The notes under the pieces were generated by a model. That model was not told the DNA's origin and made no database searches. It was given only the letters and a program-made list of their open reading frames with translations. Made by a program: the position numbers and the translations under genes. From Alphaproteobacteria bacterium (lineage in GTDB: Bacteria > Pseudomonadota > Alphaproteobacteria > SP197): a stretch of 64,000 nt of DNA. Location: assembly GCA_965228895.1 (NCBI GenBank), contig OZ245842.1, positions 672,001-736,000 on the forward strand, read 5' to 3'. Positions 1-64,000 of this stretch are shown here, piece after piece (within the stretch, counting starts at the first letter, position 1; every line of letters begins with the position of its first letter).

Positions 1-2
1 CG

Positions 3-950
3 GCCCTGCATCCGATGGCCGACGTTAGCCTGCACCTGCCGTTCCGCGTTGCCGAGTACACGGACTTTTACGCCGGGAAACACCACGCATCGAATGTCGG
101 CACGATGTTCCGCGGGCCAGAAAATGCGCTGCCGCCAAATTGGCTGCACATTCCGATCGGCTATAACGGCCGATCCTCGACGGTCATCGTCAGTGGCACC
201 GATGTTCGCCGGCCTTTAGGCCAGACCAAGGCGCCGGATGCGGACGCGCCGTCTTTTGGTCCGTGCAAACGTCTGGATATTGAGTTGGAGATGGGTGCGG
301 TCGTAGGGTTGCCATCGCCAATGGGCGAACCGGTCAGCGTCGACCAAGCCGACGAGATGATCTTCGGCTACGTGCTCCTGAACGATTGGTCGGCGCGCGA
401 CATTCAGGCCTGGGAATATCAGCCGCTCGGCCCGTTCCAGGCCAAGGCGTTTGCCACGTCGATCAGCCCCTGGGTCGTTACCAAGGCGGCGCTGGCGCCG
501 TTTCGTGCTTCGACACCGGCGCGCGAAAAACCGTTGCTGCCATATCTGCGGGAATCCGGACCAATGCTCTATGACATCGATTTAGCGGTCACCATGCAGC
601 CTGCGGGCGTGGCAAGACCGACGACCATCTGCCGCACGAACTATCGCGAGATGTACTATTCGGCTGCCCAACAGCTTGCCCACCATGCCAGCTCCGGCTG
701 CGCCATGAACACTGGCGACTTGTTGGGATCCGGTACGATATCAGGCGCCGACAAGGCCAGTTTCGGCTCGCTGCTGGAACTGTCGTGGGGCGGCAAAGAA
801 CCGCTGACGCTGGATACCGGAGAAACGCGGAGTTTTATCGAAGACGGCGATACACTGACGCTCAGCGGCTATGCCCAGGGCGACGGCTATCGCGTGGGGT
901 TCGGGACCTGCACCGGTACCATCCGGCCTGCCCTCGACAACAAGACATAG
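3..950 (+). CDS. fahA: Fumarylacetoacetase, 5'-partial (frame open to window edge)
   Basis: YTDFYA..HA.NVG, PIGYNGRSS, LDIELE, LNDWSARDIQAWEYQPLGPF and GDLLGSGTISG motifs. Confidence 0.95.
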   Translation, partial: ALHPMADVSLHLPFRVAEYTDFYAGKHHASNVGTMFRGPENALPPNWLHIPIGYNGRSSTVIVSGTDVRRPLGQTKAPDADAPSFGPCKRLDIELEMGAVVGLPSPMGEPVSVDQADEMIFGYVLLNDWSARDIQAWEYQPLGPFQAKAFATSISPWVVTKAALAPFRASTPAREKPLLPYLRESGPMLYDIDLAVTMQPAGVARPTTICRTNYREMYYSAAQQLAHHASSGCAMNTGDLLGSGTISGADKASFGSLLELSWGGKEPLTLDTGETRSFIEDGDTLTLSGYAQGDGYRVGFGTCTGTIRPALDNKT

Positions 951-962
951 GGAGACACAACC

Positions 963-1913
963 ATGGCCGTTGCATTCGCCTCTCAAGGCGACCTGGAAGA
1001 AAAAACCATCAGCTTCACCGAAGTCGGCGAGGGCCTGTGGGCGTTCACCGCCGAGGGCGATCCGAACTCCGGCGTCATCATCGGTGACGACAGCGTCATG
1101 GTGGTCGAGGCCCAGGCGACGCCGCGTCTGGCCAACATGGTGATCGAGAAGGTGCGCAGCGTGACCGACAAGCCGATCACCCACCTTGTGATGACGCATT
1201 ATCACGCTGTCAGGGTGCTTGGCGCGTCGGCGTATGCCGCTGACCAGGTCATCATGGGCGAAAGGGCGCGCGCCATGGTCGCCGAGCGTGGCCAGGAAGA
1301 TTGGGATAGCGAGTTTCAGCGCTTTCCCCGCCTGTTCGAGGGCTATGAAAGCATTCCCGGCCTGACCTGGCCGAACACCACTTTCGACAACCGCATGACG
1401 GTCTTCCTAGGCAAGCGCCGGGTTGATCTGATGCATCTGGGCCGCGCCCACACGGCCGGTGATGTCGTCGTCCACGTACCCGACGAGAACGTCATGTTCA
1501 CAGGCGACATCGTCGAATACCACTCCGCCTGTTATTGCGGCGACGGTCACTTCGGTGACTGGGGCACGACGCTCGACAAGATCAAGGCGTTCGATCTGAC
1601 GGCTATTTCGCCGGGCCGCGGTGACGCGTTGGTCGGCACCGACATGGTGAACGCCGCCTTGGACAACACCCGTGATTTCGTCGAGAGCACCTACCGGCCG
1701 GCGGCCCAGGTCGCGGCGCGCGGCGGGTCGCTTAAGGAGGCGTGGGATGCGGTGCGCGCTGCATGCGATCCCAAATTTGCCGACTACGCGATCTACGAAC
1801 ACTGTCTGCCTTTCAATGTCGCGCGCGCCTATGACGAGGCCAACGGCATCGACACGCCCAGGATTTGGACCGCCGAGCGCGATCTGGAAATGTGGGCGCA
1901 ACTGCAGGGCTGA
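963..1913 (+). CDS. MBL-fold metallo-hydrolase of the homogentisate-cluster type
   Basis: THYHAVR (variant HxHxDH), GRAHT.GD and FTGD motifs; GGGAG RBS. Confidence 0.85.
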   Translation: MAVAFASQGDLEEKTISFTEVGEGLWAFTAEGDPNSGVIIGDDSVMVVEAQATPRLANMVIEKVRSVTDKPITHLVMTHYHAVRVLGASAYAADQVIMGERARAMVAERGQEDWDSEFQRFPRLFEGYESIPGLTWPNTTFDNRMTVFLGKRRVDLMHLGRAHTAGDVVVHVPDENVMFTGDIVEYHSACYCGDGHFGDWGTTLDKIKAFDLTAISPGRGDALVGTDMVNAALDNTRDFVESTYRPAAQVAARGGSLKEAWDAVRAACDPKFADYAIYEHCLPFNVARAYDEANGIDTPRIWTAERDLEMWAQLQG

Positions 1914-1935
1914 CCGCGCACGCGGCAGGTGATTT

Positions 1936-3561
1936 ATGACACGTTATGTTTACAAGCAGTTTGACTATGTCGTACCGCCCGGCCTGACGGAGGCGGAACC
2001 GCGCCATCCGGTGGTCATAGTCGGAGCCGGACCCATCGGTCTGGCGATGGCGATCGATCTTGCCCAGCGCGGCATCGCCAGTGTCGTCTTGGACGACAAC
2101 AACGTCGTTTCGGTCGGCTCGCGGGCGATCTGCTGGGCCAAGCGCACGCTGGAGATCTTCGACCGGCTGGGTGTCGGCGAACGCATGCTCGAGAAAGGCG
2201 TCACCTGGAAGGTCGGCCGCCTGTTCCACGGCGACGCCGAGGTCTACAACTTCGATCTCTTGCCGGAGGAAGGCCACAAATACCCCGCCTTCATCAATCT
2301 GCAGCAGTACTATGTTGAGCAGTATCTGGTCGAGCGGGCGCGCGAGTTTCCGGACCTCATCGACCTCAGGTTCAAGAACAATGTCACGGCGCATGAGGAT
2401 CGCGGCGATCATGTCGTGTTGACTGCCGAGACGCCGGATGGTTCCTATCAACTGGAAGCCGGCTATTACTTGGCTTGCGACGGCGCGAAGTCGCCGACCC
2501 GCGAGCGCATGGGTTTGGCGTTCGAAGGCCAGACCTTCGACGAGCACTTTCTCATCGTCGATGTGGAGATGGAGCAAAGCCCGTTCGAAACCCAGGAGCC
2601 GGAGCGCTGGTTCTGGTTCGATCCAACCTTTCATAACGGGCAGTCGGCGCTGCTGCACAAACAGCCGGATAACATCTACCGTATCGATCTGCAGCTCAGG
2701 CCGGAGACCGACCTGGAAGCTGAAGCGAACGAGGAACGGGTGATCCCGCGCATCAAGGCCGTGGTCGGCGACACACCCTTCACCCTCGACTGGATGAGCA
2801 TCTATCAGTTCCGTTGCGCGATGCTGAACCGGTTCGTCCACGGCCGCGTTCTCTTCATCGGTGACAGCGCCCATGTCGTGTCGCCGTTCGGCGCACGCGG
2901 CGGCAATGGCGGGATCCAGGATGTCGATAACCTGAGCTGGAAACTCGCCGCCGTTCTGCGCGGTGATGCCACGGAGGCATTGCTTGAGACCTATGACGCC
3001 GAACGCCGTCACGGCGCGGCCGAGAATCTCATGAACTCCTCGCGCGCGACCCACTTCATGACGCCGAAGTCTCCGATCGAAACGCTGTTTCGCGGTGAGG
3101 TGCTGAGGCTTGCCCGCGACATGCCGTTCGCGCGTAAATTGATCAACTCCGGCAGATTGTCCGTGCCGTGTTCTCTGGCAGGCCAGGAGTTGCAAGGCGA
3201 GGGGCAAGGGGCGGTTCCGCCGGGCACGGCCATGCCCGATGCGCCGTTGTCGGGCCCCGATGGCGACACGTGGATGATCTCGGAGATTCAGGGCGCCTTT
3301 ACGCTCGTCGGGCTCGGCGACGTGGCGTTGCCGCGCATCGACGGCGTGCGCCGGATCGGCATCGATCAACAACCGGGCGACTATCCGGTGTTTGCCGACA
3401 AAGGCGGGTTCGCCCGAAAACACTACGGCACTGCGATGGCCTATCTCTTCCGTCCCGATGGCCATGTCGCCGCCGTCTTTGATAAGCCCGATGCGGCCCG
3501 CGTGCACGGCGCGCTTGCGCGCGCATCCGGCCAGACATTGATGCAGGAGGTCGCGGAATGA
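1936..3561 (+). CDS. FAD-dependent aromatic hydroxylase (MhaA-like hydroxyphenylacetate hydroxylase large subunit)
   Basis: GAGPIG, CDG and GDSAHVVSPFGARGGNGG fingerprints; C-terminal RPDGHV thioredoxin-like domain; context. Confidence 0.85.
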   Translation: MTRYVYKQFDYVVPPGLTEAEPRHPVVIVGAGPIGLAMAIDLAQRGIASVVLDDNNVVSVGSRAICWAKRTLEIFDRLGVGERMLEKGVTWKVGRLFHGDAEVYNFDLLPEEGHKYPAFINLQQYYVEQYLVERAREFPDLIDLRFKNNVTAHEDRGDHVVLTAETPDGSYQLEAGYYLACDGAKSPTRERMGLAFEGQTFDEHFLIVDVEMEQSPFETQEPERWFWFDPTFHNGQSALLHKQPDNIYRIDLQLRPETDLEAEANEERVIPRIKAVVGDTPFTLDWMSIYQFRCAMLNRFVHGRVLFIGDSAHVVSPFGARGGNGGIQDVDNLSWKLAAVLRGDATEALLETYDAERRHGAAENLMNSSRATHFMTPKSPIETLFRGEVLRLARDMPFARKLINSGRLSVPCSLAGQELQGEGQGAVPPGTAMPDAPLSGPDGDTWMISEIQGAFTLVGLGDVALPRIDGVRRIGIDQQPGDYPVFADKGGFARKHYGTAMAYLFRPDGHVAAVFDKPDAARVHGALARASGQTLMQEVAE

Positions 3562-3764
3562 CCGCCAAGACATTCGGCGACGACAAACTCGGTGCCGCCG
3601 GCGACACCGTCTATGGCGCTCTAACCGCGATCCACGAGGGCCTCAGCGAAGGCGAAAGCCATGCCCTGAATGCGCGGCTGGTCTTGCTCATGGCCAATGA
3701 GATTGGCGACGGCGAGCGGGTGACGGCGTTGTTTGAAGCGGCACGGCGTTACAGCGATGGCTGA
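3558..3764 (+). CDS. DUF2783 / MhaB-like small coupling protein
   Basis: 68 aa, H.GLS..ES.ALNARLVLLMANEIGD motif; ATGA overlap with the hydroxylase; GGAGG RBS. Confidence 0.85.
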   Translation: MTAKTFGDDKLGAAGDTVYGALTAIHEGLSEGESHALNARLVLLMANEIGDGERVTALFEAARRYSDG

Positions 3765-4392
3765 CGTCACGCTCTACGATTTCTGGCGGAGTTCAGCGAG
3801 TTATCGCGTTCGTATCGCGCTGAACCTGGCCGGCATCGCCTATGACGCCGTCTCCGTCGATCTCGCGGCGAAGGCCAACCGGGAACCTGACCATCTGGCC
3901 CGCAATCCCCAGGGTCTGGTACCGGTTTTGGAGATCGACGGGCAACGTCTCACGCAGTCCCTCGCGATGATCGAGTACCTGAACGAGACCCGCGGTCTCG
4001 GATGGTTGCCCGAGAATCCGGTCGAACGCGCGAGGGTGCGCGCGCTGGCCTACAGTGTTGCCGTCGACGTTCATCCCATCTGCAACGTGTCGGTCGCGGC
4101 CCATGTTTCGGAACTCATGGGTGGTGCCGAAGGTGCGCGAAAGGCCTGGATGCAACATTTCATCGGCCCGGGTCTCGGCGCTTTCGAGCAGCTTCTCGCC
4201 GGCTTCGAGCAAACGCCTTACTGCACGGGCGACACGCCATCCCTGGCCGATATCTGTCTGGTGCCCCAGGTCTACAACGCCGAGCGGTGGGATGTCGATC
4301 TGACGTCATTCGCGCGCATTCGCGCGGTGACCGAAATCTGCCGCGCCAACCCGGCCTTCGCGGCAGCCTATCCCGATATCGTTAAGCCGTAA
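3757..4392 (+). CDS. maiA: Maleylacetoacetate isomerase (GST zeta class)
   Basis: WRSSASYRVRIALNL, NPQGLVP, LTQSLA and ADICLVPQVYNA motifs. Confidence 0.93.
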   Translation: MADVTLYDFWRSSASYRVRIALNLAGIAYDAVSVDLAAKANREPDHLARNPQGLVPVLEIDGQRLTQSLAMIEYLNETRGLGWLPENPVERARVRALAYSVAVDVHPICNVSVAAHVSELMGGAEGARKAWMQHFIGPGLGAFEQLLAGFEQTPYCTGDTPSLADICLVPQVYNAERWDVDLTSFARIRAVTEICRANPAFAAAYPDIVKP

Positions 4393-4419
4393 TCTCGGCT
4401 TGCGTGCTCTTGCGCTGCG

Positions 4420-5901
4420 TCAGGGTGCGACAAACAGGGCTGGTGTCGCCGTTTGCGCGAGATCATCACCGATGTCGGCAAGCATAGCCACGGTCCGCCG
4501 TATGTCGTCTTCCGTGGTGCGCGGGTTGATTGTGCAAAGGCGCAAGACCGTTTGACCACGCAGTTCCGTCGATGTCACGACCGCCTCACCGCTGGCCAGG
4601 ATGGCACGCGCGATGTCACGGTTGATACCGTTGACCATGTCGTGGCTCATCTGTTCGTTGCCGGTGTAGCAGAACGTCACCACGCCGAGGCAGGCCGGCG
4701 ACGTCAGAGTTAACCGGGCATCGCTGTGGATCTCGGCCTCTGCCAGCTCGGCGAGCTCAATGCCGCGGTCGACGGCTTGTTTGACGGCGTCCAGACCGAA
4801 ACATTGCAGGGTCATCCATAGTTTTAACGCGCGGAAACCACGGCTTAGCTGGATGCCGTAATCGCAGAAGTTGACCTCGCCGCCCTCGGTCACCGTGTCT
4901 TGCATGTAGTCGGCCTCGACCTTGAAGGTGTCGGCCAAGAGCATTTTGTCGCGCACCAGGACCGCGCCGATTTCGAACGGCTGAAACAACCACTTGTGGG
5001 GATCGAGCACGAGCGAGTCGGCGTGGGAAAGGCCATCCAGCAGTTGGTCCGAACGGTTACCGAGTGCCGCGGACGCGCCATAGGCGCCGTCGATGTGGAG
5101 CCACATGCCGGTCTCACCGCAAAAATCGGCGAGCGCGTTCATCGGGTCGACCGCACCGGTGTTGGTGGTGCCCGCATTGGCAACGACGCAGAACGGGCGG
5201 CGTCCGCTTTCGCGATCCTCGTTGACGGCGCGGCGGAGGCTCGCCGGATCGAGCCGGAACGCATCATCGCAATCGAGTCGGCGCAGCTGGTGTTTGGCAA
5301 ACCCGAGCAAAAAGAGCGCCTTGTCGACGGATGCGTGAACCTGATCGGAGCAATAAACAACCGCATCGTCTGTCTTGTCGTTGAGCACGGCGTGTCGGGC
5401 GACCGCCAACCCCGTCAGGTTGGCGACGGAACCGCCACTGACAAACAGACCGCCGGCGCCATTGGGAAGACCGGTCATCCGGCACATCCATTCGATCATG
5501 GCGAGCTCCAGCGATGCCGGACCGGAACTCTCAAGCCAGGAGCCCGTGAAGACGTTGAAGCCGGATGCCAGTGTGTCGGCAAGCACGCCATAGAAATTGC
5601 TCGGGCCGGGTACGAACGCGAAGTAGCGCGGATGGTTACACAGCAGGCTGTTGCCGAAGACATCGCGCTGAACCTGTTCGAGCACCTGATCGAACGGGCG
5701 GCCTCTCGCGGGTGGTTCGCCGGCAAAGAGCTTCGCGAGCTCGTCTTGATCGCCGACATGGCCGACGGGCTCGTCCTTGAGCGTGGCGAGATGGTCTACC
5801 ACGGCATCGATAGCGGCATGCCCATCGGTCCGCATGCGTTCAAGGTCAGGTTCGAGCCGCTTGTCGGCACCTGATGGTGGGGGAGCCGCGCGGTCGTTCA
5901 T
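4420..5901 (-). CDS. Group II PLP-dependent (aromatic L-amino acid-type) decarboxylase
   Basis: HPRYFAF, SGGS.AN, GTTNTGAVD, HIDGAYG, DPHKWLF (PLP lysine), SRGFRALKLW. Confidence 0.9.
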   Translation of the reverse strand: MNDRAAPPPSGADKRLEPDLERMRTDGHAAIDAVVDHLATLKDEPVGHVGDQDELAKLFAGEPPARGRPFDQVLEQVQRDVFGNSLLCNHPRYFAFVPGPSNFYGVLADTLASGFNVFTGSWLESSGPASLELAMIEWMCRMTGLPNGAGGLFVSGGSVANLTGLAVARHAVLNDKTDDAVVYCSDQVHASVDKALFLLGFAKHQLRRLDCDDAFRLDPASLRRAVNEDRESGRRPFCVVANAGTTNTGAVDPMNALADFCGETGMWLHIDGAYGASAALGNRSDQLLDGLSHADSLVLDPHKWLFQPFEIGAVLVRDKMLLADTFKVEADYMQDTVTEGGEVNFCDYGIQLSRGFRALKLWMTLQCFGLDAVKQAVDRGIELAELAEAEIHSDARLTLTSPACLGVVTFCYTGNEQMSHDMVNGINRDIARAILASGEAVVTSTELRGQTVLRLCTINPRTTEDDIRRTVAMLADIGDDLAQTATPALFVAP

Positions 5902-7355
5902 GAAGCGGTACCCAGGATGTCATCGAGCCGTGCTTTCAAGCCGTCGACCAGGGTGGTCGCGCCGGCCTCGTGCCACATGTCGACATCGGAGCGGGCAAAA
6001 AGCGACGGCAGCCACATTTCGTTCAGGTAGCGACCATGGGTGTGTTCGTCAGTCAGAAAACTGTTGTCCTGGGCGGCACGGGCGATGACATCGACGGCCA
6101 GGCTGGCTTCATCGACGGTGATTCCGGCGGCAAACCGGCTTGCCATGCCGGCCAATTCGTCGGCCAGCACGAGCATTTCGAGCGAACCGGTCCGTCCGGC
6201 CGAGAGATAACCGAGATTGTGCACAAAGGAGGTGCCGGAGAGGACCGCTGTCGTCATGTTCGACGCAGCCTCGGCCGCAGCCTGTTGATCGACCACATGG
6301 GCATCGCTGCAGCCGGCCGCGACCCAACTGGGCAGGCCGAGATGGGCGAAGAACTCGGCGGCACCGAGCCCGGCCTGGCTATACTCCGGCGACCCATAGG
6401 CGAGATCGGCGCGGCGCATGTCCATAGGCAGGATCGCCGTGCCGGACATCAGCGGCGCGCCCGGCCGCTCGTCCTGATGAATAACCAGACCGGCCAAGGT
6501 CTCTGCCGTCGATTGGGCAATCGATCCGGCCAATGTGATCGGCCCGGACATGCCGGGAAAAAGCGCGGGATAGCAGACGATCGGCAGGGACAGGCGTGCG
6601 GCGTCGCGTAATCGGCGGCAGGTCTCGCTTCCCAGCTTCAGGGGCGACACCGGTCCGACCAGATCAATGCCGGTGGGCTTGTCCGCGAGCGCATCGTCGC
6701 CGCCGGCGATGTCACTTAGATGACGCCAGATACGCCGGGTGACCGTCTCGTCATGGCCGGTAAACGCGACCGGCTTGACGGTGTTCTCGACCAGGGTGCT
6801 GACGGTAATGACGGCTTCATCCTCCGGCGGCACGTCGCTTGGAAAACCGAGGGATGCCGCGACATCGATATTGGCCAGGGCTTCACAGACCTTGCCCGTG
6901 GCGGCGATGTCGTCGAGAACGCATGGCCGGTGCTCGCCGGTGCGATGGTCGAGGGTCTTGATGCAGTTAACCCCTGGGCCGAAGCGCGGCACCGCGTCCG
7001 ACGTATCCATCGCCAGGCGCCCGTTTCGGTCGTAGAGCATGACGTTGGAGGGCGCGCTCTCCAGCGCTGCCTCGACAAGATCGGTCATCATCAGCAACCG
7101 CCCGGCATCGCCTTCGCGGCAGCCTGGCCGCGCCAGCAGGATATCCCGGGTCTCATCATCTTCGACGATGACTCCGACCTTCTCCAGGATCGCAAGCGTC
7201 GCCGCACGCAACAGGTTGAGGTCACTCTCGTTGAACAGCCGCAGGCGCAGGGTCGTGGCAAAGCGGCTGGCCGGTGGCGGTGTTTCCTTTTTGCGACGTC
7301 GCCTCCGAGGCTGCGCCTCCGGTGCTTGTTCGATACCGGTTTGTTGTACGGTCAT
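5898..7355 (-). CDS. Trimethylamine methyltransferase (MttB) superfamily protein, non-pyrrolysine
   Basis: P.TLAG..AQ..AE.LAG, MDMR..D..YGSPE, SDA...DQQAA and HN.GYL..G...SLE motifs; no in-frame TAG. Confidence 0.88.
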   Translation of the reverse strand: MTVQQTGIEQAPEAQPRRRRRKKETPPPASRFATTLRLRLFNESDLNLLRAATLAILEKVGVIVEDDETRDILLARPGCREGDAGRLLMMTDLVEAALESAPSNVMLYDRNGRLAMDTSDAVPRFGPGVNCIKTLDHRTGEHRPCVLDDIAATGKVCEALANIDVAASLGFPSDVPPEDEAVITVSTLVENTVKPVAFTGHDETVTRRIWRHLSDIAGGDDALADKPTGIDLVGPVSPLKLGSETCRRLRDAARLSLPIVCYPALFPGMSGPITLAGSIAQSTAETLAGLVIHQDERPGAPLMSGTAILPMDMRRADLAYGSPEYSQAGLGAAEFFAHLGLPSWVAAGCSDAHVVDQQAAAEAASNMTTAVLSGTSFVHNLGYLSAGRTGSLEMLVLADELAGMASRFAAGITVDEASLAVDVIARAAQDNSFLTDEHTHGRYLNEMWLPSLFARSDVDMWHEAGATTLVDGLKARLDDILGTAS

Positions 7356-7951
7356 GCTGCCGTTGTCCCACCGCCATAGCGGCCGATGGTCTCCCCGCCG
7401 ATCTGAATGCCAAGGGCGTTGATGATGCGCGCCCAGTAGGCAAAGCAGGCGGCGGCCTGGGCGGTCTCCAGGATCTCGACATCGCTGGCGCCGGCATTGC
7501 GGGCCGCAGCGACGTCCTGTTCCGTCATGTCGCCGGGAGTTTGGTTCAGCTTGTGGGCATAGGTGACGAGGGCGGCGAGCTTGGCGTCCAGAACATCCGC
7601 GTGCTTGCCGGCGACGGTGGCATCCAGCATGGCGTCCGCCTTGGCAGCGTCACCGACCAGGTCGCGCAGGTTGGCCGCGTGATGGGTCGTCGCGTAGTGG
7701 CAGTCGCAAAGCCGCGCGACCATGGTGCCGACCAGTTCCAGGAACCAGTCGGGCATGTCGCTGTCGGGATTGTGGAGAATGGCGCGGTAGTGGCCGTCGG
7801 CCCACAGAATGGGCTCCGGCCGCAACGACATCGCCTTATAAAGATTATGCACGGAACCGTCCGCACGGCGGATCTTTTCATACGTCTCGGCAAGAGCGCC
7901 CTCGGCGTCCTCCGGTTCTACGACATCGAGCCAACAGATCGCTTCGGCCAT
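7352..7951 (-). CDS. AhpD/CMD-family peroxidase-related protein
   Basis: ELVGTMVARLCDCHYATTHH and C-terminal FAYWARIINALGI; GGGAGG RBS before ATG 7951. Confidence 0.8.
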   Translation of the reverse strand: MAEAICWLDVVEPEDAEGALAETYEKIRRADGSVHNLYKAMSLRPEPILWADGHYRAILHNPDSDMPDWFLELVGTMVARLCDCHYATTHHAANLRDLVGDAAKADAMLDATVAGKHADVLDAKLAALVTYAHKLNQTPGDMTEQDVAAARNAGASDVEILETAQAAACFAYWARIINALGIQIGGETIGRYGGGTTAA

Positions 7952-8040
7952 GGCACAGTTCCTCCCGGCGGCCCGCCTGGACTCCCTGGCCGGCGGGCTC
8001 TGATCCGTCAGCCTAAGAACCGATCCGGTCACCCGTCAAG

Positions 8041-8054
8041 ACTGTGATCACAGT
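8041..8054. promoter_or_regulatory. Operator palindrome ACTGTGATCACAGT (site 1 of 4)
   Basis: Perfect 14-bp palindrome; on the minus strand it is followed by CTTGAC, upstream of the AhpD-mttB-decarboxylase operon. Confidence 0.75.
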
Positions 8055-8062
8055 TTTGCGGA

Positions 8063-9133
8063 TCAAAGGCCGATTTCCCAGCACGGCTCGAAGGCGCGGG
8101 CGGCGCCGGCATGGCTGTCGCGCAGGGCAACCATGTCGTCACGGTCGAGAAACGCAAACCGGCCGTCCTGCCACAGGGGCTCGCCTTCGAACGTGATCGT
8201 GGCGTCGATCAGCACCGGTGAGATTTCGCCCGGCGGGTAGTCGCCGCAGGTATGAAAATGTGTATAGCGCGGGCTGTTGAAAGCGACCGTGCCCCAGCGG
8301 GTCAGCGAGTCGGCGACGCGCTGGTCGTACCACGTCTTCGGGTGGATGCCTGCGTGCCAGGAATGGACGTTCCGGCCGTCGATTCCGAACAGCCCGGCGA
8401 CGTAGTCGTAATGGTTCTCGACTCGTTTGGCCTCGGGCCCGGTGAAGCCTGAGATACGGCCGCCGTCGATCTCCAGAACGACCGGTTCATCGACGACGAA
8501 TCCGGCGGGCTCATAGACCCGGTTGAGCGTCGGGCTGATCCAGCGTGTCGCCAGGCGTCCAGCCATGTCGCCGGCGCCGAGCGGGCGGAAAACCCCGATG
8601 GGGAACAGTCCCACGGTGAAATCGCCGTCCTGGCTGTCGGGTTCGAACGGCGCTGACGTGGCCTCAAGATCGGTGCCCATGGGGCATGTGATGTGCCAAG
8701 TGCCGCCCTTCGCGATGCGCTTGTTGAGACGGTCCAGGACATCGGCCATCAGGCCGTGGGGCACCCGGCAGAAGTCGGATCCCAACAGGTCGAGATTGAG
8801 CGCGTAGGTCATGGTTTTGCTGCAATGGCCGGGCGTCTCGCAGAACCGGAACTGATCGCCGATCCGGGCGAAAAAGACCGTGTGATCGACCGCCTGCATG
8901 GCCTCGGCCACCGAATCGGGGAAGTGTTGCGGGCCATCCAGGGCGGGCGCCATCAGGGTTTCGGCCTGGCATCCGATGTCTGCTGCAACGCCGCTCACAA
9001 AGTCAGCGACCGACGGATCGTAGTCATCGCCACCGTCGCTCTTCACCACCAGCACGCGGTCGCCGGCAGCGGCCCCAATACAGGCCTGAAGCAGGTTGAG
9101 AGCGCCGGCCTCGGCCCTTGCCTGATTATCCAT
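8063..9133 (-). CDS. Conserved hypothetical protein, M29 aminopeptidase/NicX-like fold
   Basis: ITCP.GTDL, PV.LEI..GRI, SWHAGIHP and HFH motifs; AAGGAGG RBS before ATG 9133. Confidence 0.55.
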   Translation of the reverse strand: MDNQARAEAGALNLLQACIGAAAGDRVLVVKSDGGDDYDPSVADFVSGVAADIGCQAETLMAPALDGPQHFPDSVAEAMQAVDHTVFFARIGDQFRFCETPGHCSKTMTYALNLDLLGSDFCRVPHGLMADVLDRLNKRIAKGGTWHITCPMGTDLEATSAPFEPDSQDGDFTVGLFPIGVFRPLGAGDMAGRLATRWISPTLNRVYEPAGFVVDEPVVLEIDGGRISGFTGPEAKRVENHYDYVAGLFGIDGRNVHSWHAGIHPKTWYDQRVADSLTRWGTVAFNSPRYTHFHTCGDYPPGEISPVLIDATITFEGEPLWQDGRFAFLDRDDMVALRDSHAGAARAFEPCWEIGL

Positions 9134-9159
9134 GGCACCTTGCCTCCTTATCATCGGAG

Positions 9160-9177
9160 AATCTGTGATCACAGATT
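9160..9177. promoter_or_regulatory. Operator palindrome AATCTGTGATCACAGATT (site 2 of 4)
   Basis: Perfect 18-bp palindrome in a divergent intergenic region, overlapping TTGACA at 9176-9181. Confidence 0.8.
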
Positions 9178-9218
9178 GACATACATGCCTCCGCCTGAGC
9201 AAATTGCCGTTGAATACT

Positions 9219-10475
9219 ATGACCGGCTACTCCTTCTTTCGCCTCGCGGCAAGCGCCTTGGGCGTCGCCCAATCCGACGGTCCCGTCTTCGGTCGAGCGG
9301 TGCCCAAGCCGCGCTATGACGTGGTCATCGTCGGTGGCGGCGGTCATGGGCTGGCGACCGCGTACTATTTGGCCAAGCAACACGGCATCACCGATGTCGC
9401 GGTGATCGAGAAGGGCTGGCTCGGCGGCGGCAACACCGGACGCAACACCACGATCGTGCGCGCCGACTATCTGTTGCCGGGCAACCGGGAATTCTTCGGC
9501 CACGCGCTTGCCATGTGGCCCGGTCTGTCGCGCGAGCTCAACTTCAACATCATGTTCAGCCCGCGCGGTTATCTCGATCTCGCCCACACCGACGGCCAGC
9601 TCGACCACTTCATCCGCCGCGCCAACGGCTTGCGGCTCAACGGCATCGAGGCGCGTATTGTCGACCTCAAGACCTTGCGCGACTTGGAACCGGCCCTGGC
9701 GATCGGGCCGGAGCCGCCGGTCCCGGTCCTCGGTGGCTTGGTGCAGGACGGTGCGGGAACCGCGCGCCACGATGCCGTGGCCTGGGGTTATGCGCGCGGT
9801 GCCCACGGGCTCGGGGTCGACATCGTTCAGAACTGCGAGGTCACCGGCTTCAAGTTCGCGAGCGGGCGCATCGCCGGTGTCGAGACCGATCGCGGCACCA
9901 TCGCGACCGATACGGTCGTGGTCTCCGTCGCCGGTCATTCCAGCCGGGTAGCTGCCTTGGCCGGCCTTGCCCTGCCGATCGAAACCTACGCGGTGCAGGC
10001 CTTTGTCAGCGAACCGCTGAAGCCCGTTCTGCGGCGCGTCACCAACATGAATATCGGCTTTGCCTATGCCAGTCAGACCGACAAGGGCGAGATCGTCATG
10101 GGCGGCAACCTCGAGCCCTTGGCGAGCTATGCCCAGCGCGGCAGCATCGTGCGCGTCGGTGAGGTCGCGGCGAAGCTGGTGCACATCCTGCCGTTCCTCA
10201 GCCGCGTGCGCCTGATGCGCGCATGGAGCGGCATCGCCGATATCGCGGCGGACGGCAGCGCCATCGTCGGACCGACGCCGGTCGGCGGCCTCTATCTGAA
10301 CGCCGGATGGGGGTACTCGGGCTTCAAGGCAACGCCGGCGGCGGGCTGGTGCATGGCCCACACGGTGGCGAGCGGCAAGCCCCATCCCCTAATCGAACCT
10401 TTCTGCCTTGACCGGTTCGCGACCGGTGCCCTGCTCGACGAAGGCGGCACCGGCCCCTACACCTGGCTGCACTGA
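9219..10475 (+). CDS. soxB: Heterotetrameric sarcosine oxidase / N-methylglutamate dehydrogenase family beta subunit
   Basis: GGGGHGLATAYYLAK, GGGNTGRNTTIVR, ARHDAVAWGYA and GFKATP motifs. Confidence 0.88.
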   Translation: MTGYSFFRLAASALGVAQSDGPVFGRAVPKPRYDVVIVGGGGHGLATAYYLAKQHGITDVAVIEKGWLGGGNTGRNTTIVRADYLLPGNREFFGHALAMWPGLSRELNFNIMFSPRGYLDLAHTDGQLDHFIRRANGLRLNGIEARIVDLKTLRDLEPALAIGPEPPVPVLGGLVQDGAGTARHDAVAWGYARGAHGLGVDIVQNCEVTGFKFASGRIAGVETDRGTIATDTVVVSVAGHSSRVAALAGLALPIETYAVQAFVSEPLKPVLRRVTNMNIGFAYASQTDKGEIVMGGNLEPLASYAQRGSIVRVGEVAAKLVHILPFLSRVRLMRAWSGIADIAADGSAIVGPTPVGGLYLNAGWGYSGFKATPAAGWCMAHTVASGKPHPLIEPFCLDRFATGALLDEGGTGPYTWLH

Positions 10476-10484
10476 GGCCGCGCG

Positions 10485-10742
10485 ATGCTGATCATCCCTT
10501 GCCCCTGGTGCGGCGCGCGCGACGAAAGCGAGTTCAGCTATGGCGGTACAGCGCAACCCCTGCCACCGCTCGATGCGGACGCCGCTGCTTGGCAGCGCGC
10601 ACTTTATGTCCACGACAATCCCAAGGACTGGCACGAGGATCTGTGGTTTCACGCGTTCGGTTGCGAACGCTGGTTTGTCGTGCGCCGCCACACGGTGACC
10701 CAGGAGATCGCCGGTAGCGCACCGCCGGGGAACCGGCCATGA
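10485..10742 (+). CDS. soxD: Sarcosine oxidase family delta subunit
   Basis: CPWCGARDESEF.YGG, WFH..GC and RHTVT zinc motifs. Confidence 0.92.
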   Translation: MLIIPCPWCGARDESEFSYGGTAQPLPPLDADAAAWQRALYVHDNPKDWHEDLWFHAFGCERWFVVRRHTVTQEIAGSAPPGNRP

Positions 10743-13708
10743 GCGCGGGGTATCAGAGGTTCCGTCTGGCGGAGGGCGGTCTGATCGACCGGACCCGGCC
10801 GCTCTCGTTCACCTTCAATGGCCGCCATCTGACCGGTTATGCCGGCGACACGCTGGCTTCGGCCCTAATGGCGAACGGCATCGATGTGGTGGCGCGCAGT
10901 TTCAAATACCACCGTCCGCGCGGCGTCATGACCGACGGGCCGGAGGAGCCGAACGCCGTCGTCACCGTGGGTGAGGGGCCATTGCGTACGCCTAACCTCA
11001 AGGCGACGGAGGTCCTTCTATCAGACGGTCTTGCTGCCCAGTCGCAGAACTGCTGGCCGTCGGTTGATCGCGATCTCGGCGCCATTGCCGGCCTTGCCGC
11101 ACCACTGCTCGGTGCCGGCTTTTACTACAAGACCTTCATGGCGCCGCGCGCCGCCTGGCCGTTGTTGTATGAGCGGTTAATCCGTCACGCAGCAGGCATG
11201 GGGAAGGCGCCTGAAGGTCCCGACACCGGTGCCTATGAACACAAGCATGTCACGTGCGACGTGTTGGTGATCGGCGCCGGTCCGGCAGGCCTGATGGCGG
11301 CACGAAACCTGGTGCAAGCCGGCCTGCGGCTCATCCTGTGCGACGAACGGCCACGGCCCGGCGGCGCGCTGACCGGGACCTTGGATGCCATCGACGGTGA
11401 GCCCGGCGCCACATGGGCTGCCCGTGTTGCCGATGACCTCGCGGCCATGCCGTCGGCGTCGGTCTTGGCGGACACGACCGCCGTATGGCTGGGCGACCAC
11501 CGGCTGGTGACGTTGGTCGAGCGGCGAAGTCACGGTGCCGAACGGCTCTGGCTGGTTCGTCCGCGCCATATTGTCCTGGCCACTGGCGCCATCGAAAGAC
11601 CTCTCTGTTTCCCCGGCAACGACCGGCCGGGCGTCATGCTGGCATCGGCGCTGGGTGCCTATGTTCATCGCTATGGGGTCGCGCCCGGTCGACGTGCCGT
11701 CCTCCATGCCAACAACGACTCCGGTTACGCCTCCCTCGAGGCTCTGCGTCATGCCGGGATCACGGTCGCGGGCGTGGTCGATCTGCGCCCGCGCGAGATG
11801 ATTGGTAAGGCCGCACTGGAGAAGGCGCGAGGATTGGACATCCTGGACGGCCACAGGGTTGCCGCGACGGCCGGCCGGCACCGCCTTCACCATGTCAACG
11901 TCGCGCGGCTCGACGATGACCGTACAGCCGAGCGGTTCGAAGCCGATCTGCTGTGTCTCGCCGGTGGTTGGTCGCCGACCCTGCACCTGCTGGCCCATCG
12001 CGGCGTGGCCATGCGCTATGACCGCCAGCGCGCGGCCTATGTTGCCGATGCGCCGGGCGACGACGTGACAGTCGCCGGTGCCGCGGCAGGGGTGGCCGGT
12101 CTTGCCGATTGTCTTGCCGACGGTGCCAAGGCGGCGGTCGCGACGCTGGGTGTCTTGGGTCGTGGCGCTAGGCCCCCCGAAACTCCCGAAGTCGCGGCGG
12201 AGACAGGATTGCCGCCTGGCGGGATCGGCGGGCCCTGGTGCAGCGCGCGCACCGGTAAACGCCGGCGAAAAGCCTTTGTCGACTTCCAGAACGATGTGAC
12301 TGCCGGTGATCTTGCGAGCGCGGTCGACGAGGGCTATGGCGCGATCGAGCACCTAAAGCGCTACACGACCGCCGGCATGGGCACCGATCAGGGCAAGCTC
12401 GGCAATGTCGTGGCCATCGGCGTGGTGGCCGAGCTGACCGGACACCCGATCGACCAGGTGGGCCACACCACCTTTCGCCCGCCCTATACGCCTGTCACCT
12501 TGGGTGCGCTTGTCAGCCACGCCAAGGGCGAGCATCTGTTCGCCACCCGGCAGACGCCGTTTCATGATCGTCATCTGGCCGCTGGCGCGCTGATGGAGCT
12601 GTCGGGTGCCTGGCATTACCCAAAGTACTATCCGCGTGACGGTGAGACGATGGAGGCGGCCATTGCCCGCGAGGTCAGCGCCGTCCGGAGCCGTGTCGGG
12701 TTTGTCGATATGTCGACGCTCGGCAAGGTCGAGCTTTATGGGCCCGACGCCGGCCAGTTCCTGGACCGCGTCTATGCCAACCGTCTTTCGACCTTGGCCG
12801 AGGGGCGTTGTCGTTACGCGTTGATGTTGCGCGAGGACGGCATGGTCTATGACGACGGCACGGTGACGCGCATGGCGAAGGACCGCTGGCACATCACCGC
12901 GTCGACCGCCCATGCCGACGGCGTCCTGCGCCATCTTCACCGCTTGCACCAAGTTGAATGGCCGAACCTTGATGTCGCACTGCTCGACGTGACCGAACAA
13001 TGGGCCGGCCTTGCGCTTGCCGGTCCCAGCGCGCGAGATGTGCTGAGCCAACTGTTGCCCGAACTCGACACGTCTCAGGCGGCCTTGCCCTTCCTGGGTT
13101 ATCGGGAGACCAGCCTTGGCGGGCAGGTCCTACGTATCTTCCGTATCACTTATTCGGGCGAACTCGCCTACGAAATCTATGTCGGCGCACACCATGCGGA
13201 CGTGTTGTGGGATGCGGTTGTTGCAGCGGGTCGGCCCCATGGCATCACGCCTTATGGGGTCGAGGCGCTGGATGTCATGCGCATTGAGAAGGGCCATGTT
13301 GCCGGCAGCGAGATTGACGGTCACACGACGCCGGGCGACTTGGGCCTTGGCCGCATGGTGAAGCGCGACACGCCGTTCCTGGGCAGTGCTCTGCTCAATC
13401 GGTCGGGCGTGAGTGAGGCCACCCGCCACGTGCTGGTTGGTTTGGTGTCGGCAGACGGACGCACGGCCATTCCGCGCGGCGCGCTGCTGGTTGCCGAAAC
13501 AGCCAGGTCGCAAGCGCTCGGCCATGTCACCGCGTCCGTCTTCAGTCCGACGCTCGACAAACCCATCGCGCTCGCCATGCTGAGCAGTGCCGAGGCCCAT
13601 GACTCCGCCCGGCTGCGCGCGGTGTCGCCTTCGGCTGGCCTCGATGTGGCGGTCACCTTAGCCGCGATGCCGTTCTATGATGCTGCGGGTGAACGGATGC
13701 GCGCATGA
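10739..13708 (+). CDS. soxA: Sarcosine oxidase family alpha subunit
   Basis: GDTLASAL.ANG, RSFKYHRPRG, KRYTT.GMG.DQGK and TFRPPY motifs; GcvT-like folate domain. Confidence 0.92.
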   Translation: MSAGYQRFRLAEGGLIDRTRPLSFTFNGRHLTGYAGDTLASALMANGIDVVARSFKYHRPRGVMTDGPEEPNAVVTVGEGPLRTPNLKATEVLLSDGLAAQSQNCWPSVDRDLGAIAGLAAPLLGAGFYYKTFMAPRAAWPLLYERLIRHAAGMGKAPEGPDTGAYEHKHVTCDVLVIGAGPAGLMAARNLVQAGLRLILCDERPRPGGALTGTLDAIDGEPGATWAARVADDLAAMPSASVLADTTAVWLGDHRLVTLVERRSHGAERLWLVRPRHIVLATGAIERPLCFPGNDRPGVMLASALGAYVHRYGVAPGRRAVLHANNDSGYASLEALRHAGITVAGVVDLRPREMIGKAALEKARGLDILDGHRVAATAGRHRLHHVNVARLDDDRTAERFEADLLCLAGGWSPTLHLLAHRGVAMRYDRQRAAYVADAPGDDVTVAGAAAGVAGLADCLADGAKAAVATLGVLGRGARPPETPEVAAETGLPPGGIGGPWCSARTGKRRRKAFVDFQNDVTAGDLASAVDEGYGAIEHLKRYTTAGMGTDQGKLGNVVAIGVVAELTGHPIDQVGHTTFRPPYTPVTLGALVSHAKGEHLFATRQTPFHDRHLAAGALMELSGAWHYPKYYPRDGETMEAAIAREVSAVRSRVGFVDMSTLGKVELYGPDAGQFLDRVYANRLSTLAEGRCRYALMLREDGMVYDDGTVTRMAKDRWHITASTAHADGVLRHLHRLHQVEWPNLDVALLDVTEQWAGLALAGPSARDVLSQLLPELDTSQAALPFLGYRETSLGGQVLRIFRITYSGELAYEIYVGAHHADVLWDAVVAAGRPHGITPYGVEALDVMRIEKGHVAGSEIDGHTTPGDLGLGRMVKRDTPFLGSALLNRSGVSEATRHVLVGLVSADGRTAIPRGALLVAETARSQALGHVTASVFSPTLDKPIALAMLSSAEAHDSARLRAVSPSAGLDVAVTLAAMPFYDAAGERMRA

Positions 13709-14187
13709 CGAAACTCGCGGAACACACGCTGCTCGCTGTACTGCGCCTGCGCGGGCGGGAGACAGGTGACGGTCCGCCAGCAGGGATCGATCTGCCGTTG
13801 CCGCCAGATGTTGGTCAGGCCGGCCATCAAGGCGCCCGCAGTGTTGTTAAGGTCGAACCGGGTGAGTGGCTTGTCGTACAGCGCAACCACGAGTCGGAAC
13901 CGGCGTCGTCAGGCTTTCCCGGCGAGGTGGCCGCCTTCGATGAAAGTGGCGCCTGGCGATTACTCAGTCTGGAAGGCAGCGCGGCCCGCGATGTCGTCGC
14001 GCAATTCTGCCCGATCGATTTCCAGACGACAGGGATGGATGAGGTATGCGGCTTTGCAACACAGCTCAGCGGCCATCCCGTTGTGGTCTTTCCCCGCTCT
14101 GGCGCGCTGATCGAAATCCTGGTTCGCCGCAGCTATGCGGCGTCGCTAGTGGCGTTGATCAACGACGCGATCGTCCGGTCTCCTTGA
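13705..14187 (+). CDS. soxG: Sarcosine oxidase family gamma subunit
   Basis: P.EWLV, CPIDF and VRRSYA motifs; ATGA overlap with soxA. Confidence 0.8.
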   Translation: MTKLAEHTLLAVLRLRGRETGDGPPAGIDLPLPPDVGQAGHQGARSVVKVEPGEWLVVQRNHESEPASSGFPGEVAAFDESGAWRLLSLEGSAARDVVAQFCPIDFQTTGMDEVCGFATQLSGHPVVVFPRSGALIEILVRRSYAASLVALINDAIVRSP

Positions 14188-14866
14188 CTTTTGTCGGTCG
14201 GTCGTCGCTGGCCGGATCGCTGCCATCGGCGAGCTGGTCGTAGACTTTGGTGCCCCAGCCGATGTCCTGCTCGACAAGTTCGCGGGCCAGCTTGGCGTTG
14301 CGCACGCGGATCGCCTCGGCAATGCGGGCATGCAACAGGCGCCAGTCTTCCGTCGTCTCCATGACGCGGACGACGTCGGCCAGATAGGGGCCGGACTGCG
14401 CCCACAGCCCCTCGATGATCGAGGTCAGCTCCGGGTTGCCGGCGCCGGTATAGATGGTGAAGTGGAAACTGTAGTTGTCAGCCAGATAGTCGCGCCGGAC
14501 GCCGTCCTTGATGTGCTCGTTGGTCTGATGGGCCAGCCGTTCGAGCTCGTCGATCTGGGCGGCGGTCATGCGTGGTGTGGCAAGTTCCGTCGCCGCGCCC
14601 TCCAGGTTGGCGCGCAGGAAGAACAAGTCCGATACGCGCTTGGGATCGAGCCTGGGCACACGAAACGAGCGGTTGGCCGACGAGACAAGCGCCCGTTCCG
14701 ATGCCAGGCGTTTCAGCGCTTCGCGCACGGGCATCATGCTGGTGCCCATCTTCTCCGCCACCGTGCGGATCGAGAGCGCACTGTCGGGCCCATGCTCGCC
14801 GACGATCAGCGACCACTTGAGTTGCTGGTAGATCTGCTCGCTGAGCGTTGCCTCGCTTCGCGCCAT
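14159..14866 (-). CDS. GntR-family (FCD domain) transcriptional regulator
   Basis: wHTH with GTS.MPVREAL..L; FCD N..FH motif. Confidence 0.92.
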   Translation of the reverse strand: MARSEATLSEQIYQQLKWSLIVGEHGPDSALSIRTVAEKMGTSMMPVREALKRLASERALVSSANRSFRVPRLDPKRVSDLFFLRANLEGAATELATPRMTAAQIDELERLAHQTNEHIKDGVRRDYLADNYSFHFTIYTGAGNPELTSIIEGLWAQSGPYLADVVRVMETTEDWRLLHARIAEAIRVRNAKLARELVEQDIGWGTKVYDQLADGSDPASDDRPTKVKETGRSRR

Positions 14867-16521
14867 CAGTTGCCTGCCGCCCGCTGTCCGGTTTGACGCC
14901 GATACTCCATGACCTCCTCGAGCCAGCCGACCCTGAGATCAGGCACCGAGCTCAAGAGCAGATCAGTATAGGCGTGATGAGGTGGCCGCAGCACCTCTGC
15001 GGTCGGCCCGGCTTCAACGACCTCGCCATAGCGCATGACCGCAACCTTGTCGGCGATACGCGCGATGGTCGAGATGTCGTGCGAGATAAAGACATAGGCG
15101 ACATTCAGGCGTTCCTGCAGTTCGTCGAGCAGTTCCAGAATCGATTCGGCCACCACCGTGTCGAGGGCCGAGGTGATTTCGTCGCAGATGATCAACTTCG
15201 GATCAGCAGCCAGCGCACGGGCTAGGTTGACGCGCTGCTTCTGGCCGCCGGAAAGCTCGCGCGGGAAACGTCTGGCGAAAGATGGGTCGAGCCCGACCAG
15301 TTCCAGGAGTTCCTCGACTCGCTGATCGGCGGTCTTGCGGTTGGCGCCGAAGTAGAACGCCAGCGGACGGCCCAGGATCTTTGCGATCGTATGGCGCGGG
15401 TTGAGCGCCACGTCGGCCATCTGGAAGACAATCTGGACCTCGCGCAACTCATCACGCGTGCGTTGCTTCAGCGAGCCGGCCAGCGGGCGTCCATCCAGCA
15501 TGACCTCGCCCTCCCAGGGCGTCATCAGGCCGCTGATCACCCGTCCCAAGGTCGACTTGCCAGAGCCGGACTCACCGATGACGCCGACCGTTTCCGATGC
15601 TGAGACGTCGATCGACACGTCTTTGAGCGCGGGAACCTCGCGCTGGGCGCCGTAACCCGAGAAGACGTTCCTGACCTCAAGAAGGGGCTTGCCGCCTTGC
15701 GATGGACGCTGCATCACCTCCACAGGCATCACGTGGGCGGCATCGATCAGTTCCTTGGTGTAGCTTTCTTGTGGGTTGCCGATGATTGTTTCAGTTGGGC
15801 CGTACTCGACCATACGTCCGTCCTTTAGGACCAGGATCTCGTCGGCGATCTGGGCGACGACGGCGAGGTCGTGGCTGACATAGATGGCCGAGGTCTGGTT
15901 CTCGTGGACCAGGTTCTTGAACGCCTGCAGCACCTCGATCTGGGTCGTGACGTCGAGCGCCGTGGTCGGCTCGTCGAGGATCAAGAGCCGGGGACTGCAC
16001 ATCATCGCCATCGCCGCCATCAGGCGCTGCAACTGGCCGCCGCTGACCTGATGGGGATAGCGCTGGCCAATGGTCTCCGGTGACGGCAGGTCCAGTTCGC
16101 CATAGAGCACGGCGGCTTTCTTGGTCGCGTCCTCACGGCTCATCAGGCCGCGGATCAGCGGAATCTCGGTGACCTGCCGGTTGATCGACAGCGCGCCGTT
16201 GAACGAAGCCGCCGCGCTTTGGGCGACATAGGAGATGTTGACACCGCGCATCTGCTGACGCCCGACGAGGTCGAGTTGCAACACGTCCTTGCCGTCGAGC
16301 AGGATTTCGCCGCCTTTGAAGGCGCAGCCCGGACGGGTATAGCCGAGGCAGCCGAGCGAAATCGTCGTCTTGCCCGAGCCGGATTCGCCGATCAGCGCGA
16401 CGACCTTGCCGGGCGCGACAGAGAACGAGATGTCTTCGACGATCGGCGTGTGTTCACCGCGCCGGCCGACGGCGTCGACCGACAGGTTGCGGATATCGAT
16501 GACATTGCCGGTCATGATCAA
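14866..16521 (-). CDS. Peptide/nickel-type ABC transporter, fused double ATPase
   Basis: Two Walker A (GESGSGK) and two signature motifs (SGGQ). Confidence 0.95.
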   Translation of the reverse strand: MIMTGNVIDIRNLSVDAVGRRGEHTPIVEDISFSVAPGKVVALIGESGSGKTTISLGCLGYTRPGCAFKGGEILLDGKDVLQLDLVGRQQMRGVNISYVAQSAAASFNGALSINRQVTEIPLIRGLMSREDATKKAAVLYGELDLPSPETIGQRYPHQVSGGQLQRLMAAMAMMCSPRLLILDEPTTALDVTTQIEVLQAFKNLVHENQTSAIYVSHDLAVVAQIADEILVLKDGRMVEYGPTETIIGNPQESYTKELIDAAHVMPVEVMQRPSQGGKPLLEVRNVFSGYGAQREVPALKDVSIDVSASETVGVIGESGSGKSTLGRVISGLMTPWEGEVMLDGRPLAGSLKQRTRDELREVQIVFQMADVALNPRHTIAKILGRPLAFYFGANRKTADQRVEELLELVGLDPSFARRFPRELSGGQKQRVNLARALAADPKLIICDEITSALDTVVAESILELLDELQERLNVAYVFISHDISTIARIADKVAVMRYGEVVEAGPTAEVLRPPHHAYTDLLLSSVPDLRVGWLEEVMEYRRQTGQRAAGN

Positions 16522-17372
16522 AGGTCGTCCGGCAGACTGGCATCGTTGCGCCGGAGATACCAGTCGACCAGCAGGTTGATGCTGATCGTGATGGCGGCGA
16601 TGCAGAGCGCCGGGTAGATCGGCGCGAAGGTACCGTAGAGCAGGCCCTGCATGTTCTCGCGGATCAGGACGCCCAGATCGGCTTGCGGCGGCTGGACGCC
16701 CAGACCCAGGAAACTGAGGGCGGAGATGAAGAGAATCGCGTAAGTAAAGCGGATACCGAACTCCGCCGCCAACGGCACCAGGGCATTGGGCAGGATCTCA
16801 TGCCACATCAGCCAACCGAATTTCTCACCGCGCACGGTCGCCGCCTCGATGTAGTCCTGGACCACGATGTCGACGCCAAGCGCGCGCGCAACACGGAACA
16901 CCCGCGTCGAGTCGATAAAGGCGATGGTGATGATGAGCACCGGGATCGACGGCCCGAGCGCGGTGAGCACGATCAACGCCAGCATGATCGACGGGAAGGC
17001 GATGAGGGCATCGACCAGACGGCTGATCAGCATGTCGAAGCGGCCACCGAAGACGGCGGCCAGGAACCCCAGGCTGCAGCCGACAAAAAATGCCAGGAAC
17101 GCGATCGCCAGCGAGACCGCAACAGTCAACCTGAGACCATAGAACAGCCGCGAGAATAGATCGCGGCCCAGATAGTCGCTGCCCAGCAGCAGGCCATCGC
17201 CGGGCGCTGCGAAACTGCTGTTGGTCAGGATCTCGCCTTCGCGATAAGGCGCCAGCCAGGGTGCGAGGATGGCTGCCAGCAGGATCAACAGAATGACGAG
17301 CAGGCATACGGCCGCTGTCGGCGTCAGATCACGCCTGAACTCGCGAAAGGCTATGGCGGCCCGCGTCGCCAT
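16518..17372 (-). CDS. ABC permease (DppC-like)
   Basis: LGSDYLGRDLFSR, EAA loop and LSFLGLG. Confidence 0.95.
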   Translation of the reverse strand: MATRAAIAFREFRRDLTPTAAVCLLVILLILLAAILAPWLAPYREGEILTNSSFAAPGDGLLLGSDYLGRDLFSRLFYGLRLTVAVSLAIAFLAFFVGCSLGFLAAVFGGRFDMLISRLVDALIAFPSIMLALIVLTALGPSIPVLIITIAFIDSTRVFRVARALGVDIVVQDYIEAATVRGEKFGWLMWHEILPNALVPLAAEFGIRFTYAILFISALSFLGLGVQPPQADLGVLIRENMQGLLYGTFAPIYPALCIAAITISINLLVDWYLRRNDASLPDDL

Positions 17373-18326
17373 CTACTTCGGATGCCTAATGCGCGGGCTG
17401 GCGATTAGCGACACAATGTCCGCCGCCATGTTGAGCACCACATAGGTCGAGCAGAAGATCATTGCTGCGGCCTGGACCAGCGGAATATCGCGTGTTGTCA
17501 CGCCCTCGACCATCAGCTTGCCGACGCCGGGGAAGTTGAACATGGTCTCGATCACCACGATGCCGCTGATCAGGTAAGCGAGATTGAGGGCGACCACGTT
17601 GACGATTGGCGCGATTGCGTTGGGCAGGGCGTGGACCAGGATGATCCGCCATTTCGGCACGCCCTTCAGAATCGCCATCTCGATCGGCGACGACGTCAGG
17701 ACATTCAACACGGCGCTGCGCGTCATGCGCGCCATATGCGCCATCACGGTGAAGGAAAGCGCGGTGACCGGCAGGGCCAAGACACGCGCATACTCCATGA
17801 ACCCGTCGACCCGGTTCAGATTGGCAATGGCCGGCAACCAGCCGAGTTGGACGGCAAACAGAGACACCAGCAGGACGGCGATGAGAAAATCCGGCACCGA
17901 GATGAGCGCCAGCGTCGACGTCGAGATCAGCCGGTCGGTCGTGCCGTTGGGCCGGGTCGAGGCAATAAGCCCCAGCATGATCGAAAGCGGCACAGCGATG
18001 GCAGCCGTTACCGATGCCAACAGGACGGTGTTGCCGATACGCTCGCCGATGACCTCGTTCAGGTCGGCGCCGTTGGCCAACGAGGTGCCGAGATCACCGC
18101 GTAGCAGGTCAGCCAGCCAGGCGAGGTAACGCAGATAAGCGGGTTCATCGAGGCCAAGCCGCTCGCGGATGTTGGCGACCAGTTCCGGCGTCGCGCCCTG
18201 ACCCAGGATCGCATAGGCAACGTCGCCGGGCAGGATTTCGGTGCCGGCAAAGACCAGGATCGAGACGATAAGCACGGTCAGCACACCCAGACCCAGGCGC
18301 TGCAACACGACACCGAGGATGGTCAT
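17373..18326 (-). CDS. ABC permease (DppB-like)
   Basis: PGD.A..ILG, GDLGTS, HALPNA and IET.FN.PG.G. Confidence 0.95.
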   Translation of the reverse strand: MTILGVVLQRLGLGVLTVLIVSILVFAGTEILPGDVAYAILGQGATPELVANIRERLGLDEPAYLRYLAWLADLLRGDLGTSLANGADLNEVIGERIGNTVLLASVTAAIAVPLSIMLGLIASTRPNGTTDRLISTSTLALISVPDFLIAVLLVSLFAVQLGWLPAIANLNRVDGFMEYARVLALPVTALSFTVMAHMARMTRSAVLNVLTSSPIEMAILKGVPKWRIILVHALPNAIAPIVNVVALNLAYLISGIVVIETMFNFPGVGKLMVEGVTTRDIPLVQAAAMIFCSTYVVLNMAADIVSLIASPRIRHPK

Positions 18327-18437
18327 GGGAGACGGTTTCCGGTCATCGGAAGCATGGCATCAACGAGTACCATGAACGGGCCGCCGCGAGAGCACTCTCC
18401 CGCGGAGGCATAGCGTTCAGGCTGAGACCCGATGCCT

Positions 18438-20036
18438 TTAGCTCTGGGCGCCCTCGATCCACGCGGTACGCGCAAACTGGTAGAAACCAAGCGGACCGGA
18501 CGGATGAGGCGTGATGCCCTGGACCTCGGAACGACCGGCGTCCAGGTAGTCGATGAAGGCCATGGTGATGTGACCGCCATCGTCCTGGATCATGCGCTGG
18601 AGCTGGCAATACATCTCCTTGCGCTTGTCGAAATCGGTGACGCCGCGGGCTTCGACCATGATCTTGTCGAAGTCCTCGTTGTTCCACGCGGTTTCGTTGT
18701 AGGCCGCGCCGCCGGCAAAGGCGATCGACAGGATGAGATCGGGAACCGGACGGCCGTCCCAGCCGGACACACATGCCGGTTTCGCCATCCACGCTGTCTG
18801 CCAATAGGTGTCGGCCGGCGGCTGAACGATGTTGAGGTCGATGCCGGCCGCCCGTGCGGATTCCTGGAACACCTGGGCGCTGGCCAGGCCGCCCTGGCCG
18901 GGCACGTCAGAGGCATAGAAATCGATCGGTGTGCCGGACAAGCCCGTCTTCTCGAAGTGGAACTTGGCCTTATCGGGATCATAGGCACGCTGTTCGATAT
19001 CGCTGCAGTAATAGGGATCAATCGGCGAAATCGGGTGATCGTTGCCGACATGACCGAAACCCTTCATCACGTTGTTGACGATCGCGTCGCGATCGATGGC
19101 GTACTTCATCGCCATGCGGAAGTCGGGATCGTTTGTCGGCTCGCGGTCCAGCATCATGGCGACGTTCAGGAACGAGGCGCTCCTGGCGTTCAGCACATTG
19201 ACGTCGTCGCGCTGATCGATCAGGTCGACGGCCTTCGGATCGAGATAAAGCAGCAGGTTGATGTCGTCGGACAACAGCGCGTTGGTGCGCGCCGTCGGGT
19301 CGCCGATACCCACGGTCTCGATCTCGTCGACATAGGGCCCGTCATCGCCCCAATAGTCGTCGTTGCGTTCGAAGATATAGGTCGAACCGGCTTTGAACTC
19401 CTTGACCTTGTAGGGCCCGGTGCCCGACGTGTTGGTCGAGAAGTCGGTCCAGCCGTCCTGGACGATCTGTACGCGTGTATCGCTCAATACAATCGGAAAA
19501 TCCGCGTTGGGCGATGACAGCATGAACTTGACGACGTTGTCGCCGTCCTTGGTCATCTCCGTGATCTGGTTCAGGTACGCCTTGGCCGGCGATTCGGACT
19601 CTTCCGCCAGATGGCGATTGAACGAATAGATGACGTCATCGGCGCTGAAGATCTTGCCGCTGTGGAAGGTGACGCCGTCGCGCAACTGGAACGTCCATTC
19701 CGTCGCGTCCGCGCTGGGTTCCCAGCTGGTCGCGAGCCACGGTATCGGACGCAGGTCTTCGCCGCGATTGACCATCAGGTCGTACACCGTGAAGCCACGC
19801 AGCAGATCGGCGGTCGAATAGAACCCCGTCGGGTCGAGCGTGTCGATGTTCAGCGCCGACTCGACACCGACCGTGATGCGTCCGCCCATTTCCGGCGATT
19901 GCGCCTTGGCGGCGCTGGTGATCAAGCCAGGCAGGACCGCGGCGCCGACACCGGCCGCTGCCAGGCGGCCGGAGAACTCGCGCCGCGAGATGCGCCGCTT
20001 GATGAACAGATCCGTCAGATACTTGATTTGCGACAT
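18438..20036 (-). CDS. ABC solute-binding protein, family 5, Tat-exported
   Basis: SRREF twin-arginine leader; LRDGVTFH.G and GTGPYK; GGGGAGG RBS before ATG 20036. Confidence 0.93.
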   Translation of the reverse strand: MSQIKYLTDLFIKRRISRREFSGRLAAAGVGAAVLPGLITSAAKAQSPEMGGRITVGVESALNIDTLDPTGFYSTADLLRGFTVYDLMVNRGEDLRPIPWLATSWEPSADATEWTFQLRDGVTFHSGKIFSADDVIYSFNRHLAEESESPAKAYLNQITEMTKDGDNVVKFMLSSPNADFPIVLSDTRVQIVQDGWTDFSTNTSGTGPYKVKEFKAGSTYIFERNDDYWGDDGPYVDEIETVGIGDPTARTNALLSDDINLLLYLDPKAVDLIDQRDDVNVLNARSASFLNVAMMLDREPTNDPDFRMAMKYAIDRDAIVNNVMKGFGHVGNDHPISPIDPYYCSDIEQRAYDPDKAKFHFEKTGLSGTPIDFYASDVPGQGGLASAQVFQESARAAGIDLNIVQPPADTYWQTAWMAKPACVSGWDGRPVPDLILSIAFAGGAAYNETAWNNEDFDKIMVEARGVTDFDKRKEMYCQLQRMIQDDGGHITMAFIDYLDAGRSEVQGITPHPSGPLGFYQFARTAWIEGAQS

Positions 20037-20098
20037 GGATGCCTCCCCTTCGTCACGGTTGGCCCCGTGGGGGCCATGGTTTCCCATTTACGTCAAAC

Positions 20099-20108
20099 TG
20101 TGATCACA
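20099..20108. promoter_or_regulatory. Operator TGTGATCACA (site 3 of 4)
   Basis: Minus strand reads TGTGATCACAGTTTGAC upstream of the ABC-gntR operon. Confidence 0.75.
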
Positions 20109-20173
20109 CATTCTAGGCGCTTGCTGGAACGATTCAAGGCCGCTTGATCACCCGGCCTGCCCGTCGGAGCAAA

Positions 20174-21730
20174 TCACGCCCCGGTTCGCGCGATCTCCTC
20201 CTTGCGCTGCGCCATGTAGTCGCGCAGTTCTTCGTCGATCGCCGGGTCGAGGGCCGGCGGCTCATAATTTGCCAACAGCGATTTCCAGATGCTGTTGGCG
20301 CGCTTGGCGGTGTCTTCGGAACCGCGCTCTTTCCAGCTCTCGAAGTTGTCCCAGTCCGACAAAAGCGGTGCGTAGAACGCATTTTCGTAACGCGCCAGCG
20401 TATGAGCCGCGCCCAGGAAGTGGCCGCCGGGGTCAACCTCGGCAAACGCGGCGGCGCCTAGTTCGTCGGGGCTTGTAACGATCGGCACCAGGGTCTCGGC
20501 CATCATCTGCAGCATCTCGGCGTCCAGGATCAGTTTCTCGAACGAGCAGACGAGGCCGCCCTCGAGCCAGCCGGCGGCGTGCAGAACCAGATTCGTGTGG
20601 GCGAGAATGCAGCCCCATAACGACATGCCACTCTCATAAGCAGCTTGGCCGTCGACAGCCTTTGACGCGGTCGTGTTGCTGGAGCGAAAGGCGCAGCCGT
20701 AGCGGCGTGCCATCTGCGCCGTCGCCAGAGTCAGTTTGACGTATTCGGGTGTCCCGAATGCGGGCGCGCCGGTCTTCATGTCGACATTGGTGGCGAAGTG
20801 ACCGTAGATCACCGGCACGCCCCGTCGTACCGCCTGAACCAGCACGGCGCCCAGCAGAAATTCGGCGTTCTGCTGGACCAGCGTAGCGGCCAGGGTCGCC
20901 GGGCTCATGGCACCGGCCAGCGTGAACGGGGTCAGGCAAACCGGCTGTCCAAGCCGCGCCAGCTCTATCATGCCCTCGGCCATGGCGCCGTCCAGGACCA
21001 GCGGCGAGTTGGTGTTGACGCCCGACATGATGGTCGGTGTCGCGGCCAAGGTGTCGTGATCCATGCCCAAACCGATGCGCGTCATCTCGAAGACATCGCG
21101 GGCGCGCGGGCCGCTGTTGAGCCAGCAAGGATGCCATGACTTATCGGTCAACGTGATCTGCGCGTACATCATGTCCATGTGACGCGATTCCGGCGGCAGA
21201 TCGAGCGGTTCGAAACCGGCGCCGCCGTCGAAATGCAGAATATTGAGCGACTGGACCAGGCGCACGACATCGCACATCTCGCGATAGGTGCCGGCACGCC
21301 GGCCGTTGTCGAGATCGCTGACGAACGAGGGGCCGCAGACCGATGCGAAGGTGATGGCATCGCCGCCGACCTCGATCGACTTGGCGGGGTCGCGGGCGAT
21401 CGCCGTGTAACCGCCAGGCAGGCCGGTCATGGTTTCGTCGATCAGTGCGGGATCGAACCTGACCCGGCCGTCCTCGTCGTCGACGTCCGCTCCCAGGCAG
21501 CGCAGGTGATCGCGTGACGGCGGATCCAGCACGACCATGCCGACATCGCGCAGCAGGTCGAGCGAGGCGCGATGAATGTCCTCGATCTGGTCATCGCTCA
21601 AGATCGCGACCGGCGGATAGGGATTGCGGACGGTCTTGAACGGTATCTGCGCGATGGTGTCCTGGTCCTGGCGGCGCCGGTTGCGTCGATCACGGCCGCG
21701 CTGGCGGACTTTACCTGTCGATGCACCCAT
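20174..21730 (-). CDS. Trimethylamine methyltransferase (MttB) superfamily protein, non-pyrrolysine, alphaproteobacterial type
   Basis: NTNSPL..D, TPFTLAGAMSP, NVDMKTGAPAFGTPE, RSSN and HAAGWLEGGL..SFEK. Confidence 0.92.
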   Translation of the reverse strand: MGASTGKVRQRGRDRRNRRRQDQDTIAQIPFKTVRNPYPPVAILSDDQIEDIHRASLDLLRDVGMVVLDPPSRDHLRCLGADVDDEDGRVRFDPALIDETMTGLPGGYTAIARDPAKSIEVGGDAITFASVCGPSFVSDLDNGRRAGTYREMCDVVRLVQSLNILHFDGGAGFEPLDLPPESRHMDMMYAQITLTDKSWHPCWLNSGPRARDVFEMTRIGLGMDHDTLAATPTIMSGVNTNSPLVLDGAMAEGMIELARLGQPVCLTPFTLAGAMSPATLAATLVQQNAEFLLGAVLVQAVRRGVPVIYGHFATNVDMKTGAPAFGTPEYVKLTLATAQMARRYGCAFRSSNTTASKAVDGQAAYESGMSLWGCILAHTNLVLHAAGWLEGGLVCSFEKLILDAEMLQMMAETLVPIVTSPDELGAAAFAEVDPGGHFLGAAHTLARYENAFYAPLLSDWDNFESWKERGSEDTAKRANSIWKSLLANYEPPALDPAIDEELRDYMAQRKEEIARTGA

Positions 21731-21808
21731 GCTCCGCAGCTCCCAGATGGCCCCGGTCACCCGACCCTTTTCGAGGACTCGACACCTCACCAGCTTTGGC
21801 CGATGATG

Positions 21809-21824
21809 AACTGTGATCACAGTT
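21809..21824. promoter_or_regulatory. Operator palindrome AACTGTGATCACAGTT (site 4 of 4)
   Basis: Perfect 16-bp palindrome between divergent mttB and TMADH-like genes; minus-strand TTGAC just upstream. Confidence 0.8.
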
Positions 21825-21859
21825 GCCGTCAAGCGGTCTGGTGTGGCAATGGGGCTGCC

Positions 21860-23950
21860 ATGACATCGAGTTCACCTTCATCGACGTCGCGCGATCCGCG
21901 CTATGACATTCTGTTCGAACCGGTTCAGATCGGTCCGGTGACCGCGAAGAACCGTTTCTATCAGGTTCCTCATGCGACGGGCACCGGTTCGGCGATGCCG
22001 AACACCCGTGCCGGTATCCGCGAGGTAAAGGCCGAGGGCGGTTGGGCTGTCGTATGCACGGGCTATTGTTCCATCCATCCGACGTCGGACGACCGCCACT
22101 ATCCGTTTTCCAGCCTATGGAACGATGCCGATATCAACGCGCAGGCGGTCATGGTCGATGCGGTTCACCGCCATGGCGCGCTGGCCGGCGTCGAGCTGTG
22201 GCACGGCGGCGGCGTGGTCGCCAACAAGGTGACGCGTGAGTCGCCGATTTCGCCGTCCGGCCTTGGCGAGCCGGTCTGGGTGACCCACCCCATTCAGCCG
22301 CGCGCCATGGACAAGGCCGATATCGACGACCTGCTGACATGGCAGAAAGAAGCCGCCCTGCGGGCGCGCTCGGCCGGGTTCGATATCGTCTATGTCTACG
22401 CCGGCATGGGTTACCTGCCGTTCCAATTCCTGGTGTCGCGCTACAACAAACGCACGGACACCTATGGCGGTACGTTCGAGAACCGTGCCCGGCTGTTACG
22501 CGAGATGATCGAGGTGACGCGTGATGCGGTCGGTCCGGACTGCGCCGTCGCCGTTCGTTTGACCGCCGAGGAGAATATGGGCGCCCAAGGTTTTCGAGGC
22601 GAGGTCGAGGGCGAGGCGCTGCTCGACCTGATCGGCGACATGCCGGACCTGTGGGATGTCAAACTGGGGTTCACCGGCGATGGCGTGACCTCACGTTTTG
22701 CCGATGAGGCCTATCACGAGCCCTTCGTGCGCTACGTCAAGGCCAAGACCGGGAAGCCGGTTGTCGGTGTCGGCCGTTTTACATCGCCCGATACCATGGT
22801 GCGCCAGATCAAGAGTGGCGTGCTCGACCTGATCGGCGCGGCGCGGCCGTCGATCGCCGACCCGTTTCTGCCCCAGAAGATCGAACAGGGCCGGATCGAC
22901 GAGATCCGCGAGTGCATTGGCTGCAACGTCTGTGTCGCGACTTATGCGGAAGGCGTGCCGATCCGCTGTACCCAGAACCCGACCATGGGCGAGGAATGGC
23001 GACGCGGCTGGCATCCCGAACGGATCGCGACGCGCGGCAGCGACGACAGCGTGCTGGTGGTCGGGTCGGGGCCGGCAGGCCTGGAATGTGCGCGCGCGCT
23101 GGGCCAACGCGGCTATGACGTGACATTGGCCGAAGCAGGTGGTGAGCTCGGCGGACGCGTGACCAGGGAAAGCCGTCTGCCGGGCCTGGCCGCCTGGGCA
23201 CGCGTGCGCGACTGGCGGCTGGGCCGGCTCGACACCATGCCCGGCGTCGAGATCTATCGCGACAGCCGCCTGACCGCCGCGAATGTCGTGGAACTGGCGC
23301 CCCAGCGCGTTGTGCTGGCGACCGGCGCGCGTTGGAAGACGGAACTGCCTGAAGGTCTGGAAGGCGTGCCGGAGATCGCGTCCGGCATCACCGTCATGAC
23401 ACCCGATGATGTCATGGACGGTAGGGCGCCATCCGGCGACGTCCTCGTCCTGGATTTGGATCCCTACTACATGGGCGGCGTGATCGCCGAAAAATTGGCG
23501 CGTGACGGCCATGCTGTCCGCCTTGTCACGCCCAACACGGCGATCTCGCCATGGACGGCGCTGACCGAAGAACAGCATCGGATCATGGTTCGCCTGCTGG
23601 AACTCGGTGTCGATGTCGTCACGACCCATCATCTGCTGGGCCTCGACGGTGGCGGCGCTCGCATCGCGTCCGTGTACGACGGCAAGGTACAGGCGTTGCC
23701 TTGCGACACGCTGGTCCTCGTCGGCACCCGCGCACCGGTCGACGGATTGGCGCGCGCGTTGGAGGAACGCAGCGGCGATGTCGCGGCCGCGGGCATCCGT
23801 GACATCACGCGCATCGGTGATGTTTATGCCCCCGGCGCGATTGTCCACGCTGTCGCGTCAGGTCACCGCTATGCACGAGAACTGGATGCCAACGATCTCA
23901 CCGTACGCATCGAACCGGGTGGCGGCTCCTATGAAGCAAGGAGGGTGTGA
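21860..23950 (+). CDS. Trimethylamine/histamine dehydrogenase-like flavo-iron-sulfur oxidoreductase
   Basis: DILFEPVQIGP...NRFYQVPH, KAEGGW, AARPSIADPF and CIGCNVC...CTQN 4Fe-4S motif; EEWRRGWHPE. Confidence 0.9.
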   Translation: MTSSSPSSTSRDPRYDILFEPVQIGPVTAKNRFYQVPHATGTGSAMPNTRAGIREVKAEGGWAVVCTGYCSIHPTSDDRHYPFSSLWNDADINAQAVMVDAVHRHGALAGVELWHGGGVVANKVTRESPISPSGLGEPVWVTHPIQPRAMDKADIDDLLTWQKEAALRARSAGFDIVYVYAGMGYLPFQFLVSRYNKRTDTYGGTFENRARLLREMIEVTRDAVGPDCAVAVRLTAEENMGAQGFRGEVEGEALLDLIGDMPDLWDVKLGFTGDGVTSRFADEAYHEPFVRYVKAKTGKPVVGVGRFTSPDTMVRQIKSGVLDLIGAARPSIADPFLPQKIEQGRIDEIRECIGCNVCVATYAEGVPIRCTQNPTMGEEWRRGWHPERIATRGSDDSVLVVGSGPAGLECARALGQRGYDVTLAEAGGELGGRVTRESRLPGLAAWARVRDWRLGRLDTMPGVEIYRDSRLTAANVVELAPQRVVLATGARWKTELPEGLEGVPEIASGITVMTPDDVMDGRAPSGDVLVLDLDPYYMGGVIAEKLARDGHAVRLVTPNTAISPWTALTEEQHRIMVRLLELGVDVVTTHHLLGLDGGGARIASVYDGKVQALPCDTLVLVGTRAPVDGLARALEERSGDVAAAGIRDITRIGDVYAPGAIVHAVASGHRYARELDANDLTVRIEPGGGSYEARRV

Positions 23951-23953
23951 ACC

Positions 23954-25201
23954 GTGGCCTATGCTGACCCCTTCCATGTTGCCAAGAAAACGCCGGGTGC
24001 CGGACTCAAGGATTTCGAGCCGCAGATCGACATGCACCGCATGCGGCGCTACCGCCTTGACCGCGTGCGCCAGGAGCTGGCACGGCGCGATATCCCAGCC
24101 TGCGTACTCTATGACATGGCGAACATCCGTTATGCGACCGGCACCCGAAACATGGCGGTCTTCACCGGGCACTATCCGACACGTTATGTCTTCGTCGCCG
24201 CCGATGGACCGGTCATTCTGTTCGACAACGAATCAGGCCCGAGCCCGGCTGACTTCTCCGGTACCGTCGACGAGCTGCGACCCGCCAAACAGTGGTATTA
24301 CGAGGCTCATGGCGAACATGTCGCCGACGCGGCAAAAGCCTGGGCCGACGAGATCAACGATCTCTTGAGTCAGTTTGGCGGCGCCAGCCGCCGGCTCGCC
24401 GTCGATCGGCTGGGCGCCATGGGTTTCGTGCCGCTGGCCGCCCATGGCATCGAAATTTGTGACGGCCAGGCAGTGCTCGAACTGGCGCGGGTCATCAAGT
24501 CGCCCGATGAAATCGCCTGCATGTGCGTTTCGGTCGCGGTTTGCGAGATTGGCGTCGCCCGCATGCGCGAGGCCATGCGGCCCGGCATGTCGGAGCAGCA
24601 GCTCTGGTCTGTCATGGCCAACGTCAACAACGAGATGGGCGGCGAGTGGATGGAGACGCGGCTGCTGACGTCCGGCGGCCGCACCAATCCGTGGTATCAG
24701 GAATGCGGCGAGAAACTGATCAGGAGCGGCGAGCTTGTCGCCTTCGACACCGACATGATCGGGCCGTTCGGCTATTGCTGCGACATCTCCAGGACCTTCC
24801 TGTGCGGGCCGTCGAAACCGACCGATGAGCAGAAACGGCTCTACGGCTTGGCCCATGCGCAGGTCGAACACAACATCGCGCTTCTGAAACCCGGCGTAAC
24901 ATTCCGCGAACTCAGCGACCAAGGCTTCAAGGTGCCCGACGCGTTCTTAGCCAATCGCTATTCCTGTTTGATGCACGGTGTCGGCCTGGTCGACGAATAT
25001 CCGGACGTCGTCCATCCGCTCGATTGGCACGAATTCACCGCCGATGGTGTGATCGAGGAAGATATGGTCCTGAGTGTCGAAAGCTATATCGGCGAAATCG
25101 GTGGCTCCGAAGGCGTCAAGCTGGAAGAGCAGGTTCTGGTGACCGCCGATGGTGTCCAGCGCCTCTCCATGTTCCCCTTTGAGGACGACCTGCTGGCATG
25201 A
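23954..25201 (+). CDS. M24 metallopeptidase-fold protein, DddP (DMSP lyase)-like
   Basis: GGEWMETRLL.SG.RTNPWYQEC, FDTD, DISR, HGVGLVDEYP and VKLEEQ motifs. Confidence 0.85.
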   Translation: MAYADPFHVAKKTPGAGLKDFEPQIDMHRMRRYRLDRVRQELARRDIPACVLYDMANIRYATGTRNMAVFTGHYPTRYVFVAADGPVILFDNESGPSPADFSGTVDELRPAKQWYYEAHGEHVADAAKAWADEINDLLSQFGGASRRLAVDRLGAMGFVPLAAHGIEICDGQAVLELARVIKSPDEIACMCVSVAVCEIGVARMREAMRPGMSEQQLWSVMANVNNEMGGEWMETRLLTSGGRTNPWYQECGEKLIRSGELVAFDTDMIGPFGYCCDISRTFLCGPSKPTDEQKRLYGLAHAQVEHNIALLKPGVTFRELSDQGFKVPDAFLANRYSCLMHGVGLVDEYPDVVHPLDWHEFTADGVIEEDMVLSVESYIGEIGGSEGVKLEEQVLVTADGVQRLSMFPFEDDLLA

Positions 25202-25863
25202 CCTACCGCCTCTACCTCGCACCCAATACCTACGCCTTGACGGTCCAAGCGTTGCTCGAGGAACTGGCCGTGCCCCATGAGCTCGTCTGGGTCGGGATCT
25301 TCCAGGACACACCGGACCCGGTGCTCCAAGAGCGCAGCCCCCATCTCAGGGTTCCCGCGCTGGAAGGCGATGGTCTCGTCGTTGTCGAAACGGGTGCAAT
25401 CGCGCTCTATGTCGCCGAACGTCACGGTGACGGCGCGTTAGTGATCCCGCCAGGCGAACCCGACCGGGCGCGATTTCTGCAGTGGCTGCACTACCTGGCG
25501 AGTACGCTCCAGCCCGATGTCTTGATCCAGTTCCATCCGGAGTTCTATGCCGAGGACAAGCCGACGCAGGATCGGATCATGAAGGCGTCAATGGCGCGCC
25601 TGGAAGGTGTCTTCGATGTGCTCAATGACGCGCTTGATCCCGGCCCATATTTTTTTGGCGAGAGACTGACGGTGCTCGATTTTCTGTTCGGCATGCAGGC
25701 GACGTGGCCGGAAATCTATCCGCGCCCCATTGAGGCTTATCCCAACCTGCTGCGCCACCAACAGACCATGCTGGCACGCACGGCGGTGCGCCGAACGCTT
25801 GACATTCACGCCGCCAAACTGCGCGAGCAGGGGCGGTCATTGGAGCTGGCGCTGCCACTTTGA
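25198..25863 (+). CDS. Glutathione S-transferase family protein
   Basis: P..RVPAL, ETGAI..Y, FLQWL and YFFGE..T..D. Confidence 0.88.
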   Translation: MTYRLYLAPNTYALTVQALLEELAVPHELVWVGIFQDTPDPVLQERSPHLRVPALEGDGLVVVETGAIALYVAERHGDGALVIPPGEPDRARFLQWLHYLASTLQPDVLIQFHPEFYAEDKPTQDRIMKASMARLEGVFDVLNDALDPGPYFFGERLTVLDFLFGMQATWPEIYPRPIEAYPNLLRHQQTMLARTAVRRTLDIHAAKLREQGRSLELALPL

Positions 25864-25907
25864 CAAGACACCCCTGGCTGCGGCGCACAACGAGGGAGAG
25901 ACCCGCG

Positions 25908-27230
25908 ATGGCATCCAATCTGCGTTACACCGGCTATTACGAAACACAAGACGCCGGCATTGACGAGGAACTCGCGCGGGTCGGCCGTGGGACGCCATGC
26001 GGCGAATACATGCGCCGCTTCTGGCACCCCGTCGCCATGACGTCCCAGGTCAAGGACGTGCCGCTTCTGATCCGTCGCTTCGGCGAGGACCTCATCCTGT
26101 TCCGCGATAAGCAGGGACGTTATGGGCTGGTGCATCGCCACTGCCCCCATCGCAACGCGTCGCTGGAGTACGGCATCCCGACCGAATGTGGCATCCGTTG
26201 CTGCTATCACGGCTGGCACTTCGACGTCGACGGCACGTTGTTGGAAGCGCCCGCCGAGGCCGATGATACGAAAATCAGGCAGCAAGTGCGGCTGGGCGCC
26301 TATCCGGTGCGCGAGTACCGTGGCCTCGTCTTCGCCTATATGGGTCCGCCGGAGGAGGAGCCGGCGTTTCCGATCTACGATACCTTCGAGATTGAAGACG
26401 GCGAGCTCGTCCCTTACGAGGTCACGCAGCCCTGCAACTGGCTGCAGATCGCCGAGAACTCGTGCGATCCCATGCATGTCGTCTTCCTGCACACGCGCGT
26501 CAACATCGTGCAGTTCACCGAAAAACTGGGCTATTGGCCGGTCATGGACTGGCGCGAACGCCCGATCGGCCTGTTCTATACGAAGGCGCGGCGGGTCAAC
26601 GATTACATCTGGATCTCGACCAACGACGTCATCCTGCCGAACTTCACCCAGGCCGGCGCGGTCTATGAGAACACCGACGGTACCGAACCCAAATACTTCG
26701 GCCGCTGCTCGTTCACCCGCTGGGTCGTGCCGATCGACGACACGCATACGACAATTCTGGCCTACCGCCATTTCAACAAACGCGCAGAGACCGCGCGCGA
26801 CGAATGGCGGACGCCCGAGGCACTCGAGAAGATCGACATCGGCGAGTTGAGGAGCCGCCCCTACGAGGAACGCCAGCGCAACCCCGGCGACTACGAGGCG
26901 TTCGTCGGTCAGGGACCGATCTCACCGCACAAACGTGAGAACCTCGTGACATCCGACAAGGGTGTCGCGATGTACCGCCTGCGGCTGCGCAACGAGATCA
27001 AGAAACTCCAGGCCGGAGAGGCACCTCTTCAACCGGCGGCCTACGTCGATAACCCGATCCCGACCTATGGCAGCGACACGGTCATTCGCTTGCCGGAGTC
27101 AGACGACGACGAGGACGCGATTGCGGCGCTGCAACGCAAGGTCGGCGATGTCTACGAGTCGGCGGACAAGATCAAAGGAGAGGCCCGCTACGACTATCTC
27201 GCCGAACACCTCGCGCTGCTCAACACCTAG
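25908..27230 (+). CDS. Rieske non-heme iron oxygenase alpha subunit (phthalate dioxygenase/LigX-like)
   Basis: GTPCGEYMRRFWHP; Rieske CPH...CCYHGW; mononuclear iron EN..DP.H..FLH. Confidence 0.9.
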   Translation: MASNLRYTGYYETQDAGIDEELARVGRGTPCGEYMRRFWHPVAMTSQVKDVPLLIRRFGEDLILFRDKQGRYGLVHRHCPHRNASLEYGIPTECGIRCCYHGWHFDVDGTLLEAPAEADDTKIRQQVRLGAYPVREYRGLVFAYMGPPEEEPAFPIYDTFEIEDGELVPYEVTQPCNWLQIAENSCDPMHVVFLHTRVNIVQFTEKLGYWPVMDWRERPIGLFYTKARRVNDYIWISTNDVILPNFTQAGAVYENTDGTEPKYFGRCSFTRWVVPIDDTHTTILAYRHFNKRAETARDEWRTPEALEKIDIGELRSRPYEERQRNPGDYEAFVGQGPISPHKRENLVTSDKGVAMYRLRLRNEIKKLQAGEAPLQPAAYVDNPIPTYGSDTVIRLPESDDDEDAIAALQRKVGDVYESADKIKGEARYDYLAEHLALLNT

Positions 27231-27373
27231 GGCGTTTCGGTCTTCTCTAGCTCTTCGATCGGGATCGGGATCGCTAGGTTACAGGCGTGGACGCCCATGG
27301 CGGTGGTGAGCTGGATTGTCTCCGGGATTTCTTCCTTGGTCGCGCCAGCCTTCGAGGCGTTCCGCATGTGGCG
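27227..27373 (-). pseudogene. C-terminal remnant of a carboxymuconolactone decarboxylase (CMD) family gene
   Basis: Manual translation RHMRNASKAGATKEEIPETIQLTTAMGVHACNLAIPIPIEELEKTETP* fits the CMD GAT.EEI motif; upstream frame loses similarity and then hits a stop. Confidence 0.65.
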
Positions 27374-27486
27374 AAGACGAACTATTTCCACAAACAGTGA
27401 CGGATGTCCGCACGGTCCGCGCTTGTAGAGTCAAACAGACCGGCGCGACTGCGGCCATCAACCTGCTCCAGATTTGAACGCCCTCA

Positions 27487-27556
27487 TGACGGTCACCGCC
27501 TGACCGTCAACATCATGCGCTGCTCAAACTGTATACATTATACATCATACTGTACA
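27487..27556. promoter_or_regulatory. Promoter region with a 9-bp inverted repeat and a TGTATACA box
   Basis: TGACGGTCA-N5-TGACCGTCA at 27487-27509; TGTATACA at 27530-27537 followed by TATACA and TGTACA. Confidence 0.55.
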
Positions 27557-27665
27557 AGACCGAGAAAGTGGTTCAAGGTTGGGGAGAGCTTGGCCGCGCC
27601 GACCTGCGTGGCTTGGCGACAAACGGTCGGTCGGACAAACGGCCGCTCACGAGGGGAGATCAGTC

Positions 27666-28775
27666 ATGAAACAGAGTGGGAAGCAGATGTTTGCCCGTAC
27701 GGATCGGCGATCCATGCTTGGCGCAATGGCGGCCGCCGGGGTCGTGCCGGTCGTGGCAGGCGGGTTGGCGCAGACGGCGAAGGCGGCAAGCGACCTTGTT
27801 GTCTTTGACTGGACGGGCTACGAGATTCCGGAGCTGCACCAGGAGTATATTGAGAAGTACGGTACGTCGCCGGACGTCGCCGTCTATGCCGATGTGCACG
27901 AGGCCTTCAACAAGATCCAGGCGGGATTCCGTTGCGACATCGTGCATCCGAACATCTGGGACGTCAGGCGCTTCTACGATGCCGGCCTGTTGCAGCCATG
28001 GGATACGTCGCGGCTGGATCACTGGGGCGATGTCTTCCCGCAGTTCCCGACCATGGCTGGCGCACAGTACGATGGCGAACAGTATCTGATCCCGACTGAT
28101 TGGGGCATCAACGCCTTGATCGTTCGTTCCGACCTTGTCGATCTCGAATCCGCCGAGCCGAGCTGGACCATGCTGTGGGACAGCCAATACGCCGGGCGCC
28201 TTTCGATGAACGCGGAGATGGAAGCGGCGGTCAAGACAACAGCGCTCATCCTGGGCATCGATGACCCATACAACGCGACCGAGGATGAGGTCGCCGCGAT
28301 CCGTGACAAACTGGCTGAACAGCGCGAACTCATCCGGTTCTATTGGTCGGATCCCACCGAGCTTTCACAGGCCATTGCCGCCGGCGAGGTCGTTGCCGCC
28401 TGGGCCTGGCCCCAAGTCTACGGCGATTTGCTGAAGGAAGGCGTTCCCGTCGCCTATCTGACGCCGAAGGAGGGTGTCAACAGCTGGGCCACCGGCTTTG
28501 TTCGTCTTGCCGAGGCGCCGGGCAAGGAGCAGAACGCCTATGACTATGTGGACGCGTGGTTAGCGCCGGGAACCGGCAAGTGGCTGATTGAGAATTATGG
28601 TTACGGCCACACCAATCGGAAGTCCTTCGAAATGGTCTCGCCAGAGGTTTTGGACGAAAAGGGTCTTGCCGATCCCGACGCGATGATCGCCGGCGCCCGT
28701 GCCGGATCCGAGTTCGAACCTCAACTGCGCGACCAACTGGTCAATATGTATGAAGAGATCAAGGCCGGGTTCTGA
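27666..28775 (+). CDS. PotD/PotF-like ABC solute-binding protein, Tat leader, no adjacent permease
   Basis: DRRSML leader; FDWTGY, GEVVAAWAW and PKEG..SW; GAGGGGAG RBS. Confidence 0.85.
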   Translation: MKQSGKQMFARTDRRSMLGAMAAAGVVPVVAGGLAQTAKAASDLVVFDWTGYEIPELHQEYIEKYGTSPDVAVYADVHEAFNKIQAGFRCDIVHPNIWDVRRFYDAGLLQPWDTSRLDHWGDVFPQFPTMAGAQYDGEQYLIPTDWGINALIVRSDLVDLESAEPSWTMLWDSQYAGRLSMNAEMEAAVKTTALILGIDDPYNATEDEVAAIRDKLAEQRELIRFYWSDPTELSQAIAAGEVVAAWAWPQVYGDLLKEGVPVAYLTPKEGVNSWATGFVRLAEAPGKEQNAYDYVDAWLAPGTGKWLIENYGYGHTNRKSFEMVSPEVLDEKGLADPDAMIAGARAGSEFEPQLRDQLVNMYEEIKAGF

Positions 28776-28866
28776 TAGCGCCTGACGTTTCCATGGGTGA
28801 ACCACACAGTCAGCGCGCCGTGCAATTGCAATCTAGGTCAAGGAACTTGTACTCGGTTTTGCACTC

Positions 28867-28874
28867 TGTATACA
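28867..28874. promoter_or_regulatory. TGTATACA box upstream of the second gntR
   Basis: Same 8-bp palindrome as 27530; GntR-like GT..AC core. Confidence 0.5.
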
Positions 28875-28970
28875 TCGGCCCGACGTTTGAGGCGCCGCCT
28901 GCCCCTGTTGCAGTCGGCGCCTCAACGGTGGCCAGGGCCAACCGTTGGGGGTTTCGTGAGCAGATCTGAT

Positions 28971-29735
28971 ATGGCGTCGGTGACCAAGACGCGGCCTGAC
29001 GGTCACAAAACGTCGGCAGACAAGCCGACTTTCACGCGCATCAAGCCGGCAAGCCTGGCCGATGAAGTTGTCGAGCAGATTGTCGAGGCGATCGCCAATG
29101 GCGTCTTGCCGCCTGGTGAACGGCTGATCGAGACCGAGATCGCCAAGCAGCTCCACGTCAGTCGGGTGCCCGTGCGCGATGCGCTCCGCGCGCTGGAGAA
29201 ACAGGGTATCGTGGTTGTGACGCCGCATCGCGGCGCGCGTGTCATGGACATCGATCTCGATCTTTACCGGCAGGTTCAGGAGGTGCGCCTGGACCTGGAG
29301 CTTCGCGCCATCGCTGACTTTTGCGCTCGCCTTGCCGAGGATCCGGCGTACAGCAAGGAACTCGATAGGCATCTGGCTGAACTCGATGCCACGGTGGCCG
29401 CCAATGACCGCGATCATTACAACCAGCTTGACATCGAGTTCCACCGCTGGATTTGCCAATGCGCGCGCAATCATGTCGTCGCCACCCTGTGGGAGGCGTT
29501 GTCGCGACATTTGACGATCCTGCTCGGCCTGATGACAGAGGACTGGCAGGACATCAGGAAGTCACAGGGCGATCATCGAAAACTGGCGCGGCTGATGAAG
29601 GCCAACGATGTTGAGCGCGTCCGCGATCTGATGACCGATCACTTCTTCAAGGATATCGAGCGCGTCGACTACGATCCCGTCATCCACCGATTCACCATGC
29701 GTCCCGCGAAACGGCGGGCAAGACGTGGCCGGTAA
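28971..29735 (+). CDS. GntR-family (FCD) regulator
   Basis: PGERLIETEIAKQL.VSRVPVRDAL; D.EFH. Confidence 0.92.
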   Translation: MASVTKTRPDGHKTSADKPTFTRIKPASLADEVVEQIVEAIANGVLPPGERLIETEIAKQLHVSRVPVRDALRALEKQGIVVVTPHRGARVMDIDLDLYRQVQEVRLDLELRAIADFCARLAEDPAYSKELDRHLAELDATVAANDRDHYNQLDIEFHRWICQCARNHVVATLWEALSRHLTILLGLMTEDWQDIRKSQGDHRKLARLMKANDVERVRDLMTDHFFKDIERVDYDPVIHRFTMRPAKRRARRGR

Positions 29736-29742
29736 GGAAACG

Positions 29743-30585
29743 ATGACGTCTCTTTCAGGCAAGGTCGCGTGGGTGACCGGCGGTGGGACGGGGATGGGCC
29801 GGGCCACCGCGTTGAGGCTCGCCGAGGCGGGCGCCAACGTCGCCATCGGTTCATTGACGGAAGATCTTCGCGGCAACCTGGCCTCGGACCGTCAAACAGC
29901 CCTGACGCCATCCGTTGATCAGCTCACCGATACGGCCGCCGATCTGGAACGTCACGGGGTTCGCGCCTTGGCCATGCCGCTTGACGTGACCGACGATGCC
30001 TCGGTGCGCGACAGTTTCGACGCAGTTGTTCGGGAATTCGGCCCGGTCGACATCCTGATCAACGCCGCCGGAAATTCCGGCCGGCACCCGATCGTCGATC
30101 ATCCCGATACACTCTGGCACGCCATGCTGGATGTAAACCTGACGGGCCCTTACCGCACCACGAAGCTCTGCCTCCCCGGCATGATCGAGCGCGGTTGGGG
30201 GCGGGTCGTCAACTTCTCCTCGACTGCTGGATTGGTCGGCTCGCTCAACCACGCGGCTTATTGCGCGGCCAAATCCGGCTTGCTCGGCCTGACACGCTGT
30301 GTGGCGCAGGAGGGTGCGCCCCACGGCGTCACGTGCAACGCGATCTGTCCGGGTTGGGTGGCGACGGATCAGAACTACGTCGCCAGTTGTCAGGAGATGG
30401 AACTTGCCGGGGTCAAGGAGAAGACCGTTGAAGAGTTCCGCCAGATGATGGTCGAGAAGTGGGTGCCGCAGCGCCGCTTTCTGGAGACCGAGGAGGTTGG
30501 CGCCTTAGTGTCATTCCTGTGCGGCGAGGACGCGCGCGGCATAACTGGTGAGTCCTTGCGCATCTCCGGCGGTTCGCTTTGGTGA
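29743..30585 (+). CDS. Short-chain dehydrogenase/reductase
   Basis: TGGGTGMG, NAAG, YCAAK and NAICPG. Confidence 0.93.
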   Translation: MTSLSGKVAWVTGGGTGMGRATALRLAEAGANVAIGSLTEDLRGNLASDRQTALTPSVDQLTDTAADLERHGVRALAMPLDVTDDASVRDSFDAVVREFGPVDILINAAGNSGRHPIVDHPDTLWHAMLDVNLTGPYRTTKLCLPGMIERGWGRVVNFSSTAGLVGSLNHAAYCAAKSGLLGLTRCVAQEGAPHGVTCNAICPGWVATDQNYVASCQEMELAGVKEKTVEEFRQMMVEKWVPQRRFLETEEVGALVSFLCGEDARGITGESLRISGGSLW

Positions 30586-30663
30586 TATGATTTACGCCGC
30601 GAACAACGAAGGCGATTGCCACGTGCTGTTGGAGGTATTCCGTCAGCTATGCGATCGAAGACG

Positions 30664-31830
30664 ATGAACATCACTGGCATCGAAACCTTCTGTCTCGCCT
30701 GGCGCATGCCCTATCCGATCACCTATGCCAAGGGCGAGTACCAGGATCGCGAGGCGGTACTGGTCAAGGTAACGACCGACGATCCCGACATCGTCGGCTG
30801 GGGCGAGTCCGCCATGTGGGGTGGGCCGCACCCGGCGACCGTCGCCGTTATCGAACGGGAGATCGCGCCGCTCGTCATCGGCGAAGATCCACGCCGGCCC
30901 GAGCTGATCTGGGATAAGGTTTATCACGCGACCTACATGCACGGGCGCAAGGGCATGGTGATCGCCTGCCTTTCCGGCATCGACATCGCGTGCTGGGATA
31001 TCATGGGCAAGGCCGCCGGCCTGCCGCTTTGGCGCTTGCTGGGCGGTTATGGCAAGCCGATCACCTCCTATGCCTCCTCAGGCTACTACCGGCGCGACCA
31101 GTCGCTTGACGCTTTTGCCGCCGTTGTCGCGCAAGCACGCGACGAGGGTTTTCGCGGCTTCAAGATGAAGATTGGCAACATTCCCCAGGTCAACCACCAC
31201 GATGATGTGCCGTTGCGCCATTCGTTCGACGAGGACGTCGCGCGAATCCGCGCTGCGCGCGAGGCTATCGGCGCCGACCGCAATCTGATGGTCGACGGCA
31301 ACTGCGCACTGAACCCGCGTGTCGCGATGCGTTATGCGGAAGAACTGGAGCGGCTGAATGTCCGCTGGTTTGAGGAACCGGTTGAGCCGGAGAATGTTGC
31401 GGGATGTGTCGAGCTCGCGTCACGCACCCGCGTGCCGATCGCCGGTTTCGAGACCGAGACAACGGCCAAGACCTTCGCGCGTCTGATGGATGCCGGCGCA
31501 GTTCAGGTTGCCCAGCCCGACGTCGTGCAAGTCGGTGGTCTGACCGAGATGCGTAAGATCGCTGCCTACGCCCAGATGCGGCACCTCCCCGTGACCGGCA
31601 AGAACTACAGCACGTCACTCGGCCAGGCGGCGACACTTGCCGTGCTGCTGGCGGTGCCCAACGGTGACTATTTCGAATGGGAGTACGATCCGCTGCCATG
31701 GCGCGGCGAGGGTTTTCTGAAGGCGCCGTTCTTCGCCATCGATGATGGCTTGGTGACCGGCGTCGAAACGCCGGGGCTGGGCATTGATGTCGACGAGGGT
31801 AAACTCGCCGCCTGGCGCGTGACGCCCTAG
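30664..31830 (+). CDS. Mandelate racemase/muconate lactonizing enzyme family protein
   Basis: GWGE, SGIDIACWD, KMK, VDGN, FEEP, QPD and PGLGI. Confidence 0.92.
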   Translation: MNITGIETFCLAWRMPYPITYAKGEYQDREAVLVKVTTDDPDIVGWGESAMWGGPHPATVAVIEREIAPLVIGEDPRRPELIWDKVYHATYMHGRKGMVIACLSGIDIACWDIMGKAAGLPLWRLLGGYGKPITSYASSGYYRRDQSLDAFAAVVAQARDEGFRGFKMKIGNIPQVNHHDDVPLRHSFDEDVARIRAAREAIGADRNLMVDGNCALNPRVAMRYAEELERLNVRWFEEPVEPENVAGCVELASRTRVPIAGFETETTAKTFARLMDAGAVQVAQPDVVQVGGLTEMRKIAAYAQMRHLPVTGKNYSTSLGQAATLAVLLAVPNGDYFEWEYDPLPWRGEGFLKAPFFAIDDGLVTGVETPGLGIDVDEGKLAAWRVTP

Positions 31831-31853
31831 ATTAGACCCGAAGAGAGGGAACG

Positions 31854-32579
31854 ATGAGACTTGCCTTCTGGCTGATAGCCGATAGCCAGGTTGCTTGCGA
31901 GGTCGCAGCCAAATGCGGTTATGACATCGTTTTGCTCGACTTGGAGCACGGCGTGTTGGACGTCCAGGCGCTCGACCGGCTGGTGCCGTTCTGTCGGGCG
32001 ATCGGCCTTGCCGTTTATGCGCGCGTTGCGGCTGCGGAGCGGGTGCCGGTTCAGCATGCCCTGGATGTCGGCGCCGACGGCGTGATCCTGCCGCAAATTC
32101 AAAATGTCGCCCATGCGCGGGAAGTCACGGCCTATGCCAAGTACCCGCCGGCCGGTACGCGCGGCATGGGGTTCAGCCGCATTCAGGGCTATGCCGGTGT
32201 CGGCGACGACTTTGCGCCTTCAGAGAACAAACGAACCTTGTGCTTTCCGATGATCGAGACCCCCGGCGCGCTCGCCGACTGCGAGGCGATTGCCGGGCTC
32301 GATACGGTCGATGGTTTGTTCGTTGGACCAAGCGATCTTGGCATGACACGCGGCCGCGGCCAGGATCAGTGGAGCCAGGAAGGCATCGACGACATCCGCA
32401 AGGCCGCTGACGCGGCGAAGAAGGCCGGCAAGCGGTTCGCGACGACCGGTGCGGAATCCCAGGTGGCTCGCGCCTTCGGTGACGAGGTCGGCGCGGACTT
32501 CATGTCCGCCGGTGACGACCTCTCGGCGCTCGTCATTGGCTTCGAAGGGCTCATCACGATGGCGCGCGAGCCCGCGTAG
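31854..32579 (+). CDS. HpcH/HpaI class II pyruvate aldolase
   Basis: DLEHG, LD.GA.G, YPP.G.RG, MIET and VGPSDL. Confidence 0.9.
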   Translation: MRLAFWLIADSQVACEVAAKCGYDIVLLDLEHGVLDVQALDRLVPFCRAIGLAVYARVAAAERVPVQHALDVGADGVILPQIQNVAHAREVTAYAKYPPAGTRGMGFSRIQGYAGVGDDFAPSENKRTLCFPMIETPGALADCEAIAGLDTVDGLFVGPSDLGMTRGRGQDQWSQEGIDDIRKAADAAKKAGKRFATTGAESQVARAFGDEVGADFMSAGDDLSALVIGFEGLITMAREPA

Positions 32580-32635
32580 CGGGGATAGGGCCCGCCATCG
32601 TGACGGACCATGTTGTCTCATGGCCCGTTGCGCGG

Positions 32636-34324
32636 TCATCCCCCTCTGTGCTTGAAACTGTCGCGCCGGAAGCTATAGAGCGCCGCCGGGTCGACCGCGA
32701 CATCGACAACCGCCGGTTTGCCGCATTGAAGCGCCGCCTCGACGGCCTCGCCCAACTCGCCGATGCGTTCGACACGAAAACCCGCTGCGCCATAAAGTTC
32801 GGCTGCCTTGTCGAAGGGCGGGCTGCTGACGTCGGCGCCGATATAGCGTTCGCCGAAGAAGTCGCGCTGATACGCTTTCTCCGCGCCCCAGCACTTGTTG
32901 TTCATAACGACGGTGACCGTGTTGATGCCATGGTCGACGGCGGTGCTGAGTTCGGAGATGGTCATGCCGAAACCGCCATCGCCCATCAGGCTGACGACCG
33001 GCCGCTCGGGGCGGCCGATTTTGATGCCGAGACCACAGGCGAATGAAAAGCCGACCAGGCCGAAGTCGAGCGGCGTGAAGAGGCTCGGCGGCTCCCAGTA
33101 GTTCAAGGCGTCCGTTGCCTGCAGGCAGAGCGTGCCGGCATCCAGCGTGATCGCGGCATCGCGCGGCAGGACGTCGCGCAGGACCTTGAAGAGGCCGGAC
33201 GGTTGGATCGGATGGGCATCGGTCGCCGCGTCGGCGTCCCGTTTTTTCAGGTAGGCCGCGCGCTCACTCGCGAACTGTTTTGTCCACGCTTCGACTTCCG
33301 CGCGCTTTGCCTGGTTGGCGACGGCGTCGCGCAACTGCAGCGCCGCCGTCGGTGCGTCCGCCCAGATACCGACGGCAACCGGGAAGTAGCGGCCTATGGC
33401 GGTCGGCTCCAGCTCAGTCTGGATGATCGCCGCCTTCTCGTTGATGTTGTCGTACGAATAGAACGTCGAGTTGAAACCCAGCCGTGTGCCAAGCGCCAGG
33501 ATGACATCCGCTTCCTTGGCCAGCCGTGACGCGACAGGATTGCCGCGCGGCCCCATCTGGCCGGCATTCAACGGATGGCCGAAGGGAATGGCGTCGCCAT
33601 GGCCGGGTGCGGTGACAACCGGCGCATTCAAAGCCTCGGCGAGCTCGAGGGCTTCGGCGTGACCGCCGGTATTCTTGATGCCGCCGCCGGCGACGATGAC
33701 CGGCCGTTCCGCGCCGCGCATCAGGTCGGCCGCCTGCTGGATCGCTTCTGCCGCGCCGGCGGGCACATGATGCGAGCGGTATGATGCGGGATCCTGGAAG
33801 GGCGGAAAGTCAGCAGTCGCCGACAACACGTCGCGCGGCAGGTTGAGCTGCACGGGGCCACGCCGGGGCGTCATGGCGACACGAAAGGCCTCGCGAAACA
33901 TCTCGGGCACGCGGTCCACCTGGGTCGCCGTCCAGGTCTTCTTGGTGACCGGGGTGAACAGCGCCTGCTGGTCGACCTCCTGAAAGGCATCGCGGTAGAC
34001 GTGGCCGGAAGAGAGCGATCCGGCGATCGAGACGACCGGCGAAAAAGCCGCGGCGGCTTGGCCCAGGCCCGTGACCAGATTGGTTGCGCCCGGGCCGTTC
34101 TGCCCGGCCAGGATGACGCCCGCCCGCCCCGTCGCGCGCGCATAACCGTCGGCCATGTGGGTGCCGGTGCGTTCGTCATGCACCCCAATGAAACTGATCT
34201 CCGGTGCATCGTAGAGCGCATCGAAAATCTCCATGGTCGCCGAGCCGATCAGGCCGAACACGTGCTCGACCTTTTCGGCCTTCAGCGCTTCGACGGCGGC
34301 TTGGCCGCCAGACAGTTTCTTCAT
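32636..34324 (-). CDS. ThDP-dependent enzyme, sulfoacetaldehyde acetyltransferase (Xsc)-like
   Basis: FGLIGSA, QNGPG.TN, FQE.DQ, GDGGFGM...NN and WGAEK motifs. Confidence 0.8.
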   Translation of the reverse strand: MKKLSGGQAAVEALKAEKVEHVFGLIGSATMEIFDALYDAPEISFIGVHDERTGTHMADGYARATGRAGVILAGQNGPGATNLVTGLGQAAAAFSPVVSIAGSLSSGHVYRDAFQEVDQQALFTPVTKKTWTATQVDRVPEMFREAFRVAMTPRRGPVQLNLPRDVLSATADFPPFQDPASYRSHHVPAGAAEAIQQAADLMRGAERPVIVAGGGIKNTGGHAEALELAEALNAPVVTAPGHGDAIPFGHPLNAGQMGPRGNPVASRLAKEADVILALGTRLGFNSTFYSYDNINEKAAIIQTELEPTAIGRYFPVAVGIWADAPTAALQLRDAVANQAKRAEVEAWTKQFASERAAYLKKRDADAATDAHPIQPSGLFKVLRDVLPRDAAITLDAGTLCLQATDALNYWEPPSLFTPLDFGLVGFSFACGLGIKIGRPERPVVSLMGDGGFGMTISELSTAVDHGINTVTVVMNNKCWGAEKAYQRDFFGERYIGADVSSPPFDKAAELYGAAGFRVERIGELGEAVEAALQCGKPAVVDVAVDPAALYSFRRDSFKHRGG

Positions 34325-34358
34325 GCCGGTCTTCCTTATCACGAACGGGGGCGGTGCA

Positions 34359-35156
34359 TCAGGACAGTGTCTCGCCCAGGAACCGCAAAATGGGATCGGT
34401 AAAAAGCTCGGGCTCCTCGGCAAGCCCCATGTGCTGGAGGTGCGGCACGATGACGGTCTGTGCGCCTGCAATTTCGCCCGCGATCGCGTACGACATGGCC
34501 GGTGTGCTGCCGGTGTCGTTCTCGGTGGTGATGACGAGCGTGGGCGCGGTAATCGGTGGGTCCGGTCGGATCAGCTCGATCACACCCTGGGCCAGCACCT
34601 GGCGGGCCTGGGCGTAGACGTCCGCGTCATTGGCCAGGATCCATTGCCGGGCAAGCGCGATAATCTCCGGCTGTTTTTCGCGAAAGCCGGGCGTGAACCA
34701 ACGCGCGATCGACGTGTCGAGATTGGCCGCCGGACCGCCGGCGGCCGTGTCGGCGGCGCGGTCCTCGACCAGCTTTTGCGCTTCAGGGCTGCGCTCGTGG
34801 GGCGAGTTGAGGATGGCAAGCGCAGAGGCCCGATCGGGATAATCCATGACGAAGCGCCGGTTGATCATGCCGCCGAGCGAATAGCCGACGACAGCCGCCT
34901 TGCCGATACCCAGGTGGTCGAGCAGAGCGCGCAGCTGACTTGCAAACACCGGTAAGGAAAGCACGGCGCCGGCCCGCGCACTTTCGCCATGGCCACAGAG
35001 GTCATAGCTGATCACGCGGTAGCGTTCTGCCAGCGCCGGAAGGTGCCATTGCCACATGTGTCGGTTCATGCCGAGACCGTGGATCAGCACAACGACCGGT
35101 TTGGTCTGAGGACCATCAATGCTGAAAGCGGTCCCGTCGTTGGTGCGTCCGGTCAT
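34359..35156 (-). CDS. Alpha/beta hydrolase (TgnD / enol-lactonase-like)
   Basis: HGLG, D..GHG.S, GYSLGG nucleophile elbow and late His. Confidence 0.88.
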   Translation of the reverse strand: MTGRTNDGTAFSIDGPQTKPVVVLIHGLGMNRHMWQWHLPALAERYRVISYDLCGHGESARAGAVLSLPVFASQLRALLDHLGIGKAAVVGYSLGGMINRRFVMDYPDRASALAILNSPHERSPEAQKLVEDRAADTAAGGPAANLDTSIARWFTPGFREKQPEIIALARQWILANDADVYAQARQVLAQGVIELIRPDPPITAPTLVITTENDTGSTPAMSYAIAGEIAGAQTVIVPHLQHMGLAEEPELFTDPILRFLGETLS

Positions 35157-35187
35157 CGTGTTCTTTCTGCCCTATCCGCTTCGGCGA

Positions 35188-36225
35188 TCAGGCGAAGGCG
35201 GGGATGACCTCGGAACAGAAGAGCTCGAGCGAGCGTTTTTGTTCCTTCAGGCCAAGACCCATGCTGGCGTAGTAGACAAACTCGTCGACGCCCAGGTCCT
35301 CATAGCGCTTCAGCTTGGCGATCACCTCGTCCGGCGTGCCGAACATCAGGTTCTCGCTGAGCATCTTGGGATCGTATTCGTCACGGTTGCCCAGCTCGTC
35401 GAACGGGATCGACTTGGGGAAACCATCGTCGACGTCACCGAGATTCTTGAACAGGTTCTCGAACTGACTGAGTTGCCGCTGTGCTGCTTTTACGGGTACT
35501 TCCCACTCGTCCTTGCTGTCGTAGACGGCGGTATGGCGCATCATCGCGAAGATCGGCCGGGTAGCGCCCGGATGGGCATCCATCGCTTCGTCGAGGCGGG
35601 ATTTGTAAAGCTCGGCCTCCGAGAACGGACGGGTGAGTGGCCACGACACGATGTGGCAACCGTGCTTGACCGCGTAGTCATAGGTGATCGGCGCGCGCGC
35701 CGCGACCCAGATCGGCGGATGCGGCTTTTGCAACGGCTTTGGCACCGAGGTCGATGTCGGGAACGTCCAGAATTCGCCGTCGTGTTCGTAGTCGCCGGCC
35801 CACAGCGCCTTCAATGCCGGTAGCATTTCGTGCATGTAGCGCCAGCCGTCGGTCTGTTTGAGGCCTGGCTGCATGCGGTCGAATTCGCGCTGATAGGCGC
35901 CCGAACCGATGCCGAACTCCAGCCGGCCGCCGCTGATCAGATCGACAAAGGCGGCCTCTCCCGCCAGCTCGATGGGATGCCAATAGGGCGCGACGACAAC
36001 CGCTGTGCCCAGCCGGATACGGTCCGTGTGATCGGCCCACCAGGTCAGGATCGTGAACGGATTGGGCGCGATGGTCATTTCCAGCGCGTGGTGCTCGGCC
36101 GCCCAGGCAATGTTGAAGCCGCCCTGATCGGCCATCTGGACCATTTCGAGCGTATGGCGCGCAACCTCGGCCATGTCCTGGCTGTCGTCCATGCGTTCCA
36201 TGTTGATGGCGATCTGAAATTTCAT
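35188..36225 (-). CDS. LLM-class flavin-dependent monooxygenase (TgnB-like)
   Basis: EHHA.E.TIAPNPF, WHPI.LAGEAA, GDY.HDGEFW.FPTSTSVPKP.Q.PHPP. Confidence 0.88.
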   Translation of the reverse strand: MKFQIAINMERMDDSQDMAEVARHTLEMVQMADQGGFNIAWAAEHHALEMTIAPNPFTILTWWADHTDRIRLGTAVVVAPYWHPIELAGEAAFVDLISGGRLEFGIGSGAYQREFDRMQPGLKQTDGWRYMHEMLPALKALWAGDYEHDGEFWTFPTSTSVPKPLQKPHPPIWVAARAPITYDYAVKHGCHIVSWPLTRPFSEAELYKSRLDEAMDAHPGATRPIFAMMRHTAVYDSKDEWEVPVKAAQRQLSQFENLFKNLGDVDDGFPKSIPFDELGNRDEYDPKMLSENLMFGTPDEVIAKLKRYEDLGVDEFVYYASMGLGLKEQKRSLELFCSEVIPAFA

Positions 36226-36333
36226 GGCGTTCCCTTTCTCCCTAACAAGGCTCGACTTGGCGTCGAACCGCTCTAGCCTCCGGCGCGACCTTTGACCAGC
36301 CCTTCCGCGCGATCACGGTGCCGACGAACCCCA

Positions 36334-37815
36334 TCACCGTGCAACAAACTGGCTGCCGAGCGGCTCATCGGACGTGTTCATCCACACGGTCTTGGGCCGG
36401 GTGTAGTCGTGCATGGCCTGCAGCCCGCTTTCGCGGCCATAGCCTGAACCTTTGACGCCGCCGAACTCGGCGATGGGCGAGACCGCACGGTAGGTGTTGA
36501 CCCAGACAATGCCGGCTTTGACGGCGCGCGCCATCCTGAGCGATCGCGCGCTGTCGCGGGTAAAAATGCCGGCGGCCAGGCCGTGTTTGGTGTCGTTGGC
36601 CAGGCGGATGACATCGGCTTCGTCCTTGAACCGAAGGACACTCAAGACCGGCCCAAAGAGCTCAGTATCGACGATCCGCAAGTCCTGGCGCGGGCAGGCG
36701 ATGATCGTCGGTTCGTAATACAGGCCTTCCAGACCTTGGGGACGCTTGCCGCCGCACAGGAGCTCTCCGCCTTCGATCTGTGCCTGGGCGACCTCTCGCT
36801 CGATCATGTCGAGCTGCGCTTGGGTGCAAATCGGACCCATCTGCGTTTCGTCGGCCAGCGGGTCGCCGATCACAATTCGACCAGCCTGCGCGACCATGCG
36901 TTCAAGGAAGGTGTCGGCAATGCCTTCCTGCAAGTAGAGCCTGGAGCCGGCCACGCAGCTCTGGCCCGCTGCGCCGAAGATGCCGGATATGGCGCCGTTG
37001 ACCGCGCTTTCCAGGTTGACGTCATCGAACACGATGAAGGGCGACTTGCCGCCCAGTTCCAACGACACCTCGGCAAAGTTGTTGGTCGAGTTGTGGAGGA
37101 CATGCTGGGCGGCGATCGGGCCGCCGGTGAACGAGATGCGTGCGACCAGCGGATGTGAGGTGAGCACCCGGCCGCAGGGATCGCCATGGCCGGTCACGAT
37201 GTTGACGACGCCGGGCGGGATGCCCGCCTGGTCGATCAAACGGCCGAACGTCAGCATTGCCGCCGACGCATGCTCCGATGCCTTCAGCACGATCGTGTTG
37301 CCGGCGGCGAGTGCCGGACCAATCTTGACCGCGCTCAGAAAGAGCTGCGAGTTCCATGGCACCACCGCCGCGACGACTCCGAGCGGCTCGCGGTCGGTGA
37401 AGACGAACATGTCGGGCTTGTCGATGGGCAGCGTTTCGCCGCTCACCTTGTCGGCGCAGCCGGCGTAGAAATGAAAGAACTCGGCGATGTACTGAGCCTG
37501 CCAGCGGGTTTCCTTGAACAGCTTGCCGGTATCGATGGCCTCGATCCGTCCGAGCTCTTCGGACGTCTCCGCCAACAGATCGGCCAGGCGGCGCAGGCAG
37601 TGGCCGCGCTGGGTCGGGGTCATGGTTGCCCATGGTCCGTCGTTGAAGGCGCGATCGGCGGCGCGCACCGCGCGGTCGACATCGTCGGCGGTCGCCTCGG
37701 GAACCCTTGACCAGATTTCGCCAGTCGCCGGGTTGATGCTGTCGAACGCCGCGCCGTCGGACGCGTCCACCCACACACCATCGATCAGCATCTGAAAGGC
37801 CTGAACATCGGCCAT
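36334..37815 (-). CDS. Aldehyde dehydrogenase (TgnC-like)
   Basis: PWNSQLFLS, FTGG, LELGGKSP, GQSC and ELFGPV; GGAGG RBS before ATG 37815. Confidence 0.92.
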   Translation of the reverse strand: MADVQAFQMLIDGVWVDASDGAAFDSINPATGEIWSRVPEATADDVDRAVRAADRAFNDGPWATMTPTQRGHCLRRLADLLAETSEELGRIEAIDTGKLFKETRWQAQYIAEFFHFYAGCADKVSGETLPIDKPDMFVFTDREPLGVVAAVVPWNSQLFLSAVKIGPALAAGNTIVLKASEHASAAMLTFGRLIDQAGIPPGVVNIVTGHGDPCGRVLTSHPLVARISFTGGPIAAQHVLHNSTNNFAEVSLELGGKSPFIVFDDVNLESAVNGAISGIFGAAGQSCVAGSRLYLQEGIADTFLERMVAQAGRIVIGDPLADETQMGPICTQAQLDMIEREVAQAQIEGGELLCGGKRPQGLEGLYYEPTIIACPRQDLRIVDTELFGPVLSVLRFKDEADVIRLANDTKHGLAAGIFTRDSARSLRMARAVKAGIVWVNTYRAVSPIAEFGGVKGSGYGRESGLQAMHDYTRPKTVWMNTSDEPLGSQFVAR

Positions 37816-37882
37816 GGAAGCGTCCTCCGCCACGATTCGCCTGTGGCGGCAATCTGGCGGGAACTCATAGTTTTGTGAAACG

Positions 37883-37916
37883 AAATATATTGTATATTTA
37901 GTTCGATAAAGTCGAA
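37883..37916. promoter_or_regulatory. LysR-type divergent control region
   Basis: AT-rich dyad AAATATATTGTATATTT and T-N11-A dyad TTCGATAAAGTCGAA (37902-37916). Confidence 0.6.
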
Positions 37917-37933
37917 TTCTCGGAGGTGGATCG

Positions 37934-38770
37934 ATGAATATGACGGGGCTTCAAACGTTTCTCGCGATTGTCGAAACCGGGAGCCTGGTCCGCGCGTCCG
38001 AGCAGCTGAACGTCGCCCAATCGACCGTGACCGCAAGGTTGAATGCGCTGGAAGCCGATCTGGGTCAAAGCCTATTGCATCGTCAAAAGTCCGGCGCGGC
38101 GCTGACCGCATCCGGCGTCAAATTCAAGCGCTACGCGGAGGTGATGACGGAGCTTTGGCGCCAGGCGCGCCAGGAAACGTCGCTGCCGGCCGGCATTGAG
38201 ACCGTCTGCAACATCGGCTGCGACATGGATCTGTGGCCGGTGCTGGGCCGCCGGTTCTTTGGCGACATCGTCGACGGTCATCCGGAAACGGCTCTATCCG
38301 TCCTACCCGGCGGTCCGGCGGATCTCGACCGATGGCTTGGCACCGGTTTGGTTGACGCAGTACTCAGCTATCAACCGACCGCGCGCGAGAACCAGACGGT
38401 TGTCGCGCTGCGCAACGAGCGTCTGGTCCTGGTGTCGACAAGGCCCGACAGCCCGATCCGCTTCGACCCCGGCTATGTCTATGTCGACGCGGGCGAGGAT
38501 TTTGGCCGCCGTCATGCGGCAGCCTACGCCGATGCCGACACCGCCACGATCAGTTTCGGCTGCGCGGTTTGGGCGCTCGACCATCTGTTGGAGCACGGTG
38601 GATCAGCCTATCTGCCTGAAAGCCTCGCTGCATCAGACCTCGCCGTCGGCAGGCTGCACCTTATCGACGGCGCGCCGGTCTTTTCGCGCACCGCCTACCT
38701 CATCACCAACGATGCGGCCGCCGCCGACTGGCCCTGGTTGCCAGCGCTTGTCGATCGGCTCTCGGCGTAG
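37934..38770 (+). CDS. LysR-family regulator
   Basis: N-terminal HTH GSLVRASEQLNVAQSTVTARL..LE. Confidence 0.92.
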   Translation: MNMTGLQTFLAIVETGSLVRASEQLNVAQSTVTARLNALEADLGQSLLHRQKSGAALTASGVKFKRYAEVMTELWRQARQETSLPAGIETVCNIGCDMDLWPVLGRRFFGDIVDGHPETALSVLPGGPADLDRWLGTGLVDAVLSYQPTARENQTVVALRNERLVLVSTRPDSPIRFDPGYVYVDAGEDFGRRHAAAYADADTATISFGCAVWALDHLLEHGGSAYLPESLAASDLAVGRLHLIDGAPVFSRTAYLITNDAAAADWPWLPALVDRLSA

Positions 38771-38789
38771 GCCGTGAATTCGCCTGCGG

Positions 38790-40136
38790 TCAGACCATGC
38801 TTTTGACGTCCGCCGAGAAGGTCGGGAAGGCGTAGATCTGATCGCGCAGATCGGCGGCCGGAATGCCGTGGCGCATGGCGAGCGCGAAGAGGTGGATCAG
38901 CTCCTCGGCCTGATGACCGACCAGATGAGCGCCGACGATGCAGTCGCTCTCCGCATCGACCAGGGTCTTGGCGAAGGCGACCGTTTCGGCATAGGTGCGC
39001 CCGGAGAACCATTCGGTCATGTCCGACGTCACCACCTTGACATTGATGTCGCGTTCACGGGCTTGCTCTTCGGTCAGGCCGACGCTGCTCAGCGCCGGCA
39101 CCGTATAGACACTGCTCGGGATGGCATCGTAGTCGGGTTTCGTGGTCGGGCCGTTGACGATGTTGTTGCCGACGATCCGCCCTTCGTAGGTTGCGACGGG
39201 CGAAAGTTGGGCGGAGTGAACGAGCGCGTCGCCCGCCACCCACACCGCGGGATTGGAGATCGAGCGCAAGTAGTCGTCGACCTCGACGCGGATGCCGTCA
39301 TGGGCGATCCCAGCCACTTCCAGATCAAGCGCATCGACATTGGCGACCCGGCCCGCGCCGTTGACGACGCGCGTCGCTGTCTGCTGATGGGCTTTGCCGC
39401 CGTGTTCGTAGTCGACGCGGAGCTGGCCGCCGGCCTCGCTGATCTTCTGCACCGAGACGCCGGTCTTGACCGTGACGCCTAACCGTTCCGTCTCCGCCCG
39501 GATCGCGTCGACCGCATCGTGGTCGAGGCGCGGCAAGAGTCTTGGCAGCGCTTCCAGGATTGTGACTTTTGCGCCGGCACGCGCATAGACGTGACTGAAC
39601 TCCATGGCGATGACGCCGCCGCCGATAAAGATGACGGACTCAGGCATGGTTGTTTCCGACAACACCTCATCGGAGGTGATCATCAGTTCGGCGCCGGGGA
39701 TCGGCAGGGATCGGGGTTTCGAGCCTGTCGCGATGACGATGCTCTCGCCCTCGATCGTGCGGCCGTCGACATCGATTGTGTTGGGACCGGTGAAGCGGGC
39801 GTTGCCGGTGATGGCGGTGCCGCGCTGCTCCGCCAGCTTGCGCATGCTGCCCGGGATCGGCGCGATCAGGTCCTTTTCGCGGTCGATCATCGCCGCCCAA
39901 TCCAGACGTGGCTCACCGACGGTGATGCCGTGGGCCTTTGCCCGCTCGATTTCGTCGAGGCTATGGGCGGCGGCAACCAGCACCTTTTTGGGCGTACAAC
40001 CACGATTGGGACAGGTGCCGCCGAAGTCGCGGTCTTCGATCAAGGCAAGGCTCTTGCCGGCGCTGTGCACCATGCTCGATACACCGAACCCGGCATTGCC
40101 GGCGCCCAGGATGACAACATCAAACTTTTCGGTCAT
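38790..40136 (-). CDS. Class I pyridine nucleotide-disulfide oxidoreductase (glutathione reductase-like)
   Basis: GAGNAG, GGTCPNRGCTPKK, IATGS, GGG.IA.E and FPTF. Confidence 0.88.
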   Translation of the reverse strand: MTEKFDVVILGAGNAGFGVSSMVHSAGKSLALIEDRDFGGTCPNRGCTPKKVLVAAAHSLDEIERAKAHGITVGEPRLDWAAMIDREKDLIAPIPGSMRKLAEQRGTAITGNARFTGPNTIDVDGRTIEGESIVIATGSKPRSLPIPGAELMITSDEVLSETTMPESVIFIGGGVIAMEFSHVYARAGAKVTILEALPRLLPRLDHDAVDAIRAETERLGVTVKTGVSVQKISEAGGQLRVDYEHGGKAHQQTATRVVNGAGRVANVDALDLEVAGIAHDGIRVEVDDYLRSISNPAVWVAGDALVHSAQLSPVATYEGRIVGNNIVNGPTTKPDYDAIPSSVYTVPALSSVGLTEEQARERDINVKVVTSDMTEWFSGRTYAETVAFAKTLVDAESDCIVGAHLVGHQAEELIHLFALAMRHGIPAADLRDQIYAFPTFSADVKSMV

Positions 40137-40187
40137 GGCTTCTTGCTCCAAGGGTCGACTGGTCGGATGCGCGGAAGGATCCGCGGG

Positions 40188-40652
40188 TTACAGGCCGAGG
40201 TCGGAAAGCCCCGGGTGATCGTCGGGACGTCGTCCGTCGGGCCAGAAGTACTTTCTGTCCTCATCGGTGATCGGCAGGTCGTTGATGCTGGCAATTCGCC
40301 GACGCATCAGGCCGGACTCATCGAACTCCCAGTTCTCGTTGCCGTAGGAACGGAACCACTGTCCGCCGTCGTCATGCCACTCATAGGCAAATCGCACGGC
40401 GATACGGTTGCCGCCGGTCGTCCACAGTTCCTTGATCAGGCGATAATCGAGCTCGCGTGCCCATTTTCGTTTTAAGAAGGCGATGATCGCGTCGCGGCCT
40501 TGCAGGAACTCCGCGCGGTTGCGCCATCGGCTGTCGACCGTGTAGGCCTGGGCAACCCGTTCGGGGTCGCGGCTGTTCCAGGCGTCCTCGGCAAGCCGCG
40601 CTTTCTGGGCTGCGGATTCCGTGTCAAACGGCGGAAGTGGTGGGTGGGTCAT
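40188..40652 (-). CDS. DUF1348 / NTF2-like protein
   Basis: [26 protein letters not shown] and [10 protein letters not shown]. Confidence 0.92.
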
Positions 40653-40655
40653 GAG

Positions 40656-41090
40656 CTAGTTCCCGGACGATGGTTGTTGATCCGCAAACCGAAAACCCGC
40701 TGATGCCGTCGTTAAGCCCGTCACGTGGCGGGCATCGGCTTGATTTGATTCGATTTCGAGACGGGCGATCATCGAGGGGTGGAACCGACAAAAATAGTCT
40801 TGGACCATGTCAGCTATGATGACTGTCTGCCACGTACCGCCGGTTTCGATTTCTCCAGAATCCCAACTTTCGTCATTCGATGTGACGGTGTGCGAGACGA
40901 TGTCATCATTGATCCAGACCACAACGTCGCCGACAGATAGGGTCGGGTTTTCGGGGGTAAACTCAAACCCCTGAATGTGAATAACAACGTGCTTACCCTC
41001 GGCAGGCCGTGCCACAGTCGCAGCAAGAAGTGAGATTATGGCGGCAAGCGCCGCCATAATCATCATCGTCGGAATCTGTCGCATTACCAT
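40656..41090 (-). CDS. Exported amicyanin/plastocyanin-like cupredoxin
   Basis: Signal peptide; type-1 Cu ligands H(TVT)...C-x2-H-x2-M. Confidence 0.85.
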   Translation of the reverse strand: MVMRQIPTMMIMAALAAIISLLAATVARPAEGKHVVIHIQGFEFTPENPTLSVGDVVVWINDDIVSHTVTSNDESWDSGEIETGGTWQTVIIADMVQDYFCRFHPSMIARLEIESNQADARHVTGLTTASAGFRFADQQPSSGN

Positions 41091-41095
41091 CGGTT

Positions 41096-41650
41096 TCAGT
41101 TCTGCAAGGTCTCGACCATGTTCGCGGCGTGCATTTCATGGGCCTTGAAGATGACGAGAGCCTCTTCGAACAACGACCTAACTTCTGCATTCTCGATGTT
41201 CGGGATAAACGTTGTCTCAACAAGGCCGTTGACTGCTGTGTGATAGCTAAGTTCGTTTTCAGCATAACGACGGTCGAAGGTTTCGCCACTTAACTGTCTC
41301 AATTCGTTGACCAACTGGTCGGCCTGCTGGTTGAGCTGCTGGCTCAGAAAGTTGTCTTCGGGCGAAACGTCGAGCTTTGCCAATAAGGCAAGCGCCTTTT
41401 CGTTAACCGCCTCGTGGTCTCGGATCATCGTTTGTGCAAACTCGCGAATCGCTGGATTGTCGGAAAGAGCCAGGGCAAGGTGTGCATAGCGGATGTCGAT
41501 GGAATCGGCCGTGTAGGCAACATGCGCGATCTCCAAGTCATTAAGATCGGCGGGTGACTCGGCCAAGGCTGGGCTAACCAGCGTCGAAAGGGCGGACGCC
41601 ACGGCCACAAAGGCCACGTATGCCGAAGCGAGTATTGTATTCCTCAACAT
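41096..41650 (-). CDS. DUF4142 (ferritin-like) exported protein
   Basis: LNDLEIAH, FA.TMIRDH and FD..Y..NE..YH; AAAGGAG RBS before ATG 41650. Confidence 0.85.
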   Translation of the reverse strand: MLRNTILASAYVAFVAVASALSTLVSPALAESPADLNDLEIAHVAYTADSIDIRYAHLALALSDNPAIREFAQTMIRDHEAVNEKALALLAKLDVSPEDNFLSQQLNQQADQLVNELRQLSGETFDRRYAENELSYHTAVNGLVETTFIPNIENAEVRSLFEEALVIFKAHEMHAANMVETLQN

Positions 41651-41780
41651 GTCATTTTCTCCTTTGGTTCGGGTTGGTGCGACATAGGCTGCAGACAGCG
41701 AAAGTCCGCTATGCCGCCTACTGATGACGTGTGCGATGAGAGCAAACATCAAACTACGTGATGGCCCCGACGTCGGCGGA

Positions 41781-44278
<2,498 letters not shown>

Positions 44279-44299
44279 ATGCTTTCCTTCCGACCCCGG

Positions 44300-44704
44300 T
44301 CAGGCCGCGATGAACTCGACGCGAATGCCGCCGGGAATGGCGCACATCATGTGCTTGGCTGGACCGTCGCCCAGGGGTTCCGGTGCGAACTCCACAGCGA
44401 CGTCGTCATTGGCCTTGAGAGCGCCGTGGAGATCGTCGAGCGCATCGGGGCTTTCGACGCCGAGCGCCAAGTGGTGCAGGCCAATGACGTTCTTGCGGTC
44501 AAACGGCACAGCGGTCTGCGGATCGGCGGCTTGCCAGAGCGTGATCATGGTCGCGCCGTCGGTGAGAAAGACGGCCGGGTACGCGGGAACATCACCGACC
44601 TGCTGATAACCCAGCGTGTCGACAAAAAAGGCCCGCGTCTTGGCGAGGTCGGGGACGGTCAAACCGACATGATGGGCGCCCCGGGTACGTGCGGTATCTG
44701 ACAT
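44300..44704 (-). CDS. VOC/glyoxalase family protein
   Basis: HHVGLTV, GLHHLAL and PGGIRVE. Confidence 0.9.
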   Translation of the reverse strand: MSDTARTRGAHHVGLTVPDLAKTRAFFVDTLGYQQVGDVPAYPAVFLTDGATMITLWQAADPQTAVPFDRKNVIGLHHLALGVESPDALDDLHGALKANDDVAVEFAPEPLGDGPAKHMMCAIPGGIRVEFIAA

Positions 44705-44824
44705 GATCTTTTCCCCTTGCTGAGTGGTGTCCGGCGTCCGTGCGGTGCTGAGACCGTTGGGGCGCCATGGAAGGCAGATTTATATTTTTGGTGATCAGAG
44801 AGAATGGATATAAAGTTAAAAAGA

Positions 44825-44845
44825 TTATTGCGAATAATGGAATAA
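44825..44845. promoter_or_regulatory. LysR box directly before the lysR start
   Basis: Imperfect dyad TTATTGCGAATAATGGAATAA in an AT-rich divergent region. Confidence 0.6.
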
Positions 44846-44848
44846 TAA

Positions 44849-45748
44849 GTGGATCGCTTGCAGACCATGGCCGTGTTTGTTGCGGTCGCCGAAGAAACTG
44901 GCTTTTCGCCCGCGGCGCGGCGGCTGAATTTGTCGGCTGCCTCGGTGACGCGTGCGATTTCGGCGCTGGAAGATCGGTTGGGTGCGCGCCTGTTCCACCG
45001 TACGACCCGCACGGTCAGGCTGAGCGACGCGGGCGAGCGCTATCTCGACGATTGCCGGCGCATTCTGGCGGAGGTCGACGAGGCCGACCGGCACGCCGCC
45101 GGTACCTATGCCGCGCCGCGCGGCGCTGTCTCGGTGACGGCCTCGGCCTTGTTTGGTCGCATGATCATGGCGCCTGCGCTCCTGAATCTGCTCGACCGTT
45201 ATCCTGAGATCGCCGTCCGCTCGGTCTATGTCGATCGTGTCGTCCATTTGATCGAGGAAGGCATCGACGTTGCGGTGCGTATCGCCGAGTTACCGGATTC
45301 ATCGCTCAGCGCCGTGCGCGTCGGCCAGGTCAGGCGCGTTTTGTGCGCATCGCCCGACTATCTCGCGCGCCGCGGTCATCCGTCCGAGCCATCCGACTTA
45401 AGGGATCACGATCTCGTCGACTTCGCCCACATGACGCCTGGCGGCGAATGGGTGTTTCATAAGGATGGGAAGCGCCACGCCGTCAGGCCGCAGGCGAGAC
45501 TCAAGGTCAACAATGCCGACCCCGCCATTGCCGCCGCCATCGCCGGTCGGGGCATCACCCGCGTGCTTTCCTACATGATCGCGCCTTATCTGGCTTCCGG
45601 GCGGTTGGAGCTGGTGCTTGATGCGTTCGCGCCGCCGGCGGTGCCGATCCATGTCGTGCACAAAGAGGCCGGCCAAACTTCGGCGCGGGTACGCGCCGTG
45701 GTCGATCATCTGGTTGAGCACCTAAGAAACAATCCCTCGATCCGATAA
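44849..45748 (+). CDS. LysR-family regulator
   Basis: MDRLQTM.VF, LF.RTTR and EEGIDVAVRI. Confidence 0.94.
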   Translation: MDRLQTMAVFVAVAEETGFSPAARRLNLSAASVTRAISALEDRLGARLFHRTTRTVRLSDAGERYLDDCRRILAEVDEADRHAAGTYAAPRGAVSVTASALFGRMIMAPALLNLLDRYPEIAVRSVYVDRVVHLIEEGIDVAVRIAELPDSSLSAVRVGQVRRVLCASPDYLARRGHPSEPSDLRDHDLVDFAHMTPGGEWVFHKDGKRHAVRPQARLKVNNADPAIAAAIAGRGITRVLSYMIAPYLASGRLELVLDAFAPPAVPIHVVHKEAGQTSARVRAVVDHLVEHLRNNPSIR

Positions 45749-45839
45749 CGATCGTCCGAGCGGCGGACGTCCATTGTCGCCATCCTATCCGTGGCCGTAC
45801 ACTGGCCGATCACTTGGCGAATGACCGGAATGTTTCGCG

Positions 45840-46718
45840 ATGACCGGATTGACGATCGACCCCCTAGACGAGGCCTTCGGTGCGCGTGTCGGAGGTGTTG
45901 CGATCTCGGGCGACCTCGGTGAGGACACGGTCACGGCCATCCACGACGCCATCGATCGCTATTCGTTACTGTGCTTTCCAGACCAGGACATGACCGACGA
46001 CAAACAACTGGCGTTCACCCGGCTATTGGGCGAACCGGAACCCGAGCATGTGACGTTCGGCAAAACCGGCGAAGTCACCTTTTTCGGCACCGTCGGCAAT
46101 GTCGAGGATGACGGCACCAAACGCGGCAACGCCGATGTCGGCACGCACTATCAGACCGGCAATCAGCTATGGCATTCGGTTTCGTCGTTTCGCGAAAGTC
46201 CGTCTTTCGTCTCGGTCGTTCATGCCTATGAGGTGCCGGGTGAGGGTGGTGCGACCGCCTTCGCCAGCATGCGTTCGGCTTACGCGCAGTTGCCGGACGC
46301 GCTACGCGAGACGATCGACCCGCTCTATGTCGTCCACGATTACGTCTTTTCGAGAAGTCCAATTGCACCGGTCGATCCGAACCACGCGGCGTCGCTGCCG
46401 CCGGTCATGCATCGCCTCGTCCGCGAGAACCCGGCGAACGGGCTCAAAAACTACTATGTCGGATCGCATGCCCGGTCGATTCCCGGCTGGTCAGGCATCG
46501 AAAGCCGCCGCTTGCTCGATGACCTGCTCGACCGCGCCACGATGCCGCATCATGTCGTGACCCATCAGTGGCGCGCCGGCGACCTCGTCATCTGGGACAA
46601 CCGCTGCCTGCTGCACCGGGGTACCGGCTACGATGCCGACCGCTGGCGCCGACGCATGCACCAGACCCGTGTCGTCGGCAGCGAACGCGGCGTCGTGCTG
46701 GGCGCCGCCGCGGCCTAG
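45840..46718 (+). CDS. TauD/TfdA-family Fe(II)/2-oxoglutarate dioxygenase with HxV in place of HxD
   Basis: NQLWHSVSSF, GG.T.F and W..GD...WDNR..LHR. Confidence 0.88.
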   Translation: MTGLTIDPLDEAFGARVGGVAISGDLGEDTVTAIHDAIDRYSLLCFPDQDMTDDKQLAFTRLLGEPEPEHVTFGKTGEVTFFGTVGNVEDDGTKRGNADVGTHYQTGNQLWHSVSSFRESPSFVSVVHAYEVPGEGGATAFASMRSAYAQLPDALRETIDPLYVVHDYVFSRSPIAPVDPNHAASLPPVMHRLVRENPANGLKNYYVGSHARSIPGWSGIESRRLLDDLLDRATMPHHVVTHQWRAGDLVIWDNRCLLHRGTGYDADRWRRRMHQTRVVGSERGVVLGAAAA

Positions 46719-46723
46719 CCTCA

Positions 46724-46783
46724 GATCGGATCGCAGATTGATGGAACCACGCCATGGTTCCATCAATCTGCGTGAATCCGATC
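46724..46783 (-). repeat. Palindromic interspersed repeat, copy A (inverted)
   Basis: 18-bp perfect stem 46732-46749/46755-46772; its reverse complement aligns without gaps to copies B and C. Confidence 0.8.
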
Positions 46784-46796
46784 CAATTAAATGACA

Positions 46797-46860
46797 TAGA
46801 GCAGATTCACCCATTTCGATTTCATCGCGAAGCGATCCAATCAAAGTGGGATCTGCTCTA
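46797..46860 (+). repeat. 64-bp palindromic interspersed repeat, copy B
   Basis: TAGAGCAGATTCACCC...GGGATCTGCTCTA; the terminal CTA is the BVMO stop codon. Confidence 0.85.
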
Positions 46861-48474
46861 GCGGCCGATCTCAAGCCCCTCGTAGTCGTTGGCACGAACG
46901 TCCTCGCAAATCTTGCGATAAGCGCCGACACCGCCGACATAGGGCAGGAAGACTCGTGGTTTGCCCGGAATATTGGCGCCCATATACCAGGAGTTCGCTT
47001 CCGGATAGAGCGTGTCGGCCGCGGTCTCGTTGACGTGGTCGACCCAGCGGTCTTCGGCGGCGACCGAGGGTTCGATACGCGCCATCTGACGGTCGCGAAC
47101 GCTCGCCATGCAGTCGCTGACCCATTCAACGTGCTGTTCGATCGACGTCATCATGTTGGATAGCACTGACGGACTACCCGGACCGGTGATGGTGAAGAAA
47201 TTGGGGAAGCCGGCGACCATCAAACCAAGATAGGTGCGCGGACCCGCCTTCCATTTCTCGCGCAGAGAAAGCCCGTCGCGACCTTTGATGTCGACATTGG
47301 TGAGCGCGCCGGTCATCGCGTCGAAACCGGTGGCGTAGACGATGGCGTCGAAAGCGTAGTCAGCGCCCGTCGTGCGTACGCCGGTCTCCGTGATTGCCTC
47401 GATCGGCGTGGCATGCAGATCGACCAGGGTCACGTTGTCGCGGTTATAGGTTTCATAATAGTCGGTATCGACGCACAGACGTTTGGTGCCGAACGGATGG
47501 GATTTCGGGCACAGAAGTTCGGCGACCTCGGGATCGTTAACACGGGAACGGATGTTGTTGCGCACGTACTCGGCGACCACCTCGTTGGCGCGGGGATTGG
47601 TCATGAGATCCCCGTAGGTTTCCATGACATTGAATCCGCCCTGATACCAGCGCCGTTCGATCTCCTTCTGCACGTCCTCTTCTGGCTGATCGACGAGCGG
47701 TTCCTCGTTCTCGTCGACGTAGAAACCGCCATCGGACCAGCGGGTGATCTCACGGATCTCCGCGTAGCGCGCCTTGTGCTCACGTTCGACATCGGGGTCG
47801 AGGGGGCCGTTCCAGGCGGGGATCGAAAAATTCGGCGTGCGCTGAAAGACCGTCAGGTGGCGTGCCTGTTGGGCGATGATGGGGATCGACTGGATCGCCG
47901 ATGACCCCGTTCCGATGACGCCGACGTCGAGTCCTGTGAAATCGACGCCTTCATGCGGCCACAGGCCCGTGTGATAGGTGGCCCCGCCAAAGCTGTCGCG
48001 GCCTGGAATGTCAGGAAGGCGCGAGGCGGAGAGGCAGCCTGTCGCCATGATGAACCACGTGGCGTCATAGGTCGCGCCCGTATCTGTTTCGATACTCCAG
48101 CGACCGCTTTCCTCGTTCCAGGATGCTGCCGTCGCCTTCGTGTTGAAGACGATGTCGCGGCGCAGGTCGAAACGCTCGGCGACATGGTCGGCGTAGCGCA
48201 GGATCTCCGGCTGCTCCGAATAGCGCTGTGGCCAGGACCACTCCTGCTGCAAGTCTTCGTCGAACGAGTAGGAGTAATCGAGACTCTCGATGTCGCAACG
48301 CGCGCCGGGATAACGGTTCCAGTACCAGGTGCCGCCGACATCCGATGCCGCCTCGACCACACGGACCGAGAAGCCCTGGTTGCGCAGGCGATGCAGCAAG
48401 TAGAGACCGGAAAACCCGGCGCCGACCACAAGGACATCCAGCTGTTCCGCATCGCGCCTGTTCTGTTTGCTCAT
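46858..48474 (-). CDS. Baeyer-Villiger monooxygenase (PAMO/CHMO-like)
   Basis: GAGFSG, GGTWYWNRYPGARCD, FGGATYHTGLWP fingerprint, GTGSS and ATGFDA. Confidence 0.93.
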   Translation of the reverse strand: MSKQNRRDAEQLDVLVVGAGFSGLYLLHRLRNQGFSVRVVEAASDVGGTWYWNRYPGARCDIESLDYSYSFDEDLQQEWSWPQRYSEQPEILRYADHVAERFDLRRDIVFNTKATAASWNEESGRWSIETDTGATYDATWFIMATGCLSASRLPDIPGRDSFGGATYHTGLWPHEGVDFTGLDVGVIGTGSSAIQSIPIIAQQARHLTVFQRTPNFSIPAWNGPLDPDVEREHKARYAEIREITRWSDGGFYVDENEEPLVDQPEEDVQKEIERRWYQGGFNVMETYGDLMTNPRANEVVAEYVRNNIRSRVNDPEVAELLCPKSHPFGTKRLCVDTDYYETYNRDNVTLVDLHATPIEAITETGVRTTGADYAFDAIVYATGFDAMTGALTNVDIKGRDGLSLREKWKAGPRTYLGLMVAGFPNFFTITGPGSPSVLSNMMTSIEQHVEWVSDCMASVRDRQMARIEPSVAAEDRWVDHVNETAADTLYPEANSWYMGANIPGKPRVFLPYVGGVGAYRKICEDVRANDYEGLEIGR

Positions 48475-48477
48475 GTC

Positions 48478-49284
48478 CTAGCGACCCTTCCAATTGGGTT
48501 TGCGCTTCTCGGCGAAGGCGAGCGGGCCTTCGATGGCGTCTTCGGAGTCGGTCATGGCCTCGAACACCGGCACGCCGCTGTTGCCGCGCTTGGTCGCGCG
48601 CATCGCCTTGTCGATGGGCAGGTTCATGATGGCCGGCATGATGGCCTTCATCGCCTGCAGCGCCAGGGGCGCGCCTTGGCTCAACTGATCGGCAATCTCG
48701 CGGGTGCGGTCCATCAGTTCATCGGCGGGCAAGACTTCCTTGACCAGCCCCCAGTGTTTGGCCTCCTCGGCCGACATGTGACGGCCAGTAAAGAACAGGT
48801 CCATGGCGACGTTGTAGGGAATACGCCGCGGCAGGCGCTGGATGGCGCCGGCGCTGGCCAGAAAACCGCGCTCCATTTCCGGCAGCCAGAACTCCGCGTG
48901 TGAGGCAGCCATGATGATATCGCCGCATAAGGCGAGCTCGAAGCCACCACCGATCGCAAAGCCGTTGACGGCGGCGATGACCGGTTTGTGCAGGTCCCAG
49001 AACTCGGTCAGACCGGCAAAGCCACCGGGCGACTCGTCGCCTTCCACATCTTCCCGCGATTCCGCCGCTGCGACCGCCTTCAGGTCCCAGCCGGCGGAGA
49101 ACGCGCGGTCGCCGGTGCCGGTGATGATGCCGATCAGAAGGCCGTCATCGTCCTGCAAGGTGCGGAAGGCCCGGTAGAGCTCCATCGACGTCGCGGCGTC
49201 GATCGCGTTGACGGGAGGTCGATTAAGCGTGACCTCCAGGACCTTTCCCCGGCGCGTCGTCGTGACGCTTTCGGATTGAGACAT
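48478..49284 (-). CDS. Crotonase-family hydratase, carnitinyl-CoA dehydratase (CaiD)-like
   Basis: FSAGWDLK, PGGFAGLTE, GGGFELAL and SEDAIEGPLAFAEKR.P.WKGR. Confidence 0.88.
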   Translation of the reverse strand: MSQSESVTTTRRGKVLEVTLNRPPVNAIDAATSMELYRAFRTLQDDDGLLIGIITGTGDRAFSAGWDLKAVAAAESREDVEGDESPGGFAGLTEFWDLHKPVIAAVNGFAIGGGFELALCGDIIMAASHAEFWLPEMERGFLASAGAIQRLPRRIPYNVAMDLFFTGRHMSAEEAKHWGLVKEVLPADELMDRTREIADQLSQGAPLALQAMKAIMPAIMNLPIDKAMRATKRGNSGVPVFEAMTDSEDAIEGPLAFAEKRKPNWKGR

Positions 49285-49312
49285 CGTTCACCTCCCACCG
49301 GGCGACGCTGCT

Positions 49313-49330
49313 GTTGGTTGAGTAACCAAC
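49313..49330. promoter_or_regulatory. Dyad GTTGGTTGAGTAACCAAC, candidate operator
   Basis: 7-bp arms just upstream of the caiD-like gene. Confidence 0.4.
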
Positions 49331-49443
49331 GCGGTGCATCCCGTCACCCGTTAGGCAAGCACCGGCTGAAAGCGGCGTCAGGCTATTGAGTCCTCATGCC
49401 CGTTGACAACCCCATAACAACTCCGGGCTCGAGAGGTCGAGGA

Positions 49444-50586
49444 TCAGGCAGCCGTGCGCAGCGTTTGAGCGAGCGCGTTCAGGTGATGGCGCATGTCGCC
49501 GAAAGAGGCGTTCATCATCATCAGCCGCTTCAGGTGGTGGCCGATGGGAAAGTCCATGGTCATGCCGATACCGCCATGGAGTTGGACACCTTCTTCGCCG
49601 ACGTTCCTCGCCGCCCGTCCGATCAGGAATTTGGCGGAGCTGGCAGCGCGTCTGCGGGTCGCCGTGTCCTTGTCCAGGTTCAAGGTCACGTCATAGACTG
49701 TCGATTGCGCGAGTTCGCACTCGGCATAGACGTCGACCATGCGGTGCTGCAGCGCCTGGAACGAGCCGAGCGTCTGTCCGAACTGCTCGCGTGTCTTCAG
49801 ATAGTCGAGGGTCGTGTGGTAGATCTCCCACATCGAGCCCACGGCATCGGCACAGGCAAATGCGATGGCGTGGTCGATAACCCGTTCCAGAACCGGAAAG
49901 GCTTTGCCGGCTTCACCCAGCAATGCGCCGGCACCAACCGTTACGTCATCAAGCAGAATGTTCGCCGCGCGGCTGCCGTCCTGCGTGCCGTAGCCGGTCA
50001 CGGTTAGGCCGGAAGCATCCGTGGGCACCAGGAACAGGCTGAGGCCGTCGCGGTCGTATTGTCCGCCGCCGGTGCGCGCGACAACCACGATGATGTCGGC
50101 GTCCCTGGCATAGAAGACGACGTCCTTCTGGCCTGTCAGTACATACCCGTCGCCATCCGGTTTTGCGGATGTCGTGACATCGTTCAGATTAAAGCGAGCC
50201 TGCCGTTCGCCATAGGCCAGCGCCAGCTTCAGTGTGCCCTCTGCGACCTTGGGCAGGAGGTCAAGGCGCTGTTCCTCGTTGCCGCCGAACAGAATGGCGT
50301 GACCACCCAGGACCACTGTCGCCAGATAGGGCGAGGTGACGAGACGCCGGCCGAACTGTTCGGCGATCAGCATAAGCTCGATCGGACCGCCGTCCAGACC
50401 GCCATAGGTCTCGGGAAATGGCGCGGCCATGCAGCCGAGCTCGGCGAACTGCTGCCAGTGTTCGTCGAGATATCCTTGTGGTGTCGCCACCGCCGCTTGG
50501 CGTTTGTCGAAGGGATAGAGGTCCGTGACGACCCGTCCGATGGTCTCGCGAAAGATGCGCTGGTCTTCGGTGAGAGAAAAATCCAT
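49444..50586 (-). CDS. Acyl-CoA dehydrogenase (PimD-like subunit)
   Basis: MDFSLTEDQ, R.QFG...GSFQALQHR and QLHGGIGMT. Confidence 0.9.
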   Translation of the reverse strand: MDFSLTEDQRIFRETIGRVVTDLYPFDKRQAAVATPQGYLDEHWQQFAELGCMAAPFPETYGGLDGGPIELMLIAEQFGRRLVTSPYLATVVLGGHAILFGGNEEQRLDLLPKVAEGTLKLALAYGERQARFNLNDVTTSAKPDGDGYVLTGQKDVVFYARDADIIVVVARTGGGQYDRDGLSLFLVPTDASGLTVTGYGTQDGSRAANILLDDVTVGAGALLGEAGKAFPVLERVIDHAIAFACADAVGSMWEIYHTTLDYLKTREQFGQTLGSFQALQHRMVDVYAECELAQSTVYDVTLNLDKDTATRRRAASSAKFLIGRAARNVGEEGVQLHGGIGMTMDFPIGHHLKRLMMMNASFGDMRHHLNALAQTLRTAA

Positions 50587-50597
50587 GGGTCAGGTCC

Positions 50598-51800
50598 TCA
50601 AAGGCCCAGCACGGCCTTGGCGATGATATTTTTCTGGATTTCCGAGGAGCCGCCCCAGATGGTCGCCTTGCGCATGTTGAAGTAGGTGTGCGCGGCAAAC
50701 TCCGTTGCCTCCGGGCCCAGAGGCATGGCATTGCCTCTCTCATCGGAGTCGGTATCGGGTTCGATGTGACCGTAGGCGCCGATCGCTTCGACCATCAGGG
50801 TCAGGATCTGTTGGTGCAGTTCCGTGCCCCGAACCTTCAGCAGCGAGGCCTCGAAACCCATGGCGTCCGGGCCGCCCGGGCCGAACAGAAAGCGCTGCTC
50901 GGTCAGTTCAAGTTGGCGCAAGGCCGCTTCGACAGCGGCGATTTCCCGGGCGAACTCGGGATCGTCGATCAACCGTTCGCCGTTGGACGGTTCCTCGGCC
51001 GCAATCTCCTTAAGCCGCCTGAGTGTTCCCGTGCTCAGCCCGACCTCCGCCGAGCCGAACCGTTCCATGCCCAGGATGTATTTGCCGATGGACCAGCCCT
51101 TGTGCTCCTCGCCCAAACGGTTGGCAACGGGGACGCGCACGTTGTCGAAATAGGTCTGGTTGAGCTCGTCGCCGCCCTCGAAGGAGAGGATTGGGCTGAT
51201 CGACAGGCCCGGCGACGTCATGTCGACGAACAGGACGGTGATGCCGTGCTGTTTCTTGCCGGACGAGTCCGTGCGGAACAGGCCGAACAGGTAATCGGCA
51301 TAGGGCGCGCTGCTGGTCCAGGTCTTGGTGCCGTTGATGACGTATTCGTCACCCTCGCGGACCGCGCGACATTGCAATGCGGCCAGATCCGACCCGGCGT
51401 TGGGTTCGGAATAGCCCTGGCAGAGAAGGATGTCGCCATTGGCCAGGCCCGGCAGAAAACGCTGCCTCAGATCGTCCGTGCCGAACTCGATTAGCGCCGG
51501 CCCGACCATGCCGGCGGAAAAGAGATCCAGCGGCGGCGCATCGTTCTCCCTGAGTTCGCGTTCAAAGACGTACTGCTGCTCGTAACTCCAGCCCGGTCCG
51601 CCAAATTCGGTCGGCCAGCTCGGGCAGCTCCATCCGCCGTGATCGTGCAGGATGCGGGTCCATCGTTTGGTGTCGAAGGGAGTCAGGCCGCTACGCTCGC
51701 GGCGCACTTTGTCGCGCAGATCGTCCGGCAGGTTGGCGCGGATGAACGTGCGAACCTCGTCGCGGAACCGCTCGATGCTATCATCGAAGTCGAGATTCAA
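50598..51800 (-). CDS. Acyl-CoA dehydrogenase (PimC-like subunit)
   Basis: CQGYSEPNAGSDLA, ING.K.WTS and TIWGGSSEIQKNII; TTG start after GGAGGGG. Confidence 0.9.
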   Translation of the reverse strand: MNLDFDDSIERFRDEVRTFIRANLPDDLRDKVRRERSGLTPFDTKRWTRILHDHGGWSCPSWPTEFGGPGWSYEQQYVFERELRENDAPPLDLFSAGMVGPALIEFGTDDLRQRFLPGLANGDILLCQGYSEPNAGSDLAALQCRAVREGDEYVINGTKTWTSSAPYADYLFGLFRTDSSGKKQHGITVLFVDMTSPGLSISPILSFEGGDELNQTYFDNVRVPVANRLGEEHKGWSIGKYILGMERFGSAEVGLSTGTLRRLKEIAAEEPSNGERLIDDPEFAREIAAVEAALRQLELTEQRFLFGPGGPDAMGFEASLLKVRGTELHQQILTLMVEAIGAYGHIEPDTDSDERGNAMPLGPEATEFAAHTYFNMRKATIWGGSSEIQKNIIAKAVLGL

Positions 51801-51953
51801 TTTGACCCCTCCGTGAACCACACCGCGCCCGTGCCGACGCGGACGCCAACCTATGGCGCGTGCCGCTGGTTCTCAACCAGAATAGGGCGCCATGTCTATC
51901 ACCTCGCGTTCGGGCGTTGCCCGAACGGCCACGATCCGCTCTCTATCCATGAG

Positions 51954-52017
51954 TAGAGCAGATTCACCCGTATCGAAGGAATCGCGACGCGATTCCATCA
52001 ATGCGGGATCTGCTCTA
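51954..52017 (+). repeat. 64-bp palindromic interspersed repeat, copy C
   Basis: Same length as copy B with identical 16-nt left and 13-nt right ends. Confidence 0.85.
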
Positions 52018-52087
52018 GGTTTCACGCCCACTGGACCCAGGCACCGCATCTGTCGCCATCTCTATTCCCGTGACCGGAGACCACACC

Positions 52088-54199
52088 ATGGCCCTCGACC
52101 GCCTGCTCGCCCCTCGCTCGATCGCCGTCGTCGGCGCATCCGAGCGTCCGTCGATCGGTCGAACCATCATCGGCTCGCTGGCCACGCTGGGTTTCTCCGG
52201 CGCTATCTATCCCGTGCATCCGCGCCACGAGACCGTCCTGGGGCACCCCTGTTATGCCAGCCTGACCGACATTCCCGGCAGCGTTGGTCTGGCGGCTCTG
52301 TGCCTCGGCTATGAGCGAATCATGCCGGAGGTCGAAAAGGCCGTGGCGAAGGGCGTACGGGCACTGGTGATCTTCAGCGGCGGTTTTGCCGAGGCCGGCG
52401 AGGAGGGGCGTGCGGCGCAGACGCGCCTGATCGAGATCTGCCGCGACAACGATATCGCGCTGTGCGGTCCCAACTGCATGGGTGTGATGAGCGTCCACAA
52501 CAAGAGCCACGCCTACATGATGGACGTGTTCGACCCGGCAGCACTTGCCGGCAATGTCGGTCTGATCTCGCAGAGCGGTTCGATTTCGATCGGTCTGTTG
52601 ACCGACACGCGGCGATTCGGTTTCAGCCACGTCATCTCGTCGGGCAACGAGGCGGTCGTCACGACCGCCGCCTACATGGAGTATCTGATTGACGATCCCG
52701 CGACGGAGATCATCGCGATCTTCGCGGAGTCGATCAACGAAGCCGAGCGGTTCGTCGCGGCGCTCGACCGGGCAAGCGATGCGGGCAAACCGGTGGTCGT
52801 CTTGAAGGCGGGTAAATCGGCGCGCGCCGCTGCCGCGATCCAGACCCACACCGGCGGCATGGCCGGCGAATCGCGGGTACTGTCGGCTGTCTTGCGGGCG
52901 CACCGCGCCATCGAGGTCAATGATCTCGAAGAAATGACGGAAGTGCTGGCGGCGCTCCAAAGCCGTTCCTGGCCGAAAGGTGACCGGATCGCCATCGTCA
53001 CGGGATCGGGCGGCCATGCGGAACTGTTGTTGGATGCGACAACAGAGGCAGGCTTGAACCTGCCGCCGTTGGGGCAGGCCACGCGCACGGCGATCGAAAC
53101 CGAGATCGGGTCGCTGACCGGTGATGGTAACCCGGCGGACGCTTGGGGGCAGGGCGACTTCGCCGCCAATTTCACCGTCGCGCTGCGCGAGATCGCGGCA
53201 TCCGGCGATTATGACGCCATCGTCCTGTCGCTCGACGCCAATGACGGGCAGGCGGTTGATTATGCCGATCAAGACGAAGCGATCAACGGCGTGATGCGCG
53301 GTGCGCGCGCCGAGCACGACCTGCCGCTCTACCTCATGTCGACGCGCCACGGCGTGCACAAGACCGTGCAGATCAATGCCATGCGCGACGAAGGCATCCC
53401 ATCTCTGGGCGGCATGAAGCAGGCGCTGGGCGCGATCACGCGGGTCGCGCATTGGGTCGGGAGTTCAGCCGCAAACCAACCAGCAGTGGGCGGCGATCGT
53501 GTTGGCGCGGAACGGCCTGACTGGGCGTCGCGTGTCTCGGTTCACGAGTTTGACGCCAAGCGTCTTTTGGCGGCGGCGGGGCTCCCCACGGTCAACGAAC
53601 GGCTGGTCGATGATCTGCCAGCAGCTCTTCAGGCCGCGAGCGATCTTGGTTATCCCGTTGTTCTTAAGGCTGTCGGCGATGTGATTCCCCACCGAAGCGA
53701 GTATGGTCTGATCGAATTGCGTCTTTCGGATGCCGACGCGATGGCCGCCGCGTGGTCCAGGCTCCAGGAACGCCTCGGTGCGATGCCTGAAGCGCCGCAG
53801 CCAGCGCAGTTTGTTGTGCAGGCCATGGCGGCGTCCGGCGTCGAAGTCATCGCCGGCATTGCGCGCGATCCGGCGTTTGGTCTGGTTATGGCGGTCGGTC
53901 CGGGAGGCGTTTTCGCCGAGCTGTTCGATGACGTCGCAATGTGCTGTTTGCCGCCGCGCCCCGGTGATATCGAAACCATGCTGTCGGGCAGCCGTCTGGC
54001 CCAGTTGCTGGCCGGTTTTCGCGGGTCGGGTCCGGCCGATGTAGCGGCCCTGAACAAGGCGCTCACTGCGCTCGCCGAATTCGCGACGGACCATGCGGAC
54101 GTGATCGAAGGTATCGATATCAACCCGCTGCTCGTCTATCCGGACGGCCAGGGCTGCCTGGTCGTCGATGCCCTGATCGTGCCGCGCTCAGGCAGCTAG
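52088..54199 (+). CDS. ADP-forming acyl-CoA synthetase (acetate-CoA ligase family)
   Basis: PRSIAVVGAS, GPNCMG, SQSG, THTG phospho-His and C-terminal ATP-grasp DINPL. Confidence 0.92.
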   Translation: MALDRLLAPRSIAVVGASERPSIGRTIIGSLATLGFSGAIYPVHPRHETVLGHPCYASLTDIPGSVGLAALCLGYERIMPEVEKAVAKGVRALVIFSGGFAEAGEEGRAAQTRLIEICRDNDIALCGPNCMGVMSVHNKSHAYMMDVFDPAALAGNVGLISQSGSISIGLLTDTRRFGFSHVISSGNEAVVTTAAYMEYLIDDPATEIIAIFAESINEAERFVAALDRASDAGKPVVVLKAGKSARAAAAIQTHTGGMAGESRVLSAVLRAHRAIEVNDLEEMTEVLAALQSRSWPKGDRIAIVTGSGGHAELLLDATTEAGLNLPPLGQATRTAIETEIGSLTGDGNPADAWGQGDFAANFTVALREIAASGDYDAIVLSLDANDGQAVDYADQDEAINGVMRGARAEHDLPLYLMSTRHGVHKTVQINAMRDEGIPSLGGMKQALGAITRVAHWVGSSAANQPAVGGDRVGAERPDWASRVSVHEFDAKRLLAAAGLPTVNERLVDDLPAALQAASDLGYPVVLKAVGDVIPHRSEYGLIELRLSDADAMAAAWSRLQERLGAMPEAPQPAQFVVQAMAASGVEVIAGIARDPAFGLVMAVGPGGVFAELFDDVAMCCLPPRPGDIETMLSGSRLAQLLAGFRGSGPADVAALNKALTALAEFATDHADVIEGIDINPLLVYPDGQGCLVVDALIVPRSGS

Positions 54200-54204
54200 G
54201 TCGA

Positions 54205-54891
54205 TCAGACGATCTCGCAGGTCATGGCGGGCAGGCCAGCGATCTCGGCGACCAGGCTATCGCCGCGCTGGACAGCGCCGACACCCGCCGGCGTGCCGGT
54301 GAAGATAAGGTCGCCGGGCTTGAGTTCGATCAGCCGGGACAGATAGGCGATCGCTTCGGGCGTCTTCCAGATCATCTGGTTGAGATTGCCCGATTGCCGC
54401 TCTGCGCCGTTCACCGTCAATGTGATGGCGGCTTGCTCGATCCCTGGACAATCTGCCGCCGGCGTCAAAGCGCCGACGGGGCCGGACGCGTCAAAACCTT
54501 TCGCCATGTCCCAGGGGCGGCCAGCCTTTTTGGCAGCCGCCTGGAGGTCGCGGCGGGTCAGGTCGATACCGACCGCATAGCCGAAGACACAGGCCAGGGC
54601 ATCGGTTTCAGCAATGTCACGGCCGCCGCGGCCAAGGGCGGTGACCATCTCGACCTCGTGATGCATATCGTCGGTCGCCGGCGGATAGGCAATCGCGCCG
54701 CCGCCGGGAACGATGGCGGTCGCCGGTTTTGAAAAGAAGAAGGGCTCCTCGCGGTCTGGGTTGCCGCCCATTTCAATCGCGTGGTCGGCGTAGTTGCGCC
54801 CGATGCAGAAGACCCGAGCGACCGGGAACAGGGCGTCGCTGCCGTTGATCGCCAAGCAGACGGGATCGAGTGGCGGAATGGCAAAGGTCAT
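54205..54891 (-). CDS. FAH-family hydrolase (fumarylpyruvate hydrolase-like)
   Basis: CIGRNY.DHA.EMG, HHEVE, DLTRRDLQ, KGFD and TGTPAGVG. Confidence 0.92.
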   Translation of the reverse strand: MTFAIPPLDPVCLAINGSDALFPVARVFCIGRNYADHAIEMGGNPDREEPFFFSKPATAIVPGGGAIAYPPATDDMHHEVEMVTALGRGGRDIAETDALACVFGYAVGIDLTRRDLQAAAKKAGRPWDMAKGFDASGPVGALTPAADCPGIEQAAITLTVNGAERQSGNLNQMIWKTPEAIAYLSRLIELKPGDLIFTGTPAGVGAVQRGDSLVAEIAGLPAMTCEIV

Positions 54892-55018
54892 CGATGGGTC
54901 TCCGGGCGTGGGGCATTGACTGAGAACGCATGGCTTGCGTCATTCTGCACTTTTCCTCAAGGCCGAACTCGACCATAGATGTCGGATCGTTCCCAGTTTT
55001 GCGGCAGAAAGGTTGTTC

Positions 55019-55999
55019 ATGCCCGAAAACGTGGTTCTTGTAACCGGCGGCGCCGGCTATGTCGGCAGTCATGCGTGCAAGGCGCTGGCTGGCGCAGGTT
55101 ACACGCCCGTGTCCTACGACAATCTGGTGAACGGCCACCGTGATCTCGTGCGTTGGGGACCGTTGGAAGAGGGCGACATTCTGGATGGCGCACGCCTGGA
55201 TGAAGTCATCGACCAGTATCGTCCCGGCGCCGTCATGCATTTCGCAGCATTTGCTGAAGTAGCGGAATCCGTACGTGAGCCCGAGCGCTACTTCCGCAAC
55301 AACGTCGAAGGGTCACGCAGTGTTCTCGACGCCATGGTGCGACACGGGATTGTCCGGATCGTTTTTTCCAGCACCTGTGCGGTCTACGGCATGCCCGACG
55401 TGGTTCCGATCCCCGAGGAGACGCCACGGCACCCGATCAATCCCTATGGTGAGACCAAGGCCGCGGTCGAGGATGCGCTCGCGGAGTTCGGTCGAAACCA
55501 CAGCATCGGCTGGACAGCACTTCGGTACTTCAATGCGGCGGGCGCCGATCCGGATGGCGAGGCCGGCGAACACCACGAACCTGAAAGCCACTTGATACCA
55601 TTGGTGCTGGATACGGCGTTAGGCCGCCGTGAGGCCATTACCGTCTATGGCGACGACTACCCGACGCCAGACGGTTCGTGCCTGCGCGACTATGTTCACG
55701 TCGCCGATCTGGCGACCGCCCATGTTTCGGCCCTCAAGCGCCTGGAGTCGGGCGGCTCGAGCCTTGCCATCAACCTGGGATCCGGCACCGGTGCCTCGGT
55801 CCTGGAGATCATCGCGGCGGCCCAGCGCATCACGGGCGCTGACATCGCCACCGTCATCGGAGATCGCCGGCCCGGCGATCCGCCATCGCTGATCTGCCTG
55901 CCGGAACGTGCGCAACACGAACTCGGTTGGTCGACGACCTATGATATCGAAGCGCAGATCGGCCATGCCTGGGCCTGGCACCGCCAACGGTTCGGTTAA
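55019..55999 (+). CDS. galE: UDP-glucose 4-epimerase
   Basis: GGAGYVGSH, FSSTCAVYG, YGETK, LRYFNAAGA and DGSC.RDYVHV. Confidence 0.92.
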   Translation: MPENVVLVTGGAGYVGSHACKALAGAGYTPVSYDNLVNGHRDLVRWGPLEEGDILDGARLDEVIDQYRPGAVMHFAAFAEVAESVREPERYFRNNVEGSRSVLDAMVRHGIVRIVFSSTCAVYGMPDVVPIPEETPRHPINPYGETKAAVEDALAEFGRNHSIGWTALRYFNAAGADPDGEAGEHHEPESHLIPLVLDTALGRREAITVYGDDYPTPDGSCLRDYVHVADLATAHVSALKRLESGGSSLAINLGSGTGASVLEIIAAAQRITGADIATVIGDRRPGDPPSLICLPERAQHELGWSTTYDIEAQIGHAWAWHRQRFG

Positions 56000-56100
56000 C
56001 CCGCTCAATGATGGATATGGCTGTCGGACCAACGTGATGGCGGTCGCGCTACAACCAAATACCACGCGCCGTCCGGTTGGATTTTGGGTTATGAAGACCC

Positions 56101-57051
56101 ATGATCAGTCAAAAGACCATGCTGGTGACGGGCGGTGCTGGCTTTCTGGGTTCGCACCTGTGCGAGCGCCTGCTCAATGACGGCTACGCCGTGGTGGCCG
56201 TCGATAACTTCTTCACCGGTGATCGGCGCAAGGTTCGCGGCCTTATGGACAATCCGGATTTTGAGCTGATCCGGCACGATGTCACGCTGCCACTGTTCAT
56301 TGAGGTCGATGCCATCTTCAACTTTGCCTGCCCGGCATCACCGGTTCACTATCAACACGACCCCGTCCAGACGACCAAAACCAGTGTCCACGGTGCGATC
56401 AACATGCTGGGTCTTGCCAAACGGCTGAGGGTGCCGATCTTGCAGGCGTCGACGTCGGAGGTGTATGGCGATCCCGCCGTCCATCCGCAGGCCGAAGACT
56501 ACTGGGGGCATGTCAATCCGATCGGCCCAAGGTCTTGTTATGACGAGGGAAAGCGCTGCGCCGAGACCTTGTTCTTTGACTACTACCGCCAGCATCAACT
56601 GCCGATCAAGGTGATCCGGATTTTCAACACCTATGGGCCGCGCATGCACGTGTCCGACGGCCGTGTGGTGTCAAACTTTGTGGTGCAGGCGTTGCGCGGC
56701 GAGCCAATCACGCTTTATGGCGACGGCGAACAGACGCGTTCGTTCTGTTATGTCGACGATTTGATCGAAGGCTGCTTGGCAATGATGGAGGGGCCGCCTG
56801 ACTTCATCGGCCCGGTCAATCTTGGTAACCCACACGAGGTCACGATCCGCGAGCTCGCCGAGACGATTATCGAGATGACGGGATCAAACTCGACGCTGAC
56901 TTTCGAGCCGCGCCCCGACGACGATCCACAGCGACGTTGTCCCGATGTCACGCTGGCGGGCAAAAAGCTCGGCTGGCAGCCGTCGATACCGCTTAAGGAA
57001 GGTTTAGGGTCGACAATCGACTACTTTGACGCCTTGTTGAGTGAGAGGTAG
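56101..57051 (+). CDS. uxs: UDP-glucuronate decarboxylase (UDP-xylose synthase)
   Basis: [28 protein letters not shown] and SCYDEGKR. Confidence 0.93.
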
Positions 57052-57100
57052 CACGACCGTCCAGCGGCTCAGTGATAGTGATGGCAAGTAGATAGCTTCG

Positions 57101-57583
57101 ATGCTGACATTCGATACGGACGGAACACGCGCCTTCTGGCAGAAGGCTTGTTTGGCAACCGGCGTGGATGCGGCAACCCCTCATCATGCCGGTACGTTCG
57201 CCGAGCCGGTCAGCAGCGATCGCGCGTCGTTTATCGACGTACTCGCGGAAATGGCGCGTGATGGGACCAAATGCGGTACGGCCCACATGTTGCTGCAGTT
57301 CGTCACCGAAGAGATTCGCATCCGCGAGCCCGGTGACTGCTGGATCGTGACGACAACCCAGGGCAAGCCGCTTTGTGTCGTCCAGATCACCGCGGTCGCG
57401 ATCACGCCGTTCGAGGATGTCGGTGAAGCCTTTGCGGCATCGGAGGGCGAGGGGGATCTGAGCGTGAAACACTGGCGCGGCGCGCACATCAACTACTTCA
57501 AGAAGCAGTGCGCGCGGTGGGGTCGACTGTGGCATGACCGCCAGCCTATCGTGTGCGAGAGCTTCGAGCTGATCTACCCTTAG
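57101..57583 (+). CDS. ASCH domain protein
   Basis: G.K.GT, EGEGD.S..HWR..H..YF and VCE.F. Confidence 0.88.
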   Translation: MLTFDTDGTRAFWQKACLATGVDAATPHHAGTFAEPVSSDRASFIDVLAEMARDGTKCGTAHMLLQFVTEEIRIREPGDCWIVTTTQGKPLCVVQITAVAITPFEDVGEAFAASEGEGDLSVKHWRGAHINYFKKQCARWGRLWHDRQPIVCESFELIYP

Positions 57584-57616
57584 GCGCTTGGTGCTCCATC
57601 GCCGGCGAGAGGAGCA

Positions 57617-58150
57617 ATGGCCGTGAACGTGATCGATCTGACCTTGCCGATGCACGCGGAGATGGACGTTTATCCCGGCGATCCGGCGCCGCGCTACGAC
57701 TTGATCGAGGTTTTTGCGGAGACCGGCTGGAACATGCGCAGGCTGGAGATGAACGGCCATGACGGTACCCATGTCAACGTACCCCTGCACGCCACGGCCG
57801 ACGGCAGGAACCTCGACGATTACGATCTCTCCAATTTTGTCGGCGAAGCCGTCCTCTATGAATCCGATGCCGATATCGCGCCCGACCTGGGGTTGATCTT
57901 CCACGCCACGGACATCTCCTGGTCAAGCGCCAAGGCAATTGTCGATATCGGCCCGCGTTTCATCGGGTTGCCGGCACGGTTCGAGTTCGACATCGCTATC
58001 GAGCGGTGGTTGTTGGAACGCGATGTCATCTCATTCGAGCGGCTGATCAACACCGACCGACTGCCCAAACGTTTCTTTTTTCACGGCGCGCCGCTCAAGA
58101 TTGTCCAGGGCGACGGCAGTCCGGTTCGCGCTTATGCCATCACCGACTAA
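57617..58150 (+). CDS. Short cyclase (kynurenine formamidase-like) family protein
   Basis: IDLT, YPGDP, HDGTHVNVPLH and GDGSPVRAYA. Confidence 0.85.
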   Translation: MAVNVIDLTLPMHAEMDVYPGDPAPRYDLIEVFAETGWNMRRLEMNGHDGTHVNVPLHATADGRNLDDYDLSNFVGEAVLYESDADIAPDLGLIFHATDISWSSAKAIVDIGPRFIGLPARFEFDIAIERWLLERDVISFERLINTDRLPKRFFFHGAPLKIVQGDGSPVRAYAITD

Positions 58151-58203
58151 ACAAGATGCCATTCCCGCCTGATTGGGAGCGTGGACCACCTTTGCATCGA
58201 TCC

Positions 58204-58246
58204 TTATCAATGTAAGATATCAGACCTTAAGATTTATCAATCTAAG
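58204..58246. promoter_or_regulatory. Direct repeat TTATCAAT(G/C)TAAG x2, 30-bp period
   Basis: 58204-58216 and 58234-58246 in an AT-rich region upstream of the ABC operon. Confidence 0.55.
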
Positions 58247-58377
58247 CGCATTGATGACGATAAACCCGTGAATGGGCGGCAATCGACCGTGCCAAACCAT
58301 AGGCGTAGCCAATGGCTGCCCTTCGGTTTGTCGCGGTTATCGCCGTGAACTCCAAAAGAACCCAGGGAGGCGGGAGT

Positions 58378-59442
58378 ATGTTCAAGCGTTTTGAGGGTAA
58401 GAGTTTTGCCGAGCGGCATGGTGCCGGCCGGCTGAGCACCATGGTGGCCGGCATCGCGGTCGGCGCTGCCATCGGTATTGGCACCTTGATGACGGCGCCG
58501 GCTCAGGCTGAAGAAGGTGTGATCCGTTGCGCCTATCCCTATTGGTTCGGCTTCGCGCCGGTGCCGGTGGCGAGCGCCATGGGCTATTTCGAAGAGGAAG
58601 GCCTTGAGGTCACGACCGTCTTCGATAACGACCGCGCGAACGTCTATCCCGGTCTCGAAATCGGCGATCTCGACTGCACCATGCGCACGATCGGCGAGCA
58701 TATGTCGCGCCCGCTGGCCGAAGACTCGAACTTCGTCGTCATCGGCCTGATCGATATCTCCGTTGGCGCCGACGGTGTTGTCGCCGCACCCGATGTCAAC
58801 GATGTTACCGACCTGATCGGCCGCACCTTCGCCGGCGAGATCAACCACCCGGGCACATTGATGACAGCGCACGCGTTGAGGGAAGCCGGTCACAGCTTTT
58901 CCGACGTCAACGTCCGACTGATCAACACCGATGACAGCCCGGCCGTCTTCGAAGACGACGATGTCGCCGCCGTCGCGACGTGGGAACCGATGATGAGCGA
59001 CATTGTCGCCAACACGTCGCGCGAGGGTTCGAAGATCCTGCTGTCGTCGGCAGACTTCAACGGCCTGATCACCGACGTCGTCATCGTCAACAAGGAAGAC
59101 TATGAGGCCGACCGCGAGAAGTACGCGGCGTTCATGCGCGGCATCTATCGCGCCGTCGATCTCTACAACAACGACCCCGAGAAGTTCCTCGAGGTCGCGG
59201 CGCCGGCCTATGAGGTCACGCCCGAGCAGATGAAGGTCGATATTGAAGGCGTCTACTACACCTCCTACGAGGATGCGGTCGAATACTTCGGCACCGATGG
59301 TCAGCCGGCCAAGCTTGCCGACGTGGTCAACGCGCTGAACGATATTCAGGTCGAGCTCGACCTGATGGACGCGCCGATCTCGATGGAGGCCATGTCGGAC
59401 CCGAGCCTGACCGACGGTCTGTTCGACGGCAAGACGCGCTAA
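58378..59442 (+). CDS. NitT/TauT-family ABC solute-binding protein
   Basis: Signal peptide; W.GFAP, D.S.GADG and TWEP. Confidence 0.9.
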   Translation: MFKRFEGKSFAERHGAGRLSTMVAGIAVGAAIGIGTLMTAPAQAEEGVIRCAYPYWFGFAPVPVASAMGYFEEEGLEVTTVFDNDRANVYPGLEIGDLDCTMRTIGEHMSRPLAEDSNFVVIGLIDISVGADGVVAAPDVNDVTDLIGRTFAGEINHPGTLMTAHALREAGHSFSDVNVRLINTDDSPAVFEDDDVAAVATWEPMMSDIVANTSREGSKILLSSADFNGLITDVVIVNKEDYEADREKYAAFMRGIYRAVDLYNNDPEKFLEVAAPAYEVTPEQMKVDIEGVYYTSYEDAVEYFGTDGQPAKLADVVNALNDIQVELDLMDAPISMEAMSDPSLTDGLFDGKTR

Positions 59443-59474
59443 CCGTCTACCGTCTGACCTTTTTGTGTATCCCA

Positions 59475-59509
59475 CACCGGCTTTGCGGGCTTAGCCTGCA
59501 AAGCCGGTG
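59475..59509 (+). terminator. Intercistronic stem-loop after the SBP gene (attenuator or mRNA stabiliser)
   Basis: CACCGGCTTTGC...GCAAAGCCGGTG stem; no U-tract on the plus strand. Confidence 0.55.
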
Positions 59510-59574
59510 GCGGGCGCCTGTCATGTGTGTCCGGCTCCGGCGCACCGCGCGCTCCATCAAGGAGGACTGACCTG

Positions 59575-60363
59575 ATGGCCCTCAGATCGGCGCTGTTCGC
59601 CTATCGCGGCGAATCGTCGCCCCGTACCGACCTCGTCCTGGCCGTGGTCGCCTTGGCTGGTTTCTTTATCGTCTGGTACTTGATCTCAGTTTTCGAGATC
59701 GTGTCGCAGCGGTTCCTGCCGACACCCATCGACGTTGTGGTGGCGCTATGGACCATGCTGACGGTCAACAACTTCATCGAGGATATCTGGATCTCGGTGG
59801 CGCGGGTTTGGGGCGCGTTCGCGCTCTCGGTCGTGTTTGCCGTGCCGATCGGCATCTGGATGAGCAGCTACCGCATCGTCGGCACGCTGATCGAGCCGGT
59901 TGTCGACTTTATCCGCTATCTACCCGTGCCGGCCCTCGTACCGCTCTTGATTATCTGGTTCGGCATTGGCGAAGCCTCGAAGATCGCGGTGTTGTTTATG
60001 GGGACGTTCTTTCAGCTTGTTTTGCTGATCGCCGACGATGCCAAGCGCGTGCCTAAGGAATTCATCGAGATCGGCTATACCCTTGGCGGCAAGCCACGCA
60101 ACATCACCAAGGACATCGTGTTCCGGTCGATGATGCCGAACCTGGTCGACAACCTCAGGATCACACTGGGTTGGTGTTGGACCTGGATCATCGTTGCCGA
60201 GATCGTCGCCGCCAACAGCGGCATTGGGCACGCTATCTGGTCGATGCGCCGGTTCCTCAAGACGCCGGAAGTGATGGCCGGTATTCTGACCATCGGCATT
60301 ATCGGCCTGGTGACCGATCAGTTGATCCGTGTCGCCCATCGCCGTTACTTCCGGTACCTCTAG
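59575..60363 (+). CDS. NitT/TauT ABC permease
   Basis: FLPTP, RYLPVPALVPL..WFGIGE and IVAE; AAGGAGG RBS. Confidence 0.93.
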   Translation: MALRSALFAYRGESSPRTDLVLAVVALAGFFIVWYLISVFEIVSQRFLPTPIDVVVALWTMLTVNNFIEDIWISVARVWGAFALSVVFAVPIGIWMSSYRIVGTLIEPVVDFIRYLPVPALVPLLIIWFGIGEASKIAVLFMGTFFQLVLLIADDAKRVPKEFIEIGYTLGGKPRNITKDIVFRSMMPNLVDNLRITLGWCWTWIIVAEIVAANSGIGHAIWSMRRFLKTPEVMAGILTIGIIGLVTDQLIRVAHRRYFRYL

Positions 60364-60372
60364 GAGCAGGCG

Positions 60373-61185
60373 ATGGTCGATCCATCAAGATTTGTCGATG
60401 TCCGTGGTGTCTCGAAAGTGTTTGAGACGGGCGGGCGTGTCGTCGAACCGATTGCCGTCATCAACGACGTCTCGATGACCTTGGCAGAGGGTGAATTCGT
60501 CGTCTATCTCGGCCCTTCCGGCTGCGGCAAGACGACCCTGATGCGCATCGTCGGCGGCCTGGAGACTGCGTCATCCGGCGAGATCTGGCTGGCTGACGAG
60601 AAGGTCACCGGGCCTGATCGGCGCAAGGGCATGGTGTTTCAGACCTACACCTCGTTTCCCTGGCTGACGGTCTCGGAAAACATTCACTTCGGCACCAAGT
60701 ACCGCACCGACATTTCGCCGAAGCAGAAGCAAGAGATTTCCGACCACTATCTCGACCTCGTCGGCCTCAACAAGTTCGCCGACTTTCACGTCAACCGCAT
60801 CTCGGGCGGTATGCGCCAACGTGTCGCTATTGCGCGAACCCTTGCCGCTGAGCCCGACATTTTGCTGATGGACGAACCGTTTGGCGCCCTTGATGCACAG
60901 ACCCGTGAACATCTGCAGGTCCAGATGCGCGAGATCTCGCGGATCGAGAACAAGACGGTGATTTTTGTGACCCACGATGTCGAGGAGGCGATCTTTCTTG
61001 CTGATCGCATCGTGATCTTTTCCGCGCGCCCGGCGACGATTGTCGAAGAAATCGACGTGACCCAAAAGCTGCCGGTTCACCGCGACATGACGACCAAGGA
61101 GACAGAGGACTTCTTCCACCTGCGCAACCATGTGCGTGACGTCATGCGACACCTGGAGACCGATGACGATGCGGTGGACGTGTAG
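60373..61185 (+). CDS. NitT/TauT ABC ATPase
   Basis: GPSGCGKT, SGGMRQR and DEPFGALD. Confidence 0.95.
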   Translation: MVDPSRFVDVRGVSKVFETGGRVVEPIAVINDVSMTLAEGEFVVYLGPSGCGKTTLMRIVGGLETASSGEIWLADEKVTGPDRRKGMVFQTYTSFPWLTVSENIHFGTKYRTDISPKQKQEISDHYLDLVGLNKFADFHVNRISGGMRQRVAIARTLAAEPDILLMDEPFGALDAQTREHLQVQMREISRIENKTVIFVTHDVEEAIFLADRIVIFSARPATIVEEIDVTQKLPVHRDMTTKETEDFFHLRNHVRDVMRHLETDDDAVDV

Positions 61186-61194
61186 GTGACCGGC

Positions 61195-61971
61195 ATGGCG
61201 ACCATGGGACTTGAAGGCAAAAAGGTGGTGATCACCGGCGGTAGCCGCGGGGTGGGATTGGGGATTGCTGAAGGGTTCGCCGGCGTTGGCTGTGACCTCA
61301 CGCTGATCGCCCTGGATGACGAGGTCGAGGACGTCGCCGCCCAACTGGCGGACAAGTACGGTTGCCCCGTGCGCGGCTTTCTATGCGACATCACCGATCG
61401 CGGCAGCTTGGACGCGGTGGCGCAGCAGATCGACCGGGTCGATGTGCTCGTCAACAACGCTGGCCTAGAACTCATCACGCCAATTGAAGACGAAGACCCG
61501 GATATCGAAGAGACGTTCCGACGCATCGTCGACATCAACGTCATGGGGACCTACTACGTCACACGGCGTTGCCTGCCCAAGATGCCGGATGGTGGGCGCA
61601 TCATCCTGACCGCATCGCAGTGGGCGAAGTCGGCGGTCGGCGAGTTCAGCGCCTATTGCGCGTCAAAACACGCCAACCTGGGTTTCATGCGCAGCCTGGC
61701 CAAGGAACTGGGGCCGCGCGGCATCAGCGTCAACGCGGTTTGCCCAGGCTGGGTCCGCACCATCGCCAGCATGCGTTCGCTCGCTGCCATGGCGCGCCGC
61801 GTCGACCGCGCCGAGAGCGACTTGTTGGATGAGATTGTCGCGGCCCAGGCGTTCCCCGGATTGATGGAGCCGCGTGAGATGGCCGACACCTATCTGTTCC
61901 TGGCTTCCGATGCGGCGCGCAACATTACCGGCCAAGCCATTACCGTCGACCGTGGTGACATATTGGTCTGA
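61195..61971 (+). CDS. Short-chain dehydrogenase/reductase (exact start uncertain)
   Basis: TGGSRGVG, NNAG, YCASK and NAVCPG. Confidence 0.92.
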   Translation: MATMGLEGKKVVITGGSRGVGLGIAEGFAGVGCDLTLIALDDEVEDVAAQLADKYGCPVRGFLCDITDRGSLDAVAQQIDRVDVLVNNAGLELITPIEDEDPDIEETFRRIVDINVMGTYYVTRRCLPKMPDGGRIILTASQWAKSAVGEFSAYCASKHANLGFMRSLAKELGPRGISVNAVCPGWVRTIASMRSLAAMARRVDRAESDLLDEIVAAQAFPGLMEPREMADTYLFLASDAARNITGQAITVDRGDILV

Positions 61972-61985
61972 AACGCGCGGACCCC

Positions 61986-63347
61986 TCAGGGTCCAATCAC
62001 GACCAGCTTCAAGTCGTTCACGTTGGTGCCGGTAGCACCGGTCATAATCAGCGATCCCATACCGTCCAGAGCCGGCGTGGCGTTGTGGCGCCGCAGCACG
62101 TCGTGGAGGTCGATGCCGGCCGCTGTTGCGCGTGCCATGCTCGATCCATCAACCAGACCGCCCGCTGCATCCGAAGGGCCGTCGGAACCGTCGGTATCGA
62201 TCCCCAACAGGGCGACATCATCCAGACCATCCAGATGGATAGCACCGGCTACGGCGAATTCCTGGTTGGGACCGCCTACACCGTGTGCGCCGTCGATCGT
62301 GACAGTGGTCTCGCCACCGCCGATCAGAACGCAAGGCGCAGGGATGGGATGACCGCTCAGCCGGACCTCATGCGCCATGGCTGCCATGGTTCGTCCGAGC
62401 TCACGGCTCTCACCCTCGAACGCCGTCGATAACAGGAGCGGCTGAAAGCCAAGCGCCTCGGCGCGCCGGGCGGCGGCGTGGCATGCGGCATCGGCGGCGA
62501 CGAGGACATGATCAATCCGATCGAGATGGGCGAGGTCGGCGTCTTTCGGTGTCTCCTGCGAAGGTCCGGCATGTTTCAGGTAATCGGCGATGGCGGCTGG
62601 AATGATCGGCCACAGGTTGTACTTGTCGAGCGTATGCCGTGCATCGTCGAAGGTTGCGGTATCGGGGACCGTCGGGTCGGTGATGTAGTCGAGAGCATCG
62701 CCGATAACGTCGGACACCGTCACGTTGATCAGGATGGTCCCAGCAGGCAACGCAGCAGCCAGCCGCCCCCCTTTCACGGTACTGACGTGTTTGCGCACAG
62801 CATTGATTTCGCGAATGTTCGCACCGCAGGTCAGCAGTTTGCGATTAAGCGCCTTCTTGTCGTCAAGCGAAACGCCGGAAACAGGCGAGACGAACAAAGC
62901 CGAGCTACCGCCCGTCACCGCAGCGATGACCACATCGCCCGGCCGCACGGCCTTCAGCAGATCGACGGTGCGCCCGGCTCCTTCCAATGACATCTCGTCG
63001 GGCACCGGGTGGGCGGCGTGCATGAGTTCGATATGCGTCAGACGACCTTGTTGCCCGGTCTTGCAGACGACAAGACCTGCGTCAACGCGTGCACCGAGCA
63101 TGTCATCAAGGACCTTGGCAATAGGAAACGTCGCCTTGCCGGTACCGATGACAAAGACCCGTCGCCCATCCAGATCAATGGCGCGTTGGCCGATCTTCAG
63201 GACGTTACCGTCAAGGGAGAGAAGGCTGGCGGCCGCTGCGCCAGGATCGCAAGCTGAGAGTGCGCTTTCGACGAGATCGAGCGCGACCTCACGCGCCGGA
63301 TTGGCGGCCTGAAGCAGTGCCTCGCGATTGGTAACGATCGGCTTCAT
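61986..63347 (-). CDS. Glycerate 2-kinase (MOFRL/TtuD family)
   Basis: GKA, HPVPD, GGSSAL, KGGRL, SDVIGD, GGETTV, TDG.DG and TGTNVND. Confidence 0.92.
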   Translation of the reverse strand: MKPIVTNREALLQAANPAREVALDLVESALSACDPGAAAASLLSLDGNVLKIGQRAIDLDGRRVFVIGTGKATFPIAKVLDDMLGARVDAGLVVCKTGQQGRLTHIELMHAAHPVPDEMSLEGAGRTVDLLKAVRPGDVVIAAVTGGSSALFVSPVSGVSLDDKKALNRKLLTCGANIREINAVRKHVSTVKGGRLAAALPAGTILINVTVSDVIGDALDYITDPTVPDTATFDDARHTLDKYNLWPIIPAAIADYLKHAGPSQETPKDADLAHLDRIDHVLVAADAACHAAARRAEALGFQPLLLSTAFEGESRELGRTMAAMAHEVRLSGHPIPAPCVLIGGGETTVTIDGAHGVGGPNQEFAVAGAIHLDGLDDVALLGIDTDGSDGPSDAAGGLVDGSSMARATAAGIDLHDVLRRHNATPALDGMGSLIMTGATGTNVNDLKLVVIGP

Positions 63348-63380
63348 GATGCATCGACCCGTCGTGCGGTCGACGTGGCG

Positions 63381-63998
63381 TCAGCCAGGCCGGTGAAAAT
63401 TGTGTCCGGCATAGGCGGCTGTCGCGCCGAGTTCCTCTTCGATCAGCAGCAGGCGGTTGTGTTTGGCGGTCCGTTCGCCGCGCACAGGCATGCCGGTCTT
63501 GATCTGGCCGCTGTTGAGTGCGACCACGAGGTCGGAAATGAGCGGATCTTCGGTCTCGCCGGACCGTTCGGAGACCTGCACGCCATAGCCATGGCGGTAG
63601 GCGAAGGCGGCGGCATCGAGCGCTTCGCTCAATGAGCCGATCTGGTTGACCTTGAACAGCATGGCGTTCGCGGCGCCGATGGCGACACCCATGCGCAGCC
63701 GTTCGACATTGGTGACGAACAAATCGTCGCCGACAATCTGCGTCTGCGGCAGTTCGTTGGTGACCTTGACGAACCCGTCGAGGTCGTCTTCATCGAGCGG
63801 GTCCTCCATGGAACCCAACGGATACTTGTCGGCGACTTGTTTATAGAGATCGATCAGGGCGTCACGGTCATAGTCGGTGTCGTCGAGAACGTAGACATCG
63901 CGCTCCTTGTCGAACCAATGGGTCGATGCGCAGTCGAGGCCGTAGACGATGTCTTCGCCGAAACCTGGCCGGTAGCCTGCCGCTTCGCAGGCGCGCTG
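63381..63998 (-). CDS. Enolase paralogue, 5'-partial, with variant active-site loop
   Basis: LDCAS, EDP, VGDDLFVTN, KVNQIG, SERSGETED and QIKTG; frame open to the window end. Confidence 0.88.
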   Translation of the reverse strand, partial: QRACEAAGYRPGFGEDIVYGLDCASTHWFDKERDVYVLDDTDYDRDALIDLYKQVADKYPLGSMEDPLDEDDLDGFVKVTNELPQTQIVGDDLFVTNVERLRMGVAIGAANAMLFKVNQIGSLSEALDAAAFAYRHGYGVQVSERSGETEDPLISDLVVALNSGQIKTGMPVRGERTAKHNRLLLIEEELGATAAYAGHNFHRPG

Positions 63999-64000
63999 CA

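Follow-up and report, generated by a model that had tools for sequence, protein, structure and literature searches.

A candidate GntR-controlled regulon for the import and N-demethylation of a methylated ammonium compound in an alphaproteobacterium

Gene Content and Layout

The 18 genes present between positions 4420 and 27230 of the analysed window (the whole stretch of 64,000 nucleotides) constitute a real, presumably repressor-controlled regulon, whose most likely role is to import a methylated ammonium compound and to remove its N-methyl groups. The analysis shows directly which genes are present, that the operator is unique in the genome, that operator and GntR regulator are conserved together across taxa, and what the protein folds and pocket residues are. 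The families named in a first-pass annotation of this DNA (decarboxylase, MttB, Sox, GntR, importer, TMADH-like, DddP-like and Rieske proteins) were all located at about the positions it had given and were confirmed by Pfam, NCBIfam and PDB matches. It had counted about 18 genes in six transcription units; the cluster comprises four strand blocks and has two further internal operator-bearing gaps, giving up to six units. A literature search turned up no paper on such a set of genes, in agreement with the earlier view that it is uncharacterised. The earlier interpretation as a whole is partly supported, and the conserved core differs from the genes it had stressed: this core is composed of soxBDAG, a family-5 ABC importer, the GntR regulator, a glutathione S-transferase (GST), an AhpD/CMD-like protein, a divergent MttB clade, and a NicX-fold protein.

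A PotD/PotF-like family-8 binding protein (27579..28775, plus strand; Pfam SBP_bac_8) is a possible extra member. It also trails the Rieske gene in the same-genus locus L111 (92% identity), and the operator scan of the window found no operator ahead of it.

Operator and Regulator

The palindrome CTGTGATCACAG was located in four intergenic regions of the cluster, exact in three of them and with one mismatch in the other, which bears out the proposal of one shared operator. Exact copies, given here without strand, occupy 8042..8053 in the gap between the NicX-like and CMD-like genes, 9163..9174 in the divergent NicX-like/soxB region, and 21811..21822 in the divergent MttB2/TMADH-like region, while the one-mismatch copy CTGTGATCACAC lies at 20098..20109, 62 nt upstream of the start of the family-5 binding protein. 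No further exact copy exists in the genome of 5,528,408 bases (5.53 Mb). One-mismatch sites number seven genome-wide, one of them inside the cluster, and the reversed-pattern control gave one site in the whole genome. When up to two mismatches were allowed, the four sites in the window did not exceed shuffled sequences (mean 2.3), so that the significance of the operator comes from the exact copies and their placement. Four sigma-70-like hexamer pairs were found between 4300 and 24000, all within operator-bearing intergenic regions, a number that shuffled sequences also give; three of the four touch or overlap an operator. One pair ends at 20110 near the mismatched copy, promoter-like hexamers occur on both strands around the copy at 21811..21822, and the fourth pair (9154-9125) overlaps the NicX-like ribosome-binding site and is probably spurious.

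The GntR/FCD-type protein (14159..14866, minus strand; Pfam GntR and FCD) is, judged from sequence, the presumed repressor binding CTGTGATCACAG. The same palindrome occurs in loci whose GntR homologues show 36–92% identity, and the 1.38 Mb of related loci scanned contained eight exact copies in six loci (L007, L018, L057, L059, L065, L072), five of which encode a GntR homologue, L065 being without one by the blast criteria used. The placement of the operators is retained as well: the position at 8042 is also filled in the same-genus locus L007, the soxB/NicX-like gap carries an equivalent operator in L007, L057, L059, L114, and L117, and the copy at 21811 is found likewise in L111. In two cultured species, Alisedimentitalea scapharcae and Leisingera thetidis, plasmids carry four exact operators each, located in the soxB/NicX-like and binding-protein/GntR regions and upstream of the permease genes. 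These data support the earlier one-regulon claim, with a single GntR-type operator, and the view that this regulon is conserved across taxa.

Sox Oxidase, Importer, and the Conserved Partners

The Sox genes lie on the plus strand and encode soxB-like beta (9219..10475, 418 aa; NCBIfam soxB 547.5 bits vs cut-off 529.45; Pfam DAO), soxD-like delta (10485..10742, 85 aa; Pfam SoxD 96.6 bits), soxA-like alpha (10739..13708, 989 aa; NCBIfam soxA 1155.7 bits vs cut-off 1164), and soxG-like gamma subunits (13705..14187, 160 aa), the last being assigned from its location after soxA and an NCBIfam soxG score of 49.7 bits vs a cut-off of 143.95. The soxA-like protein contains a folate-binding GCV_T domain besides SO_alpha_A3 and Fer2_4 (all Pfam). 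The importer is encoded on the minus strand by a fused double ABC ATPase of Dpp/Opp type (14866..16521; Pfam ABC_tran twice, oligo_HPY), DppC/OppC-like (16518..17372; BPD_transp_1, OppC_N) and DppB/OppB-like (17373..18326; BPD_transp_1) permeases, and a 532-aa family-5 periplasmic binding protein (18438..20036; Pfam SBP_bac_5 275 bits). The top PDB match of the latter is DppA (135 bits), and its orthologues in Roseobacter plasmids and Granulosicoccaceae show 56–64% identity.

The NicX-fold, AhpD/CMD-like and GST proteins, which the first-pass annotation had counted and left uninterpreted, are the best-conserved partners of the cluster. The NicX-fold protein (8063..9133, minus strand, 356 aa, ATG at 9133 after AAGGAGG), encoded by one copy in the genome, gave no match in Pfam, NCBIfam, or PDB sequence searches. 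Its AlphaFold2 model (pLDDT 95.2) retrieved NicX (7cn3) as the best Foldseek match with E 4.5e-16, and the VIA-align superposition gave Z 24.4 and rmsd 3.4 Å over 305 aligned residues, above the Z of 16–17 for M29 peptidases. NicX is a ring-cleaving, Fe(II)-dependent 2,5-dihydroxypyridine dioxygenase; the likeness here is one of fold, at only 15% sequence identity and with the Fe ligands unmapped. The AhpD/CMD-like 'peroxidase-related enzyme' (7352..7951, minus strand, 199 aa; TIGR01926 of NCBIfam, 90.4 bits vs cut-off 81.8; weak Pfam CMD match) was assigned its start at Met28 by alignment with 27 homologues, the open reading frame extending to 8032. The GST family protein (25198..25863, plus strand, 221 aa; Pfam GST_N) has homologues of 50–51% identity in L114 and L117.

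Demethylases and Accessory Enzymes

The two MttB-superfamily proteins are dissimilar (23–25% identity) and neither gene has an internal stop codon, in accordance with their earlier description as non-pyrrolysine forms. MttB1 (5898..7355, minus strand, 485 aa; Pfam MTTB 225 bits) is divergent and presents V/W/H/G at the MtgB ligand positions Y97/R312/H348/F356; in each of the 14 clade members examined, R312 is replaced by Trp. Since the carboxylate-binding Arg is missing, an acidic betaine may not be a substrate of MttB1, which counts against the betaine reading. MttB2 (20174..21730, minus strand, 518 aa, ATG at 21730; Pfam MTTB 616 bits; PDB 4yyc 353 bits, MtgB 2qne/9yce 296 bits) retains R312 and H348, the residues described as carboxylate-binding in MtgB (PMC13080624), and has Cys at Y97. 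The genome contains 18 MttB genes and a single stand-alone corrinoid protein gene, encoded outside the cluster; the 18-gene set includes none, which counts against the demethylation reading. At 2.99 Mb, an MtgB-like paralogue with F/R/H at the ligand positions adjoins the genes for the corrinoid protein, a DUF1638 protein, and two MTHFRs, an arrangement that fits the shared-MtgC model of aerobic marine bacteria as outlined in PMC12478193. A second sox set (52% and 44% identical) is located 20 kb away, at 2.97 Mb, and the two loci together probably serve glycine betaine.

The TMADH/histamine-dehydrogenase-family Fe-S flavoprotein (21860..23950, plus strand, 696 aa) matches histamine dehydrogenase 3k30 with 708 bits and TMADH 1djn with 550 bits. 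It retains the 4Fe-4S cysteines 345/348/351/364, and its Cys30 is replaced by Ala, so no covalent FMN link is expected. The pocket residues Y60/W264/W355 correspond to Y/F/Y, an aromatic pocket resembling that of trimethylamine dehydrogenase and lacking the Gln/Asp pocket of histamine dehydrogenase, which points to an N-methyl dehydrogenase rather than a primary-amine deaminase. This speaks against the deamination step proposed earlier and supports stepwise N-demethylation from MttB or Rieske through the TMADH-like enzyme to Sox. With 14 further close paralogues in the genome (15 in all), the specificity of the TMADH-like protein cannot be read from homology, a point that, like the missing Cys30, counts against the demethylation reading; considering the 18 MttB genes, the cluster is one among many such loci; MttB and TMADH-like genes adjoin each other elsewhere in the genome too.

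The DddP-like M24 metalloenzyme (23954..25201, plus strand, 415 aa) scores 384.4 bits in NCBIfam DddP vs a cut-off of 600, and 314 bits with DddP 4rzy vs at most 58 with prolidases. All six DddP metal ligands (D295, D297, D307, H371, E406, E421) are retained together with Y366 and D377, W95 being replaced by Phe, and six more DddP-like paralogues are encoded elsewhere. The Rieske non-haem iron oxygenase alpha subunit (25860..27230, plus strand, 456 aa; Pfam Rieske, LigXa_C; PDB 7fhr 160 bits) has no reductase gene in the cluster, which likewise counts against the demethylation reading. The group II PLP-dependent amino-acid decarboxylase (4420..5901, minus strand, 493 aa; Pfam Pyridoxal_deC 228 bits) closes its operon, its start overlapping the MttB1 stop. 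In NCBIfam it comes closest to diaminobutyrate decarboxylase (229 bits vs cut-off 900), and in the PDB to tryptophan decarboxylase 4obu (326 bits), followed by Tyr/DOPA decarboxylases. A decarboxylase gene accompanies the NicX-like gene in one of 80 related loci, that of a same-genus genome, and decarboxylation as a core step was not upheld.

Conservation in Other Genomes

Unrelated marine genomes share the operator, a GntR orthologue, and a large part of the gene set, the carriers being marine invertebrate-associated bacteria. The neighbours within 80 NicX-like loci, as raw counts without a background frequency, were CMD-like genes in 43, family-5 binding proteins in 28, MttB in 24, soxB in 14, GST in 10, and Rieske homologues in nine. 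The demethylase type varies across related clusters (MttB, GbcA-like or other Rieske, DMGDH-like, TMADH-like) and SoxBDAG is kept, a pattern that fits the import and N-demethylation logic put forward earlier. L114 and L117 share the layout Rieske-soxGADB / NicX-like-CMD / GST-(MttB1)-binding protein / GntR-permeases-ATPase-DMGDH-like, and GbcA-like Rieske genes adjoin the NicX-like gene in other loci. Of the 59 loci that span 15 kb or more, 50 encode one or more demethylase or oxygenase families; in the other nine the NicX-like gene has no demethylase nearby, which counts against the demethylation reading.

The core is co-conserved across taxa; the complete 18-gene set is found in the same genus only, which counts against the explanation we favour. 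A second same-genus genome has the NicX-like gene alone in another context. The hmgA-FAH-MBL-monooxygenase-GST genes are indeed present beside the cluster; the window scan found no operator in them and in a same-genus genome they do not adjoin it, so the suggested homogentisate link is weak.

Alternative Explanations

It is possible, although unlikely, that one repressor controls two separate pathways joined in a mosaic. One compound would then be served by the core (Sox, NicX-like, CMD-like, MttB1, importer, and GntR), and a beta-onium propionate, for instance beta-alanine betaine or DMSP, by the TMADH-like/DddP-like/GST/Rieske operon with MttB2. Elimination by the DddP-like enzyme would yield acrylate along with trimethylamine (or dimethyl sulfide); oxidation of the amine would fall to the TMADH-like enzyme, and GST would handle acrylate or formaldehyde. 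The conserved DddP ligands with Y366 and D377, the trimethylamine-type pocket, the adjoining TMADH-like and DddP-like genes, the DddP-like paralogues, and the MttB/TMADH-like pairs elsewhere are consistent with this proposal, as is the joining of operon and core in the same genus only; M24 homologues occur near the NicX-like gene in just two of 80 loci. However, the exact operator is common to operon and core, the GST of the operon is homologous to that in the core of Roseobacter clusters, and the DddP score falls well below its cut-off, with W95 changed to Phe. An ordinary glycine betaine/dimethylglycine/sarcosine locus is hardly credible. The enzyme classes do correspond to the established three steps of that route (MttB-type or Rieske, TMADH/DgcA-like, SoxBDAG), but a separate locus with its own sox set is present, the importer is Dpp-type rather than OpuA/ProU-type, Y97 is Cys in MttB2 and R312 is Trp in MttB1, and the route has no use for the NicX-like, CMD-like, and GST genes that are conserved here.

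Quite unlikely, too, is an N-methylated heteroaromatic substrate, e.g., a pyridinium or imidazolium betaine. In that case an oxygenase would hydroxylate the ring and the NicX-like protein would then open it as a dioxygenase, GST serving as maleyl-type isomerase and decarboxylation falling to the CMD-like protein. Ring-cleavage routes typically include a GST and a decarboxylase-family protein. The nearest fold is that of a ring-cleaving enzyme, and the NicX-like gene has oxygenase genes of varied types as neighbours (Rieske at 22 of 80 loci, 2OG/PhyH/HalD at 17 of 80). Sox would demethylate the released N-methyl amino acid, as in homarine catabolism, where the final N-methylglutamate is oxidised by a Sox-like enzyme according to PMC13236597. 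Nevertheless, homA, homB, and homD, as described there, are all missing here, NicX identity is low with Fe ligands unmapped, GST is not clearly of the zeta class (maiA match of only 26 bits), and the DMGDH-like, TMADH-like, and MttB enzymes suggest several N-methyls on one nitrogen. We give little credence to peptide or opine catabolism, in which Dpp-type import would bring in an N-methylated di-/oligopeptide or a marine-invertebrate opine, the M24 and M29-related NicX-fold proteins would be peptidases, and Sox would oxidise a secondary amine. The binding protein's top PDB matches are dipeptide-binding proteins, with opine binders lower, M24 and M29 are peptidase clans, the carriers stem from invertebrates, and some related clusters contain polar-amino-acid ABC importers and AstE-like deacylases. 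Against this, the NicX match clearly exceeds M29 peptidases, the M24 enzyme is specifically DddP-like, and MttB, TMADH-like, GbcA-like Rieske, and DMGDH-like genes find no place. The DppA-like binding protein, the M24 enzyme, and the M29-related fold are compatible with a peptide-like substrate as well, which counts against the explanation we favour.

Proposed Pathway

A GntR-repressed catabolic regulon for the import and stepwise N-demethylation of an N-methylated onium compound is the probable explanation; we infer repression, the order of steps, the use of a corrinoid partner, and the nature of the substrate. The GntR/FCD regulator would repress the four promoter regions by binding CTGTGATCACAG, and the onium compound or its product would act as the inducer and lift repression. 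The substrate, most likely a trimethylammonium (betaine-type) amino-acid derivative, would be taken up by the Dpp-like family-5 ABC importer. The first methyl would be removed by a cobalamin-dependent MttB together with the single stand-alone corrinoid protein of the genome, and alternatively or additionally by the Rieske oxygenase, the next by the TMADH-like flavoprotein, and the last by the folate-coupled SoxBDAG-type enzyme. The NicX-fold metalloenzyme, the AhpD/CMD-like protein, and GST may handle the remaining molecule or reactive by-products, and the DddP-like enzyme, MttB2, and the decarboxylase would be lineage-specific additions.

Gene Content and Organization of the Cluster

The cluster (window positions 4420-27230) comprises 18 genes in four strand blocks, and ORF listing combined with Pfam and NCBIfam scans recovered every protein family that the first-pass annotation had named in it. 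Block A, on the minus strand, encodes a NicX-like protein (8063-9133), an AhpD/CMD-like protein (7352-7951), MttB1 (5898-7355) and a group II PLP decarboxylase (4420-5901), with overlapping stop and start codons among the last three genes. The CMD-like protein scores 90 bits with the 'peroxidase-related enzyme' model TIGR01926 (cut-off 82). Block B, on the plus strand (9219-14187), contains the four subunit genes of a Sox-type oxidase in the order soxB, soxD, soxA, soxG, and the alpha subunit carries a GCV_T folate-binding domain. SoxB reaches its NCBIfam cut-off (547.5 bits versus 529.45), SoxA falls just under it (1155.7 versus 1164) and SoxG stays below (49.7 versus 143.95), and these models are silent on which N-methyl amino acid is the substrate. 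Block C (minus strand) holds MttB2 (20174-21730), a family-5 binding protein (18438-20036), two permeases, a fused ATPase and a GntR/FCD regulator (14159-14866). Block D (plus strand) consists of a TMADH-like flavoprotein (21860-23950), a DddP-like M24 enzyme (23954-25201), a GST and a Rieske oxygenase, ending at 27230.

The Operator and Its Presumed Regulator

The palindrome CTGTGATCACAG occurs exactly at 8042, 9163 and 21811 and with one mismatch at 20098, and all four sites are intergenic. The three exact copies in the cluster are the only ones in the genome (5,528,408 bases), which has seven one-mismatch sites, one of them inside the cluster; a reversed-pattern control gave one. The two divergent regions, NicX-like/soxB and MttB2/TMADH-like, have one site apiece, and the remaining two lie in internal gaps, 5' of the CMD-like gene and of the binding-protein gene. 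Owing to these internal sites, up to six transcription units are possible, so the six units proposed earlier are allowed as an upper limit. Four sigma-70-like hexamer pairs were found between 4300 and 24000, all within operator-bearing intergenic regions, and three of the four abut or overlap an operator; as shuffled sequences also give four, this counts as weak support. The pair at 9154-9125, probably a spurious one, coincides in part with the ribosome-binding site of the NicX-like gene.

The putative repressor combines a winged-helix GntR domain with an FCD effector domain, and its own regulon contains the palindrome, which is of the GT-n-AC type. The palindrome and a GntR homologue (36-92% identity) are found together in the window, in the same-genus locus L007, in L008, L018, L057, L059 and L072, which are related loci around NicX-like homologues, and in two Roseobacter plasmid loci (L114 and L117). 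Across 80 related loci totalling 1.38 Mb, the exact palindrome is present in 8 copies, with about 0.1 expected by chance. These copies fall in L007, L018, L057, L059, L065 and L072, and by the blast criteria used all of these loci except L065 have a GntR homologue.

Conservation of the Gene Set in Related Loci, Plasmids and Same-Genus Genomes

Co-conservation was assessed with the NicX-like family as the anchor, in 80 loci from genome contigs with flanks of up to 10 kb per side, by counting homologues of window proteins in the flanks (blastp, E <= 1e-10, query coverage >= 50%). The carriers are overwhelmingly marine. They include MAGs of Poriferihabitaceae, Granulosicoccaceae, Arenicellales and Geminicoccaceae and a Bugula symbiont, many of which we take to be associates of sponges or other invertebrates, as well as Woeseiaceae, Roseovarius, Ruegeria spongiae and Hoeflea. 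The CMD-like gene accompanies the anchor in 43 of the 80 loci, followed by the family-5 binding protein (28), MttB (24, including 13 with MttB1-type proteins at >= 48% identity), the permeases and ATPase (17), soxB and soxD (14), soxA (11), GST (10), Rieske (9), GntR (6), M24 (2) and the decarboxylase (1). TMADH-like homologues at >= 48% identity are present in L018, L007 (two copies), L028 and L029. Clustering of flank ORFs brought out further recurrent neighbours: the oxygenases are VanA-type Rieske (13 loci), HalD-like (12), PhyH (10), GbcA-like Rieske (6) and other 2OG oxygenases (6), and creatininase and LacI recur in 8 loci each. Of the longer loci (>= 15 kb, n = 59), 50 have one or more demethylase or oxygenase families, as a raw count; inspection of the nine long loci in which the NicX-like gene has no demethylase near it revealed no shared theme. 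Smaller modules recur as well. In Roseobacters the minimal module consists of binding protein, LacI, NicX-like, CMD-like and MttB1 genes, and in Granulosicoccaceae and Halioglobus it consists of an ABC importer, a HalD-like oxygenase (sometimes with PhyH), CMD-like, GST and NicX-like genes, the importer's binding protein being 61-64% identical to that of the window. Two of the loci, L057 and L059, have two NicX-like paralogues each in an almost identical gene order, which includes a DoeB-like deacetylase, a type III glutamine-synthetase-like gene and a NAD-binding-domain/CMD fusion; the two are assigned differently, L059 to a Flavobacteriaceae MAG and L057 to an alphaproteobacterium, so mis-binning of the contig is possible.

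The NicX-like gene was also detected by tblastn on 12 Roseobacter or Paracoccus plasmids from strains isolated, where a source is given, from ark shell, coral, Bugula washings and biofilms. A megablast comparison of the 22.8-kb region with plasmids returned only short conserved pieces. The plasmids of two cultured strains, Alisedimentitalea scapharcae KCTC 42119 and Leisingera thetidis BMJM1, have an arrangement in common. Rieske, soxG-like, soxA, soxD and soxB genes adjoin the NicX-like and CMD-like genes, with PhyH next in A. scapharcae; then come GST, an MttB1-type gene (51%, A. scapharcae only) and the binding protein (56-58%), and finally GntR (43%), the permeases (63%), the ATPase (62%) and a DMGDH-like protein of about 799 aa, followed by a racemase in L. 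thetidis. Each of the two plasmids bears four exact copies of the palindrome: the gap from soxB to the NicX-like gene has two, the gap that separates the binding-protein gene from GntR has one, and the fourth precedes the permease genes. An additional one-mismatch site adjoins the binding-protein gene. LysR-regulated versions of the gene set in Paracoccus seriniphilus and Ruegeria conchae are without the palindrome.

A same-genus genome (G001) has the whole set, split over two contigs and with the operators in place, at identities of 92% for MttB2, 85% for both the TMADH-like protein and the M24 enzyme, 79% for GST, 91% for Rieske and 92% for a PotD-like binding protein. Another same-genus genome has the NicX-like gene alone of the set, in a different context. 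Since the gene set and the operator are kept in G001, in related loci and on plasmids, the regulon is real and old. Its core is made up of sox, GntR, the importer, the NicX-like, CMD-like and GST genes, and MttB1 or Rieske. The decarboxylase, MttB2, the TMADH-like protein and the M24 enzyme were added in the lineage.

The MttB Proteins and Their Possible Corrinoid Partner

Both MttB proteins match Pfam PF06253 over the whole TIM barrel (MttB2 with 616 bits and MttB1 with 225, cut-off 25) and share 23-25% identity. Their ORFs are uninterrupted under table 11, with no in-frame amber codon. In MtgB, according to a recent study (JBC 2026, PMC13080624), Y97 and F356 are cation-pi partners of the quaternary nitrogen, and R312 and H348 bind the carboxylate, R312 being kept in all members of known function. 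Alignments to 2qne and 9yce place C, R, H and G at the positions of Y97, R312, H348 and F356 in MttB2, with a Trp four residues past the His, and V, W, H and G in MttB1, with a Tyr at that distance. The R312 position is occupied by Trp in all 14 MttB1-clade proteins aligned with MAFFT, and Arg is kept there in 13 of the 18 MttB paralogues of the genome.

No corrinoid protein is encoded in the cluster. The one stand-alone B12-binding protein of the genome lies at 2.99 Mb of contig G000:C1 (about 2,994,457-2,995,167, in locus L118, 2979001-2999000), where its gene (B12-binding_2 and B12-binding domains) is divergent from an MttB gene and is followed by DUF1638 and two MTHFR genes. The MttB paralogue at this locus has F, R and H at the ligand positions, a pattern compatible with an MtgB-like enzyme. 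Two more TMADH/DgcA-like genes and a cupin-type DMSP lyase (PF16867) were also noted in L118. The locus matches the shared-MtgC model for aerobic marine bacteria (PMC12478193). In view of this locus, glycine betaine is probably served there, and the cluster would be one of many specialized loci.

The NicX-Fold Protein

The 356-aa protein had no match in NCBIfam, the PDB or the Pfam copy used, which lacks PF26233, as neither single-sequence nor profile searches gave anything meaningful. Among 8000 candidates scored, 519 homologues were found at E <= 0.001, nearly all of them unnamed metagenomic proteins. An AlphaFold2 model built from 45 sequences has a mean pLDDT of 95.2. Foldseek ranked NicX (7cn3, 2,5-dihydroxypyridine dioxygenase) first, with an E value of 4.5e-16, followed by M29 aminopeptidases and CgnB/CgnE. 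Alignment to NicX with VIA-align gave Z 24.4 and an rmsd of 3.4 A over 305 of 348 residues, versus Z 16-17 for the peptidases, and clusters neighbouring the protein in the ESM Atlas carry the NicX Pfam family. The protein thus shares a whole-chain fold with the 2,5-dihydroxypyridine 5,6-dioxygenase of Pseudomonas putida (7cn3, 7cup), although identity is 15% and there is no sequence-profile match. No other genes of the nic pathway as it is known were seen in the window. Residues invariant in the family include H261, H293, H295, D311, D94 and R97. On the basis of the model, the protein may be either a dioxygenase or a hydrolase. A same-family genome (G017) has four matches to the protein, including G017:C1:434189-434602 and 2462751-2463799; one fragment has two in-frame TGA codons and another copy is split into two adjacent pieces, and these copies are probably decayed.

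The TMADH-Like, DddP-Like and Decarboxylase Proteins

The TMADH-like enzyme has an OYE-like FMN domain, ADP-binding domains and a 4Fe-4S motif, Cys-x2-Cys-x2-Cys-x12-Cys, with all four Cys kept. It shares this architecture with trimethylamine dehydrogenase (1djn, 2tmd) and with histamine dehydrogenase (3k30, 6de6), scoring higher with the latter (708 versus 550 bits). The residues Y60, W264 and W355, which we take to form the substrate pocket of trimethylamine dehydrogenase, are Y, F and Y in the cluster enzyme, a similar aromatic pocket, and Q, W and D in both histamine dehydrogenases; on these residues, histamine was rejected as the substrate. In the alignments with 1djn and 3k30, Ala takes the place of Cys30, presumably the residue that forms the covalent 6-S-cysteinyl FMN, and the uncharacterised 6l6j also has Ala there.

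The M24 enzyme aligns with the DMSP lyase DddP (4rzy, 4b28) at 314 bits over 388 residues and keeps D295, D297, D307, H371, E406, E421, Y366 and D377, six of which we take to be the binuclear metal ligands, with Asp377 and Tyr366 as catalytic residues. It differs from DddP in the replacement of W95 by Phe (alignment to 4rzy), in a score below the cut-off of the NCBIfam equivalog NF043017 (384.4 versus 600 bits) and in being one of seven paralogues in the genome. The decarboxylase matches Pfam PF00282 with 228 bits and reaches no NCBIfam equivalog cut-off; its best PDB matches are the aromatic amino-acid decarboxylases for Trp, Tyr and DOPA.

Genomic Context

The genome is rich in paralogues of the cluster genes. 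It has 18 MttB genes, 14 TMADH-like paralogues at >= 48% identity beyond that of the cluster (15 in all; 29 hits overall), and, counting those of the cluster, 7 DddP-like M24 proteins, 14 family-5 binding proteins, 8 group II decarboxylases and 3 sox sets (6, 13, 7 and two, respectively, outside it). MttB and TMADH-like genes stand side by side at about 0.60, 0.95 and 1.84 Mb. A possible sister pathway lies at G000:C1:1790000-1848000. Three paralogues of the decarboxylase are found there, one of them at 48% and next to a PotD-like binding protein, along with a DddP-like paralogue at 55% and an MttB gene (50%) adjacent to a TMADH-like gene (56%).

Directly upstream of the cluster (15325-16692 of L110, the stretch preceding the window, and window 15-4392) lie genes for MarR, hmgA, FAH, an MBL-fold protein, an FAD monooxygenase (541 aa) and a GST. 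The first-pass annotation had suggested that this homogentisate cluster could accept an arylacetate product of the pathway. The adjacent cluster is real; it has no GntR operator, and in G001 what comes after the decarboxylase gene is instead a pair of TMADH-like genes and one for a PotD-like binding protein. The arylacetate link is treated as unsupported. Farther upstream, L110 600-11450 (G000:C1:655600-666450) encodes three S-Me-THD-like (DUF917) proteins, two Asp/Glu/hydantoin racemases, a flavin reductase, an ABC importer and LacI, and looks like a hydantoin-type catabolic cluster. On the other side, window 28797-34471 resembles a distinct cluster of the acid-sugar type; it has a second GntR/FCD regulator, an SDR, an MR_MLE enolase-superfamily enzyme, an HpcH/HpaI aldolase and a TPP enzyme.

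Comparison with Known Routes and the Proposed Pathway

In Pseudomonas, glycine betaine is degraded by the GbcAB-DgcAB-SoxBDAG route. The closest published systems are the aerobic MtgBCD route for glycine betaine and the hom/Sox route for homarine. The former, described for marine Alphaproteobacteria, uses MtgBCD, dimethylglycine dehydrogenase and SoxBDAG (PMC12478193); it shares with the cluster the enzyme classes and the stepwise removal of three N-methyl groups, the presumed dependence of MttB proteins on a corrinoid protein encoded elsewhere in the genome and the passing of methyl groups to folate by the GCV_T domain of SoxA. The cluster differs from the glycine betaine routes in its Dpp-type importer, in a GntR with its own palindrome and in two MttB proteins with altered ligand positions, and its conserved NicX-fold, AhpD/CMD-like and GST genes have no counterpart there. 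The homarine route (homABCDER with a Sox-like N-methylglutamate dehydrogenase), found across Rhodobacterales and Gammaproteobacteria, also deals with a marine N-methylated zwitterion through enzymes of formerly unclear function and has its last N-methyl taken off by a heterotetrameric Sox-like enzyme (PMC13236597). As described there, the hom operon is without MttB, TMADH-like, NicX-like and CMD-like genes, and the cluster is without the flavin reductase/oxygenase pair and the aldehyde dehydrogenase corresponding to HomA, HomB and HomD; identity of the cluster with the homarine operon was rejected on gene content. Searches of the literature outside subscription journals and supplementary files found no description of the gene set, the MttB1 clade or the NicX-like family. 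The logic of multi-step N-demethylation is known; what would be new lies in the substrate, in three conserved protein families and in the regulator-operator pair.

The best-supported reading of the sequence data is that the cluster would be a GntR-repressed regulon for an N-methylated onium compound, the likeliest being an amino acid derivative with a trimethylammonium group. The compound would be imported and demethylated stepwise, by MttB and/or the Rieske oxygenase, then by the TMADH-like enzyme (in Roseobacters the DMGDH-like one) and finally by folate-coupled SoxBDAG. The NicX-fold, AhpD-like and GST proteins would transform the remaining skeleton or deal with reactive by-products. H2O2 is released by Sox enzymes, and peroxide-related genes are found close to the sox operons of Phaeobacter (PMC13381886).

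Other explanations were weighed against this regulon. The cluster may be a mosaic of two pathways, in which the DddP-like and TMADH-like pair would serve a beta-onium propionate; this is a serious though less probable alternative. A ring-cleavage route for an N-methyl heterocycle seems unlikely. There is still less reason to favour a peptide or opine system, and ordinary glycine betaine catabolism is very improbable, as the genome has a separate and better candidate locus for it. Several substrates are possible candidates. Ergothioneine, ovothiol or hercynine would fit the GST, the AhpD-like protein and a rhodanese in L018, but no ergothionase-type genes were seen. Trimethyllysine or another side-chain betaine would agree with the decarboxylase and with the HalD-like oxygenases of related loci, proline or pipecolate betaine with Ldh_2 and RidA neighbours, and creatinine with the creatininase that recurs near the anchor; homoserine betaine, beta-alanine betaine and arsenobetaine are candidates as well.

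A more far-reaching proposal, speculative as a whole, is that the cluster encodes a pathway unlike any characterised so far, for an onium metabolite characteristic of marine invertebrates, for example a histidine-derived betaine or thiol-betaine (hercynine, ergothioneine, ovothiol) or a side-chain trimethylated diamino acid. The modelled NicX-fold protein might then found a new family of non-haem metalloenzymes acting on the betaine skeleton. As part of the same proposal, the MttB1 clade, with Trp for Arg, might represent a new specificity, its site accepting a methylammonium or methyl-heterocycle group without an adjacent carboxylate, and the AhpD-like protein and GST might perform thiol-dependent chemistry on the substrate, beyond peroxide defence.

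Significance

A large part of the labile nitrogen and carbon in the sea is present as methylated amines and betaines, and the routes of their breakdown are still emerging, those for homarine and for aerobic MtgBCD having appeared only in 2025-2026. Conservation of the regulon with its operator extends over an alphaproteobacterial chromosome, plasmids of Roseobacters and genomes of Gammaproteobacteria. Many of the carriers come from sponges, bivalves, corals and bryozoans, and three protein families without an assigned role sit in the regulon. Because two cultured carriers share the operator, the regulon is directly testable. The identity of the inducer would give a function to a distinct MttB clade and to a NicX-fold family with hundreds of metagenomic members, and would name a host-derived nutrient that sustains these symbionts.

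Follow-up and report, generated by a model that had tools for sequence, protein, structure and literature searches.

What does a ThDP-dependent enzyme do in an operon whose other enzymes resemble those that open the ring of trigonelline? The locus that raises this question lies in a window of 64 kb (positions 672001 to 736000 of contig C1), where a LysR gene is divergent from a tight minus-strand operon coding for an aldehyde dehydrogenase (ALDH), a luciferase-like flavin-dependent monooxygenase (LLM), an alpha/beta hydrolase and the ThDP enzyme. All five genes were found in the arrangement proposed by an earlier, sequence-only reading of this DNA. The LysR-family regulator (37934..38770, plus strand; HTH_1, 62.3 bits; LysR_substrate, 33.5 bits) has homologues (50 to 68% identity) that are divergent beside the same cluster in other loci, such as L061, L062, L069, L078, L095, L159 and L161. 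On the minus strand follow the TgnC-like ALDH (36334..37815; PF00171, 537.6 bits), the TgnB-like LLM of 345 amino acids (35188..36225; PF00296, 187.6 bits), the TgnD-like or PcaD-like hydrolase of 265 amino acids (34359..35156; Abhydrolase_1, 104.6 bits) and the ThDP enzyme (32636..34324). The gaps between these genes, of 108, 31 and 34 nt, make the arrangement operon-like. The ALDH is likely to start at ATG 37815, behind GGAGGA, which gives 493 amino acids, rather than at GTG 37833. The ThDP enzyme starts at ATG 34324, behind AAGGAAG, and not at 34471, since the longest open reading frame, which begins there, runs 113 nt into the hydrolase gene, while the shorter protein of 562 amino acids has the length of nearly all its homologues.

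The divergent promoter/operator region (37816..37933) holds two palindromes that can be read directly from the sequence, AAATATA-TTG-TATATTT (37884 to 37900) and TTCGA-TAAAG-TCGAA (37902 to 37916), both putative LysR boxes; a consensus scan of 37816 to 37933 detected no sigma-70-like site. Beyond the ThDP gene, tblastn located a C-terminal remnant of a CMD-family (PF02627) gene (27233..27373, minus strand, about 47 codons) with 70% identity to residues 75 to 121 of a 127-amino-acid CMD protein and in-frame stop codons upstream. Five plus-strand genes (27579 to 32579) stand between this remnant and the ThDP gene, the position at which related loci carry the CMD gene being directly after the latter. 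The same 64-kb window also contains MttB, DgcA-like, creatinase-like and Rieske genes for methylated amines.

The steps and products of the Tgn pathway and the enzymology of Acinetobacter baylyi ADP1 served as general background, and the likeness of the operon to Tgn was measured through look-alike clusters, on Sinorhizobium meliloti pSymA and an Acinetobacter venetianus plasmid, rather than with the ADP1 proteins themselves. The former comprises AA_synth, hydrolase, flavin reductase, LLM, ALDH, NIPSNAP, ABC transporter and SSADH genes beside noeA/noeB, and the latter AA_synth, hydrolase, reductase, LLM, ALDH and permease genes. According to two papers, trigonelline catabolism requires pSymA, and from this dependence and the gene content we take the pSymA cluster to be the probable trigonelline locus. 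The homarine hom operon (PMC13236597) was also considered as a match and rejected, as its gene set is a different one.

The LLM is 39.9% identical to its counterpart on the A. venetianus plasmid, 42.4% to that of pSymA and 51.3% to that of Agrobacterium fabrum pAtC58, and homologues with 83 to 84% identity carry the JGI name [quoted passage not shown] (TgnB). The ALDH, adjacent to the oxygenase as expected of TgnC, shares 52 to 54% identity with the ALDHs of the A. venetianus and pSymA clusters and 71 to 82% with homologues in marine clusters; its ELGGK and GQSC motifs are present, and all its NCBIfam equivalog matches fall below cut-off. The hydrolase, with an intact GYSLG motif, is only 27.6 to 30.7% identical to the hydrolases of the two reference clusters, although the homologues at 64 to 67% are named "(E)-2-((N-methylformamido)methylene)succinate hydrolase" (TgnD) by JGI. 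Its best NCBIfam match was PcaD (162.5 bits against a cut-off of 255.85), and all PcaD models remained under their cut-offs. The Tgn likeness judged from these comparisons is real but moderate: the sequence-only reading recognized the right gene set, but its "closely resemble" for the LLM (40 to 42%) and the ALDH (52 to 54%) was overstated.

The same reading had called the ThDP enzyme Xsc-like, and a place within Xsc itself was not supported. The protein has all the features of the POX/ALS type, namely, the domains TPP_enzyme_N, M and C (112.7, 118 and 120.5 bits), the cofactor motif GDG-N24-NN at 448 to 476 (within the GDG-N(24-27)-NN pattern) and the activating Glu in HDERTG, both intact. 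Two Xsc models gave the best NCBIfam scores, NF005713 with 422.5 bits and TIGR03457 with 402.1, ahead of acetolactate synthase (371.4), but the cut-offs of the two are 620 and 676.4. In a search for Xsc over the whole genome this gene reached 401.9 bits, while a true Xsc (G000:C1:4135110-4136837) scored 972.6; the two proteins are 33% identical, and a very long branch leads to Xsc in the ThDP tree. The enzyme is thus not Xsc, and neither is a ThDP paralogue at 0.94 Mb (411 bits of 620). It is a member of an unnamed and highly conserved family, with over 120 protein clusters that share at least 81% identity with it and bear only generic names, as do its matches and those of the ALDH in the ESM Atlas. 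A sequence search of the PDB gave BbmA/CsmA as the best solved relatives and no solved Xsc among its matches, and a literature search on BbmA/CsmA yielded nothing useful for the function.

Surveys of gene neighborhoods showed that the ThDP gene is co-conserved with the hydrolase and the LLM. Centered on the LLM, the survey found a ThDP orthologue (76 to 94% identical) in 23 of 80 genome loci; among those flanked by 5 kb or more on each side the proportion was 14/43, and in 13 of these 14 the same type of hydrolase lay directly upstream. When metagenomes were surveyed from the ThDP gene, the hydrolase was directly upstream in 49 of 69 loci, and an LLM was present in 25 of the 35 with full flanks (15/18 where the ThDP enzyme was at least 75% identical). 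The lack of co-conservation that the sequence-only reading had named as fatal to its proposal was therefore not observed with respect to hydrolase and LLM, and the association extends across phyla. We use the term marine hydrolase-ThDP cluster, unnamed before and defined in the present analysis, for loci with a ThDP gene directly downstream of the hydrolase and an LLM present, as in the LLM-hydrolase-ThDP order of the window. In its full form the cluster reads LysR | reductase-ALDH-LLM-AA_synth-hydrolase-ThDP-CMD-OpuAC and ends in a betaine-type ABC importer. A ThDP gene that is a mere neighbor and serves outside ring cleavage, for instance in an acetolactate-synthase-like or another carboligase function, would be in keeping with the versatility of this superfamily and with the 10 of 35 full-flank family loci that are away from any LLM, GMC-linked ones included. 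Yet the hydrolase-ThDP order is kept in Alphaproteobacteria, Gammaproteobacteria and a Chloroflexota-labelled MAG, only 34 nt separate the two genes here, and 81 of the 100 family members in the ThDP tree are linked to an LLM or hydrolase, so that we regard such independence as extremely improbable.

The loci surveyed differ in what accompanies the ring-opening genes. The ThDP module and a module of enoyl-CoA hydratase (ECH) and dehydrogenase were mutually exclusive in them: the ECH module and another type of hydrolase were each absent from all full-flank loci with ThDP (0/14 for both) and occurred in 17 and 19, respectively, of the 29 without. An ALDH other than TgnC was nearby in 1/14 loci with ThDP versus 13/29 without, 10 of these 13 being near-identical single-cell genomes. 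In the LLM tree, the proteins of the two kinds of loci, those with ThDP and those lacking it, are intermingled, and no residue column of the alignment separates them, only variable columns being found. Since the LLMs are not distinguishable in either way, the substrate is probably the same for both kinds of loci. This argues against the different, possibly sulfonated ring compound for which the sequence-only reading had suggested a variant pathway; its Tgn-like gene set and the co-conserved ThDP gene are supported.

A sulfonated analogue deserves attention for its chemistry. If the ring carried a substituent unable to leave as CO2, as in N-methylpyridinium-3-sulfonate, hydrolysis would give a succinate semialdehyde sulfonated at the carbon adjacent to the aldehyde group, and an Xsc-type elimination would release sulfite and a succinyl-level product with no need of a semialdehyde dehydrogenase. 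This would give the ThDP enzyme a clear role and be consistent with its top scores against the Xsc models and with the ThDP loci that lack a semialdehyde dehydrogenase. The relatives of the enzyme can be read in the same direction: a sister group (64 to 73% identical) adjoins a GMC oxidoreductase, with TauE and an exporter (PF03601) as further neighbors in L163/L164 and an NMT1-type ABC system in L188. On the Ruegeria pomeroyi megaplasmid a 44%-identical paralogue follows MttB, a class III aminotransferase and two FAD oxidoreductases; this arrangement would suit a methylated taurine, although literature searches by locus tag gave no functional clue to that cluster. Against this, the ORFs scanned between 14.8 and 44.3 kb of the window included no taurine/isethionate, pta, sulfite exporter or sulfite dehydrogenase gene, and those scanned in seven LLM-linked loci (L029, L035, L045, L061, L078, L095 and L137) no sulfonate gene except for one TauE gene of L045, which lies upstream of the hydrolase at a distance of about 5 kb. 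TauE is a common protein family, and its members stand beside only one GMC-linked lineage. The LLM, which must recognize the ring substituent, is undifferentiated; the Xsc models score far under their cut-offs, with the true Xsc elsewhere in the genome; and we know of no natural pyridinium sulfonate. The sulfonated substrate, suggested before as a possibility, has gone without support, and we consider it unlikely. Slightly more doubtful still would be a new ThDP family performing an Xsc- or phosphoketolase-like elimination within the ring-cleavage pathway, for example of sulfite from 2-sulfo-succinate semialdehyde; if true, it would imply a sulfonated marine pyridinium osmolyte not yet described and a succinyl-level product formed without a dehydrogenase.

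Compared with the full cluster, the operon is reduced, and this raised the question of whether it still functions. As noticed before, no flavin reductase is adjacent: the window has no PF01613 match, and all six in the genome are outside it. Of the 14 full-flank ThDP loci, 5 have a reductase. One of these distant reductases is 66% identical to the reductase of a ThDP-bearing cluster; AA_synth homologues are found at 3205771 and 1414258, with no other cluster genes around them or around that reductase, and SSADH-like genes also occur outside the operon. The genome has three LLM paralogues (65 to 67% identical), one of them belonging, at 3.96 Mb, to a more complete cluster that includes a reductase, which hints that the LLM clusters of this genome differ in substrate. 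A decaying remnant of a full cluster, whose pathway the host no longer supports, could be suspected from the missing reductase and AA_synth genes, the latter present in many related ThDP loci, and from the CMD gene cut down to about 47 codons behind the inserted five-gene block. In the related MAG L024 the LysR and ALDH genes are gone, and of 60 relatives searched only those of the same genus (2/2) yielded the ThDP orthologue, as did none of 400 genomes sampled across the phylum. However, the four reading frames and their catalytic motifs are intact, and three of the genes show purifying selection, with dN/dS values against L024 of 0.031 (LLM), 0.045 (ThDP) and 0.166 (hydrolase). Separate metagenome lineages (L159/L161 and L153/L154/L185) share the exact five-gene form, and in L023 the four operon genes follow one another as they do here, on a contig that ends inside the ALDH gene, the LysR position falling outside it. 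About half of the ThDP loci are without CMD in any case (present in 14/22 and 30/66), and six reductase genes lie elsewhere in the genome. Decay is, in our estimate, very improbable.

We therefore favor, with somewhat better than even confidence, a reading in which the operon is a shortened form within a marine branch of the Tgn-like clusters, which would dismantle an N-methylpyridinium carboxylate betaine, with the ThDP enzyme as an alternative lower branch. The substrate would be trigonelline itself or a close analogue. The LLM, using reduced flavin from a reductase encoded elsewhere in the genome, would open the ring to an aldehyde or lactol, the ALDH would oxidize this product, and the TgnD-like hydrolase would release formate, methylamine and a C4 aldehyde acid. 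The ThDP enzyme, as the fixed partner of this hydrolase type, would then take over the aldehyde-level product, in place of the succinate-semialdehyde dehydrogenase or the CoA-dependent module of other clusters. To our knowledge, no ThDP reaction suits succinate semialdehyde unless an oxidant or a second substrate takes part. Because of the low identity to the reference clusters (LLM 40 to 42%, hydrolase 28 to 31%), the marine branch may act on another heterocycle.

Trigonelline and related pyridinium betaines are abundant osmolytes of algae and plants, and marine bacteria gain carbon and nitrogen by degrading them. Our survey shows the known Tgn scheme to be just one among several lower routes joined to the same ring-opening enzymes, one of them marked by a very conserved ThDP enzyme in Alphaproteobacteria, Gammaproteobacteria and beyond. 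Its reaction, once found, would extend a widespread catabolic pathway by one step and might introduce a new ThDP chemistry on an aldehyde acid. As the family or its paralogues also have MttB-type demethylase genes and GMC oxidoreductases as neighbors, a single answer could account for three kinds of clusters. Our literature search, of limited coverage, found no description of a ThDP enzyme in a trigonelline-type cluster.

Among known systems, Xsc (TIGR03457, NF005713) shares with the operon's enzyme the ThDP superfamily, the three-domain build and a similar length, but no pta or sulfite gene was seen near the ThDP gene of the operon. Likeness to the PcaC/PcaD branch of protocatechuate degradation lies in the hydrolase, which scores best with PcaD models, and in the CMD (PcaC-family) gene that often follows the ThDP gene; here, however, the hydrolase is under the PcaD cut-offs and CMD is only a remnant. 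The chemistry expected of the hydrolase parallels that of the 2-(acetamidomethylene)succinate hydrolase of vitamin B6 breakdown, and we know of no ThDP enzyme in either of these pathways. Marine clusters with ECH, 3-hydroxyacyl-CoA dehydrogenase and BKACE (Parasedimentitalea marina pW43B, Aminobacter pSR3 and single-cell genomes L079 to L093) have orthologous LLMs (73 to 81% identical) and ALDHs (71 to 79%) but another type of hydrolase (32 to 51% identical to that of the operon), together with RidA, often a reductase-fused CoA-transferase and sometimes SSADH, and never a ThDP gene. From the tgn cluster of A. baylyi ADP1 the operon differs in having no reductase (TgnA), AA_synth protein (TgnF) or succinate-semialdehyde dehydrogenase (TgnE), and in its extra ThDP enzyme, none being annotated within about 9 kb on the flanks of the pSymA, A. 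venetianus and A. fabrum clusters. At the level of families both unite an LLM oxygenase, an ALDH and an alpha/beta hydrolase in one operon, and the related full clusters resemble tgn in their flavin reductase, AA_synth (PF06684) and betaine-type importer as well.

The operon is real and conserved. Four closely packed genes on the minus strand encode a TgnC-like ALDH (36334-37815), a TgnB-like luciferase-like monooxygenase (LLM, 35188-36225), a TgnD-like or PcaD-like alpha/beta hydrolase (34359-35156) and a ThDP enzyme (32636-34324), and a LysR gene diverges from them on the plus strand (37934-38770) across an intergenic region of 118 nt containing two palindromes. The longest ORF of the ThDP gene overlaps the hydrolase; the ATG at 34324, preceded by AAGGAAG, gives a protein of 562 aa, and almost all its relatives are equally long. 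The catalytic motifs of the ALDH, hydrolase and ThDP enzyme are all intact. Gene positions and domains bear out the LysR-divergent arrangement described in the sequence-only reading, as well as its remark that no flavin reductase is adjacent, since not one such domain was found within the window, which spans G000:C1:672001-736000, and six were found elsewhere in the genome.

The partner encoded last is a member of an uncharacterised ThDP family. None of the four enzymes reached the cut-off of an NCBIfam equivalog. The top model for the hydrolase was PcaD, and those for the ThDP enzyme were two Xsc models (422.5 for a cut-off of 620, and 402.1 for one of 676.4), with an acetolactate synthase model close behind (371.4). 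Its closest solved relative was BbmA (2.5e-70), followed by acetolactate synthases and glyoxylate carboligase, and no solved Xsc appeared among the solved relatives found. The true Xsc of this genome is located elsewhere on the contig (G000:C1:4135110-4136837, 972.6 bits) and is 33% identical to the operon enzyme. Because of the sub-cut-off scores and this separate true Xsc, the operon enzyme is Xsc-like only in a loose sense, and the likeness proposed from sequence alone had been overstated. An OpuAC-type binding-protein gene adjoins the true Xsc (G000:C1:4133634-4136837) and is 47% identical to the OpuAC of the full ThDP clusters. More than 120 protein clusters were 81 to 95% identical to the ThDP enzyme, all with generic names. 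When the true Xsc was used as the root, members of the family grouped into one tight clade of the tree (SH-aLRT support of 97), in which 81/100 members were linked to an LLM or hydrolase, with lineages linked to GMC oxidoreductases nested among them.

To follow the neighborhood of the ThDP gene, 80 metagenome loci with enzymes 64 to 86% identical were mapped. The hydrolase was immediately upstream in 49 of the 69 loci with room for it, and the LLM was present in 25/35 loci with full flanks. Loss of co-conservation between the ThDP gene and the other genes had been named beforehand as grounds for abandoning the association, which held: at a ThDP identity of at least 75%, the LLM was found in 15/18 loci and the hydrolase in 16/18. 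The exact form seen in the window, LysR / ALDH-LLM-hydrolase-ThDP, was also found in L159/L161 and L153/L154/L185, and the order of the four operon genes is also preserved in L023, whose contig ends inside the ALDH. Members at 64 to 73% identity mostly stand instead before a GMC oxidoreductase and, often, a PF02627 family gene (CMD), as in L163/L164, L188, L193/L194, L196, L198 and L158. Additional neighbors were TauE and a PF03601 exporter in L163/L164, an NMT1/ABC system in L188 and an acyl-CoA carboxylase and ligase in L198; these GMC-linked loci may represent a sulfonate or hydroxy-acid route. A CMD gene followed the ThDP gene in 14/22 and 30/66 loci.

A second set of 80 genome loci, centered on LLMs 61 to 97% identical, was mapped with the window proteins and those of representative loci, and four forms recurred. 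The first, from Alphaproteobacteria, is LysR / reductase-ALDH-LLM-AA_synth (PF06684)-hydrolase-ThDP-(CMD)-OpuAC/ABC (L061, L062, L069, L078 and L095). The second has another hydrolase type, AA_synth, a reductase (often a CoA-transferase fusion) and RidA opposite ALDH-LLM and an ECH module (enoyl-CoA hydratase, 3-hydroxyacyl-CoA dehydrogenase [HCDH] and BKACE), with SSADH in some loci, and is also carried by Parasedimentitalea and Aminobacter plasmids. The third, labelled as Gammaproteobacteria, runs MttB ... hydrolase-ThDP-(CMD)-LLM ... class II aldolase, and the fourth is hydrolase-LLM without ThDP. A ThDP orthologue (76 to 94% identical) was present in 23/80 loci and in 14 of the 43 with at least 5 kb per side. 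Among these 43, the window hydrolase type occurred in 13/14 loci with ThDP and 5/29 without, the other hydrolase type in 0/14 and 19/29, and the ECH module in 0/14 and 17/29, respectively. A non-TgnC ALDH was found in 1/14 and 13/29, a weak contrast because ten of the 13 cases are near-identical single-cell genomes.

The fixed position behind the TgnD-like hydrolase, the mutual exclusion with the ECH module and the occurrence of ThDP where a semialdehyde dehydrogenase is not encoded suggest that the ThDP enzyme would handle the aldehyde-level product of the hydrolase. With trigonelline as the starting compound, succinate semialdehyde, formate and methylamine would be the expected products up to the hydrolase step. 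We found no known ThDP reaction that suits succinate semialdehyde without an oxidant or second substrate, and Xsc-type elimination needs a leaving group beside the aldehyde, which is the basis for the possible alternative, already raised from sequence alone, that the substrate is a sulfonated pyridinium. However, LLMs from ThDP-bearing and ThDP-less loci were intermixed on the tree, with one clade of 22 sequences (SH-aLRT of 99) including both kinds, and no alignment column separated them, the best candidates being variable, surface-like positions. Both the ring and its substituent have to fit the LLM, so to judge from these sequences the two kinds of loci most likely share one ring substrate, which weighs against a sulfonated one. 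The ORFs scanned, both those of the window and those of the related LLM-linked loci, also included no sulfite gene, with the exception of one TauE in L045, so that the sulfonate proposal, while possible, lacks support from genomic context. With a shared ring substrate as the preferred reading, the two kinds of loci differ after the ALDH step, in the hydrolase type and in what comes next.

Paralogues provided two further contexts. This genome has one, 48% identical, at about 0.94 Mb (G000:C1:944802-950000, L017), with an OYE/FAD oxidoreductase and an MttB gene; it is no Xsc either. Paralogues of about 50% identity were present in 28/32 family relatives; at the 15 loci that were mapped in relatives (L104 and L106-L118 among them), the paralogue comes after an OYE/FAD oxidoreductase. 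On the Ruegeria pomeroyi megaplasmid (339974-349294, L211), a 44% paralogue is last in an operon, after MttB, a class III aminotransferase and two FAD oxidoreductases. As leads rather than proof, both contexts suggest that the wider ThDP family uses aldehydes from the preceding enzyme, and the OYE/FAD- and MttB-linked loci may encode an uncharacterised betaine-to-aldehyde route. Many methylated-amine genes are also found at 14866-27230 of the window, including an MttB-family methyltransferase (20174-21832, 616 bits), a fused OYE/FAD oxidoreductase (21572-23950), a Rieske oxygenase (25860-27230), an Opp-type ABC system, a creatinase-like M24 protein and a GST, and a PNPOx-FNR-2Fe2S fusion with a weak GbcB-like match is located at 42179-44278.

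The copy in this genome appears to have been disturbed. Its CMD is reduced to a 3' fragment of about 47 codons (27233-27373, minus strand), 5.2 kb from the ThDP gene and parted from it by five plus-strand genes (27579-32579) for a PotD-like SBP, GntR, SDR, MR/MLE dehydratase and HpcH aldolase; it looks like an insertion or rearrangement split an ancestral ThDP-CMD pair. The MAG L024, a relative with a nucleotide identity of about 84%, retains LLM-hydrolase-ThDP and is collinear with the window except for the LysR-ALDH segment (36307-38792) and a DUF4142/hypothetical segment (40643-42180), both absent, and its sequence downstream of the ThDP gene is wholly unlike the window. The dN/dS values between the two (LLM, 0.031; hydrolase, 0.166; ThDP, 0.045) indicate that the three genes are maintained by selection. 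Among 60 relatives searched, the ThDP orthologue was found in the same genus only (2/2), the rest of the family having just the paralogue, and none of 400 sampled phylum genomes had it at an E value of 1e-150 or better, which fits a patchy, transferred distribution. Two further LLM paralogues, 65 to 67% identical, are encoded in the genome. The 67% one belongs to a fuller Tgn-like cluster (G000:C1:3961900-3971000, L015) with a beta-lactamase-family hydrolase, SBP, ALDH (70%), RidA, LysR, flavin reductase, ECH and HCDH, and BKACE just outside; the 65% one (G000:C1:1277690-1278721) has a class II aldolase and a member of the TauD family in its vicinity.

For comparison with trigonelline catabolism (Tgn), reference clusters were taken from plasmids. 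In the Sinorhizobium meliloti pSymA cluster, beside noeA/noeB, are GntR, AA_synth, hydrolase, flavin reductase, LLM, ALDH, NIPSNAP, an ABC system and SSADH; two papers describe trigonelline catabolism as pSymA dependent. The Acinetobacter venetianus plasmid cluster consists of AA_synth, hydrolase, reductase, LLM, ALDH and a permease, and that of A. fabrum pAtC58 of reductase, ALDH, LLM, hydrolase, CMD, NIPSNAP, AA_synth, hydroxyacid reductase and ProXWV. In the latter (212496-231530, L207), the hydroxyacid reductase is found where SSADH would stand, with CMD and NIPSNAP present, and this rhizobial Tgn-like cluster shows a further lower-pathway variant. LLMs 40 to 50% identical to that of the window occur on hundreds of rhizobial plasmids. 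The literature searched, which did not extend to the 2018 Tgn paper and its supplements (where related synteny may be shown), describes no link of a ThDP enzyme to such a cluster. Proteins 83 to 84% identical to the LLM bear the JGI name [quoted passage not shown] and those 64 to 67% identical to the hydrolase are named "(E)-2-((N-methylformamido)methylene)succinate hydrolase." Identities of the LLM, ALDH and hydrolase were 39.9, 52.2 and 30.7% to A. venetianus, 42.4, 54.5 and 27.6% to S. meliloti, and 51.3, 45.5 and 33.1% to A. fabrum. The homology to Tgn proposed earlier stands, together with the JGI names, but a close resemblance is too strong a term for an LLM at 39.9 to 51.3% and a hydrolase at 27.6 to 33.1%. 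These values place the pathway as homologous to Tgn yet on a separate branch, and within Tgn-type ring cleavage the window operon represents a new variant.
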